In this document: positions 1-64,000 of the stretch, in pieces
How the letters are laid out: each line of letters begins with the position of its first letter
How positions within the stretch are numbered: position 1 is the first letter of the stretch
DNA from: an uncultured bacterium
GTDB lineage: Bacteria > Margulisbacteria > WOR-1 > CAVSGV01
DNA length: 64,000 nucleotides
Assembly (NCBI GenBank): GCA_963768305.1
Contig: CAVYHE010000008.1
Span: 194,001 to 258,000, forward strand
Direction of reading: 5' to 3'
Position numbers and translations under genes: made by a program
Notes under the pieces: model-generated
The model's database searches: none
What the model saw: the letters and a program-made list of their open reading frames with translations, nothing else
Told to the model about the DNA's origin: nothing

Positions 1-265
1 ATGTTCGCGATATGATATTTATTGTCCTTCACGACAACGCATGACCCTATGCCGGCCGTTGTCACAGCCGCCTTCGGGGTGCTTGTTAGCGTCCCTATCG
101 CGCCTTCTTTATTTGAACCGTTCACTGCCATTTCCTGTATCCCCCTATATATAATATGTAAGGCCAAAGTGCCCAGAGTTCTATACATATTATATTCGTA
201 TCAACAAAGCCAAAACTTGCATGCAATTTGGCTTGCGCTTAACCTCTTTTAAGCCCTATCAGGCC

Positions 266-1096
266 TTATTCTTCGTCTTTAAATACCTCGTCTTTCAGGA
301 ATTCGTAATCATTAAGCCAGGAATGATCACCGCTCTCAGCGGATCTTTGCGCCAGGTCGCGGAATTCGTCGTTTTTGTCCACATACCACTGGTACGCCCA
401 CGCGAACTTCTCCAGCGGGTTCTCGTCCCAGGGCTGTTTTTTCGACTTACCGTCATCCATTATTATCTCGCCGAACACGTCCTCGTTCCTGGCAAGCGAT
501 TTCATGCTGAACCTGTCGAACAGGTCTTTCCACCTGTCCTTCGGTATCTTTACCAGCTTTGTCGCTATCTGGTACATGCTGTTCCCGGGCGCGAAATACT
601 TCCTGAATTCGGTCATGTTATATCCGCTTTCCGCTATGAATTTCATGAATTTCGCGAATTCCAGGTTGAAATGGTTCACGGCGTGGCCTATCTCATGGGT
701 CAGGACCTCCGGTATCTCCTTTGTCGCCAGGTTATCGAACAGGTAGATCCTCTTGTTGTCGCTGTCATAAGCCCCGCCTGCATGGATAAGAGTTTTCATT
801 AATCTGACCCTTGTTTCCTTGTTCTTCACAATCTGCTTGACCCCTATCAGGTGATGCCTGTGTTTCCTCTTCTTGAACCTTTTCAATATCTCCTCTACAA
901 CGAGAAGCTCCGGCGCGGTGAATTTGCAGTCCGTGTCAAGTATTTCTATGCCGAATTCCGCGGACACCCTTTTGCGGATCGGTATGCCGTCGGGAACGGG
1001 CACAGCGTCCGGCACGGTCTTCGGTGCTATCCTCGGCATGAGGAGCGTGAAGTTCACCGGCGTAGTAAGCGCGCTGTTTATCCGTGAAATTTCCAT
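266..1096 (-). CDS. hypothetical protein with HExxH zinc-metallopeptidase motif (ImmA/IrrE- or SprT-like)
   Basis: 276 aa ORF. It carries a THEIGHAVNH motif preceded by AYDSDNKRIYLFDN, a typical zincin-like active-site context. No other recognisable domain. Confidence 0.45.
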   Translation of the reverse strand: MEISRINSALTTPVNFTLLMPRIAPKTVPDAVPVPDGIPIRKRVSAEFGIEILDTDCKFTAPELLVVEEILKRFKKRKHRHHLIGVKQIVKNKETRVRLMKTLIHAGGAYDSDNKRIYLFDNLATKEIPEVLTHEIGHAVNHFNLEFAKFMKFIAESGYNMTEFRKYFAPGNSMYQIATKLVKIPKDRWKDLFDRFSMKSLARNEDVFGEIIMDDGKSKKQPWDENPLEKFAWAYQWYVDKNDEFRDLAQRSAESGDHSWLNDYEFLKDEVFKDEE

Positions 1097-1158
1097 AGTT
1101 CACCTATATATTTATCGAGATAAATAGGAGAAAACTTGCGGTCTTTAAATTGAAGGCC

Positions 1159-3594
1159 CTATTTCATTAACCAGGGATTTGGATATGACTGGGTCACCTT
1201 CTCGGGACTTTTCCCGCTTGTTTCCGATTTTCCCGGGGTCGGCGTCAATTGGCTGCCGTATTTCATGGCCCAAGGTATCGCATATGGCAAGGTGATCTTT
1301 TTAAGATGTTTTTTTGCCGCTCCCGGCTCCCCCTGAAGCAATGCTATTTGCCACAATCTGCTATAAACCTCTAAAAGCCTTTCGGATGCGGGAAAATCAT
1401 GAACGATAGATTCCAGCTTTGCTTTAGCCGCGTTATAATTTTCCTGCCCGATCAATATATCCGCCTGATGAAGCTTTGCCGTATCCGCCCACCGCGCTCG
1501 GGGAAATTTGTCGATAGCTTCCTGGTACACGGAATAAGATTCTCCGTTCGCAGCATGGCTAAAACGATTGTAATGCTCGTCGTCAAAGGCTTCCAGATTG
1601 CCTCCAAATTCGCCGCCTCCTTTATCCCATGTCATATCGATCGGGATAAGGGTAATTCCATCTCCTGCAACATCGAACAATACATTCCAAATATGGACGC
1701 TATTGGACATCGTTCCGGAATAAACATTTTTGAGGTTTGGATTCACATCCCTTATGCATTCGAACAGGGCGCTGAATACAGGAGTAAAATTACGGCAAAC
1801 TCCGACCCTATTCATGATCTTTTCTTCAATGGAAATATGGGGGAGGTCCGCCTTGGCGGTATCATCCTCGTAATTCATGATATATTCGGTCAACCTCGCA
1901 GCGAATAAGATCGCTTCTTTCGCGGATAATCTAGACAGATCTTCGCGGTAATGCCCCTGGACCCATCTTCGCAGATTATTTCTATCTGCAATATAATAAG
2001 AATCCTTATGGTCCAGAAGGATCTTAAGTTCAGGTCCGGTTTTGATCTTAACAGAAGGAACGGAAGGTTCATATTCAGAAAAGGTCGACGGGCAAACGGG
2101 CTTGCCGTCGATACTGGCATCGCGCCCGCCTTCGATATCCGCGTATAAATTCATTTGAAGCAGCTGTTTCTTGTAAATTGCGCCGTCGCTCTCACTGGGA
2201 GGGATCTCCTTTATTATCTTTTGCAGGCATTCCCGGGATTTTTCATAGTTTTCCTCATATACAAATACGTCCAGGGAAGCCTTTAAGCTTTCCATGCTGT
2301 AGGGAAAAACGTTTTGCATGATATTCAGGTTATTCTTGTATTCATCCCAGATCTGCCTGATCTGGGACGCAAGATCATCTTTTTCGTGAAGCATCAATAA
2401 ATTGGAATAGCAATTATTAAGGATCAGCATGGCGTCCAGGCTGGATGGCCTGCGTTCAAGGATCTTTTTGGAAACAAGGACGGCATTGTCATAATCGCTT
2501 ATTGAAGTTGATGGATGAGATGGATGATATGAATATGCTGTTGCCAGCGATATCATCGCATCCACTGTAAGAGGTTTTATCTGTTCCGCGTTTTTTAGAT
2601 CATCTATGGCAGCAAGATATTTCCCGCCTGCCAGATCTATGGTTCCCCGTAAAATATAATATTCAGATCTTTCGTCAAGCGTGGAATGGTCATCGATAGA
2701 AGAAGCATGTTTCAATTCGTTATATATTTTAAGCGCCTTGGGATAATTTTCTTTTTCACCTGAATCGTAATAGGACTGGGCAAGCGCCGTCAAAAGGGCG
2801 CTGTTTTTCGGATCAATGGTCTTTAGCCCATTATTGAAAGTATTTATAGCTTCTTTGTAATTGCCGATCTCGCGGTAAATTCTTCCCAATGCCAGAACGG
2901 CGTCGATATTATCCGGGTCCGACTGGCGCGCGCTCTTATAATTATTGATAGCCGATCCAATATCACCTTCTTTTTCGAAGATCTGCCCAAGGGTGTAATG
3001 CGATTCGGGGTCTTCCGATCCGCCGGCCAGATCTTTTAACGCTATTTCTTTCGCTTTTGCAAAAACCGCATTCGCATTTTCATATTCACCCATATCATAA
3101 AGCACGTTACCTTTCATAAAAATGGCATTCAGGTCCTCCGGATAATTTTTTAAGACGCCGTTATATATTTCCAGCGCTTTTTCCAGGTTACCTTTAAGAT
3201 ATTCTATGTTCCCCAGACCAAGATCCCCTGTGATATTACCGGAAAACACCGATTTGATCCTGTTAAATACCTCTTCAGCTTTTTCATACTGCCGGGCATC
3301 CAAGTATGATTCGGCGAGCTGAAAAAGATGAACATTTTCCTTGCCGGCATTCAATTTATTAAGCAATATCCCCGCTTCCGCGGTCTTTCCCAGTCTTATT
3401 AGTTCCTGCAACCTGGAAATATTACCCGGGATGTCATTTGTCCGGACAATGGTCGAAGGATCAACGGGAGGAGAAATATAAACTGAGCCTGTGGCAGGCG
3501 GAATTTTTGCGGCTTTTTTTTGCAGACTTGCAATCATCTCAACCGGTTTTGTTTTAACTGAAACTCTTGATGTCGTTGTTCCCTCAGGCTTCAT
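1159..3594 (-). CDS. TPR-repeat protein with C-terminal transglutaminase-like cysteine protease domain
   Basis: 811 aa. The N-terminal half has many TPR-like repeats (for example YYILRG, LALGRIYREIGNYKEA). The C-terminus has a Cys-His-Asp triad context (GVCRNFTPVFSALF, HIWNVLFD, IPIDMTWD) typical of the transglutaminase-like superfamily. Confidence 0.7.
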   Translation of the reverse strand: MKPEGTTTSRVSVKTKPVEMIASLQKKAAKIPPATGSVYISPPVDPSTIVRTNDIPGNISRLQELIRLGKTAEAGILLNKLNAGKENVHLFQLAESYLDARQYEKAEEVFNRIKSVFSGNITGDLGLGNIEYLKGNLEKALEIYNGVLKNYPEDLNAIFMKGNVLYDMGEYENANAVFAKAKEIALKDLAGGSEDPESHYTLGQIFEKEGDIGSAINNYKSARQSDPDNIDAVLALGRIYREIGNYKEAINTFNNGLKTIDPKNSALLTALAQSYYDSGEKENYPKALKIYNELKHASSIDDHSTLDERSEYYILRGTIDLAGGKYLAAIDDLKNAEQIKPLTVDAMISLATAYSYHPSHPSTSISDYDNAVLVSKKILERRPSSLDAMLILNNCYSNLLMLHEKDDLASQIRQIWDEYKNNLNIMQNVFPYSMESLKASLDVFVYEENYEKSRECLQKIIKEIPPSESDGAIYKKQLLQMNLYADIEGGRDASIDGKPVCPSTFSEYEPSVPSVKIKTGPELKILLDHKDSYYIADRNNLRRWVQGHYREDLSRLSAKEAILFAARLTEYIMNYEDDTAKADLPHISIEEKIMNRVGVCRNFTPVFSALFECIRDVNPNLKNVYSGTMSNSVHIWNVLFDVAGDGITLIPIDMTWDKGGGEFGGNLEAFDDEHYNRFSHAANGESYSVYQEAIDKFPRARWADTAKLHQADILIGQENYNAAKAKLESIVHDFPASERLLEVYSRLWQIALLQGEPGAAKKHLKKITLPYAIPWAMKYGSQLTPTPGKSETSGKSPEKVTQSYPNPWLMK

Positions 3595-3688
3595 TTATGC
3601 TCCTTTAAATAAAAAAATACTATTCAGCGAACACAAGAATTCCCCTACATATATATATATCGAAGGAAAGAGATGAAAACTTGCGGGG

Positions 3689-4543
3689 CTACTTTACAAG
3701 CATTGTCCCGATACCGCGGGTGGTGAATATCTCCAGTAGCAGTGCATGGGGAAGTTTCCCGTCGATTATATGGACCCGCCCGACGCCTGAGGAAATGGCA
3801 TCCAGGCCGTAGCTTACCTTAGGTATCATCCCGCCGGATATTACGCCTTTTTTTATCATGGACCTGGCGCTCTCGGAATTGATCTCGGGAATAAGCTTCC
3901 CGTCCTTGTTCAATACTCCCGCCACGTCGGTCATCAATATGAATTTATCGGCTCCGAGCATCTTCGCGATGGCGGAAGCAGCCGTATCGGCGTTGATATT
4001 GTAAAGCTTATTATCTGGACCCACGCCTATCGAAGAAATAACGGGAATCTTGCCTTTTTTAAGGGTTTTCAATATCTTCGACTTTTTGATCCTGTCCACC
4101 TCGCCGACATAACCGATGTCCACTTTGCCGTTCACGAGAAGCTTTTTCGCCTTTATAAGCGCTCCCCTTCTGCCGGAAAATTGTACCGGAAAGCCGCCGT
4201 GGCTTTTTATGAGTTTCGTTATCTCGGAATTGACCCGCGAAAGCGAGCGGTCGACTATCTTCATTGTTTCCGGCCCGGTCTTCCTGAAACCCATGACGAA
4301 TTCGACCTTGATCTTCTTCTTTTCCAGCATCTTATTTATCTCTTTGCCGCCGCCGTGGACAAGGATCACTTTTATGCCGACAAGGTTCAGAAGGACTATG
4401 TCCTGGATCACCTTGTCCTTTAATTCCGGATTAGTCATCGCGGCTCCGCCGTATTTCACCACAAAAAGCTTGCCGTGGAACTTCCTCAAATAAGGAAGCG
4501 CCTCGATCACGGTCTCAGCCCTTTTTATCAGAAATTTATACAT
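3689..4543 (-). CDS. argB: acetylglutamate kinase
   Basis: 284 aa. Carries the amino-acid-kinase motifs VVKYGGAAM and VLVHGGG, and sits directly downstream of argJ. Confidence 0.9.
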   Translation of the reverse strand: MYKFLIKRAETVIEALPYLRKFHGKLFVVKYGGAAMTNPELKDKVIQDIVLLNLVGIKVILVHGGGKEINKMLEKKKIKVEFVMGFRKTGPETMKIVDRSLSRVNSEITKLIKSHGGFPVQFSGRRGALIKAKKLLVNGKVDIGYVGEVDRIKKSKILKTLKKGKIPVISSIGVGPDNKLYNINADTAASAIAKMLGADKFILMTDVAGVLNKDGKLIPEINSESARSMIKKGVISGGMIPKVSYGLDAISSGVGRVHIIDGKLPHALLLEIFTTRGIGTMLVK

Positions 4544-4611
4544 TTATACTCCTTGCTTACAGCTTACGGCAAACGGCTTACAGCTGTTAGCCGTGAGCTG
4601 TGTGCCGTTAG

Positions 4612-5808
4612 CTAGGTGGTGTACTCCGCGTTTATCTTCACATAATCATACGTCAGGTCGCAGCCCCAGGCCGTTGCGCTGCTTTTGCCCCTTCCGAGAT
4701 TAATGTTGATAACGACTTCATTGCCCTTCAACTGTTTAGCGGCTTCGGTCTTGCTGCTGAGCACTGCCCTGCCATGGTTAACCACGTGCGTGTGGCCGAT
4801 AAAAACATCCACTTTATCCTGCCTGATATCCGCGCCGGAATATCCTATCGCCGCCATTATGCGGCCGAAATTCGGGTCCTCGCCGAATATCGCCGATTTG
4901 ACCAGGTCGGAACCCGCGACGGCTTTCGCGGCAAGCCTCGCATCATTCATTGATTTCGCTCCGGCGACACGAACCTCGATCAATTTGGTCGCCCCTTCTC
5001 CGTCCCTGGCTATCTCCTTGGCCAGATAAGTACAGACAAAAAGCAGCGCGTGCTTAAAATCATTCTCGTCTTTCCATATCAGCGGCCTGTTCTTTGCCAT
5101 TCCGTTAGCCAGGATAAAAACGCAGTCATTCGTGGACATGTCCCTGTCCACGACGGCCATGTTGAACGTCTTGCTCACTGCTTCCTTAAGATATAATTTC
5201 AGGATGATCGCTGGAATAGCCGCGTCGGTCGTGATGAACGCGAGCATTGTCGCCATGTTCGGCGCTATCATGCCCGAGCCCTTAGCGATCCCGCCGATAG
5301 TTATCACTTTTCCGCCGGCCTTTATCTGGACCGCTATTTCTTTTCGGCGTGTGTCGGTGGTCAATATAGCATCGGCCGCATCTCCTCCGCCGTCCTTGGA
5401 TAGCTGTCTAGAAAGCGTCCTTATGCCTGTAAGCACATTTGTCACCGGCAACCTGTAGCCGATCGATCCCGTGGACGCCAGCATGACATCGCCGTAATGG
5501 ATATTGAGAGCGCTGGCGACAGCTTTTCCCGTCAGCCGCGCGTCATCGATCCCATCATTACCGGTGCATGCGTTCGCGCAGCCGGAATTCGCCAGTATCG
5601 CGCGCGCCTTTAAGTTCCAGATATTCTCCATGGTAACAAGAACGGGAGCCGCTTTAACCTTATTTGTTGTGAATACAGCTGCCGCATTCGAGAGGACTTC
5701 GGAACATATCAGGGCAAGGTCCTTTTTACCGGATCTTTTTATCCCGCAGTGCATGCCCGCCGCCTTAAAGCCCTTCGGGGCCGTTATCCCGCCTCTGACT
5801 TTTTTCAT
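4612..5808 (-). CDS. argJ: bifunctional glutamate N-acetyltransferase / ornithine acetyltransferase
   Basis: ArgJ motifs GFKAAGMHCGIK and ATMLAFITTDA are present. The ORF track extends the ORF to 5973, overlapping argC. The true start is the ATG at 5806-5808 (MKKVRGGITAPKGF), which shares one base with the argC stop (TAATG). Confidence 0.88.
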   Translation of the reverse strand: MKKVRGGITAPKGFKAAGMHCGIKRSGKKDLALICSEVLSNAAAVFTTNKVKAAPVLVTMENIWNLKARAILANSGCANACTGNDGIDDARLTGKAVASALNIHYGDVMLASTGSIGYRLPVTNVLTGIRTLSRQLSKDGGGDAADAILTTDTRRKEIAVQIKAGGKVITIGGIAKGSGMIAPNMATMLAFITTDAAIPAIILKLYLKEAVSKTFNMAVVDRDMSTNDCVFILANGMAKNRPLIWKDENDFKHALLFVCTYLAKEIARDGEGATKLIEVRVAGAKSMNDARLAAKAVAGSDLVKSAIFGEDPNFGRIMAAIGYSGADIRQDKVDVFIGHTHVVNHGRAVLSSKTEAAKQLKGNEVVININLGRGKSSATAWGCDLTYDYVKINAEYTT

Positions 5809-6824
5809 TACGGATATACCGGCAGGAGCATCAGCCCGGCCGTTTCCTCCAGTCCGTACATTATGTTCATGTTCTGGACAGCCTGGCCGGATGCGCCCTT
5901 GATAAGGTTGTCTATCGCTGACAGGACTATGATGTTGTTCGCGCGCTTGTCGTATTTGACCGCTATGTCGCAATAATTTGACCCGTAAACGTATTTCGTG
6001 GACGGTTCTTTATCGGTTATGCGGATGAAGGGCTTTCCCTTATAGATATTCCGATAAATTTCGTAAAGCTTTTTTTCATCGACCGGCCTTTTTGCCTTGG
6101 CATAAATGGTAGCGAATATTCCCCTCGTCATGGGAATATAATGAGGAGTGAAAGTGATCTTGATCCCGCCGCCGACCGCGTTCTCGATCTCAGGAGTGTG
6201 ACGGTGCAATGCAATCTTATACGCGGAAACCCCTTCATTGCAATTAGGAAAATGAGTGGCATCGGTAAGCGCCTTTCCAGCTCCTGATATCCCTGATTTG
6301 GCGTCTATTACCACACTGTTGGGCTCAATCAATCCTTCCTTAATGAGCGGGTAAAGCGCCAGCGAAGAGGCTGTCGCATAACAGCCGGGGTTCGCGACCA
6401 GCCTTGCGCCCTTAACGTTATTGATCTCAGGAAGCCCGTAAGCAGCACTGCTTAAAAGGTTCTTGCTTGTATGGTCCATCTTGTACCATTCCTTGAAAAT
6501 GGAAGCGTCCTTAAAGCGGAAATCCGCGCTGAGGTCTATCACTTTCGCTCCGGCATCAAGAATTTTCGGAGCAAGGTTCATCGCCATTCCGTTCGGAAGA
6601 GCGAGGAACAAGACATCCGCTTTTGAAGCGAGCTTATCGATGTCCGGCGCCAGGTAGGGAATGTCCAGGATACTTTTCAAGTGAGGATAAACATCGGAGA
6701 TCTTCTCGCCCTTGTGAGACTCGGAAGTGACAAAAACAAGCTCCACATCAGGATGCTGCTGAAGCAGTCCCGCAAGGATGATGCCGGTGTAACCGGAGCC
6801 GCCAACTATGCCTGCTTTTACCAT
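5808..6824 (-). CDS. argC: N-acetyl-gamma-glutamyl-phosphate reductase
   Basis: 338 aa. N-terminal MVKAGIVGGSGYTG Rossmann motif with an ArgC-like catalytic Cys region. Gene order argC-argJ-argB. Confidence 0.9.
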   Translation of the reverse strand: MVKAGIVGGSGYTGIILAGLLQQHPDVELVFVTSESHKGEKISDVYPHLKSILDIPYLAPDIDKLASKADVLFLALPNGMAMNLAPKILDAGAKVIDLSADFRFKDASIFKEWYKMDHTSKNLLSSAAYGLPEINNVKGARLVANPGCYATASSLALYPLIKEGLIEPNSVVIDAKSGISGAGKALTDATHFPNCNEGVSAYKIALHRHTPEIENAVGGGIKITFTPHYIPMTRGIFATIYAKAKRPVDEKKLYEIYRNIYKGKPFIRITDKEPSTKYVYGSNYCDIAVKYDKRANNIIVLSAIDNLIKGASGQAVQNMNIMYGLEETAGLMLLPVYP

Positions 6825-6834
6825 ATTATTCTCC

Positions 6835-7341
6835 TTAATGATAACGTTTCACGCAAAACTTTTCGATGCTTACGGGTTCATTTTCCCGGATGCCCGCTTT
6901 TTGCCTGCAGATATTTATCTGCTGCTCCGCGGTATCCACGCCTTCCAGGTCGGGAAGCAAAAGCCCGCGCTTCATCCCGCAACTTACTATTATACCGTAC
7001 TTTTTCGGATCGAGCTCACTGATATTTGCCGGCTCCGGCAAGGTAAGCACGTCCACCGATATCTCGAGTCTCGGTATTTCTTCCGCCTCTACCGGCGGGA
7101 ATCTCGGATCATCGGTTGCCGCATGAATGGCATTAGCGATGATCTCCCCGGCAATGTTTTGTTTCGTAGGAAGGAAAGTGCCTATGCAGCCCCGGAGCAT
7201 GCCGTTCTTGTGTAGCGAAACAAAAACCCCTGCGCGGTCTTTTAATTCAGTAGGCAGGTCCGAAGGAATGTCGATCTTTTTCCCTTTATTGATAAAAGCC
7301 TCAATGGCTTTTTTGGCTAATTCAACCTGCGGGCTTGACAT
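6835..7341 (-). CDS. AMMECR1 domain protein (AmmeMemoRadiSam system protein A-like)
   Basis: Conserved RGCIG motif (LRGCIGTF). The likely start is M at 7341 (MSSPQVELAKKAIEAF). The longer ORF in the track overlaps the upstream gene. Confidence 0.8.
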   Translation of the reverse strand: MSSPQVELAKKAIEAFINKGKKIDIPSDLPTELKDRAGVFVSLHKNGMLRGCIGTFLPTKQNIAGEIIANAIHAATDDPRFPPVEAEEIPRLEISVDVLTLPEPANISELDPKKYGIIVSCGMKRGLLLPDLEGVDTAEQQINICRQKAGIRENEPVSIEKFCVKRYH

Positions 7342-8101
7342 CAAAAGCAGCCACCATGTATCCCACGCCGAACGGCCCCTCATATGAAAGGACCTCGGAC
7401 ACGACATCCAGGCCGTTGAGCGCGCCCATGAGCATGATTATGGACCTTAACCCGCATTCGCCCGCGGCTTCTATCATGTTCGGGTCCATTTTCAGTATGC
7501 CTTCGGCGTTATTCTCCCCTACCAGCCTGACTATCTCTCCGTCGAATTTTTTGCCTTCAGCGTTGAAGCCTGCCGGGGCATCGGGAGTTAATCTGTGGGA
7601 CATGTCTCCGCTGGCTATCACCGCCACTTTCCTGCCGAGATTATCCGATGCTATCCTTATCGTCTCGCCGAAATTGAAAAGGACGTCGTAAGGGAGCATT
7701 GCCAAAGCGATCGGTACTATCGGCTTTTTAAAACCCGCCACGGTCGGATAATACAGCGGAACAATTACGCCGTGGTCAAGCAGTGTTTCAGCGATATGCG
7801 ATACTTCGATATTCTTATTTCTTGCGGTCTTGATTATCTCATTTCCAAGGAGTGGATCTCCCTTAAACGAGAACACCGGCTTGTCGGCGCCGAAATAGCT
7901 GAGATTGCCCTCGAACACATGGTTCACATAGACCGGGACGGAGACCTGGGAAACATTCCCGTGGGGAGTTATGATGACGACAGAGTCGATATCTTTCGCT
8001 TTAAGCCTTCTACCGATCTCTTCCATGGCTTTTTTTGTTTTGCTGACCTCGGCTACCCGGTTTCCGCCGACCGCGGGGACAATAACGGGAGGATGGGGCA
8101 T
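7322..8101 (-). CDS. Memo-like / class III extradiol dioxygenase-fold protein (AmmeMemoRadiSam system protein B-like)
   Basis: Starts MPHPPVIVPAVGG (ATG at 8099-8101). Contains an ASGDMSHRL metal-binding-type motif. Sits immediately upstream of the AMMECR1 gene with a 20-nt overlap. The N-terminal 87 aa of the tracked ORF are probably not translated. Confidence 0.7.
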   Translation of the reverse strand: MPHPPVIVPAVGGNRVAEVSKTKKAMEEIGRRLKAKDIDSVVIITPHGNVSQVSVPVYVNHVFEGNLSYFGADKPVFSFKGDPLLGNEIIKTARNKNIEVSHIAETLLDHGVIVPLYYPTVAGFKKPIVPIALAMLPYDVLFNFGETIRIASDNLGRKVAVIASGDMSHRLTPDAPAGFNAEGKKFDGEIVRLVGENNAEGILKMDPNMIEAAGECGLRSIIMLMGALNGLDVVSEVLSYEGPFGVGYMVAAFDVKPAG

Positions 8102-8192
8102 GATGGACCCGAAAACTATCGGCAAATAACGCACCCGCCTTTCACGGCTATGATATAATATTCCAAGTTCAACTTCAATAGTTAGGGGTTTT

Positions 8193-9564
8193 ATGACATT
8201 AAAAATAAGCATTTCCGGGATCCGCGGGATAAGCGGGGATTCTCTGACGGACGAGGTCGTTTCCGATTTTTCAAAAGCGTTCGCATCCTTCATTAAAAAA
8301 GGGATCATCGTGATCGGCCGCGATCCCAGGCCTTCCGGCGAAAAGATAAAGGACATATTCATTTTAGATCTGAATTCCCTCGGCTTGGACGTTATCTACC
8401 TAGGCATCTGCCCCACGCCCACCGTCCAGTTCATGGTGAAGCATCTTAAAGCCGACGGCGGAGTGGTGATCACCGCCAGCCACAATCCAGCGCAATGGAA
8501 CGGCCTTAAATTCGTGAGAAAAGATGGCATCTTTTTGAACGCGGATGAGGCTGGAAGACTTGTCAGGTCATATGAGGAAAAGAAATTCATATCTTCTGAA
8601 AAACGGGGCAGCGTGAAGATACAAGAATCACCTTTAGAGCCGCATATCAATAAAGTTCTTCAATGCGTGGATGTTCAGTCGATAATCAAAAAGAAATTCA
8701 AGGTGGCCATCGACAGCTGCAACGGCGCAGGCTCGACGATTACGGTCAAGCTTTTGAAAAAACTGGGCTGCGATGTCGTCGAATTGAACACAAAAGAGAA
8801 CGGGGCTTTCCCCCATAATCCGGAGCCTATCCCTGAAAATTTGACGGGTCTGTGCAGCAAGGTCAGGGAAAGCCAAGCTGATATTGGGTTTGCCCAGGAT
8901 GCTGACGCGGACCGGTTGGCTATCGTAACCGAAAAAGGAGAAGCCCCCGGAGAAGAATATACTTTAGCAATTGCTGCCAACCACATATTGGAAAAACTAC
9001 AAACTCAAAGCTCAAAGTCCAAAGCTCAAAATAAGCTCAAAATCCCAAATCCAAAAATTGTCACTAATTTATCTACTAGTATGATGGTTGACGATATTGC
9101 AAAAAAATACGGGGCTAAAGTCATCAGGACAAAGGTCGGCGAGGTGAATGTCGCGGAGGAAATGGTGGAACAAAAGGCCGTGATCGGCGGGGAAGGCAAT
9201 GGCGGCGTGATGTATCCCATCATCGGATACGACCGCGACAGCTTGATCGGTATAGCGCTTATCCTTGAAGCACTTGCGGCATCGGACAAGACCATTTCCG
9301 ATATCATTGATTCGCTGCCGAAATATTCGATCGTAAAAAAGAAGGTCGATTGTTCATCAAAGGCTGAAGTTGATTCATTGTTAAGACAAGGTTGGGACGA
9401 AATTCGCGGGAGAAAAGCTTGATCTCACGGAAGGGATAAAAGTGATATTCAAGAACGCCTGGGTCCACGTGAGGGCCTCGAATACCGAGCCGGTGGTCAG
9501 GATAATCGCCGAAGCTGAGACAAAAGAAAAAGCGATGGAATTGATAAAAAAGGCTATCGATTAA
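8193..9564 (+). CDS. glmM: phosphoglucosamine mutase / phosphohexomutase (frameshifted)
   Basis: TASHNP phosphoserine-loop motif and a GEGNGG sugar-binding loop are present. The conserved C-terminal domain (KLDLTEGIKVIFKNAWVHVRASNTEPVVRIIAEAE) lies in the +1 frame after about 9408. A single-base insertion in GGGAGAAAAG splits the gene. Confidence 0.8.
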
Positions 9565-9565
9565 C

Positions 9566-10768
9566 CTATTTCTTCAAGCTCTCCATTATCCTCGATTTCG
9601 GAAGATCCAGCAAGTTCGCGGTCATATCCTCGGAGCCGGTCTTTTTGAAATAGATGCCCGACAGAGTTTTTTCCACGCTGTTCTTGAAATCCAGAAGGTC
9701 TTCGGGACGGGATGCCTGAAGGCCGTCGAAAACCATTTTGGAGCTCACCTGGATATCCTTAAGCGTTATCACGCCGCCTTCGCAAACAAGCACGGCATTT
9801 TCAAGAACGTTCTCAAGCTCCCTGTAATTTCCCGGCCAGCTGTAGTCGCACAGCATCCCCAGGGCATCCAGCGAAATGCTTTTAACGCTCTTTCCGTATT
9901 TATCGGAGTAGTCGGCTATATACGCTGCCAGCATATCCGGCATGTCCTCAACGCGCTCCTTGAGCGTGGGAACGGCTATTTTCTCCCAATCGGCAAAAAT
10001 AGGATTTTCCACGTGATCGTGAACGCCCGCCGTAATCGTAAGGTTCCCCTTAAGCGCCTTTCCTCTTATGTAATCCAGTATGCTGGCCTGATGTTTTTCA
10101 TCCACGGCGTTGAACCTGTCGAAATAAATGATATCTGACGATGCTATCGCTTCCTGCAGGACCATCCAGAATATGCTTTCCAGGCTTTCTTTGCGAAATA
10201 CAAGCATGTCCAGCGAGGTCAGCTTCCTTTTTATCCCGGAATGATCGCGTATGACCTTCGCTAGGCTTAGAGTGTCAATGCCGGATTCGGAGATAAAAAG
10301 GATGTTCCTGCGCTCTTTTATGGCATATTCAAGGTTTTTGACCAGCGCTCTTATCCTGCCTCCGCCGCCGACCAGCCATTTTTCATGGCCAAAGACCAGC
10401 CGTATGCCGGCGCCCTCCCCCCGCGAAAGGTTCGCTTTTACCGACCCAACTATCCTTTCGCTTAATGCCGGCTTTTTTATGAAATCCGCCACGCCGAGCC
10501 TGGAAGCCTCCACCGCTTCCGGTATGGTGACGTTAGAAGAGAGCATTATGACAGGCGAGAAAGGCGAGAGCCTTTTTATTTCTTTGTAAAGTGCTATGCC
10601 TTTCGCACCCTTCATATCGTCGTCGATGATGACAAAAATGCCGGGATGTTCTTCAGCCTTTTTTAGGACATCCGATCTGCTGACGGCGGATTCAATATTG
10701 TAAGATTCCCTGAGCGGGGAGATGACCGCGGGGTCGTCGCTAAAAACCAGGATATCGTGCTTCTTCAT
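9566..10768 (-). CDS. response regulator with degenerate sigma-54-activator (AAA+) domain, no HTH
   Basis: The N-terminal receiver domain has an FVIIDDDMKG acid pocket and a conserved Lys in DFIKKP. The central domain is homologous to NtrC-type enhancer-binding proteins (FGHEK and WPGNYRELENV). However, Walker A is SESGIDTL (no GK), Walker B is DRF not DE, and GAFTGA is replaced by WLVGGGG. Confidence 0.65.
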   Translation of the reverse strand: MKKHDILVFSDDPAVISPLRESYNIESAVSRSDVLKKAEEHPGIFVIIDDDMKGAKGIALYKEIKRLSPFSPVIMLSSNVTIPEAVEASRLGVADFIKKPALSERIVGSVKANLSRGEGAGIRLVFGHEKWLVGGGGRIRALVKNLEYAIKERRNILFISESGIDTLSLAKVIRDHSGIKRKLTSLDMLVFRKESLESIFWMVLQEAIASSDIIYFDRFNAVDEKHQASILDYIRGKALKGNLTITAGVHDHVENPIFADWEKIAVPTLKERVEDMPDMLAAYIADYSDKYGKSVKSISLDALGMLCDYSWPGNYRELENVLENAVLVCEGGVITLKDIQVSSKMVFDGLQASRPEDLLDFKNSVEKTLSGIYFKKTGSEDMTANLLDLPKSRIMESLKK

Positions 10769-10850
10769 TATTATCCTTCCTTGCCTCGATTATATCACCG
10801 GCCGGGAAGTGGGTAAAGTTATGACCAAGGCAAGGATGACATGGTCCGTA

Positions 10851-11585
10851 TTATGAAGCATTTTTAAAAAGACCTTCAATGTTCTTGATCTCATCGATCG
10901 TGTTGACCCCGAGCGTTTCATTCGGGTCCTCAGCCTTATAAGCAATGACCGTTAAATCTTTTCTTTTTAAGATCCCTATGACATCGGTAAGATAATATTC
11001 CTTTTGCGCGTTGTCCGGTTTGACCTCGTTCAAGGCGGCGAACAGGGCGCGAGAACTGAAACAGTATGTTCCGGTATTTATTTCCTTTATCAGCAATTCT
11101 TCGGCTGTCGCGTCTTTTTTTTCAACTATCTTGACCACCCGGCCCGAATTGTCCCTGACTATCCTGCCATAAGAACCCGGGTCCGGCAAGACAGCTGTCA
11201 TGACAGTTGCGGATACTGAAGGATCTTTTTGATGAAAATCGATCAATGCTTTCAGAGTATCGGAAGTGATGAGCGGCATATCCCCATTCAATACCAGGAC
11301 GACCATGTCCCCTTTCATGAGCGGGGCGGCCTGAGAGACCGCATGGCCTGTGCCCAATTGTTGTTTTTGTTCAACGAAAGTCACGTCAAAGCCTTCACAC
11401 TCTTCTTTTACAAGTTCGGCTTTGTAGCCGACAACGACAAAAACCCTGTCAAGCTTCAACTCATTTACCGCATGCAGGACGCGGACGATCATCGGTTCGC
11501 CCATGACAAGATGTGAAACTTTCGGGAGGTCGGATTTCATCCTGACGCCTTTTCCTGCGGCAAGGATGATCGCTGCGGTTTTCAT
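10851..11585 (-). CDS. sugar-1-phosphate nucleotidyltransferase, GlmU N-terminal-domain-like (no acetyltransferase domain)
   Basis: 244 aa. Nucleotide-binding signature MKTAAIILAAGKGVRMKS...LPKV with a GlmU-like uridylyltransferase core. Neighbour of the glmM-like gene. Confidence 0.75.
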   Translation of the reverse strand: MKTAAIILAAGKGVRMKSDLPKVSHLVMGEPMIVRVLHAVNELKLDRVFVVVGYKAELVKEECEGFDVTFVEQKQQLGTGHAVSQAAPLMKGDMVVLVLNGDMPLITSDTLKALIDFHQKDPSVSATVMTAVLPDPGSYGRIVRDNSGRVVKIVEKKDATAEELLIKEINTGTYCFSSRALFAALNEVKPDNAQKEYYLTDVIGILKRKDLTVIAYKAEDPNETLGVNTIDEIKNIEGLFKNAS

Positions 11586-11680
11586 ATGAAGTGATTATAG
11601 TTTTAAAAGTCCGTCTTGACAAGAAAATATGTAAAATGATAGTGTATCTATGTTAAATAAATATGGGGTGGGGGTGAAAA

Positions 11681-11941
11681 GTGTCAAAGACCTTATATGT
11701 GGGAAATCTCTCTTGGCAGACGACCGAAGCCGAATTGACGGGCGCTTTTGAGGCTCACGGGCAAGTGATATCCTCCAGGATAGTGACGGAAAAAGAGACC
11801 GGAAGATCCCGCGGTTTCGGGTTCGTGGAAGTGGAGGACGATGATGCGGGTAAAATGATAAAAGCGATGAATGGCTACGATCTGGGAGGAAGGGCGATAA
11901 TAGTCAATGAAGCCCGCCCTAAATCACCGCGAGGAGAATAA
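11681..11941 (+). CDS. RRM-type RNA-binding protein
   Basis: RNP2 motif LYVGNL and RNP1 motif RGFGFVEV. GTG start preceded by a GGGGGTGA Shine-Dalgarno. Confidence 0.85.
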   Translation: MSKTLYVGNLSWQTTEAELTGAFEAHGQVISSRIVTEKETGRSRGFGFVEVEDDDAGKMIKAMNGYDLGGRAIIVNEARPKSPRGE

Positions 11942-11955
11942 CCATCCAGATCAAA

Positions 11956-12525
11956 ATGGGTGAAAAAAATATCATCAGCAGGCTAAAGAGCCTTCTTGGC
12001 CCGTCCCGGTTCAGGCATTCCTTAAGGGTCATGGAGAAGGCTGTTTCCCTCTCAAATATACATAAGGTCGACCAAAAAAAAGCCGCGATCGCAGGTCTTC
12101 TCCATGATGTTTCAAGGTACATGGACCGCCCCGGACTTTTAAGGTTCGCTGAAAAAATAAAACTCAAGATCGATCCCATCTCAAGGCTGGAACCAAAGCT
12201 CCTTCACGCCCCCATCTCCGCGTATATCGCAAAGAAAAGGTTCGGGATAAACGACAGACAGATATTAAAAGCTATAAGTTCCCACACGCTTGGCCGCAAG
12301 TCCATGACGGCGCTGGAAAAGATCGTCTATATCGCGGACCACACGGAAGAAGGAAGGATGCATTCAGGCGCGGCAAAAGCAAGGCGGCTTGCGGAAAAGG
12401 ACCTTGATATGGCCGTTGTTGCCGTATCAACTTCTATGATAAAATACCTTACAGATAAAGATTTGCCTGTTCATCCGATGACATTTGAGGTCAGGAATTA
12501 TTATCTCCTAAAACATGGACAATAA
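11956..12525 (+). CDS. yqeK: HD-domain hydrolase, YqeK-like
   Basis: HSLRV...GLLHDVSRY HD motif context. Size is typical of YqeK. Confidence 0.75.
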   Translation: MGEKNIISRLKSLLGPSRFRHSLRVMEKAVSLSNIHKVDQKKAAIAGLLHDVSRYMDRPGLLRFAEKIKLKIDPISRLEPKLLHAPISAYIAKKRFGINDRQILKAISSHTLGRKSMTALEKIVYIADHTEEGRMHSGAAKARRLAEKDLDMAVVAVSTSMIKYLTDKDLPVHPMTFEVRNYYLLKHGQ

Positions 12526-12593
12526 AAGGAACTTAAATAAGCTTCATAAGAGACTTATAAAATTACTGGCTTCCCCGCCAAAAGAATTATCCA

Positions 12594-13520
12594 ATGCGGG
12601 CCGGAGCGCCCCAAAAAATCCGAAAAAACCGAAGAAAAAGTATCATAATGGCCATACTGATAGTTCTGGTCATCTGCATATCGTTGTTCTTAGGCGCAGC
12701 AACGGTCATGGTCGCCAGGTTCACTCTGCTGGAAGCGTTCCTTTCCATGATGTCCACCTCTTCCCTTATAGGAGAAACGAACGTGCTCGTGGTAGGTCTG
12801 GACAATGTGGAAGGGTCCCACAGGACGGATACCATTCTTGTTGTGCACGTTTCATCAAAATATAAAAAGATAAGCGTCGTATCCGTCCCGCGTGACACTA
12901 TCGTGAATATCCCTGCGATCGGCCTTACCAAGGTGAATCATGCATACGCATACGGCGGAATAGACCTGACGCGCGAGACTTTGGAGAATTTCTTCAGGAT
13001 CAAGATACCTTTTACTGTCGCCATAAACTTCGACGGGCTCGCGAAAGTCATTGATACTCTGGGCGGGCTTACGATAAATGTGGAAAAAAGGATGTATTAC
13101 GTGGACTACGCCGGCGGGCTTTATGTGGACCTGTACCCGGGCGAGCAGCTTTTGAACGGCAGGCAGGCCGTGGCATATGTAAGGTTCAGGCACGATGCTG
13201 AAGGCGACATAGGGAGGATACTGCGCCAGCAGAAATTCATCCAGGCGCTCGCACGCAAGATAGTCTCCAAAAAGGACGTCCTGAGCGCGCCAAAGGTCAT
13301 ACTGTCTCTCCTTTCCAACGTCAGTACGAACATGAATGTAAGGCAGATACTGGGGCTTTCCATGGCGATGAGGCAGTCCTTTGATATCGGCAATATAGAA
13401 ATGACATCTGTTCCCGGCGAATCGGTAATGATCGACAAGATCTATTATATGAAGCCGAATCCCGCGGAAGTGGACCGCATAGCCCGCCAGTATTTAAAAT
13501 CAAATATTGCTCGAAAATAA
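12594..13520 (+). CDS. LytR-CpsA-Psr (LCP) family cell-envelope phosphotransferase
   Basis: Single N-terminal transmembrane segment followed by an LCP core (NVLVVGLDN...RTDTILVVHV...SVPRDT...GGL). Confidence 0.85.
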   Translation: MRAGAPQKIRKNRRKSIIMAILIVLVICISLFLGAATVMVARFTLLEAFLSMMSTSSLIGETNVLVVGLDNVEGSHRTDTILVVHVSSKYKKISVVSVPRDTIVNIPAIGLTKVNHAYAYGGIDLTRETLENFFRIKIPFTVAINFDGLAKVIDTLGGLTINVEKRMYYVDYAGGLYVDLYPGEQLLNGRQAVAYVRFRHDAEGDIGRILRQQKFIQALARKIVSKKDVLSAPKVILSLLSNVSTNMNVRQILGLSMAMRQSFDIGNIEMTSVPGESVMIDKIYYMKPNPAEVDRIARQYLKSNIARK

Positions 13521-13541
13521 TACTGATACGGAGGAATTGAG

Positions 13542-13889
13542 ATAGCTAAGAAAAAAATAGATTTTACCGAGGTTATCTGCGAAATACTGGAAGACAAAAA
13601 GGCGGAAGATATCAGCATTGTTGATGTTTCAAAGTTCTCTTCGATAGCGGATCATTTCATCATTGCCACCAGCACATCCGCTCCGCATACAAGAGCCTTA
13701 ATGCAGGCGATCGACGACGGGATGGCCGAGCTTGGGTATAACGCTCCGAAGTGGCAGGGAAAGATAGAATCCAACTGGGTGGTGCTTGACCTGGGAGACA
13801 TAATCGTTCATATTATGGGAGCGGAAGCGCGCAAGCATTACAGCATCGAGGAGATATGGGAAAAAGCCGCGATAACGTATCATCTGTAG
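13542..13889 (+). CDS. rsfS: ribosome silencing factor RsfS (Iojap)
   Basis: Conserved KKAEDISIVDV...ADHFIIATSTS...WVVLDLGDIIVHIM. No in-frame ATG, GTG or TTG is available. A GGAGG Shine-Dalgarno at 13531-13535 sits 6 nt before an ATA at 13542, so this is a non-canonical start or a local sequence error. The track shows only the C-terminal 62 aa. Confidence 0.75.
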   Translation: MAKKKIDFTEVICEILEDKKAEDISIVDVSKFSSIADHFIIATSTSAPHTRALMQAIDDGMAELGYNAPKWQGKIESNWVVLDLGDIIVHIMGAEARKHYSIEEIWEKAAITYHL

Positions 13890-13897
13890 TTAGTTAT

Positions 13898-13970
13898 GGG
13901 GCCGTAGTTCAGCTGGGAGAACGCTTGACTGGCAGTCAAGAGGTCGGGAGTTCGATCCTCCCCGGCTCCA
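13898..13970 (+). tRNA. tRNA-Ala (anticodon GGC)
   Basis: Cloverleaf with a G3:U70 pair in the acceptor stem and anticodon loop CTGGCAG. No encoded CCA. Confidence 0.85.
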
Positions 13971-13994
13971 CTTTTTATTAATTAGGAAGATTTA

Positions 13995-14610
13995 TTGTTC
14001 AAACCATCCAAAATAATCGCCATCGGCCTTAATTATCACGATCATGCCAAGGAAATGAACTTGCCGATCCCCGATCAGCCCGTGATGTTCATGAAGCCGC
14101 CGACATCAGTGATAGGATAACGGCGATAACATCATCTACCCGCCGCAGACAAAGAATCTGCATTACGAAGGCGAACTTGCAGTGATAATAAAGGACAAGA
14201 TCAGGAATATTTCAAAAGAAGAAGCCGCAAACCACATCAAGGGTTATACTTGCTGCAATGATGTGACGGCAAGGGACCTGCAAAAACTGGACGGCCAGTG
14301 GACAAGGGCGAAATCTTTTGATACCTTCTGCCCTCTCGGCCCGAAGATGGTCAAAAACATCGATCCGCTGAATTTAAAGATAACGACCAGGGTCAATGGC
14401 ATCATCAAGCAGGATTCGAACACAAAGAACATGATATTTAATGTATACGAAATCGTTTCTTTTGTTTCCTCTGTCATGACGCTCCTGCCGGATGATATAA
14501 TAATAACAGGCACTCCGGCCGGGATCGGGCCGATGGAAGTCGGAGATACCGTCGAGGTCGAGATCGAAGGCATCGGGATATTGAAGAATATGATCAGCAA
14601 GGAGAGATGA
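13995..14610 (+). CDS. fumarylacetoacetate hydrolase (FAH) family protein (frameshifted)
   Basis: The N-terminal part (LFKPSKIIAIGLNYHDHAKEM...MFMKPPTSVIG) is in frame 0 and the rest (GDNIIYPPQTKNLHYEGELAVII...) in frame +1. One extra T near 14112 breaks SVIGNGDNIIYP. Confidence 0.75.
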
Positions 14611-14941
14611 ATGGAAAATATTACATTTGATCATTTTAAGGCGATGGAGCTAAAAGTGGCGCAGATCAAAGCTTGCGAGGATATTGAAGGCGCGGATAAG
14701 CTTTACAAGCTGACTATCGATATCGGCGAAGAGCGGACGATAGTCGCGGGGATCAAGCAGTTCTATTCAAAAGAAGAATTGATCGGGAAAAAGATCAGCG
14801 GTCGTTTCCAATCTTGAACCGAGAACACTGAGAGGCGTTACTTCTCACGGAATGCTCCTTGCAGCATCAACGGAAGACCGAACTTCTTTAACGCTTTTGA
14901 CCGTCGATAAAGATATTCCCAATGGCAGCAAGATCACCTAA
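14611..14941 (+). CDS. tRNA-binding domain protein (CsaA/Trbp111/MetRS C-terminal-like, frameshifted)
   Basis: FKAMELKVAQIKACEDIEGADKLYKLTIDIGEE matches the OB-fold tRNA-binding domain. The conserved C-terminus (AVVSNLEPRTLRGVTSHGMLLAASTED...PNGSKIT) is in the +1 frame. A single extra A near 14793 splits the gene. Confidence 0.75.
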
Positions 14942-15644
14942 ACCAATAACAACATTTCTCTTTGAGAACCTTACGCATAAAAAAGGTATCGTTCACTTCA
15001 TTTCAACAAGGAACGGCGGCGTAAGCAAAAAGCCATTTGATACATTTAATATCAGCTTTAATGTTTCGGATGATCCAAAAGATGTTCTGAAGAACAGAAA
15101 GCTTCTTGCAGAAGCCGTCGGGATCGATATTGGAAGTATTGTGACCGCAAAGCAGGTCCATGATAATAAAGTCGCTTTTGTGACTAAAGATATGAGAGGA
15201 AAAGGAGCGCTCGATTTTGCATCCGCCCTTGACGGGATAGACGCGATGTTAACGAACGTTCCTAAAATATGCCTGATGGTCCAGATCGCGGACTGCGTCC
15301 CTATCTTATTATATGACCCCGTTAAAAAAGTCATCGGCGCGGTCCATGCCGGATACAAAGGCACGATATTGAAGATAGCCGAAAATACCGTTAAAAGCAT
15401 GATAAAACAATACCGGTCCGATCCAAATGACATATATGTAGGAATAGGGCCATCGATCGGCCCGTGCTGTTACCATTTCGACCTTTGGAAAGCGAACAGG
15501 TCACAGATAAAAGAGTGTGGGGTCCCGGATCTGAACATCGAGACAGCCGGGATCTGCACGAACGACAGGACCGACACGTTCTTTTCTTTCCGCGCGGGCA
15601 AGGGAACTACGGGCAGGTTCGCCGCAGGTATAATGATATTATAA
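14922..15644 (+). CDS. pgeF: purine nucleoside phosphorylase / peptidoglycan editing factor PgeF (YfiH, DUF152)
   Basis: HFISTRNGGVSKKPFDTFN and VTAKQVHDNKV signature. Conserved Cys/His residues (ADCVP, AGYKG). Confidence 0.8.
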   Translation: MAARSPKPITTFLFENLTHKKGIVHFISTRNGGVSKKPFDTFNISFNVSDDPKDVLKNRKLLAEAVGIDIGSIVTAKQVHDNKVAFVTKDMRGKGALDFASALDGIDAMLTNVPKICLMVQIADCVPILLYDPVKKVIGAVHAGYKGTILKIAENTVKSMIKQYRSDPNDIYVGIGPSIGPCCYHFDLWKANRSQIKECGVPDLNIETAGICTNDRTDTFFSFRAGKGTTGRFAAGIMIL

Positions 15645-15717
15645 CCACCTCAGTATAAGCCTTTCATATTACTATTGAACAAAGTATAATATATTTAATT
15701 AGAATTAGCATAAAGGA

Positions 15718-16911
15718 TTGAAAATGCAAAATGCAACCCTTGTAAAGCAAAATATTAAGGATTATTCTGCGCCAGAATATTTATTTGATGATTTAATTGA
15801 TTTTGAACAACCATTTTTCAATGACCAAATTATTACTTATATCGGAAATAAAAGAGCTTTGTTACAATTTATTAATGAAGGCATTGTCACTGTAAAGAAT
15901 CGTTTATCAAAAAAATCGTTGATTATTTTTGATGGTTTCTCAGGGAGTGGGGTAGTCTCTAGACTGTTGAAGTATCACGCAAAAGAACTCCACGTAAACG
16001 ACTTAGAAGATTATTGCGAGATCCTAAATAAATGCTATTTAAGCAATAAATCAGAAGTCGATTTTGATTTCATTAAGTCCAATATTGATTGGCTTAATAA
16101 GAACAAACTAATCTCACACAAAAAAGCCCCTTGTTTTATCCAGTCAAATTATGCGCCGGCAAATGATAATAACATCAAAAAAGGTGAGAGGGTTTTTTAC
16201 ACAAATAGAAATGCAAAAATAATCGACAATCTAAAATATTTGATCAATAAACATATTGATAGACAGAAAAGACATTTTTTCCTCGCCCCATTAATAGTAA
16301 AAGCATCAATAAACACCAATACTTCTGGGGTTTTTAAGGGGTTTCATAAGAAAGATGGCATAGGATGGTTTGGTGGGCGAGGCGAAAATGCTTTAACAAG
16401 AATAAAAAGAGAAATACATTTAGATGTGCCCGTTTTTTCGGAAAAAGAATGCAAAGTAATTATCACAAAAGAAGACGTTAATAAACTTGTTAAGTCCAAT
16501 AAAATACCAAAAGAATATGACCTGGCATATTTTGATCCCCCTTACAATCAACACCCTTATGGCTCCAACTATTTTATGCTTAATATTATTGCCAATGAAA
16601 AAAAAGCGATTGAAATACAGGATGGGGTTAGCGGTATAGCAAAAGACTGGAATAGATCTGCCTACAATAAGAAGCAGCAAGCCGAAGTTGCATTTGAAGA
16701 ATTAATTCAGAATACCAGGGCAAAATATATTTTAATATCATATAACAATGAAGGAATAATCGACCAATGCAAATTAAAAATGATTTTAGAGAAATATGGG
16801 AAGGTTGATGTTATTGAAAAGGAATATAATACATATAGAGGCTCGAGAAATCTAAATAATAGAAATATTAAAGTTAGGGAGATGTTGTGGATTTTGGAGA
16901 AAAATAAATAA
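15718..16911 (+). CDS. N6-adenine DNA methyltransferase, Dam/D12 class
   Basis: N-terminal YIGNKRALL motif, motif I FDGFSGSG and motif IV DPPYN, in alpha-class order. The gene is very AT-rich compared with its flanks. Confidence 0.8.
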   Translation: MKMQNATLVKQNIKDYSAPEYLFDDLIDFEQPFFNDQIITYIGNKRALLQFINEGIVTVKNRLSKKSLIIFDGFSGSGVVSRLLKYHAKELHVNDLEDYCEILNKCYLSNKSEVDFDFIKSNIDWLNKNKLISHKKAPCFIQSNYAPANDNNIKKGERVFYTNRNAKIIDNLKYLINKHIDRQKRHFFLAPLIVKASINTNTSGVFKGFHKKDGIGWFGGRGENALTRIKREIHLDVPVFSEKECKVIITKEDVNKLVKSNKIPKEYDLAYFDPPYNQHPYGSNYFMLNIIANEKKAIEIQDGVSGIAKDWNRSAYNKKQQAEVAFEELIQNTRAKYILISYNNEGIIDQCKLKMILEKYGKVDVIEKEYNTYRGSRNLNNRNIKVREMLWILEKNK

Positions 16912-16921
16912 AGGATGGATT

Positions 16922-17629
16922 ATGTCACATAAAAACCAATTAAGAAAACAAAGAGCTGGAACCATTATTAATGTTACCTCAAAGAAACAAGAAAGCGATA
17001 TTATTAAAGCACTTAGAGTTGTTGAGGATAAAATCAAAAAAGAGTTTCCGAAAATACAATTAGACTTTAAGAAGAATTGGTTATTAGATGAAATCATTAA
17101 AAGGCTTCATATCTTTTTTCCTGAAATTGAATTTCATTGTTATTCAAATAAAAGCAACATGAGGCCTGATGGTGGCATATTGTTTATAAAGAAAAGTGCG
17201 GATGGGGAACTCTTCCCAATTTTAATAACGGAGGCAAAAAATCAAGGGACAAATGACATTAGAAAGGCTGAGGGGAAAAGTAAGCAAGCTCTTGGAAATG
17301 CTATAGAAAGACTTGGAAAAAATGTTATTGGATTTAGAACCGCACTTTTAAATGAATCGATTTTTCCGTTTATTTGTTTTGGCTATGGATGTGATTTCTC
17401 AGAAAATGAAACAATTGTAGACAGAGTTGGGACAATCGCAATGTTTGGCAAACTGAACAAAACATACCTTCACAATGAAGGGGAAAACAGGTTTAATCGT
17501 GGGAGTTTTTATTTTCGAGAAAAGAGATGGTCGCCTGAAGAAATGTCAAAATTAATGTATGAAATAGCAAAAGGCAGTATCTATTATTATTTTTCTAAGT
17601 ATGGCCAAAAATCTTTCGAGAAGCTTTAA
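16922..17629 (+). CDS. EcoRI-family type II restriction endonuclease
   Basis: The segment RPDGGILFIKKSADGELFPILITEAKNQG...ALGNAIER...ESIFPF aligns closely with the EcoRI catalytic core (PD...EAK, GNAIERS). Immediately downstream of the methyltransferase. Confidence 0.8.
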   Translation: MSHKNQLRKQRAGTIINVTSKKQESDIIKALRVVEDKIKKEFPKIQLDFKKNWLLDEIIKRLHIFFPEIEFHCYSNKSNMRPDGGILFIKKSADGELFPILITEAKNQGTNDIRKAEGKSKQALGNAIERLGKNVIGFRTALLNESIFPFICFGYGCDFSENETIVDRVGTIAMFGKLNKTYLHNEGENRFNRGSFYFREKRWSPEEMSKLMYEIAKGSIYYYFSKYGQKSFEKL

Positions 17630-17731
17630 ATGATAAATGTGTGTTGTACAAGCTAACCATTTGAATTTTATTTAATTATTTTCCTTTCATTCTTCCCCAA
17701 TACAAATTTTATCTGATTAATATTATGTCAT

Positions 17732-17760
17732 TTGACTAACTTTTCCCGTTAACATAAAAT
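17732..17760 (+). promoter_or_regulatory. sigma-70-type promoter of ppsA (TTGACT-N17-TAAAAT)
   Basis: Canonical -35 and -10 hexamers with a 17-nt spacer, 19 nt upstream of the ppsA start. A GAGGTGG Shine-Dalgarno follows. Confidence 0.55.
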
Positions 17761-17778
17761 AACTTCAAGAGGTGGCCA

Positions 17779-20170
17779 ATGAGCGAATATAAATTTATCC
17801 GCTGGTTCGAAGAATTAGGTTCAAAGGACGTACCCGTTGTGGGAGGAAAGAACGCGAACCTCGGGGAAATGATAACGACGCTTAAGGATAAAGGAATACC
17901 GGTTCCCGACGGATTTGCCACCACTTCCGACGCCTACTGGAAATTCCTGGAATTCAACAAGATCGGCGACAAGATGAAGCCTCTCATAGGACAATACAAG
18001 AAAAACCCGAAGATGCTGGAAAAGACCGGAAAGGCCGTCCGAAATCTGTTCCTGGATTCAAAATTCCCGCCTGAAGTCAGTGAAGAAATATCGAAAGCCT
18101 ATCGGGAACTCTGCGGACGCTACAAATCGAAGGTCATTGATGTTGCAGTGCGAAGCAGCGCGACGGCCGAAGACCTTCCGGAAGCGAGTTTCGCGGGGCA
18201 GCAGGAAACCTTCCTGAACATTTCCGGAGAAAAAGAGCTGATCGACGCCTGCGTAAAATGCTACGCCTCTTTATTCACCGACAGGGCCATATCTTACCGC
18301 GAAGAAAAGAATTTTGACCATCTCAAGGTCGCGTTGTCTATCGGCGTGCAAAAGATGGTCCGTTCGGACCTTGCGGGATCGGGCGTCATGTTCTCGCTGG
18401 ACACGGACACCGGATTCAGGAAAGTCGTTATCATAAACGCATCGTGGGGGCTCGGGGAAAATATCGTGCAGGGGACCGTCAACCCGGACGAATACATAGT
18501 CTTTAAGCCGCTCCTTGATAAAAAAGAATTCAAGCCTGTAATTGAAAAGAACCTGGGAGAAAAAGAACAAAAGATGGTCTATGTGAAGAGCGGCGGCAAA
18601 AAAACGCTTAACATAAAGACCACGGAAAAGGAAAGGCTTTCCTACGTCCTCAATGAAGATGAAATTCTTCAACTGGCAAGATGGGCGGTGATCATCGAGG
18701 ACCATTACGGCCATCCGATGGACATGGAATGGGCAAAGGACGGCAAGACCGGCGATATTTTCATGGTCCAGGCAAGGGCCGAAACAGTTGAATCCAGGAA
18801 AGAAGCGTCCATATTCAAGGAATACCGCCTTCTGGGAACGGGAAAGAAACTGCTAGAGGGAATGGCGGTAGGCGAAGCCATCGTTGCCGGAAAAGCGCAG
18901 GTCCTTATGGACCCGAAGCAGATCGACAAGTTCGAGGACGGCTCCATACTTGTGACAACGATGACCGATCCAGACTGGGTCCCGATAATGAAAAAAGCTT
19001 CCGGGATTATCACTGACCACGGCGGAAGGACCTCGCACGCGGCCATCGTAAGCAGGGAGCTCGGAATACCTGCCATAGTCGGAACGGGGAACGCCACAAA
19101 GATCCTGAAGCACGGTCAGGAGATCACTCTTTCATGCGAGGGCGAAAAAGGATTCGTCTATGACGGATATGTCAAATATGAAGCCATCGACCTGGACCTG
19201 AAGGGCCTGCCGGAGACAAAAACGCAGATAATGATGAACATAGGCGATCCCGCTGCGGGCTTCAGGTGGTGGAAGCTACCAGCCAAGGGCATAGGACTTG
19301 CGAGGATGGAATTCATAATCACCAACCACATAAAGATACATCCGATGGCGCTCGTAAAATTCCGCCAGCTGAAGGATCTTAAAGCCAAGAAGCTCATACT
19401 CGAGCTCACCCGCGGGTTCAAGGACAAATCGGAATATTTCGTTGACCACCTCGCCAGGGGCATGGCGATGATAGGAGCTTCGCAATACCCCTACCCCGTT
19501 ATAGTAAGGATGAGCGACTTCAAGACCAATGAATATGCCGGCCTCATCGGCGGAGCGCAATTCGAAGCCCATGAAGAGAACCCGATGATAGGTTTCCGGG
19601 GAGCTTCCCGATATTATGACGATAAATACAGGGAAGGATTCGCTCTTGAATGCAGGGCGATCAAGAGAGTGCGCGAGCAGATGGGCATAACTAATGTGAT
19701 AGTGATGATCCCTTTTTGCAGGACCGTGGAAGAAGCCGACAAATGCCTTGCAGGAAATGGAGAAGAACGGATTAAAACGCGGCGAGAACGGCCTGCAAGT
19801 TTACGTGATGGCGGAGATACCTTCAAATATAATTCTGGCCGACCAGTTCTCGCAGAGGTTCGACGGTTTTTCCATCGGCTCGAACGACCTGACACAGCTT
19901 ACCCTGGGCATTGACAGGGATTCCGCGCAGCTGGCGAAGCTGTTCGATGAAAGGAACGAAGCGATAAAAAGATCGATAAGCAGTTTGATAAAAACAGCTC
20001 ATGAAAATAAAGTTAAGGTCGGGATCTGCGGGCAGGCTCCGAGCGATTATCCCGATTTCGCCGCGTTCCTGGTGGAAAAAGGCATCGATTCCATATCGCT
20101 TAATCCCGACAGCGTGATCGAGATCATCAAGACAGTGGCGGAAGCCGAAAAGAGGATCGGCCGGAACTGA
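17779..20170 (+). CDS. ppsA: phosphoenolpyruvate synthase (pyruvate, water dikinase) (frameshifted)
   Basis: Full-length PpsA homology, including the GGRTSHAAIVSRELGIPAIVG phosphohistidine region. The C-terminal PEP-utilising domain (ENGLKRGENGLQVYVMAEIPSN...) is in another frame. One extra base near 19748 (AAATGCC) splits the gene into tracked ORFs 17779-19914 and 19748-20170. Confidence 0.9.
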
Positions 20171-20178
20171 ATCCCCCG

Positions 20179-20207
20179 TTCAAAATTCCCTCAAACTGGT
20201 ATATAAT
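20179..20207 (+). promoter_or_regulatory. sigma-70-type promoter of ppdK (TTCAAA-N17-TATAAT with TGG extension)
   Basis: Sequence match located 40 nt upstream of the ppdK start. Confidence 0.5.
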
Positions 20208-20247
20208 GTACGGGTTTCTTGTAAAAATTTAGAAAGGCGGAAATAAA

Positions 20248-22954
20248 ATGGCAAAGGCAAGAAAAGGCTCAGGCTCATCAAAGGGAGGAAAAAAATACGT
20301 TTATTACTTCGGCGACGGAAAGGCCGAAGGCAACGGGCAGATGAAGGACCTTCTAGGGGGGAAAGGCGCGGGTCTCGCCGAAATGACGAACACCGGCGTG
20401 CCGGTGCCGTCTGGTTTCACCATCACGACAGAGGTCTGCAACATATTCTATAAGGTGGGGAGCAAGGTCCCTGCGGAAGTCACAAAACAGCAGGCAAAAT
20501 ACGTCGAGACCCTTGAGGGTTCCATGGGGGCCAAGCTCGGCGACCTGCGAAATCCCCTTCTGGTTTCGGTAAGATCGGGTTCGAAATTCTCAATGCCGGG
20601 CATGATGGACACCATCCTTAACCTTGGACTTAATGACGAGACTGTCCACGGCCTGATAACGAAAACAAAGAACGAAAGGTTCGCTTATGATTGCTACAGG
20701 CGCTTCATCCAGATGTTCGGCAATGTCGTCCTGGAGATGGAAAAGAACGAATTCGAGCACATATTGCAGGGCAAAAAGGAAGAGCTCGGCGTGATACTTG
20801 ACACGGACCTCAAGGCGGATGACCTGAAGGACCTGATATTAAGATACAAAAAGACCGTGAAAGAATCGACTGGAAGCGATTTTCCCCAAGACGCAAGAGT
20901 GCAGCTTGATATGGCGCGCGACGCCGTCTTCAAGTCTTGGATGAACCCCAGGGCAATCACTTACCGGAAGCTGAATGATATTCCGAACAACCTCGGCACC
21001 GCCGTCAACGTCCAGGCCATGGTCTTCGGGAACATGGGCGATGATTCGGCCACCGGCGTGGGATTTACAAGGAACCCCGCGACCGGGGAGAATAAATTCT
21101 ACGGCGAATACCTTACGAACGCCCAGGGCGAGGACGTGGTCGCCGGCATAAGAACGCCTCAGCCGATAACAAAGCTTGAAAAGGAGATGCCGTCGGTTTA
21201 CAAACAGCTTAGGGCGATAACCTCAAAGCTTGAAAAACACTACCGCGATATACAGGATTTCGAATTCACCATACAGAAAGGCAAGTTATACATGCTGCAG
21301 ACCAGGACCGGCAAGAGGACCGCTCCGGCGGCCGTAAGGATAGCCGTTGAGATGGTGGATGAAGGCCTTATAACAAAAGAGGAAGCGATACTCAGGATAG
21401 ATCCGGCGAGCCTCGATCAGCTTCTCCATCCGGTCATCGATCCTAAAGCCAAGGTGAAGGTTATAGCAAAAGGCCTTCCCGCTTCGCCGGGAGCCGCCAC
21501 CGGGATTGTGGTGTTCACCGCCGATGAAGCCGTGAAAAGAGCAGCGGAAAAGACGATACTTGTCCGCAATGAGACCTCTCCCGATGATATCCACGGCATG
21601 GACGCTGCGCAGGGGATCCTGACCGCAAGGGGCGGCATGACATCCCACGCCGCCGTGGTCGCGCGCGGAATGGGGAAATGCTGCGTTGCCGGCTGCGAGG
21701 AAATAAAAGTAGACGAAAAAGGAAAAAAGTTCAGCGTAAAAGATTGCGTTGTCAAAGAAGGCGACTGGATCACGCTTAACGGGACCACGGGCGAGGTCAT
21801 ACTTGGCCGCGTTCCTACGATCGAGCCTTCCCTGTCAGGAGAATTCGGCGAAGCTGATGAAGTGGGCTGATTCATTCAGGAAAATAGGCGTCCGCGCGAA
21901 CGCGGATATCCCTCATGACGCGCATGTAGCGAGAGGTTTCGGGGCGGAGGGAATAGGACTTTGCCGCACGGAACACATGTTCTTCGCCGAAGACAGACTG
22001 CCTCACATGCAGGCAATGATCATGGCAAAGACCGAGCCGGACAGGCGAAAAGCGCTTGCAAAACTTTTGCCGATGCAGCGAAGCGACTTCATGGGCCTGT
22101 TCAAGGAAATGAAGGGATATCCCGTCACGATAAGGCTGCTCGATCCGCCTCTACATGAATTCCTGCCAAAGAGGGAGGATTTGATGGTGGAGATCGCTGT
22201 CCTTAAGGCGACCGGGGGCGACAAAGAAAAGATAGCCCAAAAAGAAAAAATACTGGAAAGAGTGGAAGATCTGCATGAACTGAATCCCATGCTTGGGCAT
22301 CGCGGCTGCCGCCTTGGCATCGCTTATCCGGAAATAACCGAGATGCAGGCTCAGGCCATCATAGAAGCCGCATGCGAGCTTAAAAAAGAAGGGATGAAGA
22401 TCATCCCCGAGATAATGATACCTCTCGTCGGGCACATTAACGAGCTGAAGAACCAGAAAACGATAATAAAGAAGATCGCGGAAGAAACGATAAAGAAATA
22501 CGGAAGCAAGGTGGAATATAAGATCGGCACAATGATAGAGCTTCCCAGGGCGGCTGTCACCGCCGATGAGATCGCCACGGAAGCGGAATTCTTCTCGTTC
22601 GGAACAAATGACCTAACGCAGACCACCTTCGGGTTCAGCAGGGATGATGTCGTCAAGTTCCTTAACAGCTATATTGACAAGGGCATACTGGAAAAAGACC
22701 CGTTCGCGACGCTCGACCAGGGCGGGGTGGGCAAACTTGTGAAGATGGGGGTCGCGGGAGGCAGGTCGGTTAACAAGCACTTGAAGATCGGTATCTGCGG
22801 AGAGCATGGCGGAGATCCGGCATCGGTGGAATTTTGCCACAGGACCGGTCTTAATTATGTAAGCTGCTCTCCATATCGAGTTCCGATCGCGCGCCTTGCG
22901 GCAGCGCACGCGGCAATAAAAGAAAAGTCAAAGGTCCATTATACGACAAAGTAG
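20248..22954 (+). CDS. ppdK: pyruvate, phosphate dikinase (frameshifted)
   Basis: PPDK N-terminal ATP-grasp region, phosphohistidine region ([15 protein letters not shown]) and C-terminal PEP/pyruvate domain. An extra G near 21848 (GAATTCGGCGAAG versus expected GAATTCGCGAAG giving [15 protein letters not shown]) splits the gene into 20248-21870 and 21749-22954. Confidence 0.9.
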
Positions 22955-22966
22955 ATATTTGAACTT

Positions 22967-23012
22967 GCTGCCCGCCCAGGCATTAATGCCTAAGGCGGGC
23001 AGACCAAGTTTT
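22967..23012 (+). terminator. rho-independent terminator after ppdK
   Basis: A 9-bp GC-rich stem CTGCCCGCC...GGCGGGCAG with a nested inner hairpin, followed by a T-run. Confidence 0.6.
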
Positions 23013-23104
23013 CCCTTCGGCAGTTTTCTTGATAAAGATGCAAATTTGATTGACATGTTTTTCGCGTCATATCAACAATTTCTATTACAAGCAACAAGAA
23101 CCAC

Positions 23105-23133
23105 TTGACAAGATCAGGGAACATCTGTAAAAT
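23105..23133 (+). promoter_or_regulatory. sigma-70-type promoter of dgt-dnaG-rpoD operon (TTGACA-N17-TAAAAT)
   Basis: Perfect -35 hexamer, 17-nt spacer and a -10 with 5/6 match, 43 nt upstream of the dgt start. Confidence 0.6.
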
Positions 23134-23175
23134 ATCTGGTTCGCGACATCATTTTATCCGCTGCCAGGGGGCTTA

Positions 23176-24207
23176 ATGCAGATCCGCAAAGAGATCGAAG
23201 AACGAGAAGATATTTTCCTTTCACCATACGCGGTCAGATCAAAGAACTCCAAAGGCCGGGACAAAAAAGAAAAAGAAGACAGCATAAGAACGTGCTTTCA
23301 AAGGGACAGGGACAGGATACTTCATTCCAAAGCTTTCAGAAGATTAAAACACAAGACCCAGGTTTTCATTTCACCCGTAGAGGACCATTACAGGACAAGG
23401 ATGACCCATACGCTGGAAGTATCCCAGATAGCAAGGACAATCGCGCGCGCGCTTTGCTTGAACGAGGACCTGACGGAAGCGATAGCGCTTGGACATGACC
23501 TTGGGCACACTCCTTTCGGCCACGCCGGGGAAGATGTGCTTAATGATATTCTGAAAACGCTCGATGTCGCGCCAAAAAGGTATTTTATGCATAACGAGCA
23601 GAGCGTCAGGGTGGTGGAAGTGCTTGAAAATCACGGCAAGGGCTTGAACCTTACCTGGGAAGTACGCGACGGGATAATGCATCATCCGCAGAAAGACAAG
23701 CAGCTTCCTGCAACACTCGAGGGACAGATAGTTCGCTATGCCGACCATATCGCATATATCAGGCATGATATCGAGGACAGCATCCTGGCGGGCGTCATAA
23801 AAAAGAAAGATCTGCCGAAAAAACACACGAAAGTGCTCGGGGAAAACATTTTGGATACCATCATCCCGAATATCATCGAAAAAAGCAGAGGCAAGAACAG
23901 GATACAGATGGACAAGCATATTGAAGATGCGATGAACGGATTATATGATTTTCTTTATGAGAAGGTTTACATCAGCCCCACGGCAAAAGGAGAGGAAAAA
24001 AAGATCCCGGCCATGATAACCCAGCTGTTCAAGTATTATCACGAAAACCCGGAAAAGCTTCCCTATTACAAGAAAAAATGGACAGAGAAAGAGATAGTAC
24101 AGAACATAGTTGATTTTATCGCAGGGATGACCGACAGGTACGCCACGAACAAATTCACGGAGATCTTCGTGCCCAATGAATGGCGCGCTAATACGGACAT
24201 AAAATGA
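23176..24207 (+). CDS. dgt: dGTPase-like HD-domain deoxynucleoside triphosphate triphosphohydrolase
   Basis: RTRMTHTLEVSQIAR...GHDLGHTPFGHAGE HD motif. The stop overlaps the dnaG start. Confidence 0.85.
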   Translation: MQIRKEIEEREDIFLSPYAVRSKNSKGRDKKEKEDSIRTCFQRDRDRILHSKAFRRLKHKTQVFISPVEDHYRTRMTHTLEVSQIARTIARALCLNEDLTEAIALGHDLGHTPFGHAGEDVLNDILKTLDVAPKRYFMHNEQSVRVVEVLENHGKGLNLTWEVRDGIMHHPQKDKQLPATLEGQIVRYADHIAYIRHDIEDSILAGVIKKKDLPKKHTKVLGENILDTIIPNIIEKSRGKNRIQMDKHIEDAMNGLYDFLYEKVYISPTAKGEEKKIPAMITQLFKYYHENPEKLPYYKKKWTEKEIVQNIVDFIAGMTDRYATNKFTEIFVPNEWRANTDIK

Positions 24208-25985
24208 TACCCAGCTCCACGATCGATGAAATAAGGAATAAAACCGATATCCTTCAGATTGTCGGCGAGTACGTACCGCTTAAAAAAAGAGGCAAGAACT
24301 ATCTTGGGCTGTGCCCTTTTCATTCCGAAAAAACGCCTTCATTCACGGTAAGCCCCGATAAGCAGATATTCCATTGTTTCGGGTGCAACGAGGGAGGGAA
24401 TGTCTTTTCATTCCTGATGAAGATGGAGAACATAAGCTTTGCGGAAGCCGTGGAACTTCTCGGAAGCAAGATCGGGATAACGGTCCAAAAGACCTCAACG
24501 CCTTCAATGACAAAGAATGACAAGGACAAGCTGATAGAAATAATGGAGCTCGCGCAAAGGTTCTACCGGGAGAATCTGGACAGCGAGGAAGGCGCCGTCG
24601 CCCGCGATTACCTGGAAAAAAGAGGGATCTCTGATGGATCCGCCAAAGCTTTCAAGCTCGGTTATTCTTCCAACAAATGGGACAGTCTACTGAACTATCT
24701 TTATAAAAGAGGCGTGGACCGGAAAGATATGGAAAAACTGGGACTGATAATTGAAAGGGCGGACAAGAGCGGGCATTACGACAGGTTCAGGGGCAGGCTC
24801 ATGTTCCCGATATCCGATCTTAAGGGGCGTGTGATCGGATTCGGCGGCAGGGTGATCCCTTCCGGTACTCCTTCCGAGGAGGAAGCGAAATACATAAATT
24901 CGCCGGACTCTCCCATTTACAATAAAGGTTATTCGCTTTACGGAATCGATGTCACAAAAGAAGAGATCAGGAGATCGAGGACCGCGATCCTGGTGGAAGG
25001 CAATGTCGATCTTGTTTCCTGCTGGCAGTACGGGATAAAGAACGTTGTCTGTCCTCTGGGCACAGGTTTCACGCCGAATCAGGCAAAGATAATGCGCAGG
25101 TTCGCCGATAATGTGATAATCGCTTTTGACCGCGACAACGCCGGCAATGCCGCCACCGCCAGGAGCGTGGATATTTTGAAAGACGAAGGCTTGAACGTGA
25201 AAGTTGCCAGATACGAGGGCGGCAAAGATCCCGATGAGGCACTTAAGGCAAAGGGCGCCGAAGCTTTCCAAAAGTCGCTGAATGAAGCGGTCTCATGGAT
25301 GGAATTCATGGTAATGAATGCTATATCAAAATACAACATAAAAGAGATCGAAGGGCGCGCAAAAGCGGCGAAAGAAGCCGCCCTGATAATAGCGCAAGAA
25401 AAGGACGACTTGATACGAGGAGAATACATCAAGCTTGCCGCGAAAAAGCTGGGATTCGGCACAGAAGATATCGAGTCTGAGGTCAAACGGCTCGGGTTCT
25501 ATACTGAAAAAGGCGGCACGATATCCCTTAGAAGAAGCGTGGAAAAGCCGTCATCCAAGACGGAAATAGCGGAAGAATGTCTTATCAAACTTTCGGTAAG
25601 CAATAAGGAGATCATGGACCTGTTTAAAAAGTCATTAACCTGGCAGGAATTCACCGGGAAAAACACGAGAACGATCGCGGAGTTCCTTCAGGCAGCTGAA
25701 ATTGATGCGGGGGATCCGTCACATTTCATCCTTGAAAATCTTCCGGACGAAGATTCAAAAAAATTATTTTCAAGGATAATGGTTAGCGATATTCCCGCGG
25801 ACAATGTGCAAAAAACAGCGCGGGACTGCATTAACACGATAAAGATATTCCACCTGAAATCAAGGATGGATGGCATAAGGAAAGAGATGGCGGTCGCTGA
25901 AAAAGAGGGCAAATTGCAGGATGTTTCCAGCCTGCACAGGGAATTCGCGAATTTGAACGAAAATTACAGGTCTCTGCAAAATTAA
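24204..25985 (+). CDS. dnaG: DNA primase
   Basis: Zinc-ribbon region CPFHSEKTPSF...FHCFGCNEGGNVFSF and a TOPRIM region (EGNVDLVS...DRDNAG). Confidence 0.9.
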   Translation: MIPSSTIDEIRNKTDILQIVGEYVPLKKRGKNYLGLCPFHSEKTPSFTVSPDKQIFHCFGCNEGGNVFSFLMKMENISFAEAVELLGSKIGITVQKTSTPSMTKNDKDKLIEIMELAQRFYRENLDSEEGAVARDYLEKRGISDGSAKAFKLGYSSNKWDSLLNYLYKRGVDRKDMEKLGLIIERADKSGHYDRFRGRLMFPISDLKGRVIGFGGRVIPSGTPSEEEAKYINSPDSPIYNKGYSLYGIDVTKEEIRRSRTAILVEGNVDLVSCWQYGIKNVVCPLGTGFTPNQAKIMRRFADNVIIAFDRDNAGNAATARSVDILKDEGLNVKVARYEGGKDPDEALKAKGAEAFQKSLNEAVSWMEFMVMNAISKYNIKEIEGRAKAAKEAALIIAQEKDDLIRGEYIKLAAKKLGFGTEDIESEVKRLGFYTEKGGTISLRRSVEKPSSKTEIAEECLIKLSVSNKEIMDLFKKSLTWQEFTGKNTRTIAEFLQAAEIDAGDPSHFILENLPDEDSKKLFSRIMVSDIPADNVQKTARDCINTIKIFHLKSRMDGIRKEMAVAEKEGKLQDVSSLHREFANLNENYRSLQN

Positions 25986-25986
25986 G

Positions 25987-26014
25987 TGAAATTTCGAGCG
26001 ATTTATCACGATAA
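25987..26014 (+). promoter_or_regulatory. SigD/FliA-type promoter (TGAAA-N17-CGATAAT) immediately upstream of rpoD
   Basis: GTGAAATTTCGAGCGATTTATCACGATAATA. Same motif and spacing as the nine other instances in this window. Confidence 0.5.
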
Positions 26015-26036
26015 TACATAAGTAAAGGAGATAAAA

Positions 26037-27091
26037 ATGAAAGAAGGAACGAATTTAAAGACGTTGAAGAATGCCGGCGAGAAGAAGGGATATCTTACTC
26101 CGGAAGAGATAATGTCCATTTATCCGGAGCCGGAGAAGAACATTGCCGAGATAGAGGAGCTTCTGACGCACGGCATAGAAATATCCGAGAACAAAGATAA
26201 GAAGATAGCGCCTTCTCCGGAAGAAACGAATCTTGACGTCACCGAAACAGAAGTAAAGAGCGCCGGCATAGACGATACCGTCAGGATGTACCTGAGGGAG
26301 ATAGGGAAATACAAGCTTCTTTCCCCCACGGACGAGATAGACTGCGCAAGGAAAGTTCGCGCTGGAAGCCTGAAGGACAAGCACAGGCTTACGAATTCGA
26401 ACCTGAGGCTGGTCGTTTCAATCGCGAAAAAATATACGGGCCGCGGGATGCTTTTCCTTGACCTGATACAGGAAGGCAACCTGGGATTGATAAGGGCTGT
26501 GGAAAAATTCGACCACAGGAAAGGGTATAAATTCAGTACTTACGCCACGTGGTGGGTAAGACAAGCAATAACGCGTTCTATAGCCGACCAGGCGCGAACC
26601 ATCAGGATCCCCGTTCACATGGTGGAAACCATGAACCGCCTGAGGAAGGTTTCGCGAACGCTCCTGCAGCAGCTGGGAAGGCGTCCCACCGAGGAAGAAA
26701 TAGCGAAAAGGTCCAGGATGTCGGTGGACAAAGTACGGGAGATAATAAAGATCTCGCAGATACCGCTTTCGCTTGAAATGCCTGTCGGTGACGAGGATTC
26801 TTCGCGCCTTGGCGATTTTGTGAAAGACACCGCCGTTCAGGCGCCGGATGAAGTGGTCCTTCATGGGCTATTAAGGGAAGACCTTGAGGAAGTAATGTCA
26901 TCGCTTTCTGACAGGGAAAAGACCGTGCTTAAGCTAAGGTTTGGCCTTGATGACGGCCAGCCGAGGACCTTGAAGAAGTTGGAAAAGTTTTCAATGTCAC
27001 CCGCGAGAGGATACGTCAGATAGAAGCGAAAGCCTTGAGGAAATTAAGGCATCCTACCCGCAGCAAAAAACTTAAGGAATATCTTAGATAA
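26037..27091 (+). CDS. rpoD: RNA polymerase sigma-70 factor (primary sigma, frameshifted near C-terminus)
   Basis: Region 2 ([27 protein letters not shown]...[17 protein letters not shown]) and region 3 are present. Region 4.2 ([28 protein letters not shown]) lies in the -1 frame. One missing G near 26975 breaks the gene. The tracked ORF ends early at 27023. Confidence 0.9.
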
Positions 27092-27097
27092 AGAGTT

Positions 27098-27940
27098 CTA
27101 TTTTCTCTTGATGAGCATTACCTGATACGTAAGGTATTTCCTGAAAACATCCTTCTTTAGCGGAACCAGATTATTCACGATGATCTGCCTTATCGGTTTG
27201 CCTTTTACCCTGAACTTGAGGAACAGGTTAATTAGCCAGTAAACCGGCGGAAGATGCACCTGCATGGTCGTCAAAATACAGCTAAGTACCGGCCTGATAT
27301 AATTAAGATAAACATTGCTGCCGTATTCAAGTGTCGGAAGGATGCCCTCGGTTATATCCTGTTTGCTTATGATCTTGAAGCCGGCCTTGTCAATTTCCTT
27401 GAGATAATCTTTCAGGCTGCCCGAAGGTAAATTTGGCACACCTTTCGCGGTTTCTTTCTTGAAATAATCAGATATCAGGAGGCGGCCAGCTGGCCGCAGA
27501 AGCGACGAGATCTTTTTCAGCCCTTCAGCGAACGGGATGTATTGCACGGATTCGCTCATTAATATGAGATCAAACCTCTGGTCGGTGTCGAATTTTTCCA
27601 GCGTGGTCAGCTTGAATCCGGCCTTGCCTTTCGTATTCTTCCGGAAAAGCTGGCCCTGATAAGGGTCCGGGCATATGCCTGTTACTTGGTAGCCGAGGCT
27701 TGATAATTTCGCCGCATTCCCCCCTACTCCGCAGCCAACGTCAAGTATGGTATTTACGCCTCTTGGTATCGTCTTTATCAGATTTTTAAGATATCTTTCC
27801 TGAGCGGCCTGGAAATTTTCAAGCGTCAGCTTATCGCCCTTTTTCCACAGGCCGAAATGGAGATAATTTGTTTTTGAAAGATCAAGATAAAGCTTGAGTA
27901 CCGGCTGAATTCTGACCTTTGTTTTTTCGATCTCCTGCAT
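27098..27940 (-). CDS. class I SAM-dependent methyltransferase
   Basis: Motif I ILDVGCGVGGNA with a Rossmann-fold methyltransferase core. Confidence 0.75.
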   Translation of the reverse strand: MQEIEKTKVRIQPVLKLYLDLSKTNYLHFGLWKKGDKLTLENFQAAQERYLKNLIKTIPRGVNTILDVGCGVGGNAAKLSSLGYQVTGICPDPYQGQLFRKNTKGKAGFKLTTLEKFDTDQRFDLILMSESVQYIPFAEGLKKISSLLRPAGRLLISDYFKKETAKGVPNLPSGSLKDYLKEIDKAGFKIISKQDITEGILPTLEYGSNVYLNYIRPVLSCILTTMQVHLPPVYWLINLFLKFRVKGKPIRQIIVNNLVPLKKDVFRKYLTYQVMLIKRK

Positions 27941-28038
27941 TATCGGGTAATTTTATCAAATTTGGCATGCATTCGCAATGAACCTGCCGCCGATACCTTG
28001 AAATATCTTGATTTTCTGATAAACTGATATTTAGAAAT

Positions 28039-28110
28039 GGCCCCATCGTCTAACGGTTAGGACATCAGCTTTTCAAGCTGACGATCGGGGTTCGATTCCC
28101 CGTGGGGCTA
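28039..28110 (+). tRNA. tRNA-Glu (anticodon TTC)
   Basis: Cloverleaf with anticodon loop TTTTCAA and T-loop TTCGATT. G1:U72 wobble at the acceptor end. Confidence 0.8.
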
Positions 28111-28209
28111 TTTAATTTAGGGGAGCTTCTTGGAATGAGGCTGAGAACTTCGATTTAATCGGAGGACCCGACAACTTGATCAGGATAATGCCTGCGAAAG
28201 GAGACAAAA

Positions 28210-29178
28210 GTGAAAAAAGAAAACCTGCCCGAACTTGGAAAGATACCTCCCGAATTTTTCGACCGCGTCATTTATCCACGGTTAGGCGCAAAAAATAAGA
28301 ACATCATGATCGGTCCGAGACATGGGGTCGATTACGGAGTATTAAAGGTCGGCTCAAAGTACATGGCGATGTCCACCGATCCATTCTTCATAGTCCCGCA
28401 ATTAGGCTTTATGAAAGCCGCGTGGTTCGCTTTTCATATTATATGCAGCGATGTCGCCGTATCGGGGCTGAAACCTGAATATCTGGCGATCGATCTTAAT
28501 CTGCCGCCCGAAATGACAGAAGCTCAGCTGGAAGAGATGTGGGAGACCGTGCACGAAGAATCAAAAAAGTACGACATTAGCATAATCACCGGTCATACCG
28601 CGCGATATACCGGATGTAATTATCCGATGGTCGGAGGAGCGACGGCGATAGCTATCGGCACAAAGAAAGAATTGCGCGGCCCTTTCAGGGTAAGGACCGG
28701 CGACCGGATAGTCATTACAAAAGGGCCGGCAATAGAAACGACCGGACTTTTAGCCGTCTTATTTCCCGACAGGTTCATCAGGGCAGGCGGAAAAGCTTTT
28801 CAGAAAGAAGCCGCTGGCGTTTTTGATCAGATGTCAGTGATGGATGATTGCGCGATAGCACGTGGATTGGAAGGGGTTCGAGTGATGCACGACGCGACCG
28901 AATGCGGCATATGGGGCGGGCTTTATGAAATGGCAAGAGCCGGAAATTACGGTCTGATGATAGAAGAAGAGCTGATCCCTATTCAGCCGGTGATCAAGAA
29001 AACAGCTGAACTGTTCGATTTTGACCCGTTCTGCGCAATAAGCGAGGGGACTTTACTGGCTATAGTTGATAAAAAAGAAACGGACAAGTTAATCTCAGCG
29101 TTCAGGAAAAATAGAATCTTAAGCGCGGTCGTCGGCGAAGTTGTCGAAAGTAAAAAAGGGATAAAGATCAAGAACTGA
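28210..29178 (+). CDS. AIR-synthase-related (PurM-like superfamily) protein of unknown role (HypE/ThiL-like)
   Basis: 322 aa with a PurM-like N-domain (GVDYGVLKVG...AMSTDPF) and C-domain. GTG start. Confidence 0.6.
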   Translation: MKKENLPELGKIPPEFFDRVIYPRLGAKNKNIMIGPRHGVDYGVLKVGSKYMAMSTDPFFIVPQLGFMKAAWFAFHIICSDVAVSGLKPEYLAIDLNLPPEMTEAQLEEMWETVHEESKKYDISIITGHTARYTGCNYPMVGGATAIAIGTKKELRGPFRVRTGDRIVITKGPAIETTGLLAVLFPDRFIRAGGKAFQKEAAGVFDQMSVMDDCAIARGLEGVRVMHDATECGIWGGLYEMARAGNYGLMIEEELIPIQPVIKKTAELFDFDPFCAISEGTLLAIVDKKETDKLISAFRKNRILSAVVGEVVESKKGIKIKN

Positions 29179-29254
29179 CAATGGAGAAAGAACGCTGGAA
29201 CATCCTAAAACGGACCCTTACTGGAAATTGGCGGCGGAATTCTCGAAGTAATAT

Positions 29255-30106
29255 CTACAGTTTCGGTTGAGCGGGTTTCTTTAAATTTTTGTCTATCTTA
29301 AGCTTCATCCCTATTTTCAGGCTGTAATCGGTAAGCCCGTTCATTTCAGCGATCTCCTTGTAATAGGAAGCCGAACCGTTAAAATATTTCCTTGAAATGC
29401 TCATAAGCGTGTCTCCGGCCGCCACAGTGTGATAGACAATGGCGCTTTCTTTGGGCGTTTCAGCTGATGCAACCGCCGGCATTCCGCTTTTCTTTATGCT
29501 CAAGTCGATCTTCAATCTTGTCCCCTGCGGAACATAGCCGACGTTCTTTATATTGTTCAGTTTCGCTATTTCCATGTAATAGTCGGGGCTTCCATAATAC
29601 TTGGTTGAAATGCTGGCCAGCGTATCTCCCATCTCCACATCATGATAAACGATGTTGGATTCCGCCGTCGCTTGCGGGCTTGACGGCTGAAGATCCGGGT
29701 ATTTCTCTCTGATATCCGCGATCTTTTTCAGCACCGCATTTTCCTGGGCGGATGCCCCGCCCTCCAACGTTTTTAATTGCGAAGCCTTTTTCCCGTCCCT
29801 TGCCGCTTTTGCCTTCATGATCTTTTTGTTCAAATATTCGAGATAGTTATCCAGCTTTTCGCGCTCGTTTTCAAGTGAATTGAGCTCTGTCTGGGCTTTT
29901 TCAAGATCCGCAGCCGCTGTTTCTTGCGAAGACAAGGCATTGGGCATAACTTCGACTGAAGACGCATGGGGAATGACTTCAACTTCGGGAGTGGCAACTG
30001 TTGGCTGCGGCTCTTCCTCTATCGCGGGACCGCCCATCGCGAACGCAGCGGGTGAAACCAAAACAACCGATAGCAGTATTAGGGCAAATATGGCGCTTTG
30101 TTTCAT
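29255..30106 (-). CDS. secreted LysM-domain protein (two LysM repeats, coiled-coil)
   Basis: Signal peptide MKQSAIFALILLSVVLVSPAAFA and two LysM motifs (IVYHDVEMGDTLASIS..., IVYHTVAAGDTLMSIS...). Confidence 0.8.
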   Translation of the reverse strand: MKQSAIFALILLSVVLVSPAAFAMGGPAIEEEPQPTVATPEVEVIPHASSVEVMPNALSSQETAAADLEKAQTELNSLENEREKLDNYLEYLNKKIMKAKAARDGKKASQLKTLEGGASAQENAVLKKIADIREKYPDLQPSSPQATAESNIVYHDVEMGDTLASISTKYYGSPDYYMEIAKLNNIKNVGYVPQGTRLKIDLSIKKSGMPAVASAETPKESAIVYHTVAAGDTLMSISRKYFNGSASYYKEIAEMNGLTDYSLKIGMKLKIDKNLKKPAQPKL

Positions 30107-30188
30107 ATCGGTGCGGATTCTAGCACACTATATTTATCAAGTAAACATAGTCAATGAGAAAACTCGGGACGAGAGAAAATGAGAAAAC

Positions 30189-30262
<74 letters not shown>

Positions 30263-30277
30263 GCCACATGAATTAAC

Positions 30278-30349
30278 TGGGCGCCGTTGGGATCGAACCA
30301 ACGACCTCCTCGGTGTAAGCGAGGCATTCTACCACTGAACTAGGCGCCC
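30278..30349 (-). tRNA. tRNA-Val (anticodon TAC)
   Basis: The reverse complement has acceptor GGGCGCC/GGCGCCC and anticodon loop CTTACAC. Confidence 0.85.
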
Positions 30350-30351
30350 AC

Positions 30352-30423
30352 TGGGCGCGAGAGGGATTGAACCTCTGACTTCTTGCGTGTGAAGCAAGCG
30401 TTCTACCACTGAACTACGCGCCC
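30352..30423 (-). tRNA. tRNA-Val (anticodon CAC)
   Basis: The reverse complement has acceptor GGGCGCG/CGCGCCC and anticodon loop TTCACAC. Only 2 nt separate it from the neighbouring tRNA-Val. Confidence 0.85.
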
Positions 30424-30506
30424 GCAGCTTTCTATTTTACTCCGCCGACGGCAGGACAGGCAAGGTCTTTTCAAGAAGAATGGATTCTGGTATAATCCGC
30501 ATCTGA

Positions 30507-30947
30507 ATGATTATGACAAATATCATGCCCTATATTAACAACTTGCTTTTCATTTTTAATGGTTTTATTGATAAATTGCTCTATATAAGCAATAACTCCG
30601 ATAAGGTCATTGTCGCGATAATTTTTGCGGCGATCGTCGTTCTTGCATTGATATTTTATGTCATCATTTTCATGATAAATGATTATTCTTCCACAAAAAA
30701 ATCGGAAAAGAAAGCGCCGAGCACTCACCAGCTGCTGGTGGACCTTCAACATGAGATGCTTAAGGAATTGAAAGGCACCTCCAGGCAGAACGCGATAATG
30801 ATAGAGCTGACCGTCCTGTTCATATTGGTCTCGATCTTTGGTATCATAATCGGAATAGAAGGGCCGCAGAAAAGCATGGCAATGCTAAGGCAGGCCGGCT
30901 CTTACCTTAGCTTATTGATCAGTAATGTCATGCACGGATACAGATAA
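30507..30947 (+). CDS. hypothetical membrane protein
   Basis: 146 aa with two predicted transmembrane helices and AT-rich codon usage. Preceded by a TTCAAG...TGGTATAAT sigma-70-like promoter. Confidence 0.4.
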   Translation: MIMTNIMPYINNLLFIFNGFIDKLLYISNNSDKVIVAIIFAAIVVLALIFYVIIFMINDYSSTKKSEKKAPSTHQLLVDLQHEMLKELKGTSRQNAIMIELTVLFILVSIFGIIIGIEGPQKSMAMLRQAGSYLSLLISNVMHGYR

Positions 30948-30957
30948 GGGGGTTTTT

Positions 30958-31134
30958 ATGGGTGAAAAAAAAGAAACGTTCGAAGAGCTCATGAACAAGG
31001 TGGAGGAATTCGAGAAAACGGTCTCGGGGCTTCTGGAGAATATCAGGAAATTCAAGTCCAAGCTCTTAGACAATAAAAAGCGTTACGGGCCTGACACTTC
31101 TAAGTGGCCAGTCAACGAAGAGATCCAAAAATAA
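30958..31134 (+). CDS. small hypothetical coiled-coil protein
   Basis: 58 aa from the ATG at 30958 (MGEKKETFEELMNKVEEFEK...). The tracked ORF starts earlier, at 30925. Confidence 0.3.
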   Translation: MGEKKETFEELMNKVEEFEKTVSGLLENIRKFKSKLLDNKKRYGPDTSKWPVNEEIQK

Positions 31135-31155
31135 CTGATCCGGATCCGGGATTTC

Positions 31156-31227
<72 letters not shown>

Positions 31228-31236
31228 TGATTAAAA

Positions 31237-31566
31237 ATGAAACAAAAGCTCTATAAACTGGTCGTCTATGTCCCCCAAACCCACATTGAACAGGTAAGGA
31301 TAGCCGTATCGAATTCCGGCGGAGGGATCATCGGAAAATACGACAGCTGCTCTTTTATGACAAGCGGGATCGGTACCTACAGGCCGCTTAATGGTGCCAA
31401 GCCGTTCAAGGGAGAGATAGGAAAACTGGAAAGGGTCGGCGAAGCAAGGCTGGAGATCACCATCGCGAAAAACAAATTGAAGAAAGCCATATCAGCGATG
31501 AAAAAGGTGCACCCTTATGAGGAACCGGCTTATGATGTTTACGAACTAGCCGGTGAAAACCCTTAA
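31237..31566 (+). CDS. small PII-like-fold protein resembling the insert domain of NIF3/YqfO family (alternatively CutA-like)
   Basis: 109 aa. KLVVYVPQTHIEQVRIAV...CSF...GTYRPLNGAKPFKGEIGKLERVGEARLE...HPYEEPAYDVYEL resembles the conserved segment I recall from NIF3/DUF34 proteins. The assignment is tentative. Confidence 0.4.
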   Translation: MKQKLYKLVVYVPQTHIEQVRIAVSNSGGGIIGKYDSCSFMTSGIGTYRPLNGAKPFKGEIGKLERVGEARLEITIAKNKLKKAISAMKKVHPYEEPAYDVYELAGENP

Positions 31567-32313
31567 TTTCCCCGTCTTCGGGTTCTTCCTTACCTCAAGA
31601 TTCATCTTAAAGACATGCTTCAGGTTCTCGGCCGTAAGGACGGCATCCGGCTTTCCGAAAGCCACGACCTCGCCTTTATTGATAAGCATAAGCTTTCTGG
31701 AGAACCTGGCCGCAAGATTAAGATCGTGGAATGTCGCTATCAGCAGTTTGTCCACTCTTAAGTGCCTCAGCATCCTCAATACCTTCACCTGGAAACGGAA
31801 ATCCAGATGCGATGTGGGTTCGTCCAGGAGCAGTATCTTCGGCTCCTGCGCCAGCGCTCTTGCAATGGCCACCCTCTGGAATTCGCCGCCCGAAAGGCTC
31901 GTTACCGGAGTGTTGATGAGATTCTCCACCTTAAGGTCAATTGCGGCCTGACCCGCGACCTTGAAATCTTTCTCTGACTCAAAAGAGAACCTGCCGATGT
32001 ACGGCGTCCTGCCCAGAAGCACCGTTTCTTCCACGGTGAAACCGGATGCCGGGACCATAAGCTGGGGAACAAAAGCTATGCGTTTTGCTATCTCGTTCCT
32101 GTCTATCTTGCGTATGTCCTTCCCTCGCAGCTTGACCTGCCCGTTGCTTATAATGATAAGTCCGGCAATCGCCCTTAATAAGGTTGTTTTTCCGCAGCCG
32201 TTGGGACCGATGATGCCGATGAAGTCCCCTATGTCCGCGTCGAAATTGATGTTCTTCACGACAACATTGTTCTCATAACCTGCGTCCAGAGCCTCCACTT
32301 TCAGCATTTCCAT
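31546..32313 (-). CDS. ABC transporter ATP-binding protein (iron-siderophore/cobalamin type)
   Basis: Walker A GPNGCGKTT, ABC signature LSGGEFQRV and Walker B LLLDEPTSHLD. Confidence 0.85.
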   Translation of the reverse strand: MEMLKVEALDAGYENNVVVKNINFDADIGDFIGIIGPNGCGKTTLLRAIAGLIIISNGQVKLRGKDIRKIDRNEIAKRIAFVPQLMVPASGFTVEETVLLGRTPYIGRFSFESEKDFKVAGQAAIDLKVENLINTPVTSLSGGEFQRVAIARALAQEPKILLLDEPTSHLDFRFQVKVLRMLRHLRVDKLLIATFHDLNLAARFSRKLMLINKGEVVAFGKPDAVLTAENLKHVFKMNLEVRKNPKTGKLRVFTG

Positions 32314-33137
32314 TATAATCCCAACCTCCTTCTATGGAGCGCATTAACGAAGAACGGCAAGCTCAAGGCAACCATCATTATCCCCAGGGGGAACTCGGTC
32401 GTGAATATTATCCTTGAGAAAATATCCATCAGAATGACCAGCGATGCGGTGGCAAGCATTGAGACAGGTATCATGTATTTGTAATTGACGCCGGCGACAA
32501 GGCGGATGAAATACGGGAATATGAGCCCGGCCAGGCACATAAGCCCGCACGTGTAAGCTGCCGCCACCGAAATGAGGACTGTAATAATGAGGAGGAATGC
32601 GCGGACCTTACTTACTTCTATACCCAGCGTTCTTGCGGTGTAGACGCCGAAAGAAAGTGCGTTCATATCTTTGTAATAGAATACATATACTATAAGCCCC
32701 AGAATAGTGAAAATGGACGCGACCAAAACCTTATCCCACGTCGTTCCCGCAAGCGTTCCCAGGAACCAGGGATAGAACGAATGGACGTTCATCCCGATGA
32801 TTATCATAATCGTGAATATGACCGCGGCCACAAAATCGATCATGTAAAGGGTTTTAACGGTGAACCTGTCGATGACCCTGGTCCCGAAAATTCCCAACAA
32901 TATCGAACCTGCGAGCGCAAGCAATCCACCGGACAGGATCTCCAGTATCAAACGGGGCATCCTTTCCTGCCAGATGACGTTTGATATGTCAGGGTTTGCC
33001 GCCGGGGAGAACACGGATAAGAAGACTTTTGAAGCAGGTATCCTGGGAAGCCCCATTAAAAGGGAAAGAAAGCCAATCATCGCGATGACAATAAGAAGAA
33101 AAATAATGAACGGGACCCTGTGCTTAAGTCGGTTCAA
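32313..33137 (-). CDS. FecCD-family ABC transporter permease
   Basis: Polytopic membrane protein with FecCD-like conserved segments. At 274 aa it is somewhat short, and internal indels cannot be excluded. Confidence 0.75.
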   Translation of the reverse strand: MNRLKHRVPFIIFLLIVIAMIGFLSLLMGLPRIPASKVFLSVFSPAANPDISNVIWQERMPRLILEILSGGLLALAGSILLGIFGTRVIDRFTVKTLYMIDFVAAVIFTIMIIIGMNVHSFYPWFLGTLAGTTWDKVLVASIFTILGLIVYVFYYKDMNALSFGVYTARTLGIEVSKVRAFLLIITVLISVAAAYTCGLMCLAGLIFPYFIRLVAGVNYKYMIPVSMLATASLVILMDIFSRIIFTTEFPLGIMMVALSLPFFVNALHRRRLGL

Positions 33138-34063
33138 TTGCCCTCCTGTTTCACGCTCCCTGATTCGGGAGTCACCGGCCAGTCGTAAGCGTACGCGGCT
33201 ATTTGCTCCAGCGCGTCCACAACTCTCGGTCCGGGTCTTGAAAAAACTTCTTTATCCAGAGACATGCCCTTGGGAGTATTATATATGTCTTTGGCGCTGC
33301 CCGCAACATTTTTGCCTGTGATTATGATATCCGGTGAAAGCTTTTTCAATTCATCCTTTTTCATGGTCGGGAACATGCCTTTTCCCTTCGGGGAAATATC
33401 CGAAAAACCCGCGATCCTTAAAATATCATGTAAGTATGTCCCCTCTCCTGCCGCCGTGAGCGGTCTTTTTTTGACAACAGCGAGCGCTTTCAGTCTTCTT
33501 TCCTTTTGCCCTCGCGCTTCCACCCAATCCACGCGCCTTTTCATCCTTTGGAGCAGGCTGTATGCCGAATGCTCCTTGTTCGTCATGGTTCCGATGACCG
33601 ATATAGTATCGTATATATCTCGGAGGCTGTGAGGATCCACAGTGAACACATTGACCGGGGCAGGTCTTGCTTCATCAGTCGCTTCATTTGTCGCCGGAAT
33701 GACCATTATCTGCCGAAGTTTGGAAATATCATCCTTCTGCCCTTCCAGATTGGCAAGGATAAGGTCGGGCTTAAGCTCAATGACCTTTTTGATGTCCACC
33801 CTCTCGTCGCCGACGCTTTGGATATTTTTCGCATCAGCGGGATAGTCGCAATTCCTGGTAACGCCGACGATCTTATCTTTCAGGTTGAACGCAAAAAGGA
33901 TCTCGGTGATGGCGGGATCTATCGAGATTATTCTGGACGGTGCCTGTTCCTGTTTAATAAGGTCGCCGGACGCGTCCTTTATTTTAACGGGGTAGATTAT
34001 CCTGTTAAAGCTGATGCCGTAAGCGATCCCGGAAGTTATGGATATCGCCAACAGCAAGGTCAA
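33134..34063 (-). CDS. periplasmic substrate-binding protein, class 8 (iron-siderophore/B12-binding)
   Basis: N-terminal anchor followed by a PBP fold (RIISIDPAITEILFAFNLKDKIVGVT). Forms an operon with the permease and ATPase. Confidence 0.8.
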   Translation of the reverse strand: MTLLLAISITSGIAYGISFNRIIYPVKIKDASGDLIKQEQAPSRIISIDPAITEILFAFNLKDKIVGVTRNCDYPADAKNIQSVGDERVDIKKVIELKPDLILANLEGQKDDISKLRQIMVIPATNEATDEARPAPVNVFTVDPHSLRDIYDTISVIGTMTNKEHSAYSLLQRMKRRVDWVEARGQKERRLKALAVVKKRPLTAAGEGTYLHDILRIAGFSDISPKGKGMFPTMKKDELKKLSPDIIITGKNVAGSAKDIYNTPKGMSLDKEVFSRPGPRVVDALEQIAAYAYDWPVTPESGSVKQEGN

Positions 34064-34189
34064 TTAAGCGTTTCCTGATATTAATCGCCCCTTTCGGAGG
34101 TAATAATCATATAATCTATTTCGGAAAGAATCAACCTTTCCTTATAATTCATAATGGCAAAAAATGTCTGAGCATGGAGGCAATTTAAA

Positions 34190-34217
34190 TGAAATTTCCC
34201 GGCAAATGCGTCGATAA
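34190..34217 (+). promoter_or_regulatory. SigD/FliA-type promoter (TGAAA-N17-CGATAAT) of paralog-array copy 1
   Basis: ATGAAATTTCCCGGCAAATGCGTCGATAATAT. Confidence 0.55.
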
Positions 34218-34292
34218 TATGATTGAGGTGGCGCATGAGCGGTTCATCCCATATAGAATTATCCGGTATGACCGAAAGGAGAAGCTGATCCC

Positions 34293-35222
34293 ATGGAAGA
34301 TATAACGCCTGTAATTGGGGGAAAGGTGCCCAGGCGCTGGGCGCACGATCAGTTCCAAGAAAAAATAAGAGTGCGGCTGAGCGGTCCCCTGCATTCCGTC
34401 CTGTTACGCGGTATCCCTGTCATCATCTCATTCAGGGCGTACGCACAGGACGTTCCAAATGATATCCGCAATATCAATGAACTTTCAGAGGGCTGTACAG
34501 GAAACAGTGGCATAAGAACGAGGATATATTTCGGATCTTTGAAAAAGCGCTGACGCTGCTCTCCGCTGCAAAGATCGACCAGGAGCAACATTACAATTAT
34601 GAGTTGGACCTGGGAAAACTTGCGAACGCGTATCTTGCGGTGAATGCACTTTATAAAAAAGATGAGCCCGAGCTCCATAAAAAAGCCGTCGAATTCCTCA
34701 AGAAACCGATGAGGAGCGGGTCATTCCACTTGCTCAGGGAGACAGGCGCGGCAAGGAGGGTTTACGAATCGCCCGTTTTCATGCGTTTCAAGCGCCAATC
34801 CTGCACATTGTCCGAATTAAATGTAATGACCGGGGAATGGTTCGGGAAGCTGATCAGGGAGCTGCATGGTTCAGGCGTTCTGCTCAAGCCCGCGCTTAAA
34901 AAAGAGCTCATGGACCAGTTTACAAGCTATGAGCAGATCTTATATATGTTCTCGGAGCATCTTTTCTGCAATTACCTTGCGACTGACGGGCGATCGATGA
35001 GGCTCCTGAAAAGGTCAATGGAAGCCGCCGCCTCGGCGGCGCGGGACCCTTTGCCGAAAAAAAAGACATCATGCTGGACCTGTCCATTCTCATGCCGGAA
35101 AAATTGAAGAAGCTTAAGATAAATGAAACGAAGATCGAGGATATCATTGAATGCACGGATAACAGATCGGTGACGCAGTTCCTGGTCGAGGCCCGCGCGC
35201 TGGGAAATCGGACACTGCAATA
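34293..35222 (+). CDS. paralog-array copy 1, family Y protein of unknown function (two frame disruptions)
   Basis: Homologous over its full length to copy 4 (36851-37701). Carries the conserved NEDIFRIFEKA and GAARRVYESP motifs. There is a frame break near 34535 and another in an A8 run near 35065. The tracked ORFs 34293-34553 and 34604-35107 plus the tail to 35222 belong to one gene. Confidence 0.6.
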
Positions 35223-35245
35223 ATATAACTTTTTTCTGCTCTTGC

Positions 35246-35274
35246 TGAAATTTTCGCCCTATTTTAACGATAAT
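35246..35274 (+). promoter_or_regulatory. SigD/FliA-type promoter of paralog-array copy 2
   Basis: CTGAAATTTTCGCCCTATTTTAACGATAATATT followed by an AAGGGGG Shine-Dalgarno and the ATG at 35292. Confidence 0.55.
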
Positions 35275-35291
35275 ATTATAAAGGGGGAATT

Positions 35292-36232
35292 ATGAACAAA
35301 ATTGGGCATGCCTATTAAAGAGAAGTCTGGAAGGCTGCGTGAGAGACCAGAAGAATCCTGAGACTAATCAAAACATACATGGTCCGAAACCCATCGAGTG
35401 CTTCAAAGAGCTCATAGACCAATTTAACAATGTTAAGGCAAAATATCAATTCTGGTTGACATTTAATAAAGAGCAGGATCAGATGAAAATGGATTGGCCA
35501 AGATAATAATAAATCACCCTTACAAAAGAAGAAATTGCAGGAACTATTTAAAGGGCCATAAAGGTCAACAACCATATCGCGGTCAGAAAACTGGAGACTG
35601 TTAAATCCGCTTATTGCCTTAACCTTGAATATGACTACGAATTGGACCTCGAAAACACTCACAGAAAGATCATACCCTTATAATTCAAGAAAAAATGAGC
35701 TTGGATCAAACGCCGATAGTTTCCTGATGTCGTAAACACAGACGAAATAACAGGTATTTATGATGAGCCGCTGGGAACATTAAGGACAATGGGTGTCATG
35801 AAAAGAAAATATGATCCGCCGATATTTCCTTTCATCCCTAAATCTTGTTTCGTTGCGACCCTTACAGAAATTAAAAACATGTGCGGCGCGTGGTTTGGTT
35901 TCCATTTTGAGTTCGCCGAAAAATCAAATGTCCAATTGAATTTCCTCGGACAGGAAACATCCAACATTGAAGATCTTGCCATAAAAATTAAAAAGCATCA
36001 TCTTTCAGAGGACGGCAGGACGCTTCTGCTTTTTCAAAAAGCTGTTCGAGCGGCGATCTCGTATAACTCAGGAAGATTGACCAAGATAACCCTTGATCTT
36101 TGGCAGGTGACGCCGAAAAAGCTTGAGGAAAAAAACATCAGCGAAAAAGATGTTGAGGATTTGATTGACAATAAGGATAACGGCGCCATTATCAGATTTT
36201 TAAGGGAAAAGATCGGCGCGCTAATAATTTAA
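35292..36232 (+). pseudogene. paralog-array copy 2, family Y (N-terminal half disrupted by stops and frameshifts, C-terminal 147 aa intact)
   Basis: MNKIGHAY then a stop. Fragments RAIKVNNHIAV...EYDYELDLENTHRKII (35552-35691) and the 35789-36232 ORF align with copies 1 and 4. The antisense ORF 35315-35662 in the track is spurious. Confidence 0.55.
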
Positions 36233-36233
36233 C

Positions 36234-36767
36234 ATGCCTAAATACATGAATGTTAGAAGTGCACATGTCAAGTTGGTATACACCCGTCGACGCTATCAAA
36301 CTGTTGCGATGACCGGAATATTGCCCAAGTGCCCCGAAGATATGTCCCAAAAAATAAACCGCAAATTCGAACCGCATCTCTTTAACGCCCTGCAAAGCAA
36401 AACCTCGATATTTTTCGGGGAAACCTGCGTATCATCCTCCAGGGCCCTTGCAATGATCATACACGGATATGAAACAAGGTGCCCAAAAACCAGGATCGTT
36501 TTTTCAGATGACAAATTGAACATGCTGCTGAAAGCGATAAAGATCGCCGGCAAAGCCAACAGGAAAATTCTCGGTTCGCGCGATAAGGACTACTTATACC
36601 ACGTGCAGCTTGGAAAACTGCTTCCGACTCTGAACAAAATGGCGTCCTTTCAGCGAAAACTGAATGCTTTCAAGGGTCAGGAAAATGAAAAAGCCGCATT
36701 GACAATATTAGAGGAGATGGGCGCCATTGATTTGAAGTATTCGCCGCAAGCACCTGATTTCATATAA
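36234..36767 (+). CDS. paralog-array copy 3, family Y, C-terminally truncated variant
   Basis: 177 aa. A continuous reading frame across the region where copies 1 and 4 are broken (MIIHGYETRCPKTRIVFSDDKLNMLLKAIKIAG). Ends just after the Y-SP motif (AIDLKYSPQAP). Starts 1 nt after the copy 2 stop and has no promoter of its own. Confidence 0.55.
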   Translation: MPKYMNVRSAHVKLVYTRRRYQTVAMTGILPKCPEDMSQKINRKFEPHLFNALQSKTSIFFGETCVSSSRALAMIIHGYETRCPKTRIVFSDDKLNMLLKAIKIAGKANRKILGSRDKDYLYHVQLGKLLPTLNKMASFQRKLNAFKGQENEKAALTILEEMGAIDLKYSPQAPDFI

Positions 36768-36803
36768 TTCCCGCCTCCTCAACCCTTATTTTCCGCTTTC
36801 CAC

Positions 36804-36831
36804 TGAAATTCCCTCTTTATTTTGACGATAT
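36804..36831 (+). promoter_or_regulatory. SigD/FliA-type promoter of paralog-array copy 4
   Basis: CTGAAATTCCCTCTTTATTTTGACGATATATAT followed by a GAGGGA Shine-Dalgarno and the ATG at 36851. Confidence 0.55.
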
Positions 36832-36850
36832 ATATATAGAGGGAAAATAT

Positions 36851-37701
36851 ATGGTTATTGAACAAGCGGGCAGGGTTTTTGGCCTCGTGAGAATGAACTA
36901 CATGAGCGCCAGGATCAAAACCAGAATATCCGGAAGGTTCGAAGGTCTTCTGAAAGAAGCTTCAACCCTAAAAACGTCCGTTAGTTTTTACGGCATTATG
37001 ATACATAATGCCGGGGAATGTCCAGGGTAATCGCCGGCCGCAGATCGGACATCAATGAGGATACCCTGCATATTTTTGAGAAAGCCATTAAAACTAACAA
37101 CGCTTCATTCGCTGCGGATTATGTGTCTGAATTGGAGCTGGAAAACCTGCTTCCTCATCACCTTTCAACATATATACAGCAAAATAAATTAAATGACTTC
37201 CTGAAAAGCGAAGATCCGGCCTTATCGCTCGCCATTCTCAGAGAGTTCGGCGCGGCAAGAAGATTATATTATTCACCGATGAAATTATTCCGCGAGTCAG
37301 GATGGATCAATAATTCAAAAGATGTTTATGACCTTACGGAACACCATTTCGGCGGGCTCGTACAGAAAGCGATGGAATCGGGCATCGTAGTAAAGATCAA
37401 CTTTGGCACTGTCAAGGGAATCGAAGACCTGTCAAAGGCGATCTGGGTTAATCATCTTGCCGAGGACGGGCAAACTTTCCTAATGTTAAAAAAGGCGCTC
37501 GAAAACACTATTTCAGATGCGAAAAGGAATCAGCAAATGTTATATACTCTTGACCTTGGCTATTTGGTCCCAAGCCATGCTAAAGTAAATGGCGGCTTGA
37601 ATGACGCCATGATAGACAACATCATCGATGAAAAAGATCCCAGTATAGTGTATGGATTTCTTGTCCAATATCGGGTGCTCGATCTAAGATACCGCAGTTG
37701 A
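36851..37701 (+). CDS. paralog-array copy 4, family Y (one frame break near 37020)
   Basis: The 59-aa N-terminal ORF (MVIEQAGRVFGLVRMNYMSARIKTRISGRFEGLL...) and the 37018-37701 ORF (MSRVIAGRRSDINEDTLHIFEKAIK...GAARRLYYSP...) together align with copy 1 and copy 3. Confidence 0.6.
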
Positions 37702-37718
37702 ACGCGCCCGTCGGCGTC

Positions 37719-39860
37719 CTACTTTATCCCCAGCGATTTTAAAGTTTCAGCGGAAGCTATTATTTTTCGGGGTTTATTGTCATTCTCAAGCGCCGAGACC
37801 ACACCCGCGGCCTCCATCTCATCCATCAGCCGCGCGGCGCGGTTGTAGCCGATCCTCATCCTTCTCTGCAGGTGCGAAGTGGATGCCTGACCGCCCGTGA
37901 CTATTATCTTAACCGCTTCGGCGAACAGGTCGTCATGCCCGCCCTCAGTCGATACGCTCCCTGATTCCCCCGCTCCGTACTCGATGTCGATGATCTCCTG
38001 AGAATACTGCGGCTGGGCCTGTTTCTTTATAAAATTCGTTATTTTTTCCACTTCATTATCGGAAACGAACGCGCCTTGCAGCCTGAACGGCTTCATCGCG
38101 CCTACCGGATGATAAAGCATATCTCCCCGCCCCAAAAGCTTTTCGGCGCCCGACATATCTAGTATTACGCGGGAATCCACCTGAGTCGCCACAGCAAAAG
38201 ATATTCTTGACGGGATATTTGCCTTTATCAATCCCGTGATGACATCTACGGACGGCCTCTGCGTCGCAATGACAAGGTGAATGCCTGTCGCGCGCGCCAT
38301 TTGGGCAATGCGGCATATCGTCGTTTCAACTTCCGTGGCGGCCACCATCATCATGTCCGCGAGTTCATCCACGATTATGACGATATAAGGCAGTCTTTCC
38401 ATTTCCTTTGGCGACCTGTCGGCTTTCGCGTTAAAAGCTTCCAGGTTCCTGACTCCGGCCGAGTAAAATGATTTATAGCGACGGTCCATTTCGCGAAGGA
38501 CCCATTCCTTTAACGTCCTCGATGCTTTTTTCGGGTCGGTCACGACAGGGGCAAGAAGGTGCGGGATATCATTATAATGCGTGAATTCAACCATCTTGGG
38601 ATCTATCATCACGAATTTCACTTCATCGGGCCTCGCCCTTAAAAGGATGCTTGTGATCAGCGTGTTTATGCAAACGCTTTTCCCCGATCCGGTCGTTCCG
38701 GCGATCAGCAGGTGTGGCATTCTTGTCAGGTCGCCGTAGATAGGCGTCCCGGAAAGGTCTTTGCCGATGCCGATAAGGAGTTTTGAATGATGGTTCTGGA
38801 ATTCTTCGGTCTTCGCTATTTCTCTAAGTCTTACCGGAGTTATCGATGGATTAGGCACTTCTATGCCCACTGCCGCTTTTCCGGGAATGGGTGCTTCTAT
38901 CCTTACGCCCTGAGAGGCAAGGTTCAGCGATATGTCGTCGGCAAGGTTCGCGATCCTGCTTACCTTAACTCCCGGCTCAGGCTGGACCTCGTATCTTGTA
39001 ACAGCAGGCCCCTGATGAACAGCGATGACAGAAGCTTCTATCCCGAACGATCTCAAGGTTTCTTCAAGTGCTCTCTTGCGGATCTCAATTGTCTCCTTCA
39101 TCTTTTCTTCCCTCTGGCGGTCCCTGTCCGTGGGGCTGTCCAGAAGTTCCAAAGGAGGAAGCTCGTACCTGCCAAGTTTCTTCGGGGTGATGACGGACGG
39201 TCTTGACGCAGGTCTCTCGACCGGCTTTTTTTCTTCATGCGTCTCAAGCTCGAACGCCGCGTTGTTCAATTCTTTTATTACGGGGATCATCGATGGTATT
39301 GACCTTTTCTCCTCCGCCTCTTCCATCCTTTGCTTCGGCCTTTGCCTTCTTTTGAATATCATGTCCCACAGTCTTGAAATTGAGTGGGTCAGAGTGATGT
39401 TGAATATCAGTATCAGTGAAATGAGGAAGATCGATGACAGTACGACATACGCTCCTGTGGTCCCGAATATCCCATTCAGTCCGCCTTTGATAACGGCACC
39501 CAGGTACCCGCCATCGCCGTAGGAGATGAGCGTTGAAAAGAGAAGGATAATGCCCAGGAACTGGGCTGTAATGATTATGAACTGCTTCCTGAGCATGAGG
39601 AGCACGCCGAAAAGTCCCAGGAAATACGGCAGCATATAAACGCCTATGCCGATCAATGGCTTCAGGAATTTGCGGATGACGTAAAGCCCCATCAGTCCTG
39701 TGGATGATCCGGATCCGGAGCTGGTGGATATGAATATGAAAAGAGCCAGGGCGATAAGCAGTATCCCTATTATGTCCTGACTTAAGTGAGAGGGTTTTCT
39801 ATATTTCTCGAATTTCCGCTTTCTGGCCAATCCTTGTACCTCGCGGAAATTATAGCACAA
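37719..39860 (-). CDS. ftsK: DNA translocase FtsK/SpoIIIE
   Basis: N-terminal membrane domain and motor domain with Walker A GTTGSGKSV. The C-terminal gamma winged-helix is present (QASTSHLQRRMRIGYNRAARLMDEME). Confidence 0.9.
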   Translation of the reverse strand: MCYNFREVQGLARKRKFEKYRKPSHLSQDIIGILLIALALFIFISTSSGSGSSTGLMGLYVIRKFLKPLIGIGVYMLPYFLGLFGVLLMLRKQFIIITAQFLGIILLFSTLISYGDGGYLGAVIKGGLNGIFGTTGAYVVLSSIFLISLILIFNITLTHSISRLWDMIFKRRQRPKQRMEEAEEKRSIPSMIPVIKELNNAAFELETHEEKKPVERPASRPSVITPKKLGRYELPPLELLDSPTDRDRQREEKMKETIEIRKRALEETLRSFGIEASVIAVHQGPAVTRYEVQPEPGVKVSRIANLADDISLNLASQGVRIEAPIPGKAAVGIEVPNPSITPVRLREIAKTEEFQNHHSKLLIGIGKDLSGTPIYGDLTRMPHLLIAGTTGSGKSVCINTLITSILLRARPDEVKFVMIDPKMVEFTHYNDIPHLLAPVVTDPKKASRTLKEWVLREMDRRYKSFYSAGVRNLEAFNAKADRSPKEMERLPYIVIIVDELADMMMVAATEVETTICRIAQMARATGIHLVIATQRPSVDVITGLIKANIPSRISFAVATQVDSRVILDMSGAEKLLGRGDMLYHPVGAMKPFRLQGAFVSDNEVEKITNFIKKQAQPQYSQEIIDIEYGAGESGSVSTEGGHDDLFAEAVKIIVTGGQASTSHLQRRMRIGYNRAARLMDEMEAAGVVSALENDNKPRKIIASAETLKSLGIK

Positions 39861-40097
39861 AAGGAATTAGGGCTAAAGCATCCTCATTTCTGTCAATTCC
39901 TAGTTTTAAAATAATCCTGAAAAAGCGGGAGTTTGAAATAGATCAGGAATGATCAATCGATATAAGAATTCCAATAAGCTTGATTCCACTTGCCAAAAGC
40001 GATACATATATTTTTCAATGTTCGGGAAAGATCCGATATCGGAGAGCGGGCCCGGAGCAGATCCGGGTGTTCCTCTAAATATTGCGTTACATCACTT

Positions 40098-40598
40098 TCA
40101 TCTAACGAACTTCAACGGTTCAAGTCCGGGAGTGATCTTTATCCAGGAATCCTTATCCCGAGGACCTGTCAACATAGCCGTACTAAGCAAATGATTGTGG
40201 AAAAGAGAAAATGTTTTTATAAAATATTTATATGGATCTGGTTCGTGAATTGAGGTTGATTTTGCTTTTAAGTATTCGAGATCGGATATCCAGACAACTC
40301 TTTGAAGTTTATTGCAAATATCAAGAATTTTCGCGCTTCGATCTTCTACGGTAAATTTCTTTACCTTCCTGATATTATCAAAAGGGACCCCGGCAGATAT
40401 AAATGCTTTGCGCACGAGGCTTGCGCGCTCCAAGAACTCGATCGAATGCTTTCTGGGCAGAACTCCCAAAGCTTTTGCGGTTTTCCGATTTACCCTGATG
40501 AATTGACAACCGCTATCACCGCCACTTATGTGAACAAAGGGAATATCTCTGCGGCAGTTGATCCTAAGAAAATCTTCCGGCATATCTTTCCTCCTCAA
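40098..40598 (-). CDS. family A paralog 1, hypothetical protein with conserved C-terminal W-I-K-I-T-P-G-L-E-P-L motif
   Basis: 166 aa with a TTG start and AAGGTG Shine-Dalgarno. Shares RRDIPFVHISGGDSGCQFIRVNRKTAKALGVLPRKHSIEFLE and the C-terminal DSWIKITPGLEPLKFV with the 41389-41958 protein. Confidence 0.55.
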   Translation of the reverse strand: MRRKDMPEDFLRINCRRDIPFVHISGGDSGCQFIRVNRKTAKALGVLPRKHSIEFLERASLVRKAFISAGVPFDNIRKVKKFTVEDRSAKILDICNKLQRVVWISDLEYLKAKSTSIHEPDPYKYFIKTFSLFHNHLLSTAMLTGPRDKDSWIKITPGLEPLKFVR

Positions 40599-40622
40599 AT
40601 TTTGACACCTTTAACTGTTTAT

Positions 40623-40649
40623 TTATCGACAAATCATGCCGAAAATTCA
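40623..40649 (-). promoter_or_regulatory. SigD/FliA-type promoter variant (TTGAAT-N16-CGATAAA) of family A paralog 1
   Basis: Reverse complement TTGAATTTTCGGCATGATTTGTCGATAAAT. Confidence 0.45.
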
Positions 40650-40840
40650 ATTTTTCTAATCTTTTTCCCCGTGTCTTTTCAAAACATCAAGAATATGAGC
40701 TGTAAAAGCCCTTTCGCTTTCCCTTTCTGCATTAAAAGTTGAGATCGCAAATGAATCTTCATCATAGGGAGAGCTTATAACACGGGAATCCCCTTTCGTT
40801 TCACTTGCAAAGGTCCTTTCCTCTAACCGCATTGCAGAGC

Positions 40841-41179
40841 TTAAAAGTTTGAGGGCTTCTTGATGAGCACTGAGACCGGATTTAAGCAGAGTATCGATAT
40901 TGCCGTCAATCCTCTCTTTAACAAAAATGTGGCTAAGATCATTGGCCGCGATCTGGAATTTTTAAGTTTATTAACATTGCGTGGTGCTTCCAGGGACTTT
41001 TTGTAAGTAATGCGCAATTTTTCTATCCTTCCAGCGAGCATTGTTACATTAACCCCGCTATTTGAAATTTGAGGAGCAAGCCGGCTTCTAACCGCAAATA
41101 AAGGTTCCCTGACGATTTTCCTTAGCATATTTAGCCCTTTCGGGAGGTGAAGAGCCCCTATGTTCATTTTTATCATCAA
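40841..41179 (-). CDS. family A paralog 3 (diverged, shorter)
   Basis: 112 aa. The N-terminus MIKMNIGALHLPKGLNML...LAPQISNSG resembles the N-terminal region of the two longer paralogs. It lacks the C-terminal ITPGLEPL motif. Confidence 0.4.
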   Translation of the reverse strand: MMIKMNIGALHLPKGLNMLRKIVREPLFAVRSRLAPQISNSGVNVTMLAGRIEKLRITYKKSLEAPRNVNKLKNSRSRPMILATFLLKRGLTAISILCLNPVSVLIKKPSNF

Positions 41180-41216
41180 AATCCCTCCTTAATCATCACT
41201 GAACTGTTCTCCTTAT

Positions 41217-41244
41217 ATATCGTTAGCATTCTTTAAAAATTTCA
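41217..41244 (-). promoter_or_regulatory. SigD/FliA-type promoter of family A paralog 3
   Basis: Reverse complement GTGAAATTTTTAAAGAATGCTAACGATATATAAGGAG. Confidence 0.5.
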
Positions 41245-41388
41245 CTTTTTTGGCAATGATTATTAGGCGAAAATCCGATAAAAGCTTTTTTATTACCGGA
41301 TCTGATGGCGCCAAAATGTTTATTGATAACGCTCAGTTGCTACCCGGTCTTATTGATAAGCCAGTATGTAAGTCTTTAATTCCTGCCA

Positions 41389-41958
41389 TCAGAGTTCTTT
41401 CTGATGTTTTATTAAATAATCCTTTACGGCATTTTTGCCTACAAAACTTAATGGTTCAAGGCCGGGAGTGATCTGGATCCAACAATCCCTGTCAGATGGT
41501 ATCGTTAATGCGGATCTGTTGAGTAAACGCATTTCAAATATGGAAAATGCTTCCTTAAGATATTGATGAAGATCTATGCTGAGATTATTGTGAATATCAA
41601 TACGTAAAAAGGCGAAGTCCCGTTCATTAAAGATGTTCGTGAATTTATCGCACACTTTGAAGACTTGGTTGCCGAGAGCTATTGAGGCGCGTAATTGCTC
41701 CACCCCGTTCATTTTGGAAAGATCTAATTGTGCATCATTGATAAAAGGATTTGATCCCGAGGAAGATATGAATGTTTTGATCAGGAGGGACTGGATCTCC
41801 AAATGCGCGAGCGGATAACTGCGCGGGGCGAGCCCGAGAACTTTTGCAGCCCCAGCATCAATTCTTATTTCTTTCCTGCCGGATAGTCCCCTGCTTATGC
41901 GGCCAAAGGGAATATTTACGTTCAAACTAGCCGCCCTGAGAACTTTTGATATACTCAT
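41389..41958 (-). CDS. family A paralog 2, hypothetical protein with C-terminal W-I-Q-I-T-P-G-L-E-P-L motif
   Basis: 189 aa. NVNIPFGRISRGLSGRKEIRIDAGAAKVLGLAPRSYPLAHLE and the C-terminal DCWIQITPGLEPLSFV are shared with paralog 1. Confidence 0.55.
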   Translation of the reverse strand: MSISKVLRAASLNVNIPFGRISRGLSGRKEIRIDAGAAKVLGLAPRSYPLAHLEIQSLLIKTFISSSGSNPFINDAQLDLSKMNGVEQLRASIALGNQVFKVCDKFTNIFNERDFAFLRIDIHNNLSIDLHQYLKEAFSIFEMRLLNRSALTIPSDRDCWIQITPGLEPLSFVGKNAVKDYLIKHQKEL

Positions 41959-42011
41959 ATAACTGCCTTCTTCCTTGATAATTTGACCTGTTCACTCTCT
42001 AATACGTTATT

Positions 42012-42039
42012 TTATCGGCAATATTTGCGAAAAATTTCA
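42012..42039 (-). promoter_or_regulatory. SigD/FliA-type promoter of family A paralog 2 (perfect GCCGATAA -10)
   Basis: Reverse complement GTGAAATTTTTCGCAAATATTGCCGATAAAAT. Confidence 0.55.
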
Positions 42040-42126
42040 CTTTTTGCGCGAAGATCTTTTAGGGAATTGAGACTTAAAAAAGCGCGAAATGCGAGGTGTT
42101 TAAATGCGGAAAATTCTATTGATCTG

Positions 42127-43008
42127 CTATCTTGATCTTTCCCACTTATCGAACATGACAATAAGCGGGCTGGCGACGAAAATGGAAGAATATGCTCCGC
42201 AGGTGAACCCGATGAACAGCGTCAGCGCGAAATCCTTTATCGTGGCGCCGCCAAAAATGAGCAGCGAAAGGTTCATGAAAAGCACGGTCAGCACAGTGTT
42301 TATGGATCTCGCCATCGTCTGATTGACCGCTTCGTTCACAACGTCCCCGAACGGCTTTTTGGAATAGCCCGGCTTGTTCAGGTCTTCTCTCACACGGTCG
42401 AATATGACTATTGTATCGCAAATGGAATAACCAAGTATCGTAAGTATCGCCGCGATGAACCAAGTATCAATATTCCTCCACAATAAGGCCATAATTCCGA
42501 CAGTTATTGTAGCATCGTGAAGAAGAGCTATGACCGCCGCGACTGAATACTTGAATTCGAACCGGAAAGCTACATATATCAGTATGCACACTGTCGCCAG
42601 GAGAAGCGACCAGAACGCCTGACGTCTCAATTCGCTGCCCACAACGGGACCGATGGTATCCGCTTCCAAAAGCTCCATTGTGGGATACTTTTCCCTTATC
42701 CCGTCCACCATCTTCGTCCTGTCCTCCGTGGATAAAGGATCTGTGCTGATGATGATATTATTGCCTTCGGACCTCTGGATAACGCTTTCCTGCCTTCCGA
42801 ATTTGCTTAATATCACGCGGATATCGCTTATGGAAACCGCGCCGTCGAATTTAATGTTAAGGACCGTTCCGCCGGTAAAATCTATACCAAAGTTCATGAC
42901 CTTCCCTTTCATTATCCCGTTCGATAATAGGGCGAAGATCCCGAGGGCTATGAAAAAGCCAGAGAGCATGAACCACGATCTTGTTTTTCCTATGACGTTC
43001 AATGTCAT
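42127..43008 (-). CDS. secF: protein translocase subunit SecF
   Basis: 293 aa with six transmembrane helices and SecF conserved segments. Its start overlaps the secD stop. Confidence 0.9.
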   Translation of the reverse strand: MTLNVIGKTRSWFMLSGFFIALGIFALLSNGIMKGKVMNFGIDFTGGTVLNIKFDGAVSISDIRVILSKFGRQESVIQRSEGNNIIISTDPLSTEDRTKMVDGIREKYPTMELLEADTIGPVVGSELRRQAFWSLLLATVCILIYVAFRFEFKYSVAAVIALLHDATITVGIMALLWRNIDTWFIAAILTILGYSICDTIVIFDRVREDLNKPGYSKKPFGDVVNEAVNQTMARSINTVLTVLFMNLSLLIFGGATIKDFALTLFIGFTCGAYSSIFVASPLIVMFDKWERSR

Positions 43009-44348
43009 TTTTTGAATCCCCTGTACAATAATTTGCTGTCCGGCTTTGATATGATCTTACCGTCAACGGACATTTCCAGCATCATGTGCGTGATGGTGAG
43101 CGCCGTGAAAAGAGACGCAACGATACCGACGGATAACGTGACGGCGAATCCTTTGATGGTCCCCGTCCCGAGCCAGAATAGCGTCGCCGCGGCTACCAAG
43201 GTCGTGACGTGAGAATCAAATATCGCCGTGAACGCTCTCTTGAAACTGACCTCTATGGCCAGCGCAAGCGTTTTCCCCGTGTTTAACTCTTCCTTCAATC
43301 TTTCAAATATGATGATGTTCGTGTCCACGGCCATGCCGATGGTGAGCAGGAATCCTGCGATGCCAGGAAGCGTGAGCGTGGTCCTCAATAAGGAAAGGAT
43401 GGCGATATTTATCAAGCAATATATCACAAGCGCTATGTCCGCGATAAAGCCGGGATACCTGTAGTAACTGATCATGAATACGATAATGAAAGCTATGCCG
43501 ATCATGCCGGCGAATTTGCTCTTGTCAATGGAATCGCGGCCGAGCGTGGGCCCGATGACACGGTTCTCTATCGCGCGGACGGGGACAGGTAAAGCGCCTG
43601 CCTTTAATTTCACGACAAGGTCCTGGACTTCATCTATGGTGAAGTTGCCGGATATCTGTGCCCTCCCGCCTGATATGGGTTCCCTGACATTCGGCGCGGA
43701 GATTATCTTTTTATCCAGAAGTATGGCGAGAGGCTTTCCGACGCTTCTTGTTGTTACATCGGAGAACAACTGGGAGCCTTTTCCGTTGAATTCTATATCA
43801 ACAACAGGATTGCCGTAGCTGTCTATCCCGGGCCACGCGCCTTTAAGGTCGGAACCTGTAAGAGCGGTGTTCTTCAATATTATGGGCCGCTCGGAAACGA
43901 CCTCGCTTCCCCTGTACTCTTTTACCTTATCCAGCCGCGCGCCCTTGCCGTAAAATTCTTCGATCCTTTTGGGAGTGAGCGTTTTCTCATCGCCGGGCGC
44001 CCATTCCGCCTCGACAAATTCAAGCTGAGCGGTGTCTCCTATAACTTTTATCGCCCTGTCGGGATCCTTTATCCCGGGGAGTTCCACGATTACCTGCGAT
44101 TTGCCTTTGCGCTGGATGGTGGGCTCCGTCACTCCAAGGGCGTCTATCCTGTTGCGGATGACCGCAACAACGCCCGCAACGGAATCATCGGTGACTTTAG
44201 CCGACGAAGTTTCGTAGGCTTCCAGTACTAATCTTGTGCCGCCCTGAAGATCAAGTCCCAGCGTGAGCGGCATATACATTATTGCCGCAATGGAAGCAAT
44301 GACTATTGCAAGGATGAAAAGGAAACGTAATTGGTTTAAGTTCTTCAT
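43005..44348 (-). CDS. secD: protein translocase subunit SecD
   Basis: 447 aa with a periplasmic domain and C-terminal RND-like transmembrane domain. Order is secD then secF. Confidence 0.9.
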   Translation of the reverse strand: MKNLNQLRFLFILAIVIASIAAIMYMPLTLGLDLQGGTRLVLEAYETSSAKVTDDSVAGVVAVIRNRIDALGVTEPTIQRKGKSQVIVELPGIKDPDRAIKVIGDTAQLEFVEAEWAPGDEKTLTPKRIEEFYGKGARLDKVKEYRGSEVVSERPIILKNTALTGSDLKGAWPGIDSYGNPVVDIEFNGKGSQLFSDVTTRSVGKPLAILLDKKIISAPNVREPISGGRAQISGNFTIDEVQDLVVKLKAGALPVPVRAIENRVIGPTLGRDSIDKSKFAGMIGIAFIIVFMISYYRYPGFIADIALVIYCLINIAILSLLRTTLTLPGIAGFLLTIGMAVDTNIIIFERLKEELNTGKTLALAIEVSFKRAFTAIFDSHVTTLVAAATLFWLGTGTIKGFAVTLSVGIVASLFTALTITHMMLEMSVDGKIISKPDSKLLYRGFKK

Positions 44349-44405
44349 GTCCCTCCAAAAAACATGGTGATTATATCATGGGAGGGGGAGAATTTCAAAA
44401 ACCGG

Positions 44406-45272
44406 TCAAATGGTTCGCGGAGGCTTGTGGCGTAAGTCGATGATCATCGTATTATCGGGTTCGACAGGAATTATGTCATCCCCCTCTTCGTGAAGCACAT
44501 CATCTTTATGAAACACATGGTCATTATTGGTATCAGCGAATTTTACTGCCTTTTTTCTGCCTCCGTGAAAGCCTCGGTGAAGCTTGGTGATCTTTAGATG
44601 CGAGAGTTTCCCTGCGTAAGAGCTCATCATCCTTTCAACCTCCACTGAACCGGCGCACAAAAACCGTTGATTGGATAAAGCTCTGACAAAAACTTTTAAG
44701 ACCTTGTCCATTGTTTTTTGGGTAGCTTTTCCGCTGACCCGGACCACCAGAGTGAAATCCTTGAAGGGATCGATCCCCGGCACGGACCGCAAACCTTTAT
44801 TAAAATTCAAGTTGAAAAGGTTTGAGGGGTCTCCCTTGAACGGCTGCCATAATATCTTCACTTCAAATCCGTTAGGCACCGCATCCATGATCTCTCCAAT
44901 GTTAGTAAAAAAGTTGTGTTTGTTCAGGCTGCTTATCACTTTGCCGGGCAATTCAACCCGCTTTTCAATGCATTCTCTGAGAGGCCGTCTCGGCATTTGG
45001 AAACCTTTGCTTTGGAAACTGCCTGCGAGGCCGTTTTCCTCGATAACCTCAGCCAATCTGGGCAAAAGATCTTTCCTGACATGCTTCATGAAAGCTTCGG
45101 GATTTTGCTCGAGAGGGTTTTTTCCGCTTGGAACGATCTCATTGCTTACCGATCCCGAAGCTATGTACCCCTTTTTAGCGCTCTCAAGATGCTTCTGAAA
45201 GGGGCTGAACCTTACAGCTTCGGCATGAGACGCGTGTTTCCCGAAATTCCCGATTTTTCTTGTTGATATCAA
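44406..45272 (-). CDS. hypothetical protein (288 aa)
   Basis: TTG start with an AAGGTGG Shine-Dalgarno. No recognisable domain. Confidence 0.5.
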   Translation of the reverse strand: MISTRKIGNFGKHASHAEAVRFSPFQKHLESAKKGYIASGSVSNEIVPSGKNPLEQNPEAFMKHVRKDLLPRLAEVIEENGLAGSFQSKGFQMPRRPLRECIEKRVELPGKVISSLNKHNFFTNIGEIMDAVPNGFEVKILWQPFKGDPSNLFNLNFNKGLRSVPGIDPFKDFTLVVRVSGKATQKTMDKVLKVFVRALSNQRFLCAGSVEVERMMSSYAGKLSHLKITKLHRGFHGGRKKAVKFADTNNDHVFHKDDVLHEEGDDIIPVEPDNTMIIDLRHKPPRTI

Positions 45273-45290
45273 TATAGTTCCACCTTTATT

Positions 45291-45318
45291 ATATCGGCTT
45301 TTTGGCGTGAAAATTTCA
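45291..45318 (-). promoter_or_regulatory. SigD/FliA-type promoter (perfect GCCGATAT -10)
   Basis: Reverse complement CTGAAATTTTCACGCCAAAAAGCCGATATAAT, located 19 nt upstream of the TTG start of the 288-aa hypothetical. Confidence 0.55.
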
Positions 45319-45354
45319 GTTTTTCTGCGGAAAACTGGAGATAGGAGAACTGCC

Positions 45355-45984
45355 TTACATCCCCTTTATGACGCTGGATTCCATGAAAGCCGAGACCGCG
45401 AGGATGGGAACGCAAACTAGGAAATAAGCATGCACACGCAATGCCATCATTGCGGCTATATAGACCGATATCTTTTCCACCGCCGCCGGGCTGGAATTGC
45501 TAACCGCCGAAACCGCCAGGGCAATGGACATTCCCATTCCCAGCGCAACAGAAAAAACCAGGATCTCAAGCACGATAACAAGCGTCGAAAAAAGCATCAT
45601 CAGGAACATATTGTTAACTATCCGGATCTCCCCCATATCAAAACCCATGCCTGCCGAGTTTGGCGGAATGAACACAGTCAATCCTATGTTCATCCCCGTC
45701 AAGAAAGTTATAATGAACGGCAGTATCACAAAAAGCCCGGAGAGCATGTACAGCATTATCGAGATCGAATTAAAAAAGAAAATTATAAGGAATATCCTGG
45801 CAAAGCTTGCTTTTGGATTTATGAATTTTGCCATTATCGCCATGAACTTGCGCGGGAACCACAGCAATATTTTTATTTTGAAAAGATCCACCGGATAAGA
45901 AAAACAGAAGCCGGCGAAGAAAATGATCAGCGCCAGCCAGGCAAAATAGATGTTTTCCTTAATGATCAAAACAGCTTCGGCCAT
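45355..45984 (-). CDS. polytopic membrane protein (SpoIIM/DUF95-like, tentative)
   Basis: 209 aa with five to six transmembrane helices. Confidence 0.45.
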   Translation of the reverse strand: MAEAVLIIKENIYFAWLALIIFFAGFCFSYPVDLFKIKILLWFPRKFMAIMAKFINPKASFARIFLIIFFFNSISIMLYMLSGLFVILPFIITFLTGMNIGLTVFIPPNSAGMGFDMGEIRIVNNMFLMMLFSTLVIVLEILVFSVALGMGMSIALAVSAVSNSSPAAVEKISVYIAAMMALRVHAYFLVCVPILAVSAFMESSVIKGM

Positions 45985-47057
45985 CAGAGTTTACCTTCCT
46001 TGATCTTATATCTGATATTTTCCATCAATTTCATGAAATGTTTGATATTGTGGAGCGTCATCAAGGTCAGCGGAAGTATTTCCTTTGCGATGAATAAATG
46101 CCTGATGTAAGCCCTGCTGAAATTTTTGCATGCATAACAATCACAGGTACCGCTCAAAGGGCTAAAATCTTTTTCGAATTTCGCGTTCTTTATGATCTCT
46201 TTGCCGTTATCCGTGAAGAACGCGCCGTGGCGCGCCAGCCTGGTAGGTATCACGCAGTCAAAAAGATCGATCCCATACTTGACGGCTTCTTCAATATCTT
46301 CGGGGAATCCAACTCCCATCAAATGTTTTGGTTTTTCATATTCGAGGTTTGATGCCGATATTTCGAGCATCTCCAGCATCAATTCTTTCGGCTCGCCCAC
46401 CGACAATCCGCCGATGCCGTATCCCGGGAAGCCGATTGACTGAATTTCTTCAGCTGACCGTTTTCGAAGATCTTTGAACATGCCGCCCTGGACTACGCCG
46501 AATAACTCTTGCTTTGAATTATTTAATTTGCTGAAAGCTTTCTTGCTTCTATTGGCCCATAGTTTTGTCTTTTCAACTGCAGACAACGCCTCAGACTTTG
46601 TACAGGGATAATGAACGCATTCATCCAGAGGCATTATTATATCCGAGCCAAAAATCGATTGGATCTCGATGATTTTTTCAGGAGTTAGAAGATGCTCGGA
46701 GCCGTCGATGTGAGAATTGAAAGTTACGCCTTCATCCGTGATCTTCCGCAGCCTGCTAAGGCTGAAGACCTGAAATCCGCCGCTGTCCGTCAATATAGGG
46801 CCGCTCCAGCCAATGAACTTATGCAGACCTCCCGCCGCCTTAATGACCTCCGTCCCCGGCCTGAGATACAGATGATATGTGTTGCAAAGGATGATCTGCG
46901 CGCCGGTGTCCTTCACCTGTTGAGGAGTAACAGCTTTCACTGAGCCTTGAGTGCCAACGGGCATGAACGCTGGAGTATCGATCACTCCGTGAGCTGTAAG
47001 CAGCTTGCCTGTTCTTGCTTTTGATCTTGAGCTTTTATGGGTTATGTCGAACATCAC
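45984..47057 (-). CDS. tgt: queuine tRNA-ribosyltransferase
   Basis: TGT signature (GVIDTPAFMPVGTQGSVK...ILCNTYHL) and a C-terminal zinc site (CDCYACKNFSRAY). Confidence 0.9.
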   Translation of the reverse strand: MMFDITHKSSRSKARTGKLLTAHGVIDTPAFMPVGTQGSVKAVTPQQVKDTGAQIILCNTYHLYLRPGTEVIKAAGGLHKFIGWSGPILTDSGGFQVFSLSRLRKITDEGVTFNSHIDGSEHLLTPEKIIEIQSIFGSDIIMPLDECVHYPCTKSEALSAVEKTKLWANRSKKAFSKLNNSKQELFGVVQGGMFKDLRKRSAEEIQSIGFPGYGIGGLSVGEPKELMLEMLEISASNLEYEKPKHLMGVGFPEDIEEAVKYGIDLFDCVIPTRLARHGAFFTDNGKEIIKNAKFEKDFSPLSGTCDCYACKNFSRAYIRHLFIAKEILPLTLMTLHNIKHFMKLMENIRYKIKEGKL

Positions 47058-47063
47058 GTATGA

Positions 47064-48104
47064 TTATAGTATAAGCATGGCGTCACCGAAACTGAAGAAT
47101 CTGTACTCCTGTTTTATGGCTTCCCTGTACGCCGTTTTTATGAGCTCTATCCCCGAAGCCCCCGATCTGTCCGCTTCGGCCGCAAAAGCAGAGACCAGCA
47201 TCATCAGCGTCGATCTCGGGAGATGGAAATTGGTTATCATCGCGTCCACGACCTTGAATTTGTATCCGGGATAAATGAAAATATCCGTCGTTCCTTTTCC
47301 CGGAGCGCTCGCCGATTCCAAAAGCCTGGTCGATGTCGTACCGACAGCAATTACGCGGCCGCCTTTGCTTTTTGTTGAATCGATCTTATCCAGAACATCC
47401 TGCGATATTTCATATTCCTCGCTGTGCATCTTGTGGTCGGCGACATTGTCAACTCTTACCGGAGCAAAAGTGCCGTAGCCGGTATGGAGAGTAACATACG
47501 CCTTATCCGCTTCGATCTTATCAAGAAGATCTTCCGTGAAATGCAGCCCTGCCGTGGGTGCCGCCGTCGCACCGGGGTTCTGGGCATATACTGTTTGATA
47601 CCTGTCTCCGTAAGCCGTAAGCTGTGAGCTGTCAGCATTTATGTAAGGGGGCAGAGGGACATTGCCATATTTTTCCAGATCGCTGTTAAAACCTTCAACG
47701 CTGGCAAAATAAAGGATGGCACTGCCATCCTCGAGCTTCCCCTTAACTTCCGCGTAAAAACCTTTGCCGAATTCTATGATGTCGCCGATATCAAGCCGTT
47801 TCGCCGGCTTTATAAGCGCTTCCCATATATTATCATCCATCCTCTTATCAAGAAGGACTTCTATCTTTGCCCCGCCGCCGTATTTTTTCCCGTGAATGCG
47901 CGCGGGGATCACTTTCGTATCGTTAAGGACGAGGAGATCGTTGGGATTTATATATCCGGCAATGTCGCTGAATTTTTTATGATCGACCTTCCCGGTTTTT
48001 CTATTGACTACCATAAGTCGGGAGCCGTCGCGCTTATTCGCGGGCCGCTGCGCGATCAATCTTTCCGGAAGCTCATAATCAAAGTCGGAGGTGCTGAACA
48101 TCAA
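47064..48104 (-). CDS. queA: S-adenosylmethionine:tRNA ribosyltransferase-isomerase
   Basis: FDYELPERLIAQRP N-terminus with full-length QueA homology. Adjacent to tgt. Confidence 0.9.
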   Translation of the reverse strand: MMFSTSDFDYELPERLIAQRPANKRDGSRLMVVNRKTGKVDHKKFSDIAGYINPNDLLVLNDTKVIPARIHGKKYGGGAKIEVLLDKRMDDNIWEALIKPAKRLDIGDIIEFGKGFYAEVKGKLEDGSAILYFASVEGFNSDLEKYGNVPLPPYINADSSQLTAYGDRYQTVYAQNPGATAAPTAGLHFTEDLLDKIEADKAYVTLHTGYGTFAPVRVDNVADHKMHSEEYEISQDVLDKIDSTKSKGGRVIAVGTTSTRLLESASAPGKGTTDIFIYPGYKFKVVDAMITNFHLPRSTLMMLVSAFAAEADRSGASGIELIKTAYREAIKQEYRFFSFGDAMLIL

Positions 48105-48107
48105 TAA

Positions 48108-48332
48108 TTATCTGCGCCCGATCACATTGAATATTATCGTCAGCAGGAGGGACAGGAGCAGCATTGTCACGATCGGGAAATAGATCGTCATCCCCTCTTT
48201 TTTAATTATGATATCGCCGGGCAGGCGCCCGAACCACGGGACTTTCCCGAAAAGCACAAGGACAGAGCCGGTAACTATGAGGATCACGCCGAAAAGAATC
48301 AGCGATCGTCCGATACTCTCGATTGACATCAT
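48108..48332 (-). CDS. small membrane protein (DUF2905-like)
   Basis: 74 aa with two transmembrane helices (MTIYFPIVTMLLLSLLLTI). Confidence 0.45.
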   Translation of the reverse strand: MMSIESIGRSLILFGVILIVTGSVLVLFGKVPWFGRLPGDIIIKKEGMTIYFPIVTMLLLSLLLTIIFNVIGRR

Positions 48333-48341
48333 ACGATGATT

Positions 48342-49159
48342 TTAGTCTTTGAGGGTTGCCCTGTAAAGCAGGTTTTTGGGGACTTTCAGCCGTTTCGCCA
48401 CTATTTTTACCGCGTTGCTCTTCGGAATGCCAGCTTCAATAAGATCGTCCACCAGCATCTCGGGGTCTATGCCTGCCTTCTCCGGCGCTTTCTCGCCTTC
48501 GATCACAAGAACAAATTCTCCTTTGGGTTTGACCTTTGAGAATTTATCGATCATCTGAGAAGCCGTGCCCCTCGCGATCTCCTCGAATTTTTTCGTCAAT
48601 TCCCTCGCAACACACATTTTCCTGTCCCTGAAACCGCTTTTAATATCTTCAAGGGTTTCCAGGAGGCGATGAGGTGCTTCATATAATATGATCGTCCTCT
48701 CTTCACGTGACAGCTTCTCGAAAATTCTTTTCTTGCGGAAGGCTTCACGGGAGGAAAACCCTCAAAAGCAAAGCTTTCGGTCTTAAGCCCTGAAACGGAA
48801 AGCGCGGCGATCAAAGCGGACGCACCAGGGATCACTTCGATCTTAATCCCTTCGCCTGCCGCTGCTTTAACCAGCTCCTGTCCGGGATCGGATATCCCTG
48901 GCATTCCCGCGTCAGAAACAAGAGCGACTTTTTTACCCTCTTTTAATTTATTGATGATGAAAGCCGTCTTTGTCTTCATGTTGAATTTATGGTATGAGGT
49001 CGTCGGCGTTTTTATATGATATTTATCAAGAAGTATTTTCGTATGGCGCGTGTCTTCGCAGGCGATAATATCCGCTGATCTGAGCGTTTCAACCGCACGG
49101 AAAGTGATGTCCTGAATATTGCCTATGGGGGTACCTACTATGTAGAGATATCCGGCCAT
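48342..49159 (-). CDS. rsmI: 16S rRNA (cytidine1402-2'-O)-methyltransferase RsmI (frameshifted)
   Basis: N-terminal tetrapyrrole-methylase fold (YIVGTPIGNIQDITFRAVETLRSADIIACEDTRHT). The conserved C-terminus (MCVARELTKKFEE...KGEFVLVIEG) is in another frame. The break is in an A-run near 48730 (ARKEFS versus expected RKKRIFEKLSREERTIILYEAPHRL). Confidence 0.8.
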
Positions 49160-49179
49160 TTATCTATCTTTATACGGGG

Positions 49180-49557
49180 CTACGCAACACTGTGTGATGA
49201 GGATGATTCCAGCATCACTTTTCCCTTGAATATGGCGCCTTCATTCACCATCAATTTATCACTGATAATGTCCCCGTAAACTTTGCCTTTTTTCGTTATC
49301 TCCAGCCCGCCGCTGGCGGTAATGTTCCCGTTAACATTCCCTGATACGATTATCCTTTCGCCGGAGATCGTGCCTACGACTTTACTGCCTTCGCTCACAA
49401 GGATGTCGCCATGAGCCTGTATCTTGCCCTCGAATTCTCCGCCCATCCTTATGGAGCCTTTCGTGATTATTTCCCCTTTTATCTGCGTGTCATCGCCTAT
49501 AATTGAGTTGATCCCGACATAATCCGATGTTTTCTTTCCGCTCCCGAACACTGCCAT
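49180..49557 (-). CDS. bactofilin (polymer-forming cytoskeletal protein)
   Basis: Repetitive beta-helical bactofilin domain (GEIITKGSIRMGGEFEGKIQAHGDILVSEGSKVVGTISGERIIVSG...). Confidence 0.85.
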   Translation of the reverse strand: MAVFGSGKKTSDYVGINSIIGDDTQIKGEIITKGSIRMGGEFEGKIQAHGDILVSEGSKVVGTISGERIIVSGNVNGNITASGGLEITKKGKVYGDIISDKLMVNEGAIFKGKVMLESSSSHSVA

Positions 49558-49629
49558 AATTCCTCCTCCTGTTCAAATAATAATTTCTTGATCTTTTATT
49601 GTGTCAATTGGGAATTGATGATCAAACCC

Positions 49630-50550
49630 CTACCATACTCTGTTCGCAGTAAAGACGTCAAGGTTCAAATATTTCATTGGGCTTATCGCAAAGCCGTTTT
49701 TCCTTATTTCATAATGGCAATGCGGCCCTGTTGCAAACCCCGTAGCCCCGACTTCCGATATTATCTGGCCTTTGATTACCCTCTGTCCCACGGAAACCAG
49801 AAGCTTCGAATTGTGTCCGTAAAGCGTCTGGATGCCGTAGCCGTGGTCCACCATAACCGTCTTTCCGAAGCCGCCTTTCCAGCCGGCAAAGCTGACGACA
49901 CCGTTCGCGGTTACCCTTACCGGATTCCCGTACCACGCGGTGATATCGATCCCCGTATGCATGCCTCTCCACGGAAAATATCTGTAGCCAAAGCCGGAAA
50001 CTATCCTTCCATATATAGGCCAGATGGACGGGGTTACCGCGAACCTGGTTTTCAATGAAGCCGCCGTTTCTCGAAGATTCGCAAGATTTTCGTCGGATTG
50101 CCTCACGCTTTCCTTAAGGTAGGATAATTCATTTGTTATTTTATCTATTTTATACGCCATTGTGTTGTCCAGAAGCGAAAGCTGGGCAGGTTCTTTTGTG
50201 GCCGCGAGCATCTGGTTTATGTTGTTGTTGTCCTTAAGTTTCAATCCCAGCAGTCTTCTCAGCTCCGAATCGCGGTCAACAAGTTCCTTTAAAGCTTTTT
50301 TCAACTGATTGACCTGACCGGAGAAGAAATCTATCCTGTCTTTCTGCTCTTCGTTCACCTGAAGCATTATGCGATAGTGGATCAATTTCCTGGTCATGAC
50401 GGAAGAATAAACTATGGAAGAGCCGATCATCATCAAAGAAACAAAAAATATGCCGATGAGAGTGTAGACGACCCACTCTTTCATCTTGAAGTTCACAACC
50501 CCCTTGTCGGAGTTGTGAGGCACTATCATAAACGTTATTTCTTTCGCCAT
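49630..50550 (-). CDS. M23-family peptidoglycan endopeptidase with N-terminal coiled-coil (EnvC/LytM-like)
   Basis: HTGIDITA...GYGIQTLYGHNS...GPHCHYEI zinc-site motifs. Transmembrane anchor followed by a long coiled-coil. Confidence 0.85.
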   Translation of the reverse strand: MAKEITFMIVPHNSDKGVVNFKMKEWVVYTLIGIFFVSLMMIGSSIVYSSVMTRKLIHYRIMLQVNEEQKDRIDFFSGQVNQLKKALKELVDRDSELRRLLGLKLKDNNNINQMLAATKEPAQLSLLDNTMAYKIDKITNELSYLKESVRQSDENLANLRETAASLKTRFAVTPSIWPIYGRIVSGFGYRYFPWRGMHTGIDITAWYGNPVRVTANGVVSFAGWKGGFGKTVMVDHGYGIQTLYGHNSKLLVSVGQRVIKGQIISEVGATGFATGPHCHYEIRKNGFAISPMKYLNLDVFTANRVW

Positions 50551-50610
50551 TATGGCAATATCCTAGCAAAGTATAATTGAAAGTCAATGGAAAATGACAA
50601 GTTCCATTTA

Positions 50611-50714
50611 TCGGGGCGGCGGGATTTGAACCCTGCTCGCGATTCTTGTCTGACTTCGCACAATATAAAAATCAAGGAAAGACAAAAATCGCTCGGACCT
50701 CCACACCCCAAAGG
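50611..50714 (-). other. tRNA-Pro(GGG) remnant: anticodon-loop/variable region plus intact T-arm and acceptor 3' half, split by a 62-nt hairpin insert (50634-50695)
   Basis: Positions 50611-50633 are identical to the 3' end of the intact tRNA at 50738. CCTTTGGGGTGTGGAGGTC (reverse complement) matches the anticodon-loop region. There is no 5' acceptor or D-arm. Confidence 0.6.
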
Positions 50715-50737
50715 ACAATTAATTAAGGTTCCATTCA

Positions 50738-50813
50738 TCGGGGCGGCGGGATTTGAACCCACGACCTCCACTACCCCAAAGTGGCGCCTTAGACCAAGCT
50801 GGGCCACGCCCCG
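50738..50813 (-). tRNA. tRNA-Pro (anticodon GGG)
   Basis: The reverse complement folds as a cloverleaf with acceptor CGGGGCG/CGCCCCG, anticodon loop TTGGGGT and T-loop TTCAAAT. Confidence 0.85.
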
Positions 50814-50820
50814 ATGAATG

Positions 50821-50964
50821 GATGGAGATTATAGTGATTTAAACTAATTCACGACCTCTACACCCCAAAGGCGAGAGAATTGTGTTTTACATTATACTTT
50901 TTATAATGCGATAGCAAACACAATTCTCGAGAAAGCGCCTTAGACCAAGCTGGGCCACGCCCCG
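50821..50964 (-). other. tRNA-Pro(GGG) remnant: intact 5' half (acceptor, D-arm), a 63-nt hairpin insert (50872-50934), anticodon-loop and degenerate 3' part
   Basis: Positions 50935-50964 are identical to the 5' half of the intact tRNA. The insert has terminal inverted repeats GAGAATTGTGTT/AACACAATTCTC and a nested palindrome CATTATAAAAAGTATAATG. The T-arm is destroyed. Confidence 0.6.
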
Positions 50965-50974
50965 ATAAAAGATA

Positions 50975-51601
50975 TTAATGGCTGAAATACTTTTTGACCG
51001 AACTGAACGCCTTGTTCCCCCGGCCGCTGAATATTTTAACAATATCCGCGCGATGTGTAAACAATCCTACCAGAAAATATAAAAAGCCGAATAAAACATA
51101 AGTGTTCGACATCCTAAAGCAATACATCAAGATGGGAAGGATCAGCATGCAGATAAGCGAGCTAATAATGAAATAATCCGTAACGATCGTAAAAAATATC
51201 CACCCCAATATTATGATCAGCGTTATGTAAGCGTTTATCCCGAACATCGCGCCTGTTGTAGTGGCCACGCCTTTGCCGCCGGAAAACCCCAGAAATACTG
51301 GAAAATCGTGGCCCAGGATAGCGGCAAGCCCCGCAAACCCCATCGAAATGTCAGTTCCTAATATTTTTTTTGCCAGAAGCACCGGTATCAGGCCTTTAAA
51401 AAGATCAAACGCGTACACAAGCGCTGCCAGGACAGGGCCTATAACGATAAGGACATTCGTCGCGCCCATATTGCCCGTGCCTTTTTGCCTTATGTCGATC
51501 CCGGAATTTATTTTCCCCGCAAGATAAGCGGATGGTATTGAGCCGAAAAGGTATGAAAAGAAAGTCAAGGCAGCCAATATGATCACATGATTATTGATCA
51601 A
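50975..51601 (-). CDS. plsY: glycerol-3-phosphate acyltransferase PlsY
   Basis: GTGNMGATN and GKGVAT motifs in a polytopic membrane protein. Confidence 0.88.
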   Translation of the reverse strand: MINNHVIILAALTFFSYLFGSIPSAYLAGKINSGIDIRQKGTGNMGATNVLIVIGPVLAALVYAFDLFKGLIPVLLAKKILGTDISMGFAGLAAILGHDFPVFLGFSGGKGVATTTGAMFGINAYITLIIILGWIFFTIVTDYFIISSLICMLILPILMYCFRMSNTYVLFGFLYFLVGLFTHRADIVKIFSGRGNKAFSSVKKYFSH

Positions 51602-52810
51602 GATTAAATTCTTTATGAAGCAGCTCCATCGCTTTCTTGGCCTGGTCCGCCTTTACGACGCAGGAGATCTTTATTTCCGAAGTGCTGATCATTTCCAGGT
51701 TTATTCCGTTCCTTCCAAGGACATCGAACATTGTTCCCGCGACCCCGGGCTTGGATATCATCCCAACGCCGACTATGGAAACTTTCGCGACCTTGTCATC
51801 GGAAATGACGCCTTCGGCGCCAAGCTCTGCTGCGACCACTTTTGTTACTTCGACCGCTTTTTTCATATCGGGCTTTGAGACCGTGAACGCCATGTCCGCC
51901 ATGGATCCGGATGAATGTATGCTCTGAATGATCATGTCGATATTTATTTTTTCGTTGCCCAGCGCTCTTGAATATCTTTGCGGCAATGCCGGGTTTGTCA
52001 GGTATCTTCAGTATGCCCGACTTTCGCTATATTCGCGTCGATAGCCACTCCCGATACCACATCTTTTTTTTCCATTTCAGATACCTCCTTGATATAAGTT
52101 CCTTCAACGTCAGACAAGCTGGAGCGAAGATGGATAACAAGCCCGTAATTCTTCGCGCATTCCACAGCCCTCGGATGCAGAACTTGAGCGCCCAGGCTCG
52201 CCAGCTCCAGCATTTCGTCATAAGATATGTATTTCAATTTCCTCGCATTCGTAACGATTCTCGGATCGGCGGTGTAAATACCGTCAACATCGGTGTATAT
52301 CTCGCAGACGTCCGCCTTTAAAGCCGATGCGATGACCACTGCTGATGTGTCAGACCCGCCCCTGCCAATTGTCGTAATGTCGCCGTGGCTGTCTATCCCT
52401 TGAAAACCGGTGACTACGACAATTTTCCCCTGGCTCAATTCGTGCTGTATTCTGTCCAGTTTAATATGAGTGATGCGGGCTTTGGACGGAATGTCCTCTG
52501 TGTGAACGCCTGCCTGCCATCCAGTTAATGATACCGCTTTAAAGCCAAGCGCATGTATCGCCATAGTAAGAAGTGCGGCAGAAACCTGCTCGCCCGTGGA
52601 AAGCAGCATGTCATATTCCCTTGGATCCGGGCTATCGGTTATCTGATTAAGAAGGCCGATAAGCTCGTCAGTTGTATCCCCCATGGCGGAAACGACCACG
52701 ACTACATTATTACCTGCGGCTTTCGCTGCAGTCACTCTGGCAGCGACACTTTTTATGCGCTCAACAGAGCCGACCGATGACCCGCCGTATTTTTGGACGA
52801 TCAATGCCAT
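51591..52810 (-). CDS. lysC: aspartate kinase (two frameshifts between kinase and ACT domains)
   Basis: N-terminal kinase domain (IVQKYGGSSVGS) in the 51998-52810 ORF and tandem ACT domains in the 51591-51986 ORF. The linker AKVGILKIPDKPGIAAKIF is in a third frame. Extra bases near 51990 (GGG run) and near 51965 (AAGA) split the gene. Confidence 0.85.
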
Positions 52811-52850
52811 AGTTCATGAATTATACCATAGCGCCTATTTTGTTGTTATA

Positions 52851-53282
52851 ATGAATTCAATGTTCATTATAACCCAGCGGCAGTACGATATTATAATGCA
52901 CCAGGCGCAGGCATGTTACCCGCAGGAATCAGGCGGAATCCTGGGAGGAAGGGAAGATGTTATCCTGGGCGTACTCCCTGTTTTTAATCAATATCTTTAT
53001 GACAGGACCGGCTCATTTGGCATGACAGCCGATGACATCGACCGCGGTTACAGGTTCCTTGAAAAGAATAAGCTTGATTACTACGGGGTTTATCACAGCC
53101 ATCCCAAAGGAATTCCGTATCCTTCAAAACAGGACCTTTCGCACGGGCAAAAGTACCATTTCATAATCGGGCTGGCCGACAGGTATAATCCCGAATTATT
53201 TGCCTGGCAGGTGGAAAAAGGGGAAATTACGCAGGTGCCTATCAGGATAGTTGATGAAAATTCGTGGAGCAGATGTATTTAA
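52851..53282 (+). CDS. MPN/JAMM-family metalloprotease (Mov34/RadC-like)
   Basis: JAMM motif E-x(n)-HSHP-x(7)-SKQD (YPQESGGILGG...VYHSHPKGIPYPSKQD). ATG at 52851. The tracked longer ORF overlaps lysC in antisense. Confidence 0.75.
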   Translation: MNSMFIITQRQYDIIMHQAQACYPQESGGILGGREDVILGVLPVFNQYLYDRTGSFGMTADDIDRGYRFLEKNKLDYYGVYHSHPKGIPYPSKQDLSHGQKYHFIIGLADRYNPELFAWQVEKGEITQVPIRIVDENSWSRCI

Positions 53283-53530
53283 GCCCCGAAAAACCGAACC
53301 TCGCGGAAGCGGCTCCCGACGAAGCGGCCAAGCTTGCCGGAATGATCCAGGGCATCCTTGACGGGACTATCGAATATAAGAAAGACGCCGCCACAATATG
53401 GGATTCTTCAACGTTCAGCACTAAAGCATAATCTCCCTCCTTCTCCCTTTGATAAAGGGGGTTAGGAGGATTTAAGTGGCTGCGAGTGGAACGAGCGGGG
53501 GATTAACCAATCTGCTATAATCATTCCGTT

Positions 53531-55948
53531 ATGTCTGAATATGATCACAAACTAATCGAAAAGAAGTGGCAGGATTTCTGGGACAAAAATAAAACATATC
53601 GATGTTCCGAAGATGCCGCTTTTACAAAGAAAAATCGGTTCTATTGCCTGGACATGTTCCCCTATCCCTCCGGCGCCGGCCTCCACGTGGGACATCCGGA
53701 AGGATACACCGCATCCGATATTCTCTGCCGGTATAAAAGGATGAACGGGTTCAATGTTCTCCATCCCATGGGATGGGACGCTTTCGGCCTGCCGGCTGAA
53801 AATTACGCGATAAAGACAGGCACGCATCCGCAGAGATCCACGGAAAAGAACATCGAAATATTCAAGCGCCAGATCAAAAGTTTCGGATTTTCCTATGACT
53901 GGGACAGGGAAATAAACACGACGGATCCGGATTATTTCAAATGGACGCAATGGATATTCCTCAAGCTTTTTGAAAAAGGCCTGGCTTATGAAGCGACCGT
54001 CCCCATCAACTGGTGCCCGTCCTGCAAGACGGGGCTCGCGAATGAGGAGGTCATCGACGGCGCCTGCGCCAGATGCGGAACAACGGTCACAAAAAAAGAC
54101 ATGCGCCAGTGGATGCTGAAAATCACCGCTTATGCCGATCGCCTCCTGGAAGGACTAAATGATCTTGAATGGCCGGAACCCATCAAGCTTATGCAGAGGA
54201 ACTGGATCGGAAAAAGCGTCGGAGCTGAAGTTGATTTTAAGATCGACGGCTCAAAAGAATCACTGAGAGTTTTCACGACAAGACCGGACACTCTTTTCGG
54301 CGCCACTTACATGGTCCTTGCGCCGGAACACCCGCTTGTACTTGAGATAACTACGGAAGAACACTCGGCTGAAGTTCAGGATTACATAGAAAGAACGCGC
54401 CAAAAAAGCGACCTTGAAAGAGAGCATCTTTTAAAATCCAAGACCGGCGTTTTTACCGGCGCTTACGCCGTCAATCCCGTCAATAATGAGAAGATCCCCA
54501 TCTGGATATCCGATTACGTGCTGATAACATACGGCACCGGCGCGATAATGGCGGTGCCCGCACACGATGAAAGGGATTTTGAATTCGCGACAAAATTCGG
54601 ATTGAAGATAATTCAGGTGGTTTCGAAAGATGGCGATACTCAAGAGCTCGCCGAAGCTTTTGTTGATGAAGGAATTGCGGTCAATTCGGGACAATACAAC
54701 GGTTTGAAGACAGCCGATTTCAAAGAGAAGATCTCAAAAGACCTGGAAAAAAAAGGCGTCGGAAAGAAAACCATCAATTACAAATTGCGCGACTGGGTGT
54801 TCTCCCGCCAGAGATACTGGGGCGAGCCCATCCCCGTGGTCCATTGCGAAAAATGCGGCGTAGTCGCGATACCAGAAAGCGAGCTCCCGCTAAAGCTTCC
54901 GGAAGTGAAAAAATATGAGCCGACGGGAACCGGCGAATCCCCTCTCGCGGGTATTAAAGAATGGGTGAATACCAAATGCCCAAAATGCAAAGGTCCCGCG
55001 AAAAGGGAAACGAACACCATGCCGCAGTGGGCAGGAAGCAACTGGTATTTCCTGCGCTATATTGATCCGAAAAACATTAAAGCTCTGGCTGATAAGGAGA
55101 AGATCAAGTACTGGATGCCTGTCGATCATTACATCGGCGGAGCTGAGCATGCGGTGCTTCATCTTCTCTATTCAAGGTTCTGGTATAAATTCCTTTTTGA
55201 TATCGGAGTTGTACAGAGCGATGAACCGTTCAAGAAACTGACGAACCAGGGTTTGATACTTGCCGAGGACGGCCAGAAGATGAGCAAGTCCCTGGGCAAT
55301 GTGGTGAATCCGGATATCGTTGTTTCTGAGTTCGGCGCTGACGCTTTCAGGATGTACGAGATGTTCATGGGCCCGCTTGAGATGGTGAAGCCGTGGTCAA
55401 CGAACGGAATAATCGGTCTCCGCCGCTTCCTGGAAAAGGTCTGGCGGCTTTATGACAATAAGGTCGACTATGGACCTCTTCCAAAGAATATCGAAATTCT
55501 CCTGCATAAAACCATTAAAAAAGTCGGGGAAGATGTGGAGAACCTGAGGTTCAACACCGCAATATCGGCAATGATGATCCTTATTAATGAAATTTCGAAT
55601 CTCAAAACTCTTAACTCACAACTTTCCCGTGACTTTCTCTTGATCCTCGCTCCTTTCGCGCCGCACATGACGGAGGAATTATGGGAAAAGATCGGTGAGA
55701 TGCCGTCGATACATAAACAGCAATGGCCGAAATTCAACCACACGCTTATCAAAGATGAAAAAATTACGATAGTTATCCAGGTTAATGGAAAACTTCGGGA
55801 TAATATCCAGGTCGCAGCCGATGCGGGAGAAGAGGAAATTAAAAAGCTGGCGGCTTCCAGCGCAAAGGTTAAGGTTTTTATTGAAGGGAAGAAGATCGCT
55901 AAAACGATCTATGTCCCGAAGAAACTTGTTAACATCGTTATATCTTGA
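53531..55948 (+). CDS. leuS: leucine--tRNA ligase
   Basis: HIGH ([10 protein letters not shown]) and KMSKS motifs with CP1 editing and zinc-binding Cys clusters. 805 aa and intact. Confidence 0.92.
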
Positions 55949-56066
55949 TCTTCCTGTCCCCAAAATAACACTTGCTTTATTAAACGGACCGTGCTATACT
56001 CTCTCCTGTAAGTCGAAGTTAGTGGTGTACTCGTTAGATATTTTTTAATATTTTGTAGCGCGTAGG

Positions 56067-56101
56067 GATCCAAGGCCATTTCGTCTTGGGTCTTTTTTTT
56101 T
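56067..56101 (+). terminator. rho-independent terminator after leuS
   Basis: An 8-bp stem GATCCAAG...CTTGGGTC followed by a T-run of about 9. Confidence 0.65.
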
Positions 56102-56150
56102 GAGAGTCATTAACTAAAGAACGTAGAATACGAGCGAGGTGAAAAACAGA

Positions 56151-56420
56151 ATGACAAAGAGTTTATTTGTAGGCAATCTTCCGTGGTCGGTGACCGAGGA
56201 CGAGCTTAAGAGCAAGTTCGAGGAGCACGTAAAAGTTACCGCGGTAAGGCTGATAACCGACAAGATGACCGGCAGAGCCAAAGGATTCGGCTTTGTGGAA
56301 GTCGAGGATTCAGAGATGGACAAAGCCATCTCCTCAATGAACGGCCAGAAGATCGGCGATCGCGAGATCGTTGTGAACGAAGCCAGGCCGAGAGCTGAGA
56401 GGTCGGACAGAAGGTTCTAA
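56151..56420 (+). CDS. RRM-type RNA-binding protein (second paralog)
   Basis: RNP2 LFVGNL and RNP1 KGFGFVEV. ATG at 56151 with a GAGGTGA Shine-Dalgarno. The track starts 12 nt earlier at a GTG. Confidence 0.85.
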   Translation: MTKSLFVGNLPWSVTEDELKSKFEEHVKVTAVRLITDKMTGRAKGFGFVEVEDSEMDKAISSMNGQKIGDREIVVNEARPRAERSDRRF

Positions 56421-56442
56421 GAACTTTCAGTTATAAATCAAA

Positions 56443-56478
56443 GGCCCGTTATGCTTGATTGCATGCGGGCCTTTTTTT
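56443..56478. terminator. bidirectional rho-independent terminator between convergent genes
   Basis: GGCCCG...CGGGCC stem followed by a T7 run, with an A-run on the other side. Confidence 0.65.
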
Positions 56479-56496
56479 GTTCGCACTTCCTGATAT

Positions 56497-56970
56497 CTAA
56501 TCGTTCTTATTCGATTGAACAAGATAATGAAGGAAATTATTTACCGATCTTTTAACTGAGAAATACCCGTATAAAGTTAACGCGGAGATGGCAGGCCCAA
56601 TAGCCATGAAGATCTCATTCTGAAACAAATATGCCGCGCCGCCGATGAACAGTCCGGTCCCTATTAAGGTCTTATCTGCAGTATCGAGTTTGTTAGCTTT
56701 CACTTTATATTCACTTAGTTCATATTTAGGTTCGTTAAATAACTGGTATTTCTGCGCCGCATTCAGCGCCAGCTCCATTCTGGTTGTTTTTGTAGAAGAC
56801 CTTGTAGTGCTTTCAAAATGAAGTAAAAACTTTGCCATAAGGCTTGTCTTCACTGTTCTCCCCTCTTCACCTTGCTGAACTTTTAAACCCTTTGTTCGCA
56901 ATAAAAGCAACATATGCGCTGTAAGTTTCGGTGTCCCGACTTTTTTTATTCCAAATAATCTCATAAACAT
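56497..56970 (-). CDS. hypothetical protein with C-terminal transmembrane helix (157 aa)
   Basis: ATG start. A predicted transmembrane helix (LIGTGLFIGGAAYLFQNEIFMAIGPAISALTLYGYF) near the C-terminus. No known domain. Confidence 0.5.
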   Translation of the reverse strand: MFMRLFGIKKVGTPKLTAHMLLLLRTKGLKVQQGEEGRTVKTSLMAKFLLHFESTTRSSTKTTRMELALNAAQKYQLFNEPKYELSEYKVKANKLDTADKTLIGTGLFIGGAAYLFQNEIFMAIGPAISALTLYGYFSVKRSVNNFLHYLVQSNKND

Positions 56971-56997
56971 CCTCTCTCAGGTATTTCGCACGAATTA

Positions 56998-57025
56998 TTA
57001 TCGTCATATTTCCACGAAAATTTCA
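56998..57025 (-). promoter_or_regulatory. SigD/FliA-type promoter of the 157-aa hypothetical
   Basis: Reverse complement ATGAAATTTTCGTGGAAATATGACGATAATAAT. Confidence 0.55.
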
Positions 57026-57091
57026 TTTTTTCTGATGAGTATTTGGAAGTATGTCAGGACATAACAAGCGGTAATAAGTTATAATGATCAT

Positions 57092-58390
57092 ATGAAAGTC
57101 GGCGTAATATCTCTAGGATGCCCAAAAAATCTCACCGATACCGAAGCCGTCCTCGGGCTTCTGGTCGATTCAGGCTACGAATTAACGAACAATAAGAACG
57201 AAGCCGAAATAATGATAATAAATACCTGCGCTTTCATCGGCGACGCAAGGGATGAAGCTTACAAGATCATAAAAGAGATATCAAAGCTTAAGTCAAAAGG
57301 AAAACTGAAATTCCTGGTCGTCGCGGGATGCCTGCCGAAAAGATACAAGAACGAGCTTTTTGATAAATTCGAGGAGATCGACGCTATTGTCGGGCCGGGG
57401 CAGATCGACAAGATCATTTACATCCTCAGGAATTTGGGCCACAAAAAAAAGATATCGCTCCTTGAAGGAACCCACTGCCTTTTCACCCATAAGACGCCGA
57501 GGATCAAGGCAACTCCGAATTATTATGCCTATATCAAGATCGCTGACGGATGTAATAATCGATGCTCATACTGCATTGTTCCAAGCTTGAGAGGCAAATA
57601 TCAAAGCCGGCCGATGGCCTCGATAGTCAGCGAAGTAAAAGATCTGGTTCGAAAAGGTCTGAAAGAAGCCATTCTGGTCGCGCAGGACACGACCATGTAC
57701 GGAACAGACCTGTATGGAAAGCCCTCTTTACATATTCTATGCAAAAAACTTGCCCGAATAAGCGGATTGAAATGGATCCGTATAATGTACGCGCATCCCA
57801 AACATGTTACGTATGAACTTATCGAAGTGATGGCAAAAGAGCCAAAAATTTGCAAGTATCTTGACTTGCCTATACAGCATTCCTGTGATAAGATTTTAAA
57901 GTCCATGAGGCGGAGGATATCCGCTGAAAAGCTCAGGAATTTGATCGAAAAGTTAAGGAGGAAAATACCCGGGATAGCGATAAGGACATCCGTCATCGTC
58001 GGTTATCCCGGAGAGACAGTTCCCGATTTTAACAAATTGATTTCGTTCATTAAGGAAGAGAGGTTTGAGAGACTGGGAGTATTCAAGTACAGCAGGGAAT
58101 CAGGCACTCCCGCGGCCAAATTGGGGGATCAAGTTGGCGGGCGGATAAAAGACCAGAGGTTTCATAAGTTAATGCGCTTGCAGCGCGAGATTTCCAGAAA
58201 GTCTCTGAAAAATATGATAGGAAAAGTGATAGAAGTCATATCGGAAGGAAGGCTAGGGCGGTCCTACATGGACGCCCCGGAGATCGACGGCGTTGTCAAG
58301 ATGGATAAATATGTCCCGAACGGGAAGATCGTGTCTGTGAAAATTACGGGGTCAGGCCCGTATGATCTTTCCGGCGCCGTTTTTACTTGA
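57092..58390 (+). CDS. rimO: ribosomal protein S12 methylthiotransferase RimO (MiaB-family radical SAM)
   Basis: MTTase N-domain Cys residues (ISLGCPKN, NTCAF), radical-SAM motif CNNRCSYC and a C-terminal TRAM domain. Confidence 0.85.
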   Translation: MKVGVISLGCPKNLTDTEAVLGLLVDSGYELTNNKNEAEIMIINTCAFIGDARDEAYKIIKEISKLKSKGKLKFLVVAGCLPKRYKNELFDKFEEIDAIVGPGQIDKIIYILRNLGHKKKISLLEGTHCLFTHKTPRIKATPNYYAYIKIADGCNNRCSYCIVPSLRGKYQSRPMASIVSEVKDLVRKGLKEAILVAQDTTMYGTDLYGKPSLHILCKKLARISGLKWIRIMYAHPKHVTYELIEVMAKEPKICKYLDLPIQHSCDKILKSMRRRISAEKLRNLIEKLRRKIPGIAIRTSVIVGYPGETVPDFNKLISFIKEERFERLGVFKYSRESGTPAAKLGDQVGGRIKDQRFHKLMRLQREISRKSLKNMIGKVIEVISEGRLGRSYMDAPEIDGVVKMDKYVPNGKIVSVKITGSGPYDLSGAVFT

Positions 58391-58902
58391 ACCTGCCTAA
58401 TTCCGTAACTTTTTTAAGAATACTTTTAATCCCCCTGCTGGTCTACTTTTTGCTCTCGCCTCATATTCCTAATGGCAATATCATTGCTGTAGTTATTTTC
58501 GGCATTGTAGCTGCTTCCGACGCCCTGGACGGGTATCTTGCCAGGAAGCTGAAGCAGGAAACGGTCATCGGGAAGATATTCGATCCCGTTGCAGACAAGA
58601 TACTTGTGTTATCCGCTTTGCTTTGTTTGGTTGAACTTGGAAGAGTTTCGTCTATACCTGTGATGTTGATAATCGCGAGAGATTTTGCGGTGACAGGACT
58701 CCGGATAGCGGCCGGCTCCTCCGGCAAGATAATTGCTGCTGATAAAATGGGCAAATACAAGGCAGCCTTGCTTGATGTAGCAGCCGGCATATTGATCCTG
58801 AACTGGCCCTACGGGAACCTGATCTTATGGATGGGCGTCATACTGGCGGTAATATCGGGGATCGATTATTTTATTAAAAATAGGGGTATCTTTAATGGGT
58901 GA
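58387..58902 (+). CDS. pgsA: CDP-diacylglycerol--glycerol-3-phosphate 3-phosphatidyltransferase
   Basis: CDP-alcohol phosphatidyltransferase motif D-x2-DG-x2-AR...G-x3-D-x3-D (ASDALDGYLARKL...FDPVADKI). Confidence 0.85.
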   Translation: MNLPNSVTFLRILLIPLLVYFLLSPHIPNGNIIAVVIFGIVAASDALDGYLARKLKQETVIGKIFDPVADKILVLSALLCLVELGRVSSIPVMLIIARDFAVTGLRIAAGSSGKIIAADKMGKYKAALLDVAAGILILNWPYGNLILWMGVILAVISGIDYFIKNRGIFNG

Positions 58903-59446
58903 GTCGGAAGTCAAGCTTGAGGACTTTTTTACCCGCGTCCTTTCCGTCATTGGAAAGACAACCGAGGTGGAAGTCGCGGAGCTTTTGAAAAAGGCGAAAA
59001 AGACCGTCGCTGTGGCGGAATCGCTCACCGGGGGATCCATCTCAAGCAAGCTTACAAGCCAGCCTGGAAGCTCGGAATTCTTTGTGGGCGGGATCATTGC
59101 CTACAATAACAGAATAAAAGTAATGGAGTTGGGCGTTCCGGCGAATATCATTGCGCATGAAAGCCCGGTCAGCAAAGAGGTGGCTATCGTGATGGCCGAG
59201 GGGATAAGAAAAAGATACCGGGCTGATATCGGACTTTCGGCAACGGGAGTAGCGGGTCCAACCGGCACTACGCCGCCAAAGCCGATCGGTCTTGTTTACA
59301 TAGGCCTTGCGTCTGACCAGGGAACGGTTTTCAAGGAGCTACAGCTTTCGGGCGGACGCAGCGAAATACGGGAAAAAGCCGCCGCTGCCGCACTTGGCTT
59401 GCTCTGGCTGCATTTAGGCGGAGAAGAGGCATTGAATAAAGTTTAA
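58895..59446 (+). CDS. cinA: CinA C-terminal domain protein (nicotinamide-nucleotide amidohydrolase PncC-like)
   Basis: VAVAESLTGGSISSKLTSQPGSSEFFVGGIIAYNN signature. Confidence 0.85.
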   Translation: MGESEVKLEDFFTRVLSVIGKTTEVEVAELLKKAKKTVAVAESLTGGSISSKLTSQPGSSEFFVGGIIAYNNRIKVMELGVPANIIAHESPVSKEVAIVMAEGIRKRYRADIGLSATGVAGPTGTTPPKPIGLVYIGLASDQGTVFKELQLSGGRSEIREKAAAAALGLLWLHLGGEEALNKV

Positions 59447-59541
59447 TGAATATTGGGGAGTAGACCCGAAGGGTCGTTGAGGGGCTTGCCCCTCAAGTAA
59501 CGAGAGTTAGAGCAAAGTAACAACAAAGGAGGAGTAATAAT

Positions 59542-60567
59542 ATGGCAGACGAAAAAAAGAAAGCATTGGAAATGGCGATAACGCAGATAGAAAAGAACTG
59601 CGGCAAGGGTTCCATAATGAGAATGGACAAGGCGTCAAAGATGGACGTGGAGGTGATCCCGTCCGGGGTGTTCGCTCTTGATGCCGCTCTGGGAGTGGGC
59701 GGATTCCCGAAAGGAAGGATAATCGAGATATACGGGCCCGAAGGCGGCGGAAAAACCACCGTTTCGCTCCAGGCAATAGCCGAAGCGCAGAAACGGGGAG
59801 GCATTGCGGCGTTCATCGATGCCGAGCATGCACTTTCTCCGGTATATGCAAAAAAACTCGGCGTTGATATTAACAATCTTCTCATATCTCAACCTGACTA
59901 CGGTGAGCAGGCACTGGAGATAGCTGAAACTTTGATCAGGTCTGGAGCCGTCGATATCATAGTTGTCGATTCGGTCGCCGCCTTAGTTCCGAAAGCGGAG
60001 ATCGAGGGAGAGATGGGAGATTTCCAGGTAGGCCTTCAGGCAAGGTTGATGTCAAAGGCGCTAAGAAAATTGACCGCGGTCATCAGCAAGGGGAAGACCG
60101 TAATGATCTTCATCAACCAGCTGAGGGAAAAGATCGGGATAATGTTCGGCAATCCCGAAGTCACGCCGGGCGGCAGAGCGCTGAAATTCTATTCTTCGGT
60201 CCGGCTGGAAGTAAGGGCAAGTGAAAAGATAAAGGATGCGGACAGGATAATAGGGACAAAGGTGAAAGTGAAGGTAGTGAAGAATAAGGTGGCACCTCCT
60301 TTCAGGGAAGCTTTCTTCACACTGATACACGGGGAAGGCATTTCAAAGGGCGCGGACATCCTTGACAGTTCCATTGCCGCAGGGATAGCGGAAAAGAGCG
60401 GCGCATGGTTCACTTATAAAGGGGAGAAGATAGGACAGGGATGGGAGAACAGCGTGAAAATACTGGAAGAGAACAGGGAGCTTGCGAAAAAAATGGAAAG
60501 CGACCTTAGGAAATACGTTTTGAACCCGGGAAAACCAGCGGTAGTGGCGGAAACGAAGAAGAAATAA
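59542..60567 (+). CDS. recA: recombinase RecA
   Basis: Walker [11 protein letters not shown]1/L2 loops and full-length RecA homology. Confidence 0.92.
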
Positions 60568-60603
60568 CGGACACTGGCGCGTAATAGAAGGAGGATGAGT
60601 TAA

Positions 60604-62151
60604 ATGAATTTAGCGAGCTTTATCTACAGCACGGTGCTCGCTGTCATCGTATTCGCGATGTTCGTCGCGTATATCATGATCAGAAGGAGCATGGCGGAGC
60701 AGAAGATCCGCGTGGCACAGGAAACGGCGAAGCGGATCCTGGAGGACGCAAAGCGCGACGCCGAGACAAAAAGACGGGAAGCGATACTGGAGGCAAAAGA
60801 TGAGTCACTGAAATTAAGGCAGGAATTCGATAAGGAGACGAAGGAAAGAAAAGCGGAGCTTTTCAACCTGGAAAAAAGGCTTCTACAGCGCGAAGAGAGC
60901 ATGGACGCGCGTGAGAAAAATGTCGAAGAGGCCAAGAAAAAATTGGTCTCCGCGGAAGCCGACATCGCAAAAATGCGGGTGCTTCTGGAAGAATTGAGAG
61001 TTCAGCATGTTAAAGAGCTGGAAAAAGTTTCCGGCTTGACCAGGGAGGAAGGTATCAAGACCCTTTTAAAGAACCTGGAAAAGGACATGGACAGGGAAGC
61101 AGCTCTTCTGATAAAGGCGAAGGAAGAACAGATGAAAAAGGACGCGGACAAGATGGCGAAAGAGATATTATCCACCGCCATCCAGCGCTGCGCCGTGGAC
61201 CATGTCGTGGAATCCACAATTACCGTGGTCGAGCTTCCGAACGATGAAATGAAAGGGCGCATTATCGGGCGTGAAGGAAGGAATATCCGCGCGTTCGAAA
61301 CATTGACAGGTGTTGATCTGATAGTGGATGACACGCCGGGAGCAGTTATCATATCGGGTTTTGATCCGGTAAGAAGGGAAACCGCCAGATTGACTTTGAC
61401 AAAACTTATCGCCGACGGAAGGATCCATCCGGCGAGAGTCGAAGAAATGTATAATAAGTCGAAGGAAGAACTGAAAGCTGCCATGTGGGAGCATGGTGAA
61501 AAGGCCACATTTGAAGCGGATGTCCACGGCCTGCCTCCGGTCTTGATCCAGATGCTCGGGAGATTGAGGTACAGGACCAGCTACGGACAGAATGTTCTTC
61601 AGCATTCAGTAGAGGTCGCGAAGATCTCCGGAATGATCGCGGCAGAACTTGGCGTTAATGTGAAGCTGGCAAAAAGGGCCGGACTTCTCCATGACATAGG
61701 AAAGGCCATTGATCAGGAATCCGAAGGGACACATACAAAACTTGGCGTTACGTTCGCCCAGAAAGCGGGCGAATCGCCGGAAGTCCTTCACGCCATAGCC
61801 GCACATCACGGCGACGAACCGGCGCGCACCGCCGAAGCGGTCATAGTGGCCGTGGCTGACGCCATATCGGCTTCAAGGCCGGGCGCGAGGCGCGACACTC
61901 TGGAAGCTTACATAAAGAGGCTGGAAAACCTGGAGAAAGTCGCCTGCTCGTTTGAGGGAGTTGAAAAATGCTTCGCCATTCAGGCCGGAAGAGAAGTAAG
62001 GATAATGGTCCAGCCGGACAAGCTTGACGACCTTATGTCGACAAAACTCGCGCACGATGTCGCAAGGAAGATCGAAGCTGAGCTGGATTACCCGGGCGAA
62101 GTAAAAGTGACGGTCATAAGGGAGACCAGGGCGACGGATACCGCAAAATGA
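60604..62151 (+). CDS. rny: ribonuclease Y
   Basis: N-terminal transmembrane helix, coiled-coil, KH domain ([15 protein letters not shown]) and HD domain (LLHDIGKA...HHG). Confidence 0.9.
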
Positions 62152-62957
62152 AGATACTATTCATAGGGGACATAATCGGGCGGCCGGGGCGCACGATCAC
62201 CGCGAGCCTACTGCCGGAGCTGAAAAAGGAGTTCTCGCCTGACGTCGTGATAGCGAATGGGGAGAATTCTGCAGCGGGAGTAGGCATCACTAAAAAGGTT
62301 TATGACGAGCTGATGGACATGGGCATTGACGTCATAACCATGGGGAACCACATCTGGGACAGGAAAGAATTCCTGCCGGACATCGCGTCCTGCCCCAACC
62401 TTGTGAGGCCCGCGAATTATCCCGAAGGCGTCCCTGGAAAAGGCTATGATGTTTATTCATCGAAAGGGATAAAGTACGGGGTAGTTAATCTGGTCGGGCG
62501 CGTTTTCATGTCCTGCATAAACGATCCGTTCCAGACGGCGAATGATATTGTTCAAAAAATTAAGCATGAAACCCATATCATATTCATTGATTTTCACGGA
62601 GAGGCGACATCGGAGAAGAACGCGCTCGCGTGGTATCTGGACGGAAAAGTTTCCGCCGTGATAGGGACGCACACCCATATCCAGACCGCTGATGAAAGGA
62701 TACTCCCGAAAGGAACGGCGTTCATCACGGACGCCGGAATGGTGGGCGCTTATGATTCGATCATAGGCGTGCAAAAGGAGCAGATAATCAAGAGATTTCT
62801 ACTTTCCATGCCCGAGCGTTTCGAGCCGGAAGACAAAGGCCCCGGCATCTTCAACGGGCTTGTCATTGATATTGACGAAAGCGGAAAGGCCAGAGAGATA
62901 AAGAGGATTTACAAGGTCATACCGGACATGGGGAACATAGCGAAGCAAGAGAGTTAG
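62148..62957 (+). CDS. ymdB: YmdB-family metallophosphoesterase (2',3'-cyclic nucleotide phosphodiesterase)
   Basis: [15 protein letters not shown]...ANGENSAAG...GNHIWD metallophosphatase motifs. Conserved synteny downstream of rny. Confidence 0.88.
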
Positions 62958-63006
62958 GTTTTCGAAAAACATCTCCCATCCCTTTCAAAATATTTTCACC
63001 AAAAAG

Positions 63007-63034
63007 TGAAATTCCCGCACAAAACTGCCGATAA
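63007..63034 (+). promoter_or_regulatory. SigD/FliA-type promoter (TGAAA-N17-GCCGATAA) of the LRR protein gene
   Basis: GTGAAATTCCCGCACAAAACTGCCGATAATGG followed by an AGGAGG Shine-Dalgarno and the ATG at 63053. Confidence 0.55.
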
Positions 63035-63052
63035 TGGCACAGGAGGAACTAT

Positions 63053-63544
63053 ATGTCCGTATTTAAGATATTTAGAGGATTAATTCCATTTAAGAAAGTG
63101 TCCGGCGGTCTTGATGCTGGGAAACACCAGCTGCATTCTCAACATACGCTAAGATATCTAAATACTTTGTCCGGTACCATACTAGGCCTCAGTATCAAGG
63201 ATAATTCAGAAAATGCGAAGACGGATATTTTAAGTAAATTTACAAAACTTCGATCCTTGACCATTTCTTGCCGTTTTGTTCATTATATTAATATTTTGAA
63301 AAAATTAGAGTATTTGGAGAATGTATGCATATATGATACTCCATTAAAAAGCCTGGAAATGTTAAGGAATCACGAAAAGATCAGGAACTTAACATTAAAA
63401 AATACTTATGTGGCAGATCTTGAACCTTTAAAGAATTGTCCAAATTTAATGTCATTACGGTTAGAAGGTAATCGTTATCTTACTAAACAGCAAATTGAAT
63501 CGCTAAGAAAAATGCTCCCGAAATGTGAAATAAAGACCTTTTGA
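63053..63544 (+). CDS. small leucine-rich-repeat (LRR) protein
   Basis: 163 aa, AT-rich. LRR consensus segments (LRSLTISC..., IRNLTLKNTYVADLEPLKNCPNLMSLRLEGN). Confidence 0.65.
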   Translation: MSVFKIFRGLIPFKKVSGGLDAGKHQLHSQHTLRYLNTLSGTILGLSIKDNSENAKTDILSKFTKLRSLTISCRFVHYINILKKLEYLENVCIYDTPLKSLEMLRNHEKIRNLTLKNTYVADLEPLKNCPNLMSLRLEGNRYLTKQQIESLRKMLPKCEIKTF

Positions 63545-63610
63545 TGTTCATGTGGCGAGGGCCTGATAGGGGATCGATCATTATTTAAATCTGGCAGGTG
63601 AAAAAATAAT

Positions 63611-64000
63611 ATGACAACATCAGACACTACTTCGATCGGCAATAAAGTCAACGCCTACGGCGCTAAATCCGCGACTGCCGGAATAGCGACTCAGCTGGAT
63701 AAAGCCTTCAAAGTTTGCGGGGATTTTCCGTTTTCCCGCGAATATGTCCGGGGTCTCCTGGCTAACGGCCAAGTTTCCTTAAAAGAAATGGAACAGCTCC
63801 AAAATAAACATCTCGGCCCTGACGGATTATATGCGCTTTTAGTTTACTCTTTGGCCAGAAAGACCATTAAAAAGGGGTTAATTTCCGCCCATTATCTTCC
63901 TTATCTTAAGACAATGGCCAATCAAATACTGAATGGCCGCCTTCATTGTAAAAGATCCAACGCCTCATTTGCCGGAGCCAGTGTTGATGCAATATTCGAT
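63611..64000 (+). CDS. hypothetical protein, 3'-truncated by window end
   Basis: ATG at 63611. The open frame runs to the window edge (at least 130 aa). No recognisable domain. Confidence 0.4.
   Translation, partial: MTTSDTTSIGNKVNAYGAKSATAGIATQLDKAFKVCGDFPFSREYVRGLLANGQVSLKEMEQLQNKHLGPDGLYALLVYSLARKTIKKGLISAHYLPYLKTMANQILNGRLHCKRSNASFAGASVDAIFD

Follow-up and report, generated by a model that had tools for sequence, protein, structure and literature searches.

Based on frameshift-aware comparison with the genes of related organisms, we propose that the frame breaks splitting conserved genes in the window (the whole 64,000-nucleotide stretch of DNA analysed here) are very probably indel artefacts of the consensus or assembly and that the real genes are intact. 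A preliminary description of this DNA had likewise attributed one-base indels in conserved genes to sequencing or assembly error rather than to biology, and every test that we ran agrees with it. Breaks were placed by frameshift-aware protein-to-DNA alignment of genes called in related contigs together with DNA alignments, which yielded 14 well-supported breaks, all of a single base, comprising nine insertions and five deletions (Table 1). At all 14 sites a single-base indel lies between two halves that correspond to consecutive stretches of one orthologue or profile, and the sites are intact in orthologues from accurate, independent assemblies. Over 46.3 kb of the window the same pipeline counted 14 breaks, and over 48.2 kb from three short-read relatives it counted none (p = 5e-5), an excess beyond chance. 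About a quarter of the window genes having orthologues carry breaks, and the frameshift-aware orthologue comparison detected none at 1-8.2 kb, 37.7-48.3 kb and 53.5-63 kb.

This comparison recovered 11 of the 12 breaks listed in the preliminary description, each with an offset of at most 45 nt. Its total of 12 did not hold as a total, the count reaching at least 14, to which the paralog array adds; three housekeeping breaks (in the LytR, ThiL-like and JAB genes) and the ~four frame changes of paralog B were absent from its list. At the remaining listed position, ~37020, a 59-aa ORF upstream of paralog D weakly resembles the N-termini of the paralogs (z ~3), and there is no orthologue at that place. 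Several further candidates were rejected: at 4567, the argJ/argB junction, the insertion is in the spacer; 9565-9572 coincide with the stop codons of genes that converge; 28157-28206 is a riboswitch leader, called as coding in some relatives; the frameshift at 33812 belongs to the related contig L088 and not to the window; 44426-44446 had as reference only a sequence of 43% identity; and 50680 lies in a spacer. RsfS has no canonical start codon, but this was not counted as an error either, because the L084 gene lacks one as well.

Table 1. Features carrying frame breaks or indels in the window, with the break positions given in the preliminary description and the protein lengths obtained after one-base repairs.
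Feature	Coordinates	Strand	Lesion or observation	Earlier position	Length after repair
PGM/PMM (GlmM-like)	8193..9561	+	one-base insertion at 9384, domain IV shifted to other frame	9408	456 aa (orthologue 448 aa)
LytR_cpsA_psr	12515..13520	+	one-base insertion at ~12635-12642, in A-rich stretch		334 aa (as L084 orthologue)
FAA-hydrolase (FAH)	13995..14610	+	one-base insertion at 14115	14112	204 aa (as orthologue)
tRNA-binding-domain gene	14611..14941	+	one-base insertion at 14797, GATC[A]GCGG, no homopolymer	14793	109 aa (as orthologue)
ppsA	17779..20170	+	one-base insertion at 19749, CCT[T]GCA	19748	796 aa (as P0123)
ppdK	20248..22954	+	one-base insertion at 21850, GGC[G]AAG	21848	901 aa (as P0125)
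rpoD	26037..27091	+	one-base deletion at 26971, inside sigma region 4	26975	351 aa (as closest full-length relatives, 92-93% identity)
AIRS-domain (ThiL-like)	28210..29251	+	one-base insertion at 29176, giving a TGA stop		346 aa (as L081)
Paralog A (uncharacterised family)	34293..35223	+	one-base deletions at 34492 and 35070	34535, 35065	310 aa, two repairs (L088 orthologue 310 aa)
Paralog B	35282..36232	+	~four frame changes between 35,490 and 35,730		
Paralog D	36851..37701	+	227-aa ORF aligned to paralog residues 64-307	37020	
rsmI	48342..49159	-	one-base deletion at 48721-48724, T5 to T4	48730	272 aa (as nearly all close homologues)
Intergenic one-base indels	49600..50720	.	49607, 49630, 50653, 50715 and 50718, versus L090		
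lysC	51591..52810	-	two one-base insertions, at 52015-52018 and 51966	51990, 51965	405 aa (as cluster-mate P0135)
Prok-JAB	52848..53431	+	one-base deletion at 53263		194 aa (orthologue 195 aa)

A Pfam search showed that consecutive parts of single profiles fall on neighbouring ORFs. The PGM/PMM protein retains only domains I-III, domain IV being missing, and alignments to L084 and L091 give one surplus base in the window. The PEP-utilizers_C profile is divided between two PpsA ORFs (positions 17-155 versus 162-291), the PpdK break separates the mobile domain from the PEP-binding domain, and the RpoD ORF stops within Sigma70_r4, of which positions 1-25 of 50 are matched; here alignment to L088 places the deletion at GGACCCTT, which reads GGACCTT in the window. 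In the LytR gene the N-terminal 42 residues are conserved in a different frame, and in lysC, whose insertions were aligned against both L089 and L172, the frame moves from 1 to 2 to 0. The base inserted in the ThiL-like gene, which is preceded by a TPP riboswitch, is absent from three relatives, and the base missing from the JAB gene is present in both L089 and L172. The FAH and tRNA-binding breaks are the sole two gaps in 1.5 kb aligned with L086 and L087, just as those of ppsA and ppdK are the sole two gaps in 5.1 kb aligned with L086 at 92.5% identity. Wherever there was an orthologue of matching span, in 9 of 11 genes, one-base repair brings the protein to the orthologue's length or to within four residues of it; the only exceptions are PGM/PMM, which includes a 27-nt in-frame insert, and LysC, where the 414-aa L089 call has a longer called start.

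The claim that essential genes are affected was borne out, with rpoD hit in region 4 and the ppsA and lysC breaks mapped and returned to full length by one-base repair, as was the claim that conserved sequence continues past the breaks. Amino-acid identity is 96.8% upstream and 98.6% downstream of the break in PpsA, 92.9% and 100% respectively in RpoD, and 97.3% downstream in PpdK; in most genes the downstream value equals or exceeds the upstream one, with no systematic decay.

Five short-read assemblies of relatives (~70-93% nucleotide identity over the aligned stretches) have the affected genes in intact form, and every one of these genes is intact across the relative contigs L081, L084, L085, L086, L087 and L089, such intact contigs being JGI, MEGAHIT k141 or Logan assemblies. 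The truncated ORFs of the window are identical to proteins deposited for the 280,951-bp NCBI/ENA contig, and the 90% clusters of these deposited fragments include full-length RpoD (351 aa), PpsA (796 aa), PpdK (901 aa) and LysC (405 and 414 aa). Exact look-ups gave no match in the protein collection for the ten repaired proteins or for three to four flanking proteins (including DUF2905, a 62-aa RsfS fragment and an HD protein), and none among the indexed contigs for the DnaG and the RpoD fragment of the window. For the PpsA fragment, the matches listed from GTDB genomes and JGI metagenomes contained only relatives of at most 75% identity, and a search for literature on the run and assembly accessions found none.

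Two further assemblies bear on the origin of the breaks. L172 and L088 are parts of contig_102619 of ERZ25039512, a 'contig_N'-named assembly of a relative, and when compared with L089 they display 40 insertions and 15 deletions, each of one base, over ~16 kb, the majority lying away from homopolymers. Many genes on them are broken up, and their one-base indel density is ~14 times that of the window; the error signature is the same as that of the nine insertions and five deletions seen here. The second, L090 (Logan ERR10755942, a different public run), is 99.5% identical to the window over an overlap that includes none of the 14 gene breaks, and differs from it by two substitutions and five one-base indels. 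All five indels lie in spacers (5 in 290 nt versus 0 in 1,194 nt of coding sequence; p = 3e-4), and the seven tRNAs and the riboswitch of the window score like those of relatives. The ratio of indels to substitutions is typical of consensus error and not of divergence. A depletion of indels in constrained sequence would also be expected under selection on real variation; the indel-to-substitution ratio argues against this.

The statement that several of the breaks lie in short homopolymers was not borne out, the mean run length being 2.2 at the sites versus 2.3 in the background, and runs of four or more are touched by 2 of the 14 sites versus 1.8 expected; the homopolymer concentration required of a homopolymer-type platform error (Nanopore R9, 454, Ion Torrent) was thus not found. 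This lack of association, atypical of the classic Nanopore/454 pattern, counts as a point against the artefact reading. A motif search near the indel sites returned no slippery heptamer, no common motif and no common direction; the tetramer GACA was marginally enriched, at 8 of 19 sites (uncorrected p = 7e-4 on n=19), a count in which the adjacent spacer indels 50715 and 50718 stand separately, the independent loci being in fact 8 of 18.

The uncharacterised paralog array, which adjoins ftsK, is where a biological contribution has to be weighed most closely. Break density there is ~2 per kb against ~0.23 per kb elsewhere, an 8-fold enrichment (p = 5e-4 or lower), and the array is variable among relatives, L088 having three of its genes and L081 lacking them all. 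In paralog B, colinear segments switch between two frames relative to a 304-aa L088 paralog, with ~four frame changes within 250 nt; this gene may be a real pseudogene, or its consensus may be poor over this patch. It might accordingly be supposed that the housekeeping breaks are errors while part of the array's six or seven breaks reflects real pseudogenisation of a fast-evolving accessory family. Real decay within this accessory array is plausible, yet we regard this division of the breaks as unlikely overall: paralog A has an intact orthologue in L088, ~85% identical to it (tblastn and frameshift-aware alignment), and two one-base repairs bring the window protein back to 310 aa. Furthermore, the local indel density of ~1.6% equals that of the spacer patches differing from L090, which is consistent with a consensus poorly resolved where the sequence is variable or repeated. 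That a minority of the breaks are real, whether at the rsmI T run as a slippage-prone or phase-variable site or in the array through birth-and-death of an accessory family in Margulisbacteria, appears improbable to us.

That all the frameshifts are real, and that the housekeeping genes are young pseudogenes of a degrading lineage, for example host-associated or recently bottlenecked, is very improbable. Such a lineage would account for the share of genes affected, for the presence of the frameshifts in the deposited record rather than their addition by our scan, and for the depletion of indels both in RNA genes and in coding sequence within the L090 overlap, which is the expected outcome of selection. 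However, the lesions are all single-base, and the housekeeping genes are free of in-frame stops, deletions and mobile-element insertions; neither the mixed lesions nor the relaxed downstream conservation of genome decay was found. Moreover, rpoD would lose region 4.2, lysC, ppdK and rsmI are also hit in an organism whose short-read relatives are all intact, and the near-identical L090 differs mainly by indels and not by substitutions. Programmed ribosomal frameshifting or transcriptional slippage, which would render real breaks harmless, we consider exceedingly improbable. It draws on the position of the LytR break in GAAGAAAAAG and on the rsmI T run, which follows AAAAGAA and is also one base short in L172; that two different assemblies share the rsmI break at this T run is in itself a point against an artefact. 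Against programmed shifts, both directions occur (nine of +1 and five of -1) with neither a shared slippery heptamer nor a poly-A tract of nine or more, and the orthologues are single ORFs at every site, including close RsmI homologues of 272 aa; no conserved slippery motif and no frameshift conserved in orthologues was found. The rsmI T run alone recurs, and only in another error-rich assembly.

In light of these comparisons, we posit that the 281-kb metagenome-assembled contig to which the window belongs, from a Margulisbacteria-like (WOR-1) bacterium, has very probably retained residual single-base indels in its consensus, as happens when an indel-prone assembly is of limited coverage or incompletely polished. 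The platform was most likely a long-read one; this, the polishing history and the absence of each of the 14 sites from the real genome are what we infer from the sequence comparisons. Each error would shift the frame, and gene callers would therefore split one gene into two truncated ORFs. The errors are unevenly spread, at ~0.25 per kb in core genes and ~1.6-1.7% in two spacers and one paralog, and the dense patches might result from disagreeing reads of co-occurring strains or paralogs or from polishing that failed to take hold.

If the breaks are consensus errors and not pseudogenes, their relevance is limited to an annotation warning; there is no biological novelty and the value is practical. 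Roughly one in four genes in this window of a public MAG would be mis-annotated as truncated proteins, among them RpoD (328 aa), PpsA (711 aa), PpdK (540 aa), LysC (270 aa) and RsmI (187 aa). Such fragments have already entered public protein collections, where they will distort estimates of completeness, the calling of pathways and the counting of pseudogenes for a poorly sampled phylum.

Mass pseudogenisation as in Mycobacterium leprae and Sodalis involves mixed lesions and decayed disrupted parts and leaves core transcription genes intact. The window resembles these genomes in having many frameshifted genes in otherwise recognisable synteny, but every lesion in it is a single base, both halves of each gene remain fully conserved, and rpoD is among the genes affected. 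The rescue of endosymbiont genes by poly(A) slippage and the programmed frameshifts of prfB and dnaX require long homopolymers or conserved slippery motifs, and at such sites the frameshift is conserved in orthologues. The ORFs of the window are likewise frameshifted yet otherwise conserved; unlike those systems, however, they have neither long homopolymers or slippery motifs nor a frameshift shared with orthologues. In long-read MAGs below ~40x coverage, the truncation of genes by indels is a documented artefact; the IDEEL test quantifies it, and tools such as proovframe and Kastor correct it (PMC9262707; 10.1101/2021.08.23.457338; PMC12007338). The window differs from the classic Nanopore pattern of deletions in long homopolymers, its indels being mostly insertions outside homopolymers. 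In other respects it is like Nanopore or PacBio CLR assemblies and MAGs, with conserved genes split by single-base indels into adjacent ORFs that align to successive portions of one orthologue, roughly a quarter of the genes hit, intact genes in the accurate assemblies of relatives, and a 'contig_N' sister assembly with the same signature.

Adjacent ORFs of the window hold consecutive parts of one Pfam profile: in PpsA, positions 17-155 of PEP-utilizers_C fall on one ORF and 162-291 on the next, in PpdK the mobile and the PEP-binding domain lie on successive ORFs, Sigma70_r4 of RpoD is matched at positions 1-25 of 50 only, and the PGM/PMM protein is without domain IV. In six-frame translation the conserved motifs run on in the shifted frame at every place where the preliminary description had reported a frameshift. 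Syntenic DNA of relatives was reached via cluster-mates of the window's own protein fragments and included L084 and L085 (JGI and MEGAHIT assemblies; 8.5-29.9 kb of the window), L086 and L087 (Logan; 13.9-22.8 kb, 92.5% identity), L089 (MEGAHIT; 41.4-58.2 kb), the more distant L081 (JGI), and L088, L172 and L091 from ENA assembly ERZ25039512, whose contigs are named 'contig_N'. Frameshift-aware protein-to-DNA alignment of 51 genes called in relatives, combined with DNA alignments, gave 14 well-supported breaks (see the table). Eleven of the 12 originally counted were thereby located, each at most 45 nt from the place first proposed; that total had missed the breaks in LytR, the ThiL-like gene and JAB. 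None was seen in 1-8.2 kb, 37.7-48.3 kb or 53.5-63 kb of the window. The identical pipeline returned these 14 breaks in 46 kb of the window vs no own breaks in 48 kb of three short-read relatives (p = 5e-5).

Frame breaks in the window, with the length of the product after one-base repair (for paralog A and lysC, of both breaks) and, in brackets, that of the orthologue
Position	Gene	Change	Context	Repaired product, aa (orthologue)
9384	PGM/PMM (GlmM-like)	insertion		
12635	LytR	insertion	A-rich stretch	334 (334)
14115	FAH	insertion		204 (204)
14797	tRNA-binding protein	insertion		109 (109)
19749	ppsA	insertion		796 (796)
21850	ppdK	insertion		901 (901)
26971	rpoD	deletion		351 (351)
29176	ThiL-like AIRS gene	insertion		346 (346)
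34492	paralog A	deletion		310 (310)
35070	paralog A	deletion		310 (310)
48721-48724	rsmI	deletion	T5 read as T4	272
51966	lysC	insertion		405 (405)
52015-52018	lysC	insertion		405 (405)
53263	JAB	deletion		194 (195)

All 14 breaks are of one base, 9 being insertions and 5 deletions. Relative to L086, those in ppsA and ppdK are the sole two gaps in 5.1 kb, and those in FAH and the tRNA-binding protein the sole two in a further 1.5 kb. In most genes conservation 3' of the break is not below that 5' of it (PpsA, 96.8% identity upstream and 98.6% downstream; RpoD, 92.9% and 100%), with no systematic decay. Based on the single-base lesions, the repairs to near-orthologue length, the intact relatives and the conserved downstream halves, all of which support the initial reading as sequencing or assembly indels, we propose that the frameshifts are very probably an artefact of the record rather than a property of the organism. 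Four observations contradict real mass pseudogenisation: the uniformity of the lesions, the conservation of both disrupted halves, the involvement of region 4 of rpoD and the intactness of the genes in relatives. Programmed frameshifting is likewise contradicted, as the indels are of mixed direction, the orthologues are single ORFs and the expected motifs are absent, neither a slippery heptamer nor a motif common to the break sites having been found. The suggestion that several breaks lie in short homopolymers did not hold, with a mean run length of 2.2 at the sites vs a background of 2.3 and the pattern matched at the rsmI and LytR sites only. GACA or TGTC occurs within 10 nt of 8 of 19 indel sites (18 independent loci, 50715 and 50718 being adjacent) vs a background of 11.5%, a marginal enrichment (p = 7e-4 on n = 19, before multiple-test correction), and two insertions stand directly 5' of GACAA; the base-caller may have a context bias here, or the enrichment may be due to chance.

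Independent sequences bear on the accuracy of the record. The near-identical contig L090 (Logan, run ERR10755942; 1,483 bp) encodes an M23 peptidase identical to that of the window and is 99.5% identical in DNA. The coding part of the comparison (1,194 nt) has two substitutions and no indels, whereas the 290 nt of spacer hold the other differences, five indels of one base each. As close strains diverge mostly by substitutions, this excess of indels indicates that one of the two sequences has consensus errors. L172 and L088 (ERZ25039512 contig_102619), compared with L089, show 40 insertions and 15 deletions, each of one base, over about 16 kb, mostly outside homopolymers and dominated by insertions, and many genes of that contig are fragmented, including LeuRS, LysC, SecD, SecF, RsmI and the M23 peptidase. 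This is the error signature of the window at about 14 times the density, at sites that differ from those of the window except for the rsmI T run. There, the same run (GAATTTT-C) is one base short in the window and at about 11,020 of L172, while rsmI is a single ORF of 272-276 aa in L089 and about 20 close homologues, the closest being almost all of 272 aa. A shortfall recurring in the assemblies of two organisms, with the ORF intact in L089 and these homologues, is better explained by a context-dependent error than by common descent.

The density of indels is uneven: core genes have about 0.25 per kb, but spacers (relative to L090) and paralog B about 1.6-1.7%. The seven tRNAs and the TPP riboswitch of the window score the same as their counterparts in relatives, and zero indels in these RNA genes at the spacer rate has a probability of 2e-5. 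Polishing or consensus building might have been effective where reads agree, i.e. in conserved core sequence, and might have failed in variable or repeated stretches with collapsed strains or paralogs. Protein-guided frameshift correction would produce the same pattern; selection on real variation would likewise deplete indels from constrained sequence but is at odds with their excess over substitutions.

Between a periplasmic-binding-protein gene and ftsK (34,293-37,701), paralogous genes without a Pfam domain, each coding for about 160-310 aa, form an array. Frame breaks are 8-fold denser in it than elsewhere in the window, and paralog B (35.28-36.23 kb) has about four frame changes within 250 nt. 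A further break reported at about 37020 is without an orthologue for comparison, and the N-terminal similarity upstream is weak. Array content varies between relatives, with three intact genes in L088 (10,686-13,268) and none in L081. This variation and the enrichment favor a mixed reading in which some of the array's breaks are real, which we regard as unlikely.

Several other features of the window were observed. A 2.1-kb low-GC (33%) insert at 15,650-17,720 codes for an EcoRI-like endonuclease and for an N6-adenine DNA methyltransferase of the D12/Dam class. Probably a mobile type II restriction-modification cassette, it has no counterpart in L084-L087, in which the gene directly 5' of ppsA is Cu-oxidase_4. 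At about 15,474 that gene has 84 nt (28 codons, in frame) fewer than in L084. The ppsA and ppdK genes are in tandem (17,779-22,954), and L081 has ppdK only. Among the matches listed, PpsA outside the clade is at most 66% identical in GTDB (Nodularia, Desulfuromonadales, Dehalococcoidales) and 75% in one JGI metagenome contig; this low identity and the absence from L081 suggest horizontal acquisition of ppsA. Compared with its counterparts in L091 and L084, the PGM/PMM gene has a 27-nt in-frame low-complexity insert (8,999-9,060; CTCAAAG-like repeats). A TPP riboswitch (28,109-28,219) directly 5' of the ThiL-like gene is kept in L081, L084 and L088, and is read through by some gene calls in relatives. 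For the conserved N-terminal part of RsfS, neither the window (about 13,560-13,889) nor L084 (7,760-8,110) offers an ATG, GTG or TTG start; this suggests that translation begins at a non-canonical codon, for instance ATT or ATA, 3' of a GGAGG motif.

By its RpoD, whose closest named matches are 76-82% identical, the contig belongs to Candidatus Margulisiibacteriota, in the WOR-1/Saganbacteria neighbourhood. The truncated ORFs are present residue for residue in a public protein collection under one NCBI/ENA contig (280,951 bp), for example as fragments of RpoD (328 aa), PpsA (711 aa) and PpdK (540 aa) and N-terminal fragments of LysC (270 aa) and RsmI (187 aa); hence the frameshifts belong to the deposited record, which has no ambiguous bases in the window. 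A literature search for the run and assembly accessions gave no match. Truncation of genes by indels is a documented problem of MAGs with low coverage and of assemblies from long reads (PMC9262707; proovframe preprint 10.1101/2021.08.23.457338; PMC12007338). The frameshifts of the window are very probably an instance of it, but unlike in the textbook case its indels are dominated by non-homopolymer insertions.

Follow-up and report, generated by a model that had tools for sequence, protein, structure and literature searches.

The response regulator described here is probably best understood as an 'atypical EBP' (EBP, enhancer-binding protein), that is, an NtrC-family response regulator whose AAA+ motor would have turned into a conserved, catalytically dead scaffold and which would act, in response to phosphorylation, as a sigma-54-independent transcription factor. 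It is encoded on the minus strand of the 64-kb stretch of DNA that we analysed (the window), in a single, real ORF of 400 aa plus stop, and its architecture comprises a REC domain, a pseudo-AAA+ core, a lid and then a probable, diverged Fis-type HTH. The regulator and its parts are listed below, alignment A2 being made up of 32 core-family sequences, the regulator of the window included.

9566..10768, minus strand: complete response regulator ORF, aligned over its whole length with 31 further core-family sequences drawn from independent assemblies
10415..10768, minus strand: REC domain, aa 1-118 (Pfam Response_reg at residues 20-109, E 2.7e-13)
10622-10624, minus strand: codon of the phospho-acceptor D49, within the REC domain
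10373..10414, minus strand: variable REC-AAA+ linker, aa 119-132, with 'FGHEK' inside at 10379-10393
9983..10372, minus strand: pseudo-AAA+ alpha/beta core, aa 133-262 (alignment A1, AlphaFold, Foldseek)
10148-10183, minus strand: signature LESIFWMVLQEA in place of the GAFTGA/L1 hairpin (alignment A1)
9749..9982, minus strand: AAA+ lid domain, aa 263-340 (Pfam AAA_lid_14 at 270-340, E 1.4e-19)
9809-9838, minus strand: sensor-II motif WPGNYRELEN, aa 311-320, inside the AAA+ lid
9569..9748, minus strand: C-terminal tail, aa 341-400, with a probable, diverged Fis-type HTH (HTH_8 homologue) at about aa 356-400
9569-9676, minus strand: HTH core VEKTLSGIYFKKTGSEDMTANLLDLPKSRIMESLKK, part of the C-terminal tail

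The receiver looks functional, as originally predicted. Alignment and a site census place D11/D12, D49, S77 and K99 at their canonical positions, and across the wider family D49 and K99 are each present in 66 of 68 members. The linker that follows is modelled by AlphaFold at a pLDDT of ~60, falling below 50 at residues 117-120; its sequence varies within the family, and its dN/dS is 0.6-0.9 (approximate, like all such values given here, because dS is saturated). The 'FGHEK' at residues 126-130, which had been read as an EBP hallmark, sits in this linker, and its likeness is put down to chance because the linker differs among relatives and changes rapidly (dN/dS 0.74); the second proposed hallmark, WPGNYRELEN, stands as the sensor-II motif.

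Sequence and models alike support the identification of the central domain as an EBP-derived AAA+ module. The AlphaFold model of the regulator (pLDDT 86) keeps all five AAA+ beta strands, and its best structure matches in Foldseek are NtrC1, NtrC4, LuxO and the atypical EBPs NtrX and VpsR; comparison with the AAA+ domains of NtrC1, ZraR, LuxO and FlrC gives target-normalised TM-scores of 0.68-0.72 at an rmsd of ~3 A. The lid matches NtrC1 residues 304-376 in a phmmer search of the PDB. The AAA+ alpha/beta fold and a lid with sensor-II GN[VY]RELEN are what remains of the EBP plan, the sensor-II Arg being kept in the core subfamily; missing are Walker A GxxGxGK[ST/E], GAFTGA, Walker B hhhhDE, the arginine finger with L2, and a gathering score for PF00158 (Sigma54_activat), for which Pfam returns no match in the regulator, PF14532 (Sigma54_activ_2) remaining sub-threshold at 21.2 bits against a cutoff of 25.

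The losses can be located residue by residue, and those of the two Walker residues agree with what had been predicted. 'SESGIDTL' (160-167; 10268-10291) aligns with the Walker A 'GESGTGKE' in both the PDB phmmer search and alignment A1, with Lys replaced by Thr and the same position occupied by V/I/T/C/A across the core subfamily. 'IIYFDRF' (213-219; 10112-10132) aligns with the Walker B 'TIFLDEI', the catalytic Glu having become Arg, and the site census gives [ED][NG/R] as the family-wide pattern at the DE position. In alignment A1 the GAFTGA/L1 loop is removed by a 13-residue deletion, with 'ESIFWMVLQEA' in its place; the proposed loss of GAFTGA is therefore borne out, and 'WLVGGGG' (131-137), which had been taken for its remnant, aligns instead with 'IIGxS', where the AAA+ domain begins. 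The same alignment reveals a 14-residue deletion in the pre-sensor-I/L2 segment and an 11-residue deletion in the arginine-finger segment 'FREDLYYRL', both common to the core family. These two deletions had been overlooked in the original prediction. Nor are the ATPase and GAFTGA motifs present but shifted: a regex search of the six frames of the 64-kb window finds none of them, G[AS][FY][TS]GA having no occurrence in any frame, and the alignments show true deletions. With neither Walker A Lys nor Walker B Glu, and with the arginine-finger segment lost, the regulator would, on the evidence of its sequence, be incapable of canonical ATP hydrolysis; because the loop is deleted, contact with sigma-54 through GAFTGA would be lost as well.

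This degeneracy is a property of a whole family. About 100 clusters at 50% identity belong to it, and its named members are Candidatus Margulisiibacteriota, as are the closest named relatives of the LeuRS encoded in the window; it is from the named members of the wider family and from LeuRS that the taxonomy of the core family is drawn. A profile search returned about 95 degenerate representatives of 405-444 aa, all without GAFTGA, Walker B or arginine finger. One orthologue of the regulator lies on the closed 1.77-Mb chromosome OY969425.1. Common to all family members is the signature E..FW..LQE that replaces GAFTGA, with E197, F200, W201 and Q205 as its invariant residues in place of the sigma-54 contact hairpin. 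Judged by dN/dS, which is approximate at 0.05-0.2 in every domain but the linker, the regulator remains under purifying selection; its AAA+ core shares 90% amino-acid identity with that of the related locus L003, at a dN/dS of 0.054. The conserved degeneracy and the purifying selection therefore mark the regulator as a genuine pseudo-ATPase rather than the product of a gene in decay.

The C-terminal tail was the part for which the original prediction did not hold: instead of lacking a Fis-type HTH, the regulator probably carries, in its last ~45 residues, a diverged HTH_8 homologue, as supported by sequence comparison. A profile of the wider-family tails matches the regulator tail in register (E 3.7e-7), and the wider-family tails in turn match canonical HTH_8 tails (hhalign probability 97.4%, E 1.2e-11). 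The regulator tail itself aligns in register with HTH_8 (hhalign P 1.8e-4). Pfam HTH_8 is matched directly by 12 of 77 family members; it has no direct match in the regulator or the window's subfamily, on whose tail a canonical-tail HMM scores 2 bits only. The AlphaFold model places tail helices at 355-377, 380-387 and 391-399, and the tail, modelled at a pLDDT of 91, has four helices; a Foldseek search with the isolated tail gives a top list rich in the DNA-binding domains of Fis, NtrC4, ZraR and NtrX, at an E of ~1 that is not significant. Within the core family A384, L387, D388, P390 and R393 vary little or not at all. No corrected frame is needed to find the HTH, as the ORF ends where all its homologues end.

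Whether this tail still reads DNA bears on a different account of the regulator, possible though on balance unlikely, under which it would be a pseudo-ATPase adaptor engaged in protein-protein signalling only, for example by sequestering or scaffolding a regulator, GlmU-N or GlmM, with the tail as a structural relic. The missing Pfam HTH_8 match of the window's subfamily fits such an adaptor, as do the replacement of the HTH turn glycine by Asp388 and of the NtrC recognition-helix Arg-Lys by Glu396 and Ser397, the regulator's C-terminus coming right after that helix. Furthermore, the invariant, surface-type E197/F200/W201/Q205 could form a new protein interface, and throughout the phylum the regulator gene stays in close linkage with glmM and GlmU-N. 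However, the tail shows homology to HTH_8 without a shift in register, is strongly conserved (approximate dN/dS 0.08-0.16) and is predicted with high confidence by AlphaFold as a helix-turn-helix; the wider-family tails keep 'ARFLDIPR..L..R', which is nearer to the canonical motif, and according to the literature DNA binding is common to all characterised atypical EBPs. Of the original proposal of a pseudo-ATPase that acts by protein-protein contacts and not through sigma-54, the dead AAA+ domain is upheld, and the restriction to contacts is left unsupported because a diverged, strongly conserved Fis-type HTH is probably present.

The setting of the gene adds a second line of evidence. In relatives the usual gene order is an operon of GlmU-N, a 7TM-GAF histidine kinase and the regulator, co-linear with one another and convergent with glmM, and the kinase lies directly upstream of the regulator in 9 of 11 distinct related loci. 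That kinase is a 974-aa 7TM-GAF/PAS protein with a catalytic core most like those of AtoS and ZraS. The corresponding features of the window are as follows.

8193..9563, plus strand: glmM (phosphoglucosamine mutase), convergent with the regulator (tblastn: two high-scoring segments in different frames)
10789..10817, minus strand: predicted sigma-70-type promoter of the regulator, within the kinase 3' remnant (from consensus)
10790..10861, minus strand: kinase-deletion scar, an in-frame 23-codon mini-ORF, MLHNTDHVILALVITLPTSRPVI* (junction comparison with L003 and L007)
10851..11585, minus strand: GlmU N-domain-only gene, 244 aa, uridylyltransferase domain, first gene of the operon
11594..11622, minus strand: predicted sigma-70-type promoter of the GlmU-N operon, TTGTCA-17-TATAAT (eight-locus alignment; from consensus)

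No cognate kinase gene lies alongside the regulator in the window, where the 23-codon scar is left in its place. The scar joins ~12 codons from the start and ~11 from the end of the relatives' 974-aa kinase, and its ATG overlaps the GlmU-N stop codon just as the kinase start does in relatives. Neither tblastn with three relatives' kinases nor an H-box regex located a kinase elsewhere in the 64-kb window, and with HMMs for the REC and EBP AAA+ domains the regulator ORF was the only match in it. Comparison of the junctions shows that the kinase was removed in this genome by an in-frame deletion that spared the regulator's promoter; a 2.85-kb deletion that stays in frame and has diverged flanks is not what assembly errors usually look like. 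A second lineage, L005, is without the kinase through an independent loss. The deletion could not be seen from the sequence alone, on which the original prediction was based.

The predicted regulator promoter combines a -35 TTTACC (10812-10817), a 17-nt spacer and an extended -10 TGATATAAT (10789-10797), and is followed by the Shine-Dalgarno sequence AGGAAGGA. A -10 element (TATAAT) is found upstream of the regulator in 9/9 aligned loci, both kinase-less ones included, the TG of the extended -10 being missing in L048. At the head of the operon, the palindromic CTTGTCAAG in the GlmU-N promoter doubles as TTGACA toward the divergent RRM gene. No separate inverted repeat that might serve as an operator was found in the RRM/GlmU-N intergenic region or upstream of the regulator, back-to-back sigma-70-type promoters being enough to explain the conserved intergenic elements.

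The UDP-GlcNAc cluster that had been described around the gene is real as a neighbourhood, with GlmU-N upstream and glmM convergent, and it forms part of a longer run of conserved housekeeping genes, in which RRM, yqeK, LCP and rsfS lie to one side and LigB, AMMECR1 and argCJB to the other. GlmU-N covers only positions 2-238 of the ~450 of the NCBIfam GlmU models (E 2e-85, below cutoff). The amino-sugar context suggested the GlrK/GlrR system of glmY/glmS control as a candidate, which we rejected, as the GlrR match is confined to REC and lies far below the cutoff. The glmM gene is frameshifted by +1 near 9383-9386, where it has one nucleotide more than L003, and the window's ppdK-like gene is also frameshifted, at ~21850; with at least two frameshifts in housekeeping genes, assembly quality is imperfect.

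Perhaps, with its kinase deleted in this genome and frameshifts in nearby glmM and the ppdK-like gene, the regulator gene is a functionless leftover on its way to becoming a pseudogene. We consider this improbable. The ORF is intact and of full length, with all phospho-site residues kept; its overall dN/dS against the nearest kinase-bearing relative (0.088, again approximate) is no higher than that of kinase-bearing pairs (0.12-0.17); the in-frame deletion preserves the regulator's promoter and Shine-Dalgarno sequence; and L005, having lost its kinase independently, has also kept the regulator and its -10 element.

As for the sigma factor, the operon's sigma-70-type promoters and the presence of rpoD in the window lend indirect support to control of sigma-70 promoters by the regulator. 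A six-frame translation of the 64-kb window contains no RpoN box and no canonical EBP, and -24/-12 sites (TGGCAC-N5-TTGCW-like) are not enriched in it, with 15 found vs 24.6 expected; nothing relevant was found in the literature on sigma factors in Margulisbacteria. That the regulator is still a sigma-54 activator, by a non-canonical contact alone or as a subunit in mixed rings with a canonical EBP, could appeal to the retained EBP fold and lid, the sensor-II Arg of the core subfamily and the NCBI label 'sigma-54-dependent transcriptional regulator' on one relative, but is scarcely credible with the L1 GAFTGA hairpin, L2, arginine finger, Walker A Lys and Walker B Glu all missing, no canonical EBP or RpoN box in the window, no excess there of -24/-12 promoter-like sites, and operon promoters of sigma-70 type.

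Under the preferred reading as an atypical EBP, phosphorylation of D49 would act through the pseudo-AAA+ core and lid to alter how the regulator oligomerises, the phosphate being supplied by the kinase in relatives and here by another donor, unless the regulator acts unphosphorylated. This oligomeric change would place the C-terminal HTH on DNA, where the regulator may activate or repress sigma-70-dependent promoters without ATP hydrolysis or sigma-54, like VpsR, HupR, NtrX and the NtrC proteins of Rhodobacter and Caulobacter. Its likely targets would be in or near its own conserved neighbourhood, among amino-sugar and cell-envelope genes.

Helicobacter and Campylobacter FlgR and Chlamydia CtcC are short NtrC-like EBPs that have an active AAA+ domain with GAFTGA and no HTH. 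They form the class implied by the original prediction, and their arrangement is reversed in the regulator, where a dead AAA+ domain is joined to a retained, diverged HTH. Canonical NtrC-family regulators are its best matches in sequence and structure, and the relatives' kinase resembles AtoS and ZraS; Aquifex NtrC1 (1NY5/4L4U), ZraR and AtoC have the same domain order of REC, AAA+, lid and HTH_8, but the regulator is without all of their catalytic and sigma-54-contact determinants. Closer counterparts are V. cholerae VpsR, R. capsulatus HupR and NtrC, Caulobacter NtrC, Brucella NtrX, E. coli TyrR and P. putida PhhR, which share with the regulator an NtrC/EBP origin and the lack of a GAFTGA loop. 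By its sequence the regulator appears to have both marks of an atypical EBP, an EBP-derived AAA+ domain without GAFTGA and a retained HTH_8-homologous tail. According to the literature and general knowledge, Rhodobacter and Caulobacter NtrC lost GAFTGA through deletion of L1, some atypical EBPs have non-consensus Walker motifs (the VpsR Walker B being ND), and VpsR, HupR, NtrX and NtrC keep both REC and the C-terminal HTH. The regulator is nonetheless far more degenerate than these: besides L1, its losses extend to the L2 and arginine-finger segments and Walker B, and in its subfamily to the Walker A lysine; it escapes detection by PF00158, and its predicted HTH has diverged much further and has lost a little of its length. 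Moreover, the regulator comes from an uncultured phylum.

A bolder evolutionary scenario can be offered as a rather doubtful speculation. To our knowledge, sigma-54 is absent from Cyanobacteria, the sibling phylum of the Margulisiibacteriota. The latter might, after loss of sigma-54, have turned an ancestral, AtoC/ZraR-like sigma-54 activator into a phosphorylation-independent pseudo-ATPase module fixed beside glmM, with the E..FW..LQE surface serving a new output. If so, that output may be contact with sigma-70 RNA polymerase, a ligand or an envelope-precursor enzyme, and the loss of the kinase at least twice independently, with regulator and promoter kept, would be explained because the regulator works unphosphorylated.

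In the literature, atypical EBPs without GAFTGA act at sigma-70 promoters, and the EBPs that no longer depend on sigma-54, which are few and come almost entirely from proteobacteria, have been treated as evolutionary links that connect regulation by sigma-54 with regulation by sigma-70. The family described here would be a phylum-wide, strongly conserved and far more extreme case, from an uncultured lineage. In annotation its members are acquiring the labels 'sigma-54-dependent transcriptional regulator' and 'DNA-binding NtrC family response regulator'; at least the former is very probably wrong, and a count of such members among the EBPs would wrongly suggest a sigma-54 regulon. The clean in-frame deletion of the kinase with retention of the regulator hints at phosphorylation-independent activity. 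Finally, in keeping the AAA+ fold and shedding its catalytic and sigma-54-contact elements, the family may represent a natural experiment on what the EBP scaffold can do alone, be it oligomerisation, allostery or a new interface.

The regulator is encoded at the originally given coordinates, 9566..10768, on the minus strand, as a 400-aa protein, in which Pfam detects a receiver domain (REC; residues 20-109, E 2.7e-13) and an AAA+ lid of the enhancer-binding protein (EBP) type (residues 270-340, E 1.4e-19), with a single sub-threshold Sigma54_activ_2 match between them (21.2 bits against a cutoff of 25) and no detection of PF00158 or HTH_8. The best matches in NCBIfam and PDB sequence searches are the NtrC-family regulators ZraR, NtrX, GlrR, NtrC and Aquifex NtrC1, far under the family cutoffs and with coverage limited to the REC and lid regions. 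The receiver, proposed to be functional, indeed appears so at residue level, with D11/D12, D49, S77 and K99 in canonical positions. Alignment of 16 close relatives with five canonical EBPs, with which an HMMER alignment to Brucella NtrX is concordant, gives the following comparison for the central domain:

Walker A: canonical GESGTGKE; regulator SESGIDTL, with Thr in place of Lys
GAFTGA / L1 hairpin: canonical ESELFGHEKGAFTGA...; regulator with a 13-residue deletion, reading ESIFWMVLQEA
Walker B: canonical TIFLDEI; regulator IIYFDRF
Pre-sensor-I / L2 (ERVGG...): present in canonical EBPs; 14-residue deletion in the regulator
Arginine finger (FREDLYYRL): present in canonical EBPs; 11-residue deletion in the regulator
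Sensor II: canonical GNVRELEN; regulator GNYRELEN, retained

The proposed losses of the Walker A lysine and Walker B glutamate are both seen here, together with those of L1, L2 and the arginine finger. GAFTGA is gone, as had been suggested, through deletion of the loop; the segment offered as its remnant, WLVGGGG, instead aligns with the 'IIGxS' start of the AAA+ domain. Of the two proposed EBP hallmarks, sensor II is kept, and FGHEK is rejected: it sits in the REC-AAA+ linker, which is unconserved, of low pLDDT and evolving near-neutrally (dN/dS 0.6-0.9).

An AlphaFold model built from a 110-sequence alignment (mean pLDDT 86) has a complete five-stranded AAA+ core, and one continuous helix, 194-210, takes the place of the L1 hairpin. 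Foldseek matches the model to NtrC1, NtrX, NtrC4, LuxO, VpsR and FleQ in the PDB, and superposes the AAA+ module on NtrC1 and FlrC with a target-normalised TM-score of ~0.7 and an rmsd of ~3 A. The five strands and this superposition indicate that, as modelled, the AAA+ fold is retained despite loss of the catalytic and sigma-54-contact elements.

The original prediction held that there is no C-terminal Fis-type HTH; the last ~45 residues, however, align in register with HTH_8 of the canonical EBPs, A384 being invariant in both groups. Comparison of core-family with canonical tails by hhalign gives P 1.8e-4 over 45 columns, and that of wider-family tails a probability of 97.4% (E 1.2e-11); the wider-family tail profile matches the window regulator's own tail (E 3.7e-7). 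Furthermore, of 77 wider-family members 60 match PF00158 and 12 have a direct match to Pfam HTH_8, the best at E 2.1e-7. The full-length model predicts tail helices at 355-377, 380-387 and 391-399, and the tail modelled in isolation (pLDDT 91) retrieves mostly DNA-binding domains of Fis, NtrC4, ZraR and NtrX by Foldseek, at an E of ~1 that is non-significant for so small a domain. The tail has diverged: Asp388 replaces the turn Gly, Glu396 and Ser397 the recognition-helix Arg-Lys, and the protein ends directly past that helix. Sequence comparison establishes homology to HTH_8, and hence a putative DNA-binding domain. Its conservation weighs against the main rival reading, proposed originally, of a pseudo-ATPase adaptor working purely by protein-protein contacts; the lost catalytic and sigma-54-contact elements agree with that proposal, and its adaptor-only part is weakened.

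A word-indexed search found 34 close relatives, each ~400 aa long and 42-100% identical, with REC plus lid as their sole annotation; beyond them the score drops from 327 bits to 116, the level at which canonical EBPs set in. This gap is filled by a profile search against 1.84 billion representatives, which adds ~95 clusters at 50% identity (405-444 aa, end-to-end matches); GAFTGA, DE at Walker B and the arginine-finger motif are missing from all of them. Wherever these carry a source name, it is Candidatus Margulisiibacteriota, the phylum also of the nearest named relatives to the window's LeuRS (80% and 74% identity). In a site census, E197, F200 and W201 (E..FW..LQE) vary little or not at all across the family, Walker B is [ED][NG] throughout, and D49 and K99 are each retained in 66/68 wider-family members. 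The Walker A Lys occurs in 40/68 of the wider family and in none of the core subfamily, whereas the sensor-II Arg is kept by the core subfamily and mostly missing from the wider family.

Gene order around the regulator is conserved in the core family, and bears out the predicted glmM and GlmU surroundings:

Upstream block, opposite strand: rsfS, LCP transferase, yqeK, RRM
Operon: N-domain-only GlmU (GlmU-N), then histidine kinase, then regulator
Histidine kinase: HisKA_7TM + GAF + HisKA + HATPase_c, 741-976 aa
Downstream: convergent glmM, then LigB/Memo, AMMECR1, argC-argJ-argB

A bona fide Margulisbacteria MAG, its regulator 31% identical, likewise has a kinase-regulator pair beside glmM, LigB, AMMECR1 and argCJB. 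The kinase's catalytic core is closest to AtoS and ZraS, partners of NtrC-family regulators, and its start overlaps the GlmU-N stop. GlmU-N (10851-11585, minus strand, 244 aa) is the uridylyltransferase domain alone, without the left-handed beta-helix acetyltransferase domain, as across the core-family loci examined. Consensus-inferred promoters lie ahead of GlmU-N (TTGTCA-17-TATAAT) and directly 5' of the regulator within the last kinase codons (TTTACC-17-TGATATAAT, extended -10), the latter's -10 being kept in 9/9 loci aligned. Between the divergent RRM and GlmU-N genes, a 95-bp intergenic region (11586-11680) holds a palindrome, CTTGTCAAG (~11614-11622), as a conserved -35 element (TTGTCA one way, TTGACA the other); towards GlmU-N there is a TATAAT, and towards the RRM gene a conserved ATACACTAnCA block, possibly with TGATAGTGT as extended -10; these elements are conserved in eight loci.

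The kinase, present in all three of the nearest relatives whose gene context was checked (76-80% identity), is absent from the window: an 82-bp gap separates GlmU-N from the regulator, and tblastn with the kinases of three relatives finds none elsewhere in the 64 kb, which also holds no other REC or EBP-type domains. The junction joins the first ~12 and last ~11 kinase codons in frame (MLHNTDHVILALVITLPTSRPVI*), and the regulator's promoter falls within it. A close relative (L050, 1-4981) carries two tandem paralogous 7TM-GAF kinases 5' of the regulator; in L001 and L008, two related loci, the kinase is shorter (741 aa), without the first 7TM module. A more distant member, L005, has lost the kinase independently, with a different junction and the -10 element kept (coordinates of interest 7309-7334 and 8636-9808); it also has an unannotated 390-aa ORF between regulator and glmM, and a 13-residue insertion within its regulator's degenerate AAA+ core. 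The window's regulator ORF is intact. Against the nearest kinase-bearing relative its pseudo-AAA+ core is 90% identical in amino acids, and dN/dS is 0.088 overall and 0.054 in that core, values that are approximate because dS is saturated and no higher than between kinase-bearing pairs. HupR is reportedly active when unphosphorylated; by such logic kinase loss could, speculatively, be a route to constitutive activity, which would fit the two independent losses.

No RpoN box, GAFTGA or canonical EBP occurs within the 64-kb window, whose 15 TGGCAC-N5-TTGCW-like sites fall below the chance expectation of 24.6. Cyanobacteria are not known to have sigma-54, which is only suggestive for the sister phylum Margulisiibacteriota. 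Other features of the window are:

8193-9563 (+), glmM, in which one nucleotide inserted near 9383-9386, relative to the orthologue at L003, a related locus, breaks the gene into two pieces in different frames (8193..9422 and 9385..9563)
15718-16911 (+), D12-class N6-adenine DNA methyltransferase within the otherwise syntenic rsfS...PPDK block
20248-22954 (+), pyruvate-phosphate-dikinase-like (PPDK) gene, split into overlapping ORFs of 540 aa (PPDK_N + mobile domain) and 401 aa (PEP-utilizers_C) by a frameshift after '...SLSGEF', around 21840-21860
24204-27023 (+), dnaG (primase) directly followed by rpoD, the classic macromolecular-synthesis layout, confirming a sigma-70 housekeeping factor
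28109-28219 (+), TPP riboswitch (RF00059, 55.2 bits, barely over gathering score), directly after a tRNA and immediately 5' of ORF 28210..29178

The glmM split reflects either an indel in the assembly or genuine pseudogenisation of what is normally an essential gene; the PPDK split, a second case, suggests indel errors in the assembly. None of the relatives' loci lists the methyltransferase at the corresponding place, so it may be an insertion.

The regulator is a real, conserved feature, clearly derived from a sigma-54 activator, and fails nearly every defining test of one. Two mis-mapped motifs and the missed HTH aside, the original observation was largely right, and its interpretation partly so. 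Most likely, we infer, the regulator is a DNA-binding transcription factor: phosphorylation would control it, the pseudo-AAA+ and lid module would serve as an oligomerisation or allosteric scaffold, and the tail would bind DNA. The protein fits among the atypical EBPs, a recognised group whose members are without GAFTGA and work at sigma-70 promoters (VpsR, HupR, TyrR, PhhR, NtrX, and NtrC of Rhodobacter and Caulobacter), and by analogy may act at such promoters itself. It shares their EBP descent and lack of GAFTGA; unlike them, it has a far more eroded AAA+ module and HTH, and its family is phylum-wide in an uncultured lineage. What is new is an extreme variant of the atypical EBP.

Follow-up and report, generated by a model that had tools for sequence, protein, structure and literature searches.

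A bipartite promoter-like motif with likeness to sigma-28 sites precedes rpoD and lineage-restricted genes in the Saganbacteria/WOR-1-related branch of Margulisiibacteriota

INTRODUCTION

In Escherichia coli, rpoD is served by a sigma-32-dependent heat-shock promoter inside dnaG, and the promoter of the Bacillus subtilis sigA operon is read by SigH. RpoH is, to our knowledge, essentially confined to proteobacteria. ECF promoters have AAC in the -35 box and CGT in the -10 box as hallmarks, and the SigW sites of B. subtilis read TGAAAC-N16-CGTA. The regulons of Streptomyces WhiG and of chlamydial sigma-28 are small and bound to a developmental switch. Flagellar late promoters of sigma-28 (FliA/SigD) follow TAAAG(TTT)-N11/14-GCCGATAA. 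The fliC promoter of Pseudomonas aeruginosa reads (-36)TCTAAAG(-30) and (-15)GCCGATAA(-8), with GC as the extended -10 element (PMC12784957), WhiG sites read T(A/C)AA-N16-GCCGATAA, in which the central CGA is conserved (PMC12871210), and chlamydial late genes are reported to require sigma-28 (bioRxiv 10.1101/322701).

Ten sites in the window, which is the whole 64-kb stretch of DNA that was analysed, share with sigma-28 promoters the distance between the boxes and the CGATAA core, and in both cases the -35 box is A-rich and then T-rich (GAAATTT here, TAAAGTTT there). They differ in the first -35 base, which is G here and T in every published sigma-28 consensus, and in an extended -10 element GC that is only weakly preferred.

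RESULTS

The preliminary description of this DNA had listed ten motif sites, an invariant C before GATAA, a start codon with a Shine-Dalgarno sequence behind every site, and a full GCCGATAA or GCCGATAT as -10 element in three, and all of this was recovered. The ten sites are present with the coordinates and strands of Table 1, CGATA is found in 10/10, a start codon lies 18-53 nt past each -10 box and has a Shine-Dalgarno sequence, and the complete sigma-28 -10 element is matched by 3/10 sites (63007, 42012 and 45291). The exact pattern TGAAA-N17-CGATAA occurs six times in the window compared with 0.10 expected, a number reached in 0/100 shuffles, and CGATAT is the -10 box in three further sites. 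The consensus layout is GAAAT-N14-(GC)CGATAA: CGATA is invariant, G or C is weakly preferred at the two positions before it, and a GC extended -10 element is present in only about 3/10 sites. When a position weight matrix was derived from the ten sites, the sites themselves scored 35-50 bits and the rest of the 64 kb at most 12 bits; this matrix was trained on the very sites that it scored, and independent support comes from the related loci. The TTGAAT noted earlier as an exception at 40623 does stand in the window, but the orthologous site in a close relative (L206 10589) reads TGAAAT, a single-base difference within an A-run, and the exception may be a homopolymer error of an error-prone assembly. 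The window stems from a Margulisiibacteriota MAG close to Saganbacteria/WOR-1, and long-read frameshifts occur in its assembly, one of them inside rpoD.

Table 1. Motif sites, the genes behind them and one promoter of the contrast class in the window
Feature	Position	Strand	Remarks
Site 1	25987..26014	+	TGAAATTT-N14-CGATAA; one base past dnaG stop, 22 nt before rpoD ATG
rpoD, primary sigma factor	26037..27088	+	Pfam Sigma70 regions 1.1-4
Site 2	34190..34217	+	Precedes Y1; orthologous site L206 17130 conserved
Y1, Y-family gene, frameshift-broken	34235..35223	+	Intact orthologues 310 aa in L206/L207
Site 3	35246..35273	+	Precedes Y2 and adjoining 177-aa gene; orthologous L206 16071, L205 18210 conserved
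Y2 and 177-aa gene	35292..36767	+	Y2 frameshifted, C-terminal part 35789-36232; 177-aa gene (36234-36767) begins two bases past Y2, without a promoter site of its own
Site 4	36804..36831	+	-10 CGATAT; precedes Y4; orthologous L206 14522, L205 16638 conserved
Y4, Y-family gene	36851..37701	+	One frameshift near 37018-37030
Site 5	40623..40650	-	Variant -35 TTGAAT; precedes A3; orthologous site L206 10589
A3, family A paralogue	40098..40583	-	37% identity to A1; no Pfam family
Site 6	41217..41244	-	-10 CGATAT; precedes A2
A2, 112-aa ORF	40841..41179	-	Weakest gene call of the set
Site 7	42012..42039	-	Full GCCGATAA; just downstream of secF; precedes A1; orthologous L205 9914, L206 9920 conserved
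A1, 189-aa family A gene	41389..41958	-	No Pfam family
Site 8	45291..45318	-	GCCGATAT; precedes 288-aa gene; orthologous L205 6564 conserved
288-aa gene, no assigned function	44406..45272	-	Between SpoIIM-like gene/tgt and secD
Site 9	56998..57025	-	Precedes 157-aa gene
157-aa gene, no assigned function	56497..56970	-	Hydrophobic C-terminal stretch by eye
Site 10	63007..63034	+	Full GCCGATAA; precedes leucine-rich-repeat (LRR) gene
163-aa protein	63053..63544	+	Weak LRR; LRR_4 E = 3.7e-5, below Pfam cut-off
Sigma-70-type promoter (contrast class)	44370..44398	-	TTGAAA-17-TGnTATAAT, 11/12; directly before secD

The earlier separation of these sites from the housekeeping promoter held: near-consensus sigma-70 promoters precede ppsA, ppdK and dgt, and another lies before secD, which argues for an alternative promoter class at the ten sites. 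Moreover, regions 2.4 and 4.2 of RpoD in the window are, judged against the E. coli sequence, canonical, and RpoD should therefore prefer TATAAT and TTGACA.

At a threshold of 14 bits or more, the density of the motif was 6.7 per 100 kb across the secD loci of Margulis/Saganbacteria (660 kb) compared with 0.17 per 100 kb across unrelated loci (595 kb), and a metagenome scan with the exact pattern returned many loci with extended features, each having 2-5 sites. In six orthologous promoter groups, compared between close relatives, the mismatch rate was 1.4% for the -10 and 4.2% for the -35 box but 23% for the spacer; in the flanks it was 40% on the upstream and 30% on the downstream side. An ORF start was found within 300 nt of the motif in 93% of 73 matches outside the window, and 40% of these matches had one 16-30 nt downstream compared with 10.5% of random positions (median 27 nt). 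The sites are real, under selection, promoter-like in position and distinct from the sigma-70-like promoters of their neighbours. Judged from these comparisons, the putative promoter class is common to the Saganbacteria/WOR-1-related branch of Margulisiibacteriota, and by extrapolation a 1.7-Mb genome would hold about 50-120 sites.

The one conserved target of the promoter class is rpoD. The motif stands before this gene in 5/5 lineages (L119, L210, L211 and L212 besides the window), and the conserved site is located at or inside the 3' end of dnaG. In the window assembly rpoD has a frameshift near codon 300, with the true C-terminus in another frame; intact orthologues have 351-353 aa and 92% identity. 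The clade-wide occurrence of the motif, rpoD as its one conserved target and the location of the remaining targets in variable islands had been overlooked in the preliminary description.

Most targets other than rpoD are lineage-restricted genes in variable islands between conserved genes, and these islands differ even among close relatives; the slot of the 288-aa gene, for example, is empty in L002 and L206. Some motif-headed genes encode enzymes (RelA/SpoT and GlgA). The downstream genes of the window had been called unannotatable, which is borne out in that they lack a family match even as intact orthologues, but the Y-array ORFs in the window are also broken by frameshifts. Intact orthologues of the Y array have 282-326 aa, and none matched when compared with family profiles; in L206, a 282-aa and a 177-aa gene lie side by side as the counterpart of Y2 and its neighbour. 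For Y4, only 30 related clusters were found among 1.84 billion representatives, and the AlphaFold2 model of the part at 37018-37701 (pLDDT 94.1) had no structural relative in PDB and BFVD. A1 has only four homologues among 5.8 billion proteins, each at least 81% identical, and its structure model is poor (pLDDT 41), and A2 showed no detectable similarity to A1 and A3. A link with flagellar late genes or c-di-GMP effectors had been put forward as possible, but none appeared, nor any with pili. Not one of the about 80 downstream proteins sampled in the clade matched a flagellar, chemotaxis or pilus family, and the motif-bearing loci showed no flagellar gene. Judged by these gene contents, the putative regulon is not flagellar.

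DISCUSSION

We consider the ten sites to be bipartite promoters for an alternative sigma factor, most likely of the sigma-28 (FliA/WhiG) family with a -35 preference for TGAAAT instead of TAAAG, and give this reading a probability of about 0.55. Of the sigma-28-type promoters proposed in the preliminary description, the spacing and the CGATAA -10 core agree with the published consensus, but the search for a FliA/WhiG gene in the motif lineage gave none; as the cognate sigma gene did not turn up, the family assignment is drawn from motif similarity. No sigma-28-family gene was seen in any motif-bearing locus, these loci being a small and biased portion of the genomes. Other classes of the phylum do have FliA/WhiG-family genes (TIGR02479, 215.7 bits), but their FliA loci, whether part of a flagellar cluster or secDF-linked, had no instance of the motif. 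None of the long RpoD contigs of the motif clade (0.28-1.35 Mb) was among those with the 120 best FliA matches, which speaks weakly against a typical FliA in this clade. In contrast to sigma-28 (FliA/SigD) promoters, the targets here include no flagellar, chemotaxis or motility genes, and the regulon, as projected, exceeds the flagellar one in size, most of its genes being lineage-restricted.

Two elements of this reading are inferred, namely which sigma factor is at work and where transcription starts. RNA polymerase with the alternative sigma factor would read TGAAATTT as -35 and (gc)CGATAA as -10 element, 14 nt apart, and transcription would start a few bases past the -10 box, so that the leaders would be short and contain a Shine-Dalgarno sequence. 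The one conserved core target, rpoD, would be reached through an internal promoter where dnaG meets rpoD, and most of the other targets would be lineage-restricted genes of no assigned function that form variable islands inserted amid conserved housekeeping genes.

A sigma factor outside the sigma-28 family, for example an ECF (group 4) factor or another group 3 factor preferring TGAAAT-N16-CGAT, is a possible though clearly less probable reader of these sites. SigW-like promoters resemble them in the TGAA at the start of the -35 box, the CG opening the -10 box and the equal spacing, the sampled loci of the motif clade yielded no sigma-28 gene, and they did yield an ECF gene (L200 4949-5440, with Sigma70_r2 and r4_2) followed by a small anti-sigma-type membrane protein. 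Yet the sequence upstream of this gene, the sole ECF gene seen, is RpoE-like (GGAACTT-N16-GTCTAA) and not the motif, and no motif site precedes any sigma/anti-sigma pair, whereas ECF factors as a rule control their own expression. Moreover, the boxes read AAAT and CGA in place of the AAC and CGT hallmarks, the conserved -10 block of 6-8 nt (CGATAA after a weak GC) is longer than in ECF promoters and as in sigma-28, and 50-120 promoters would make a large regulon for an ECF factor. We regard it as improbable that the sites are a subclass of RpoD promoters, xTGAAA-N18-GATAAT, in which the extra conserved bases are a lineage-specific activator or repressor site overlapping the -35 region. A generic sigma-70 scan flags several of them with 9/12 matches and 18-nt spacers, TTGAAA also serves as -35 in good sigma-70-like promoters here (secD and a tRNA), the motif before rpoD in all lineages could reflect autoregulation, and a sigma-70 motif catalogue in Margulisbacteria often falls short of full promoter shortlists (68.4% partial). 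But the position corresponding to -12 of sigma-70 is an invariant G after an invariant C, position -7, where T is expected, can be A, T or C, the spacing is always 18 nt, which is suboptimal, and the boxes are neither palindromic nor repeated, unlike most transcription-factor sites. The canonical RpoD regions and the TATAAT/TTGACA-type promoters next door also speak against such a subclass.

The location of the conserved site at the dnaG 3' end before rpoD recalls the E. coli arrangement, and the sigma-32 -35 element CTTGAAA shares TGAAA with the motif; by this analogy the sites could be heat-shock-type (RpoH/sigma-32-like) promoters, which we hold to be very unlikely. The sigma-32 -10 element CCCCATNT mismatches the invariant CGATA, the motif spacing is 1-2 nt longer, chaperone and protease families are absent from the about 80 downstream proteins, and the proteobacterial distribution of RpoH also disfavours it. 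Hardly credible at all is that the motif, instead of being a promoter, belongs to mobile gene cassettes as a structural or recombination element that is copied together with the inserted genes, even though most sites head genes in variable insertions and several of these genes belong to paralogous families. The paralogues are only about 30-37% identical and keep intact boxes despite differing spacers, the motif also precedes the syntenic rpoD of five lineages as well as RelA/SpoT and GlgA genes, and by eye neither another copy on the 3' flank nor an inverted counterpart was seen. The constant distance from the motif to the Shine-Dalgarno sequence and the ATG is in keeping with a promoter.

Under the preferred sigma-28-family reading, the arrangement at rpoD would be analogous to E. 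coli and B. subtilis in that an alternative sigma factor drives the gene of the primary one from an internal promoter at the junction of dnaG with rpoD; it differs in that the sigma-32 and SigH consensus sequences are unmatched and the sampled targets give no sign of a stress regulon. For WhiG and chlamydial sigma-28, a consensus of sigma-28 type likewise serves non-motility genes, and non-flagellar regulons of sigma-28-family factors thus have precedent, whereas the targets here are rpoD and many variable genes without assigned function.

Ten two-box sites in the window

The preliminary description had placed ten presumed promoters of the form TGAAA-N17-CGATAA between 25987 and 63034 of the window, and all ten were confirmed in position and strand. 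The exact pattern occurs 6 times in the 64-kb window against 0.10 expected by chance, three more sites carry the -10 variant CGATAT, and the site at 40623 has the -35 variant TTGAAT. The C before GATAA is indeed invariant, with CGATA found in 10/10 window sites, and CGATA is also present in 23-25 of 25 sites of related loci. The conserved blocks can be extended to aAAAAgTGAAATTTyc and (g/a)(c/a)CGATAa/t, with a weak preference for G and C at the two positions 5' of CGATA, and a full GCCGATAA or GCCGATAT stands at -10 in three of the ten. The spacing GAAAT-N14-GCCGATAA is kept in 9/10 sites, while the tenth is off by one base in an A-run. Scored with a matrix trained on these same ten sites, the sites reached 35-50 bits and everything else in the 64 kb stayed at or below 12 bits. 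As had been claimed, a Shine-Dalgarno sequence lies 3' of every site, and a start codon comes 18-53 nt past the -10 box. Rfam yielded tRNAs and a TPP riboswitch only, thus no RNA family lies at the motif sites.

The TTGAAT box at 40623 is the sole deviant -35 box; its orthologue in locus L206 reads TGAAAT, a one-base difference in an A-run, and TTGAAT reflects either an error in a homopolymer or a genuine mutation that weakens the box. Comparison of SecD puts the window in Candidatus Margulisiibacteriota, with 85-90% identity to two Microflora Danica MAGs, 62-70% to Saganbacteria/WOR-1 MAGs and 52-61% to Marinamargulisbacteria-type MAGs. Several genes of the window, essential ones among them, are split here and whole in relatives, so the frameshifts are sequencing errors and the window comes from an error-prone assembly, probably a long-read one.

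Features of the window and of compared loci (L-handles denote loci from other genomes or metagenomes)
Feature	Position	Strand	Remark
rpoD	26037-27088		split near codon 300; orthologues intact, 351-353 aa, 92% identity
ppdK	20248-22954		frameshift-split; 896-915 aa in relatives
rsmI	48342-49159		frameshift-split; 276 aa in relatives
Aspartokinase gene	51591-52810		frameshift-split; 405-414 aa in relatives
Y genes	34235-37701		frameshift-split; intact in relatives
Y4	37018-37701		
Site with TTGAAT box	40623-40650	-	
TPP riboswitch	28109-28219	+	
AIR-synthase-family gene	28210-29178		
Low-GC stretch	16001-18000		
Two ORFs	15718-17629		397 and 235 aa
Small ORF	11681-11941	+	
Small ORF	56139-56420	+	
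L142, tandem motif pair	12845-12940		
L193, tandem motif pair	4920-5015		
L030, secD-secF and sigma gene	10001-13848		
L083, secD-secF and sigma gene	2246-5977		
L200, ECF/anti-sigma pair	4949-5705		

A clade-wide motif under selection

The motif belongs to a real promoter class of sigma-28-like architecture, which is conserved across a branch of this uncultured phylum. Matches of at least 14 bits were found at 6.7 per 100 kb over 660 kb of secD loci from Margulis/Saganbacteria, compared with 0.17 per 100 kb in 595 kb of unrelated loci in the same scan, and Marinamargulis-type secD loci had none. An exact-pattern scan of metagenomes returned at least 120 loci, many of which are chance matches; among the matches listed, about 25-45 have the extended features, and several of these loci have 2-5 sites. 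The motif is also kept at orthologous positions in the syntenic Illumina contigs L205-L209. Over six orthologous promoter groups, the mismatch rate was 4.2% in the -35 box and 1.4% in the -10 box, compared with 23% in the spacer, 40% upstream and 30% downstream. The motif is thus a clade-wide signal under selection. Outside the window, an ORF start lies within 300 nt for 93% of 73 matches, and a start 16-30 nt downstream was found for 40% of them versus 10.5% of random positions.

Tandem pairs of full motifs, 66 bp apart, were observed on two unrelated metagenome contigs (L142 and L193), and the genes downstream of the two pairs are homologous.

Which sigma factor reads the motif

The housekeeping consensus is TTGACA-N17-TATAAT, in which T at -12, A at -11 and T at -7 are conserved. 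Near-consensus sites of this kind precede neighbouring conserved genes of the window, namely secD (TTGAAA-17-TGnTATAAT, an 11/12 match) and ppsA, ppdK and dgt (10-11/12), and the DNA-recognition regions of the window's RpoD are canonical by comparison with E. coli. As a sigma-70 site, the motif can at best be read as xTGAAA-N18-GATAAx, a 9/12 match with an 18-nt spacer; however, C-G is invariant where T(-12) belongs, G being fixed at -12, and the base at -7 varies, so that the T conservation of a housekeeping promoter fails at both positions and the motif is distinct from that promoter, as first proposed. Another candidate is the ECF (group 4) class, and one motif-bearing contig, L200, does encode an ECF sigma factor (163 aa) with a 92-aa anti-sigma-type membrane protein. 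ECF promoters have AAC in the -35 box and CGT in the -10 box, and lie upstream of their own sigma/anti-sigma operon. The motif boxes GAAAT and CGATAA contain neither AAC nor CGT, and the pair on L200 is preceded by an RpoE-like GGAACTT-N16-GTCTAA instead of the motif, which makes this class a poorer fit than sigma-28.

For sigma-28, we compared the motif with a -10/-35 consensus from the P. aeruginosa fliC promoter, in which TCTAAAG occupies -36 to -30 and GCCGATAA occupies -15 to -8, GC serving as extended -10 element (PMC12784957), and from WhiG sites, T(A/C)AA-N16-GCCGATAA with a conserved CGA (PMC12871210). The motif, GAAAT-N14-(GC)CGATAA, has the same architecture: it contains a GCCGATAA-type -10 element with an invariant central CGA, and it shares the 14-nt spacing of fliC (TAAAG to GCCGATAA, -30 to -15). 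The AAA of TAAA(G) or T(A/C)AA is kept in the -35 box TGAAAT; in place of the initial T, however, every site has G, and this is the one systematic departure from sigma-28. Thus, of the SigD/FliA-type promoter in the preliminary description, the -10 core and the spacing hold, whereas the TAAA(G) -35 box is replaced by GAAAT. A search with phmmer and a sigma profile, over the ORFs of 212 loci and the six-frame translated window, returned only rpoD (window and L119), FliA genes of loci lacking the motif and one ECF gene; in the motif-bearing DNA, which represents fragments of these genomes, there was no sigma gene beyond rpoD and the ECF. Because the cognate sigma gene was not found in the motif-bearing loci and the window, the family assignment is one of sequence resemblance only, and we suggest that the motif may be read by a sigma-28-family factor.

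FliA/WhiG genes are present in other classes of the phylum, either beside secDF (L030, L083) or in full flagellar clusters (L079 from GCA_001784485, L080, L082). These FliA loci (L030, L078-L084) have zero motif instances, and a loose TAAA-N18-CGATAT lies upstream of motA in L079. The contigs that gave the best 120 FliA matches include none of the long RpoD contigs of the motif clade, and the literature search turned up nothing on the motility or the sigma factors of Saganbacteria. In L030 and L083, which are Marinamargulis-like, the FliA/WhiG-family gene lies immediately 3' of secD-secF and outside a flagellar cluster; the gene after it in L030 is DUF6115-like, and fliA at flagellar loci has this neighbour too. 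This slot 3' of secF is occupied in the window by motif-driven family A genes.

A promoter predictor based on a sigma-70 catalogue gave incomplete shortlists most often in Aquificota, Eremiobacterota and Margulisbacteria, with 68.4% partial shortlists in the last (n=38) (bioRxiv 10.64898/2026.09.23.753901). Such failures hint that promoters of Margulisbacteria are atypical more generally.

The regulon contains rpoD and fast-changing genes of no known function

Flagellar late genes and c-di-GMP effectors had been suggested as members of the regulon, and neither suggestion gained support. No flagellar, chemotaxis or pilus Pfam family was found among 13 window, 18 secD-locus and 40 metagenome-locus proteins, flagellin, FlgM and MotAB families being absent as well, and tblastn with 15 flagellar-cluster proteins had zero matches in motif-bearing loci; these Pfam and tblastn results rule against a flagellar late-gene (class III) regulon. 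A single target, rpoD, is conserved: in the window and in L119, L210, L211 and L212, the motif lies where dnaG meets rpoD. These lineages span 74-92% RpoD identity and 44-57% GC, and in two of the five the motif overlaps the end of dnaG. The other annotated targets are scattered (RelA/SpoT, PfkB, ROK, LacI and Rrf2 regulators, GlgA, an arginase-TPR fusion, protein kinases, and SLH outer-layer, TPR, fibronectin type III and Ig-like proteins), and the majority have no family match. The regulon is rpoD plus a large, fast-changing set of genes of no known function.

The window's own targets are restricted to its lineage and lie in variable islands. With tblastn, none of them matched the syntenic loci from relatives whose SecD is 84-90% identical. 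In L002 and L014, tgt-secD-secF-ftsK-ABC transporter are contiguous, whereas in the window the 288-aa gene, family A and the Y array are inserted between these genes, and the content of the island varies even between contigs that share A1 orthologues of 81-85% identity. Among 5.8 billion proteins, four are homologues of A1, and the Y family comprises 30 clusters among 1.84 billion representatives. Intact orthologues of window targets matched no Pfam and no PADLOC family, and anti-phage defence was rejected on the blank PADLOC result for ten of them. The structure model of A1 was unusable (pLDDT 41). Y proteins are about 280-330 aa long, and their C-terminal domain of ~200 aa is predicted to consist of two similar alpha/beta halves (Y4 and relatives P0127-P0152; pLDDT 94.1, pTM 0.88), for which no convincing structural relative was found in PDB or BFVD.

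N-terminal composition and a possible effector programme

The first 30 residues of 33 motif-driven proteins were compared with those of 177 controls from the same loci, for which start calls are rough. The motif-driven proteins have fewer acidic residues (1.58 versus 2.69, p 0.002), more Ser/Thr (4.45 versus 3.38, p 0.007) and a higher net charge (+2.7 versus +1.0, p 0.001), and the bias is gone at residues 60-89. No membrane segment is predicted for three quarters of the motif-driven proteins. N-termini of type III-like export substrates are likewise acid-poor and Ser/Thr-rich, and the bias fits a putative N-terminal targeting signal. Inc-like 'two-helix hairpin' proteins are not enriched among the targets (3/44 versus 11/388). 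Long N-terminal extensions were observed on several motif-driven enzymes of the window and loci L003-L202, namely RelA/SpoT, PfkB, ribulose-phosphate epimerase, PCMT and arginase.

Among the effector-like targets are proteins in which LRR, TPR, fibronectin type III, SLH, Ig-like or eukaryote-type kinase domains occur, the Y family with its putatively new fold, and one protein with an ankyrin-like repeat as judged by eye. One reading, to which we give a chance of roughly one in eight, is that the motif marks a clade-wide programme in which a sigma-28-like factor without flagella would drive a fast-changing set of effector-like proteins for a partner- or host-associated lifestyle of small-genome Saganbacteria relatives, with feedback on rpoD.

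We know of no previous work on gene regulation in these uncultured bacteria. With a promoter class so sharply defined and lineage-wide, the regulon can be read straight from genomes, and the motif flags which genes of no known function are co-regulated. The alternative promoter that precedes rpoD, the primary sigma gene, in all lineages compared is a testable wiring feature. If a sigma-28-family factor does read the motif, this would be another non-flagellar use of a flagellar sigma, beside Streptomyces WhiG and chlamydial sigma-28, and with an unusually large and variable regulon. Structural and functional studies can draw on the targets as a ready set of lineage-specific proteins, including at least one family with a confidently predicted fold and no structural relative in the libraries searched.

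Other features of the window

The TPP riboswitch (Rfam RF00059, 55.2 bits, barely over the gathering score) lies directly 3' of tRNA-Glu and upstream of the AIR-synthase-family gene, which is probably thiamine-related. Just upstream of ppsA, the motif-free low-GC stretch (GC 0.33 versus about 0.47 elsewhere), with its two ORFs, may be acquired DNA. The two small ORFs encode putative RNA-binding proteins, with N-termini that by eye resemble the RRM/RNP-1 type.

Follow-up and report, generated by a model that had tools for sequence, protein, structure and literature searches.

A vertically inherited tandem cluster of four paralogs behind sigma-28-type promoter motifs, probably intact rather than decaying, in an uncultured bacterial lineage

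Promoters of the sigma-28 type have a published consensus, TAAAGTTT-n11-GCCGATAA (PMC2859248), and a consensus for this type has also been given in PMC8325347. In Campylobacter jejuni, the flagellar coexpressed determinants (Feds) are non-structural genes within the sigma-28 regulon, as described in a passage of PMC6196472 that cites Barrero-Tobon and Hendrixson 2012. Sigma factors of the WhiG clade drive pilus or sporulation genes (PMC8325347), and WhiG targets in non-flagellate Actinobacteria offer a further comparison. As for gene integrity, contigs from long-read metagenomes are known to carry single-base frameshifts (PMC6469205). Here we describe a tandem gene array that touches on all of these subjects, located in a window of 64 kb, by which we mean the whole stretch of DNA that was analysed.

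The array contains four paralogs, head to tail on the forward strand, at the positions given by the original prediction, and a family HMM matches nowhere else in the 64-kb window. Intact orthologs of types 1, 2 and 4 align with E values from 1e-8 to 2e-18 (blastp), and the short type 3 aligns with the N-terminal half of type 4 at 2e-8 (blastp, also with intact orthologs), so the similarity between the copies is significant. The conserved blocks NEDxxxIFEKA, YxYELxLENL and GAARRxYxSP, together with a C-terminal block resembling IDNIIDEKDxxxVxxFLVxxRxLD, proved genuine.

Copy 1 (34293-35222, type 1) is a two-module gene of around 310 aa, as seen in a frameshift-aware alignment to its intact orthologs L005_7451 and L014_8977. 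It shares 84% identity with the L014 ortholog, with a dN/dS of 0.29. Copy 2 (35292-36232, type 2) also has two modules and around 310 aa, on the basis of its HMM match and of an alignment to three intact orthologs of 304-326 aa. Its C-terminal module (35740-36232) has no interruption. Copy 4 (36851-37701, type 4) is again composed of two modules and has 286 aa in relatives, where the orthologs P0002-P0004 are uninterrupted.

Copy 3 (36234-36767, type 3) encodes a single-module protein of 177 aa and is intact, with 0 frameshifts. It had been described as truncated, which does not hold, given that orthologs of 146-177 aa occupy the same position in every relative and that the gene equals one module of the duplicated family domain. 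Its HMM match is limited to profile positions 35-153. In every relative, a gene of this type stands in tandem with a copy 2-type gene, as a conserved single-module paralog. Copy 3 starts 1 nt past the stop of copy 2 and has no promoter of its own, both as originally reported, and is thus likely to be co-transcribed with copy 2.

The locus occupies one and the same position, flanked by a btuF-type ABC operon and ftsK. Divergent from copy 1 is a periplasmic-binding-protein gene (Peripla_BP_2, from the Pfam annotation of syntenic loci) that is part of a FecCD/ABC operon (33134-34063, reverse strand) and is 80% identical to its L005 ortholog. On the other side, ftsK (37719-39860, reverse strand) is convergent with copy 4, and this synteny is kept down to 67% FtsK identity. 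A terminator-like hairpin between the two (37704-37717, forward strand) is predicted by a consensus scan. Hints at taxonomy come from the gene order pgsA-cinA-recA-rny-ymdB, an LCP-family gene and an RpoD with a Firmicutes-type profile.

The protein family to which the array belongs has 37 representative clusters in a set of 1.84 billion proteins. When all four types and distant members were scanned against Pfam, NCBIfam, PADLOC and PHROG, nothing significant was returned, and no curated protein family or solved fold, PDB included, gave a significant match. The family is so far undescribed and unannotated. Its unit is a duplicated module of about 125 aa, with the N-terminal and C-terminal halves aligning at an hhalign probability of 99.6% (E 1.6e-24). 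Two such modules are present in copies 1, 2 and 4, and one in copy 3. AlphaFold2 models of copy 3 (pLDDT 85.4) and of P0002, a 286-aa ortholog of copy 4 (pLDDT 80.7), have an identical order of secondary-structure elements in each module. The module would be of the alpha/beta type, with the two tandem modules of copies 1, 2 and 4 possibly forming a pseudo-dimer.

The head-to-tail duplicates have diverged to around 25% identity. Across 27 members, the invariant or near-invariant positions are Leu and Pro only, with no conserved polar residue that might be a catalytic site, which points to proteins that bind partners rather than catalyse. No signal peptide was found in the array proteins either. 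Reasoning from these two absences, of a catalytic motif and of a signal peptide, we infer from sequence that the array proteins are non-enzymatic and act by binding partners. Distant members of the family have a clamp-binding-like C-terminal motif that the window clade lacks, an observation we take as a lead only.

Considering now the promoters, a SigD-type promoter had been proposed for three of the copies, and this agrees with our results. Sigma-28-like motifs are present on the forward strand at 34191-34217 (GAAATTTCCCGGCAAATGCGTCGATAA, 76 nt upstream of the ATG of copy 1), at 35247-35273 (GAAATTTTCGCCCTATTTTAACGATAA, 19 nt upstream of the ATG of copy 2) and at 36805-36831 (GAAATTCCCTCTTTATTTTGACGATAT, 19 nt upstream of the ATG of copy 4). 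They are conserved in relatives: before the orthologs of copy 1 in L004/L005 and L014, of copy 2 in L001, L004/5, L006 and L008, and of copy 4 in L001, L003 and L004-L008. The array pattern, GAAATTT-N12-GNCGATAA, is conserved even in distant homologs. Over 13 loci, wherever a family gene is the first of its transcription unit, the motif precedes it, also in homologs with only about 25% identity.

We defined the promoter as a -35 TAAA(GTTT) plus a -10 GCCGATAA, with 11 nt between the octamers (15 nt from TAAA to GCCGATAA). The array sites conform to it as GAAATT(T/C)-N12-G(T/A)CGATA(A/T), or AACGATAA in the case of copy 2. Their first -35 base is G and not the consensus T; other sites of the window have exact GCCGATAA/T. 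A pattern search of the window returned 9 sigma-28-like sites where 0.79 would be expected, a count that none of 100 shuffles attained. To this excess over chance are added the placement before start codons and the conservation upstream of orthologs. For housekeeping genes of the window, in contrast, the promoters are of the form TTGACA-17-TATAAT. The regulon is apparently dense, in that the 64 kb contain at least 10 sites, most of them upstream of ORFans and one upstream of an rpoD-like gene.

Neither fliA, sigD, whiG nor flagellar genes are present in the 64-kb window, which does contain an rpoD-like sigma gene. Since no sigma-28 or flagellar gene lies within the window, it is the motif that carries the assignment to a sigma-28 regulon. 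Judging from this motif, the sigma factor acting on the array promoters would be of the FliA/SigD/WhiG clade. Transcription would start at the three predicted promoters of this flagellar-clade type, and from these the array genes would belong to a FliA/SigD/WhiG-type regulon. In this organism, the proposed regulon would be rich in basic proteins without known relatives (ORFans), and the array proteins may act in the cell state governed by that sigma, either motility or another late or differentiation programme.

The integrity of the genes is the point where our results depart most from the original prediction, which described a decaying array. Close relatives carry all four genes intact. The array has nine lesions, all of them 1-nt indels, and no nonsense codon in around 900 corrected codons. 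Two breaks interrupt copy 1, each a 1-nt deletion, the first at about 34491 and the second, not reported before, at about 35069. In copy 4, one 1-nt deletion at about 37019 (GAA[C]TG -> GAATG) splits the gene into ORFs of 59 and 227 aa. That copies 1 and 4 break in a homologous position was correctly noted, the two breaks being around 9 nt apart. Copy 2 contains 5-6 single-base frameshifts, at about 35316, 35477-86, 35521, 35553, 35651 and 35733. The in-frame stops attributed to this copy are absent from the corrected frame and arise from reading through these frameshifts. Stop-codon recoding was considered for copy 2 and rejected, as the stops are of mixed type (TAA, TGA, TAG) and disappear after frame correction.

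Decay is not supported by the nature of these lesions. The mixture of disabling mutations expected of a decaying array (nonsense, varied indels, truncation) was not found, nor was relaxed selection, with dN/dS near 1, on the disabled copies. The window copies have dN/dS values of 0.19-0.64, compared with mostly 0.24-0.46 between intact genes and 0.86 for one intact pair, and for the window branch of copy 1 a three-taxon estimate comes to about 0.36. Moreover, within the same assembly, lesions of this kind also affect region 4.2 of rpoD (26970), an AIRS-domain gene and a TP_methylase gene; a pps-like gene and an aspartokinase are probably frameshifted too. Because single-base frameshifts also occur in essential genes of the assembly, the apparent decay is more likely sequencing error. 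The nine breaks in copies 1, 2 and 4 would most likely be consensus errors, concentrated at a strain-variable locus, and the organism probably carries four intact genes.

The alternative that competes most with consensus errors is a genuine and very recent pseudogenisation, which we consider rather unlikely. The lineage would be losing the family, and perhaps much of the sigma-28 ORFan regulon; copies 1, 2 and 4 would be dead, with copy 3 as the only survivor, perhaps together with the C-terminal module of copy 2, expressed from an internal ATG at 35789. It would account for the uneven distribution of the frameshifts, which number about 2.6 per kb in the array but about 0.1-0.16 per kb in the remainder of the window. 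The array has about 17-25 times more, an excess that could come from consensus errors at a strain-variable locus or from very recent real loss. Homopolymer content was examined as a cause and discarded, as it does not differ between the array and the remainder of the window, and several breaks lie outside homopolymers, beside substitutions. Other ORFans behind the same promoter motif are also frameshifted, at 40103 and probably at 44612, as real mutations in dispensable genes sharing this motif would produce, and the presence of individual paralogs in some relatives and their absence from others shows that these genes are dispensable. Against it, 9-11 disabling events include no nonsense mutation and no indel above 1 nt, dN/dS does not rise above the intact baseline, and six events fall within 420 nt of copy 2 with none in its other 490 nt. 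The lesions in rpoD region 4.2 and other core genes further show that breaks of this kind arise in this assembly in any case. Protein patterns, and a DNA pattern that covers the break of copy 4, retrieved no second assembly of the same population from GTDB species genomes and JGI metagenome contigs. We give very little credence to breaks that are functional, through programmed ribosomal frameshifting or a phase-variable contingency locus, an idea already largely refuted by orthologs that are all uninterrupted at the break sites. In the alignment, the breaks of copies 1, 4 and 2 are indeed no more than about 10 codons apart, but we estimate the chance probability of this coincidence at about 0.03-0.06. 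The second break of copy 1 has an A8 tract 5 nt upstream of it, but this tract is equally long in the in-frame orthologs, and neither slippery heptamers nor simple-sequence repeats occur at the break points. The original prediction had left repeat-induced misassembly or a collapsed tandem repeat as a possibility, which is refuted because the copies share no DNA similarity (best pairwise blastn match of 22 nt at 91%); in addition, the identical four-gene order was assembled independently from several samples with several assemblers. Silent-cassette gene conversion of the vls/pilS type was also rejected, as the copies have their own promoters and no DNA identity between them.

In terms of evolution, the characterization of the locus as fast-evolving and duplication-prone is well supported. 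Related genomes have between 1 and 4 copies at the same chromosomal position, in the comparison that had been suggested as a check, and dN/dS is 0.2-0.6 in the array versus 0.05-0.12 in the flanks. The family seems to have expanded independently in different lineages, from 1 to 3-4 copies, and evolves several times faster than the neighbouring genes. This rapid evolution and variable copy number would also suit immunity, anti-phage or other conflict genes, with turnover and divergence driven by an arms race. So would two further findings, a mosaic pattern of allele similarity between genomes and a synonymous divergence of the array that is below that of the flanks, a hint of exchange between lineages. 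We nevertheless find such a role very unlikely, as none of the 13 loci has an adjacent toxin, nuclease or other partner gene, the only PADLOC match is a spurious Cmr5 at E 0.031, and a match to Imm6 is sub-threshold (E 0.086). The locus is not a defence island, its position being fixed and vertically inherited down to 67% FtsK identity, and its control is predicted to be by an alternative sigma. Immunity, surface and phase-variable roles had all been suggested originally, and no evidence was found for any of them, with no toxin neighbour, signal peptide, simple-sequence tract at the break sites or PADLOC/Imm match. A combined scenario has a low probability: a structurally new class of sigma-28-coexpressed proteins under conflict, together with a real frameshift excess of about 20-fold in the array and in other ORFans preceded by the motif, in a lineage discarding a whole alternative-sigma accessory regulon. 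Members of such a class could, for example, be exported during the motile or late stage, or act as stage-specific regulators docking via conserved terminal peptides.

Taken together, we favour with moderate confidence a vertically inherited, lineage-specific cluster, and not a decaying array, in which binding proteins are expressed from sigma-28-type promoters and the frame breaks are consensus errors. The cluster is most likely intact. If so, it defines an unannotated family that is built on a duplicated module with no recognisable fold relative and that is, in an uncultured bacterial lineage, a conserved target of a flagellar-clade sigma. The family, although still one of many ORFan families, would be a useful handle on what that sigma controls. 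Should the lesions be real, the locus documents instead a rapid, regulon-wide loss of sigma-28 accessory genes. For apparent pseudogene arrays in MAGs more generally, orthologs should be aligned in a frameshift-aware manner, and the frameshift load of the assembly's own essential genes taken into account, before decay is called.

Lastly, the locus can be set against the known systems. Its promoters, GAAATTTT-n11-GCCGATAA, match the sigma-28 consensus TAAAGTTT-n11-GCCGATAA (PMC2859248). Like the Feds, as far as these are described in the passage cited above, the array genes are not flagellar structural components and are predicted to ride on the sigma regulon. Unlike the Feds and WhiG targets, their products show no relationship to any Fed, flagellar, pilus or sporulation protein, and the regulon, known here from its motif, looks unusually dense and mostly placed before ORFans.

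With long-read assembly artefacts (PMC6469205), the window shares isolated 1-nt indels that split conserved genes, including essential ones. It differs in that their density is not uniform, about 17-25 times higher in the array, and in that only some events are in homopolymers.

The tandem divergent paralogs, gained and lost between strains, are reminiscent of the immunity arrays of polymorphic toxins, yet there is no toxin gene or Imm family match, and the long copies have 280-330 aa, two modules and their own sigma-28-type promoters. Lineage-specific tandem paralog families are similar in their duplicates of about 25% identity, in copy-number variation between close relatives and in raised dN/dS. 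In contrast with these, the array has stayed in one position, with vertical inheritance, across deep divergence, each long copy has retained a conserved alternative-sigma promoter of its own, and one paralog is a stable, half-size derivative with a single module.

The array of four genes at 34293-35222, 35292-36232, 36234-36767 and 36851-37701 (copies 1 to 4, all on the forward strand) encodes a protein family, new and of narrow distribution, in a predicted sigma-28-type (FliA/SigD/WhiG-clade) regulon at a fixed, expandable locus, and its genes are most likely intact in the organism. A three-frame translation of 34190-37720 recovered the four head-to-tail units with the motif blocks of the original prediction, and these are the only matches of the family HMM in the 64-kb window. 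Protein comparison of intact orthologs from related genomes gave E-values of 1e-8 to 2e-18 among types 1, 2 and 4, and of 2e-8 between the short type 3 and the N-terminal half of type 4. Judged from the predicted proteins, paralogy of the four copies is solid. DNA similarity between them is absent, with a top pairwise blastn match of 22 nt. Since the units are unrelated at the DNA level, the repeat-driven misassembly first offered as an alternative is refuted.

We searched 5.8 billion proteins with copy 4 and found four full-length homologs (286-308 aa), on contigs syntenic with the window at ~80% DNA identity. Types 1-4 are all present and intact in three related loci, L004, L005 and L006 (310, 310, 177 and 286 aa). 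Three others (L001, L002, L008) carry types 2, 3 and 4, and L014 carries types 1, 2 and 3. Of the more distant loci, L010/L011 and L017/L018 have one copy each, and L019 has three, from an independent expansion. The flanks are constant at every locus, namely a divergent Peripla_BP_2/FecCD/ABC operon (Peripla_BP_2 gene at 33134-34063, reverse strand) and a convergent ftsK (37719-39860, reverse strand). This synteny persists to 67% FtsK identity, at which identity of the family protein has fallen to ~25%. The locus is therefore inherited vertically at a fixed position, and it evolves fast and varies in copy number.

Family dN exceeds flank dN by a factor of 3-6, with dN/dS of 0.2-0.6 versus 0.05-0.12; together with the varying copy number, this upholds the view of a fast-evolving, duplication-prone locus. 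Array dS (34293-37701, compared with L001, L005, L007 and L014) is 2-5 times below that of the flanks; between copy 1 and L014 it is 0.28, versus 1.5-2.0 for the flanks. The nearest relative changes from paralog to paralog, being L014 for copy 1 (84% amino-acid identity) and, with sequences judged by eye, L007 for copy 3. The low dS and the paralog-specific relatives are suggestive of allele exchange between lineages.

Lesions were located by a frameshift-aware alignment of each copy with intact orthologs. Single nucleotides are deleted at two places in copy 1 (~34491 and ~35069) and at one in copy 4 (~37019), and copy 3 is free of lesions. In copy 2, 5-6 single-base frameshifts cluster within 35316-35733. 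The in-frame stops attributed to it do not exist, as the apparent TAA, TGA and TAG are read-through of these frameshifts. The breaks of copies 1 and 4 lie ~9 nt apart in the alignment and are conserved in no ortholog, so they are not programmed; we treat their near-coincidence as chance (P ~0.03-0.06).

Single-base frameshifts are also found in core genes, at 26970 in region 4.2 of an rpoD-like sigma gene (26037-27088), at 29176 in an AIRS-domain gene (28210-29248) and at 48724 in a TP_methylase gene (48345-49159). Probable ones split a pps-like gene (~21750-21870) and an aspartokinase between AA_kinase and ACT (~52004), and another lies at 44612 in an ORFan, a protein without known relatives (44406-45272). 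The frameshift at 26970 takes away region 4.2 of a primary-type sigma factor, and real loss of the -35-binding helix from a primary sigma is difficult to credit. The split housekeeping genes suggest a background rate of ~0.1-0.16 consensus indel errors per kb, and long-read metagenome contigs are known to contain such errors (PMC6469205). In the L014 contig (14423-16651), secD and secF are broken into three short ORFs and the Peripla_BP_2 gene is shortened, while the array genes are intact. Fragmentation of this type is thus not array-specific in this assembly group.

Genuine mutation of dispensable genes would produce a similar picture. The array has ~2.6 frameshifts per kb versus the background elsewhere (Poisson P ~1e-9), an excess for which homopolymers do not account, their density being the same in both, and several events sit outside them. 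Two more events occur in other ORFans behind the same promoter motif. Against real loss, we found no nonsense codon and no indel above 1 nt in ~900 corrected codons, and the core genes are affected as well. The selection signature is unchanged, with dN/dS of 0.19-0.64 between window copies and intact orthologs, mostly 0.24-0.46 between intact pairs, and ~0.36 on the window branch of copy 1 in a three-taxon split. With every lesion 1 nt long, no nonsense and no relaxation, most lesions are probably artefacts, and the description of a decaying array fails. Consensus errors are expected to accumulate at the points of greatest difference among co-assembled strains, of which a hypervariable locus is an example.

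Nine sites in the window match GAAA-N17-CGATA(A/T), with 0.79 expected. Copies 1, 2 and 4 each have one upstream (starting at 34191, 35247 and 36805, respectively), as do all promoter-bearing genes of the family at the retrieved loci, the most distant included. Written as GAAATTTT-n11-GCCGATAA, the motif agrees with the flagellar sigma consensus TAAAGTTT-n11-GCCGATAA (PMC2859248; also PMC8325347), which supports the predicted SigD-type, paralogous promoters at motif level. Promoters of housekeeping genes in the window are of the ordinary TTGACA-17-TATAAT kind, many of them with an extended -10, so the motif marks a separate class. Copy 3 begins 1 nt past the stop of copy 2 without a motif, and this arrangement is conserved, making copies 2 and 3 a bicistronic unit. 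Motility itself is not implied, since WhiG-clade sigmas also govern non-flagellar programmes (PMC8325347).

Further motifs lie at 25988-26014, 41217-41243, 42012-42038, 45291-45317, 56998-57024 and 63008-63034, with a weaker GAATTTT variant at 40624-40650 (reverse strand). These seven precede the rpoD-like gene, the gene of a small LRR protein and five basic ORFans that match no family. For a stretch of 64 kb, the regulon seems unusually dense. A second lineage-specific pair of paralogs (39956-40583 and 41392-41985, reverse strand), each behind such a motif, shares a C-terminal block, (S/C)WI(K/Q)ITPGLEPL(K/S)FV; compared with orthologs of 88% protein identity, its first copy has one inserted nucleotide, at 40103.

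Elsewhere in the window, the top RpoD profile is of Firmicutes type. A TPP riboswitch (Rfam RF00059, 55.2 bits; 28109-28219) immediately precedes the AIRS-domain gene, possibly a thiL-like one. At 15718-17629, a low-GC island (GC 0.31-0.35) encodes an EcoRI-like endonuclease and a D12-class N6-adenine methyltransferase, probably as a restriction-modification system gained by horizontal transfer. Besides the RpoD profile, the only pointers to taxonomic affinity are an LCP-family gene (12594-13520) and the gene order miaB-like, pgsA, cinA, recA, rny, ymdB (57092-62957).

Among 1.84 billion representatives, an exhaustive profile search gave 37 clusters, nearly all of 250-330 aa; Pfam, NCBIfam, PADLOC and PHROGs scans of the family returned nothing. 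AlphaFold2 models of a homolog, P0002 (pLDDT 80.7, pTM 0.72), and of copy 3 (pLDDT 85.4) predict an alpha/beta module ordered as long helix, beta hairpin, two helices, strand, two helices, strand. Long proteins contain it twice in the models, and the profile-profile match of their halves (probability 99.6%, E 1.6e-24) proves an internal duplication. Copy 3, originally called truncated, is one module by the family HMM, with orthologs of 146-177 aa everywhere, and is a stable short paralog.

In 27 diverse members, only Leu and Pro are invariant or near-invariant, and family proteins lack signal peptides and membrane segments. A role in binding or as a scaffold, non-enzymatic and probably cytoplasmic, is inferred from this. 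Many members share an N-terminal h-x-S-G-R-P motif. A C-terminal tail, absent from the window clade, is present in ~11 of 27 representatives (P0013, P0014, P0018, P0019, P0021, P0028-P0030, P0036, P0043), with a basic linker, a Q[ML]xL[P/x][FLY] motif and a terminal [IV]PxDLLYP[EQK]. Tail and N-terminal motifs may be docking peptides, and the Q[ML]xL[P/x][FLY] motif of these distant members is reminiscent of sliding-clamp-binding peptides.
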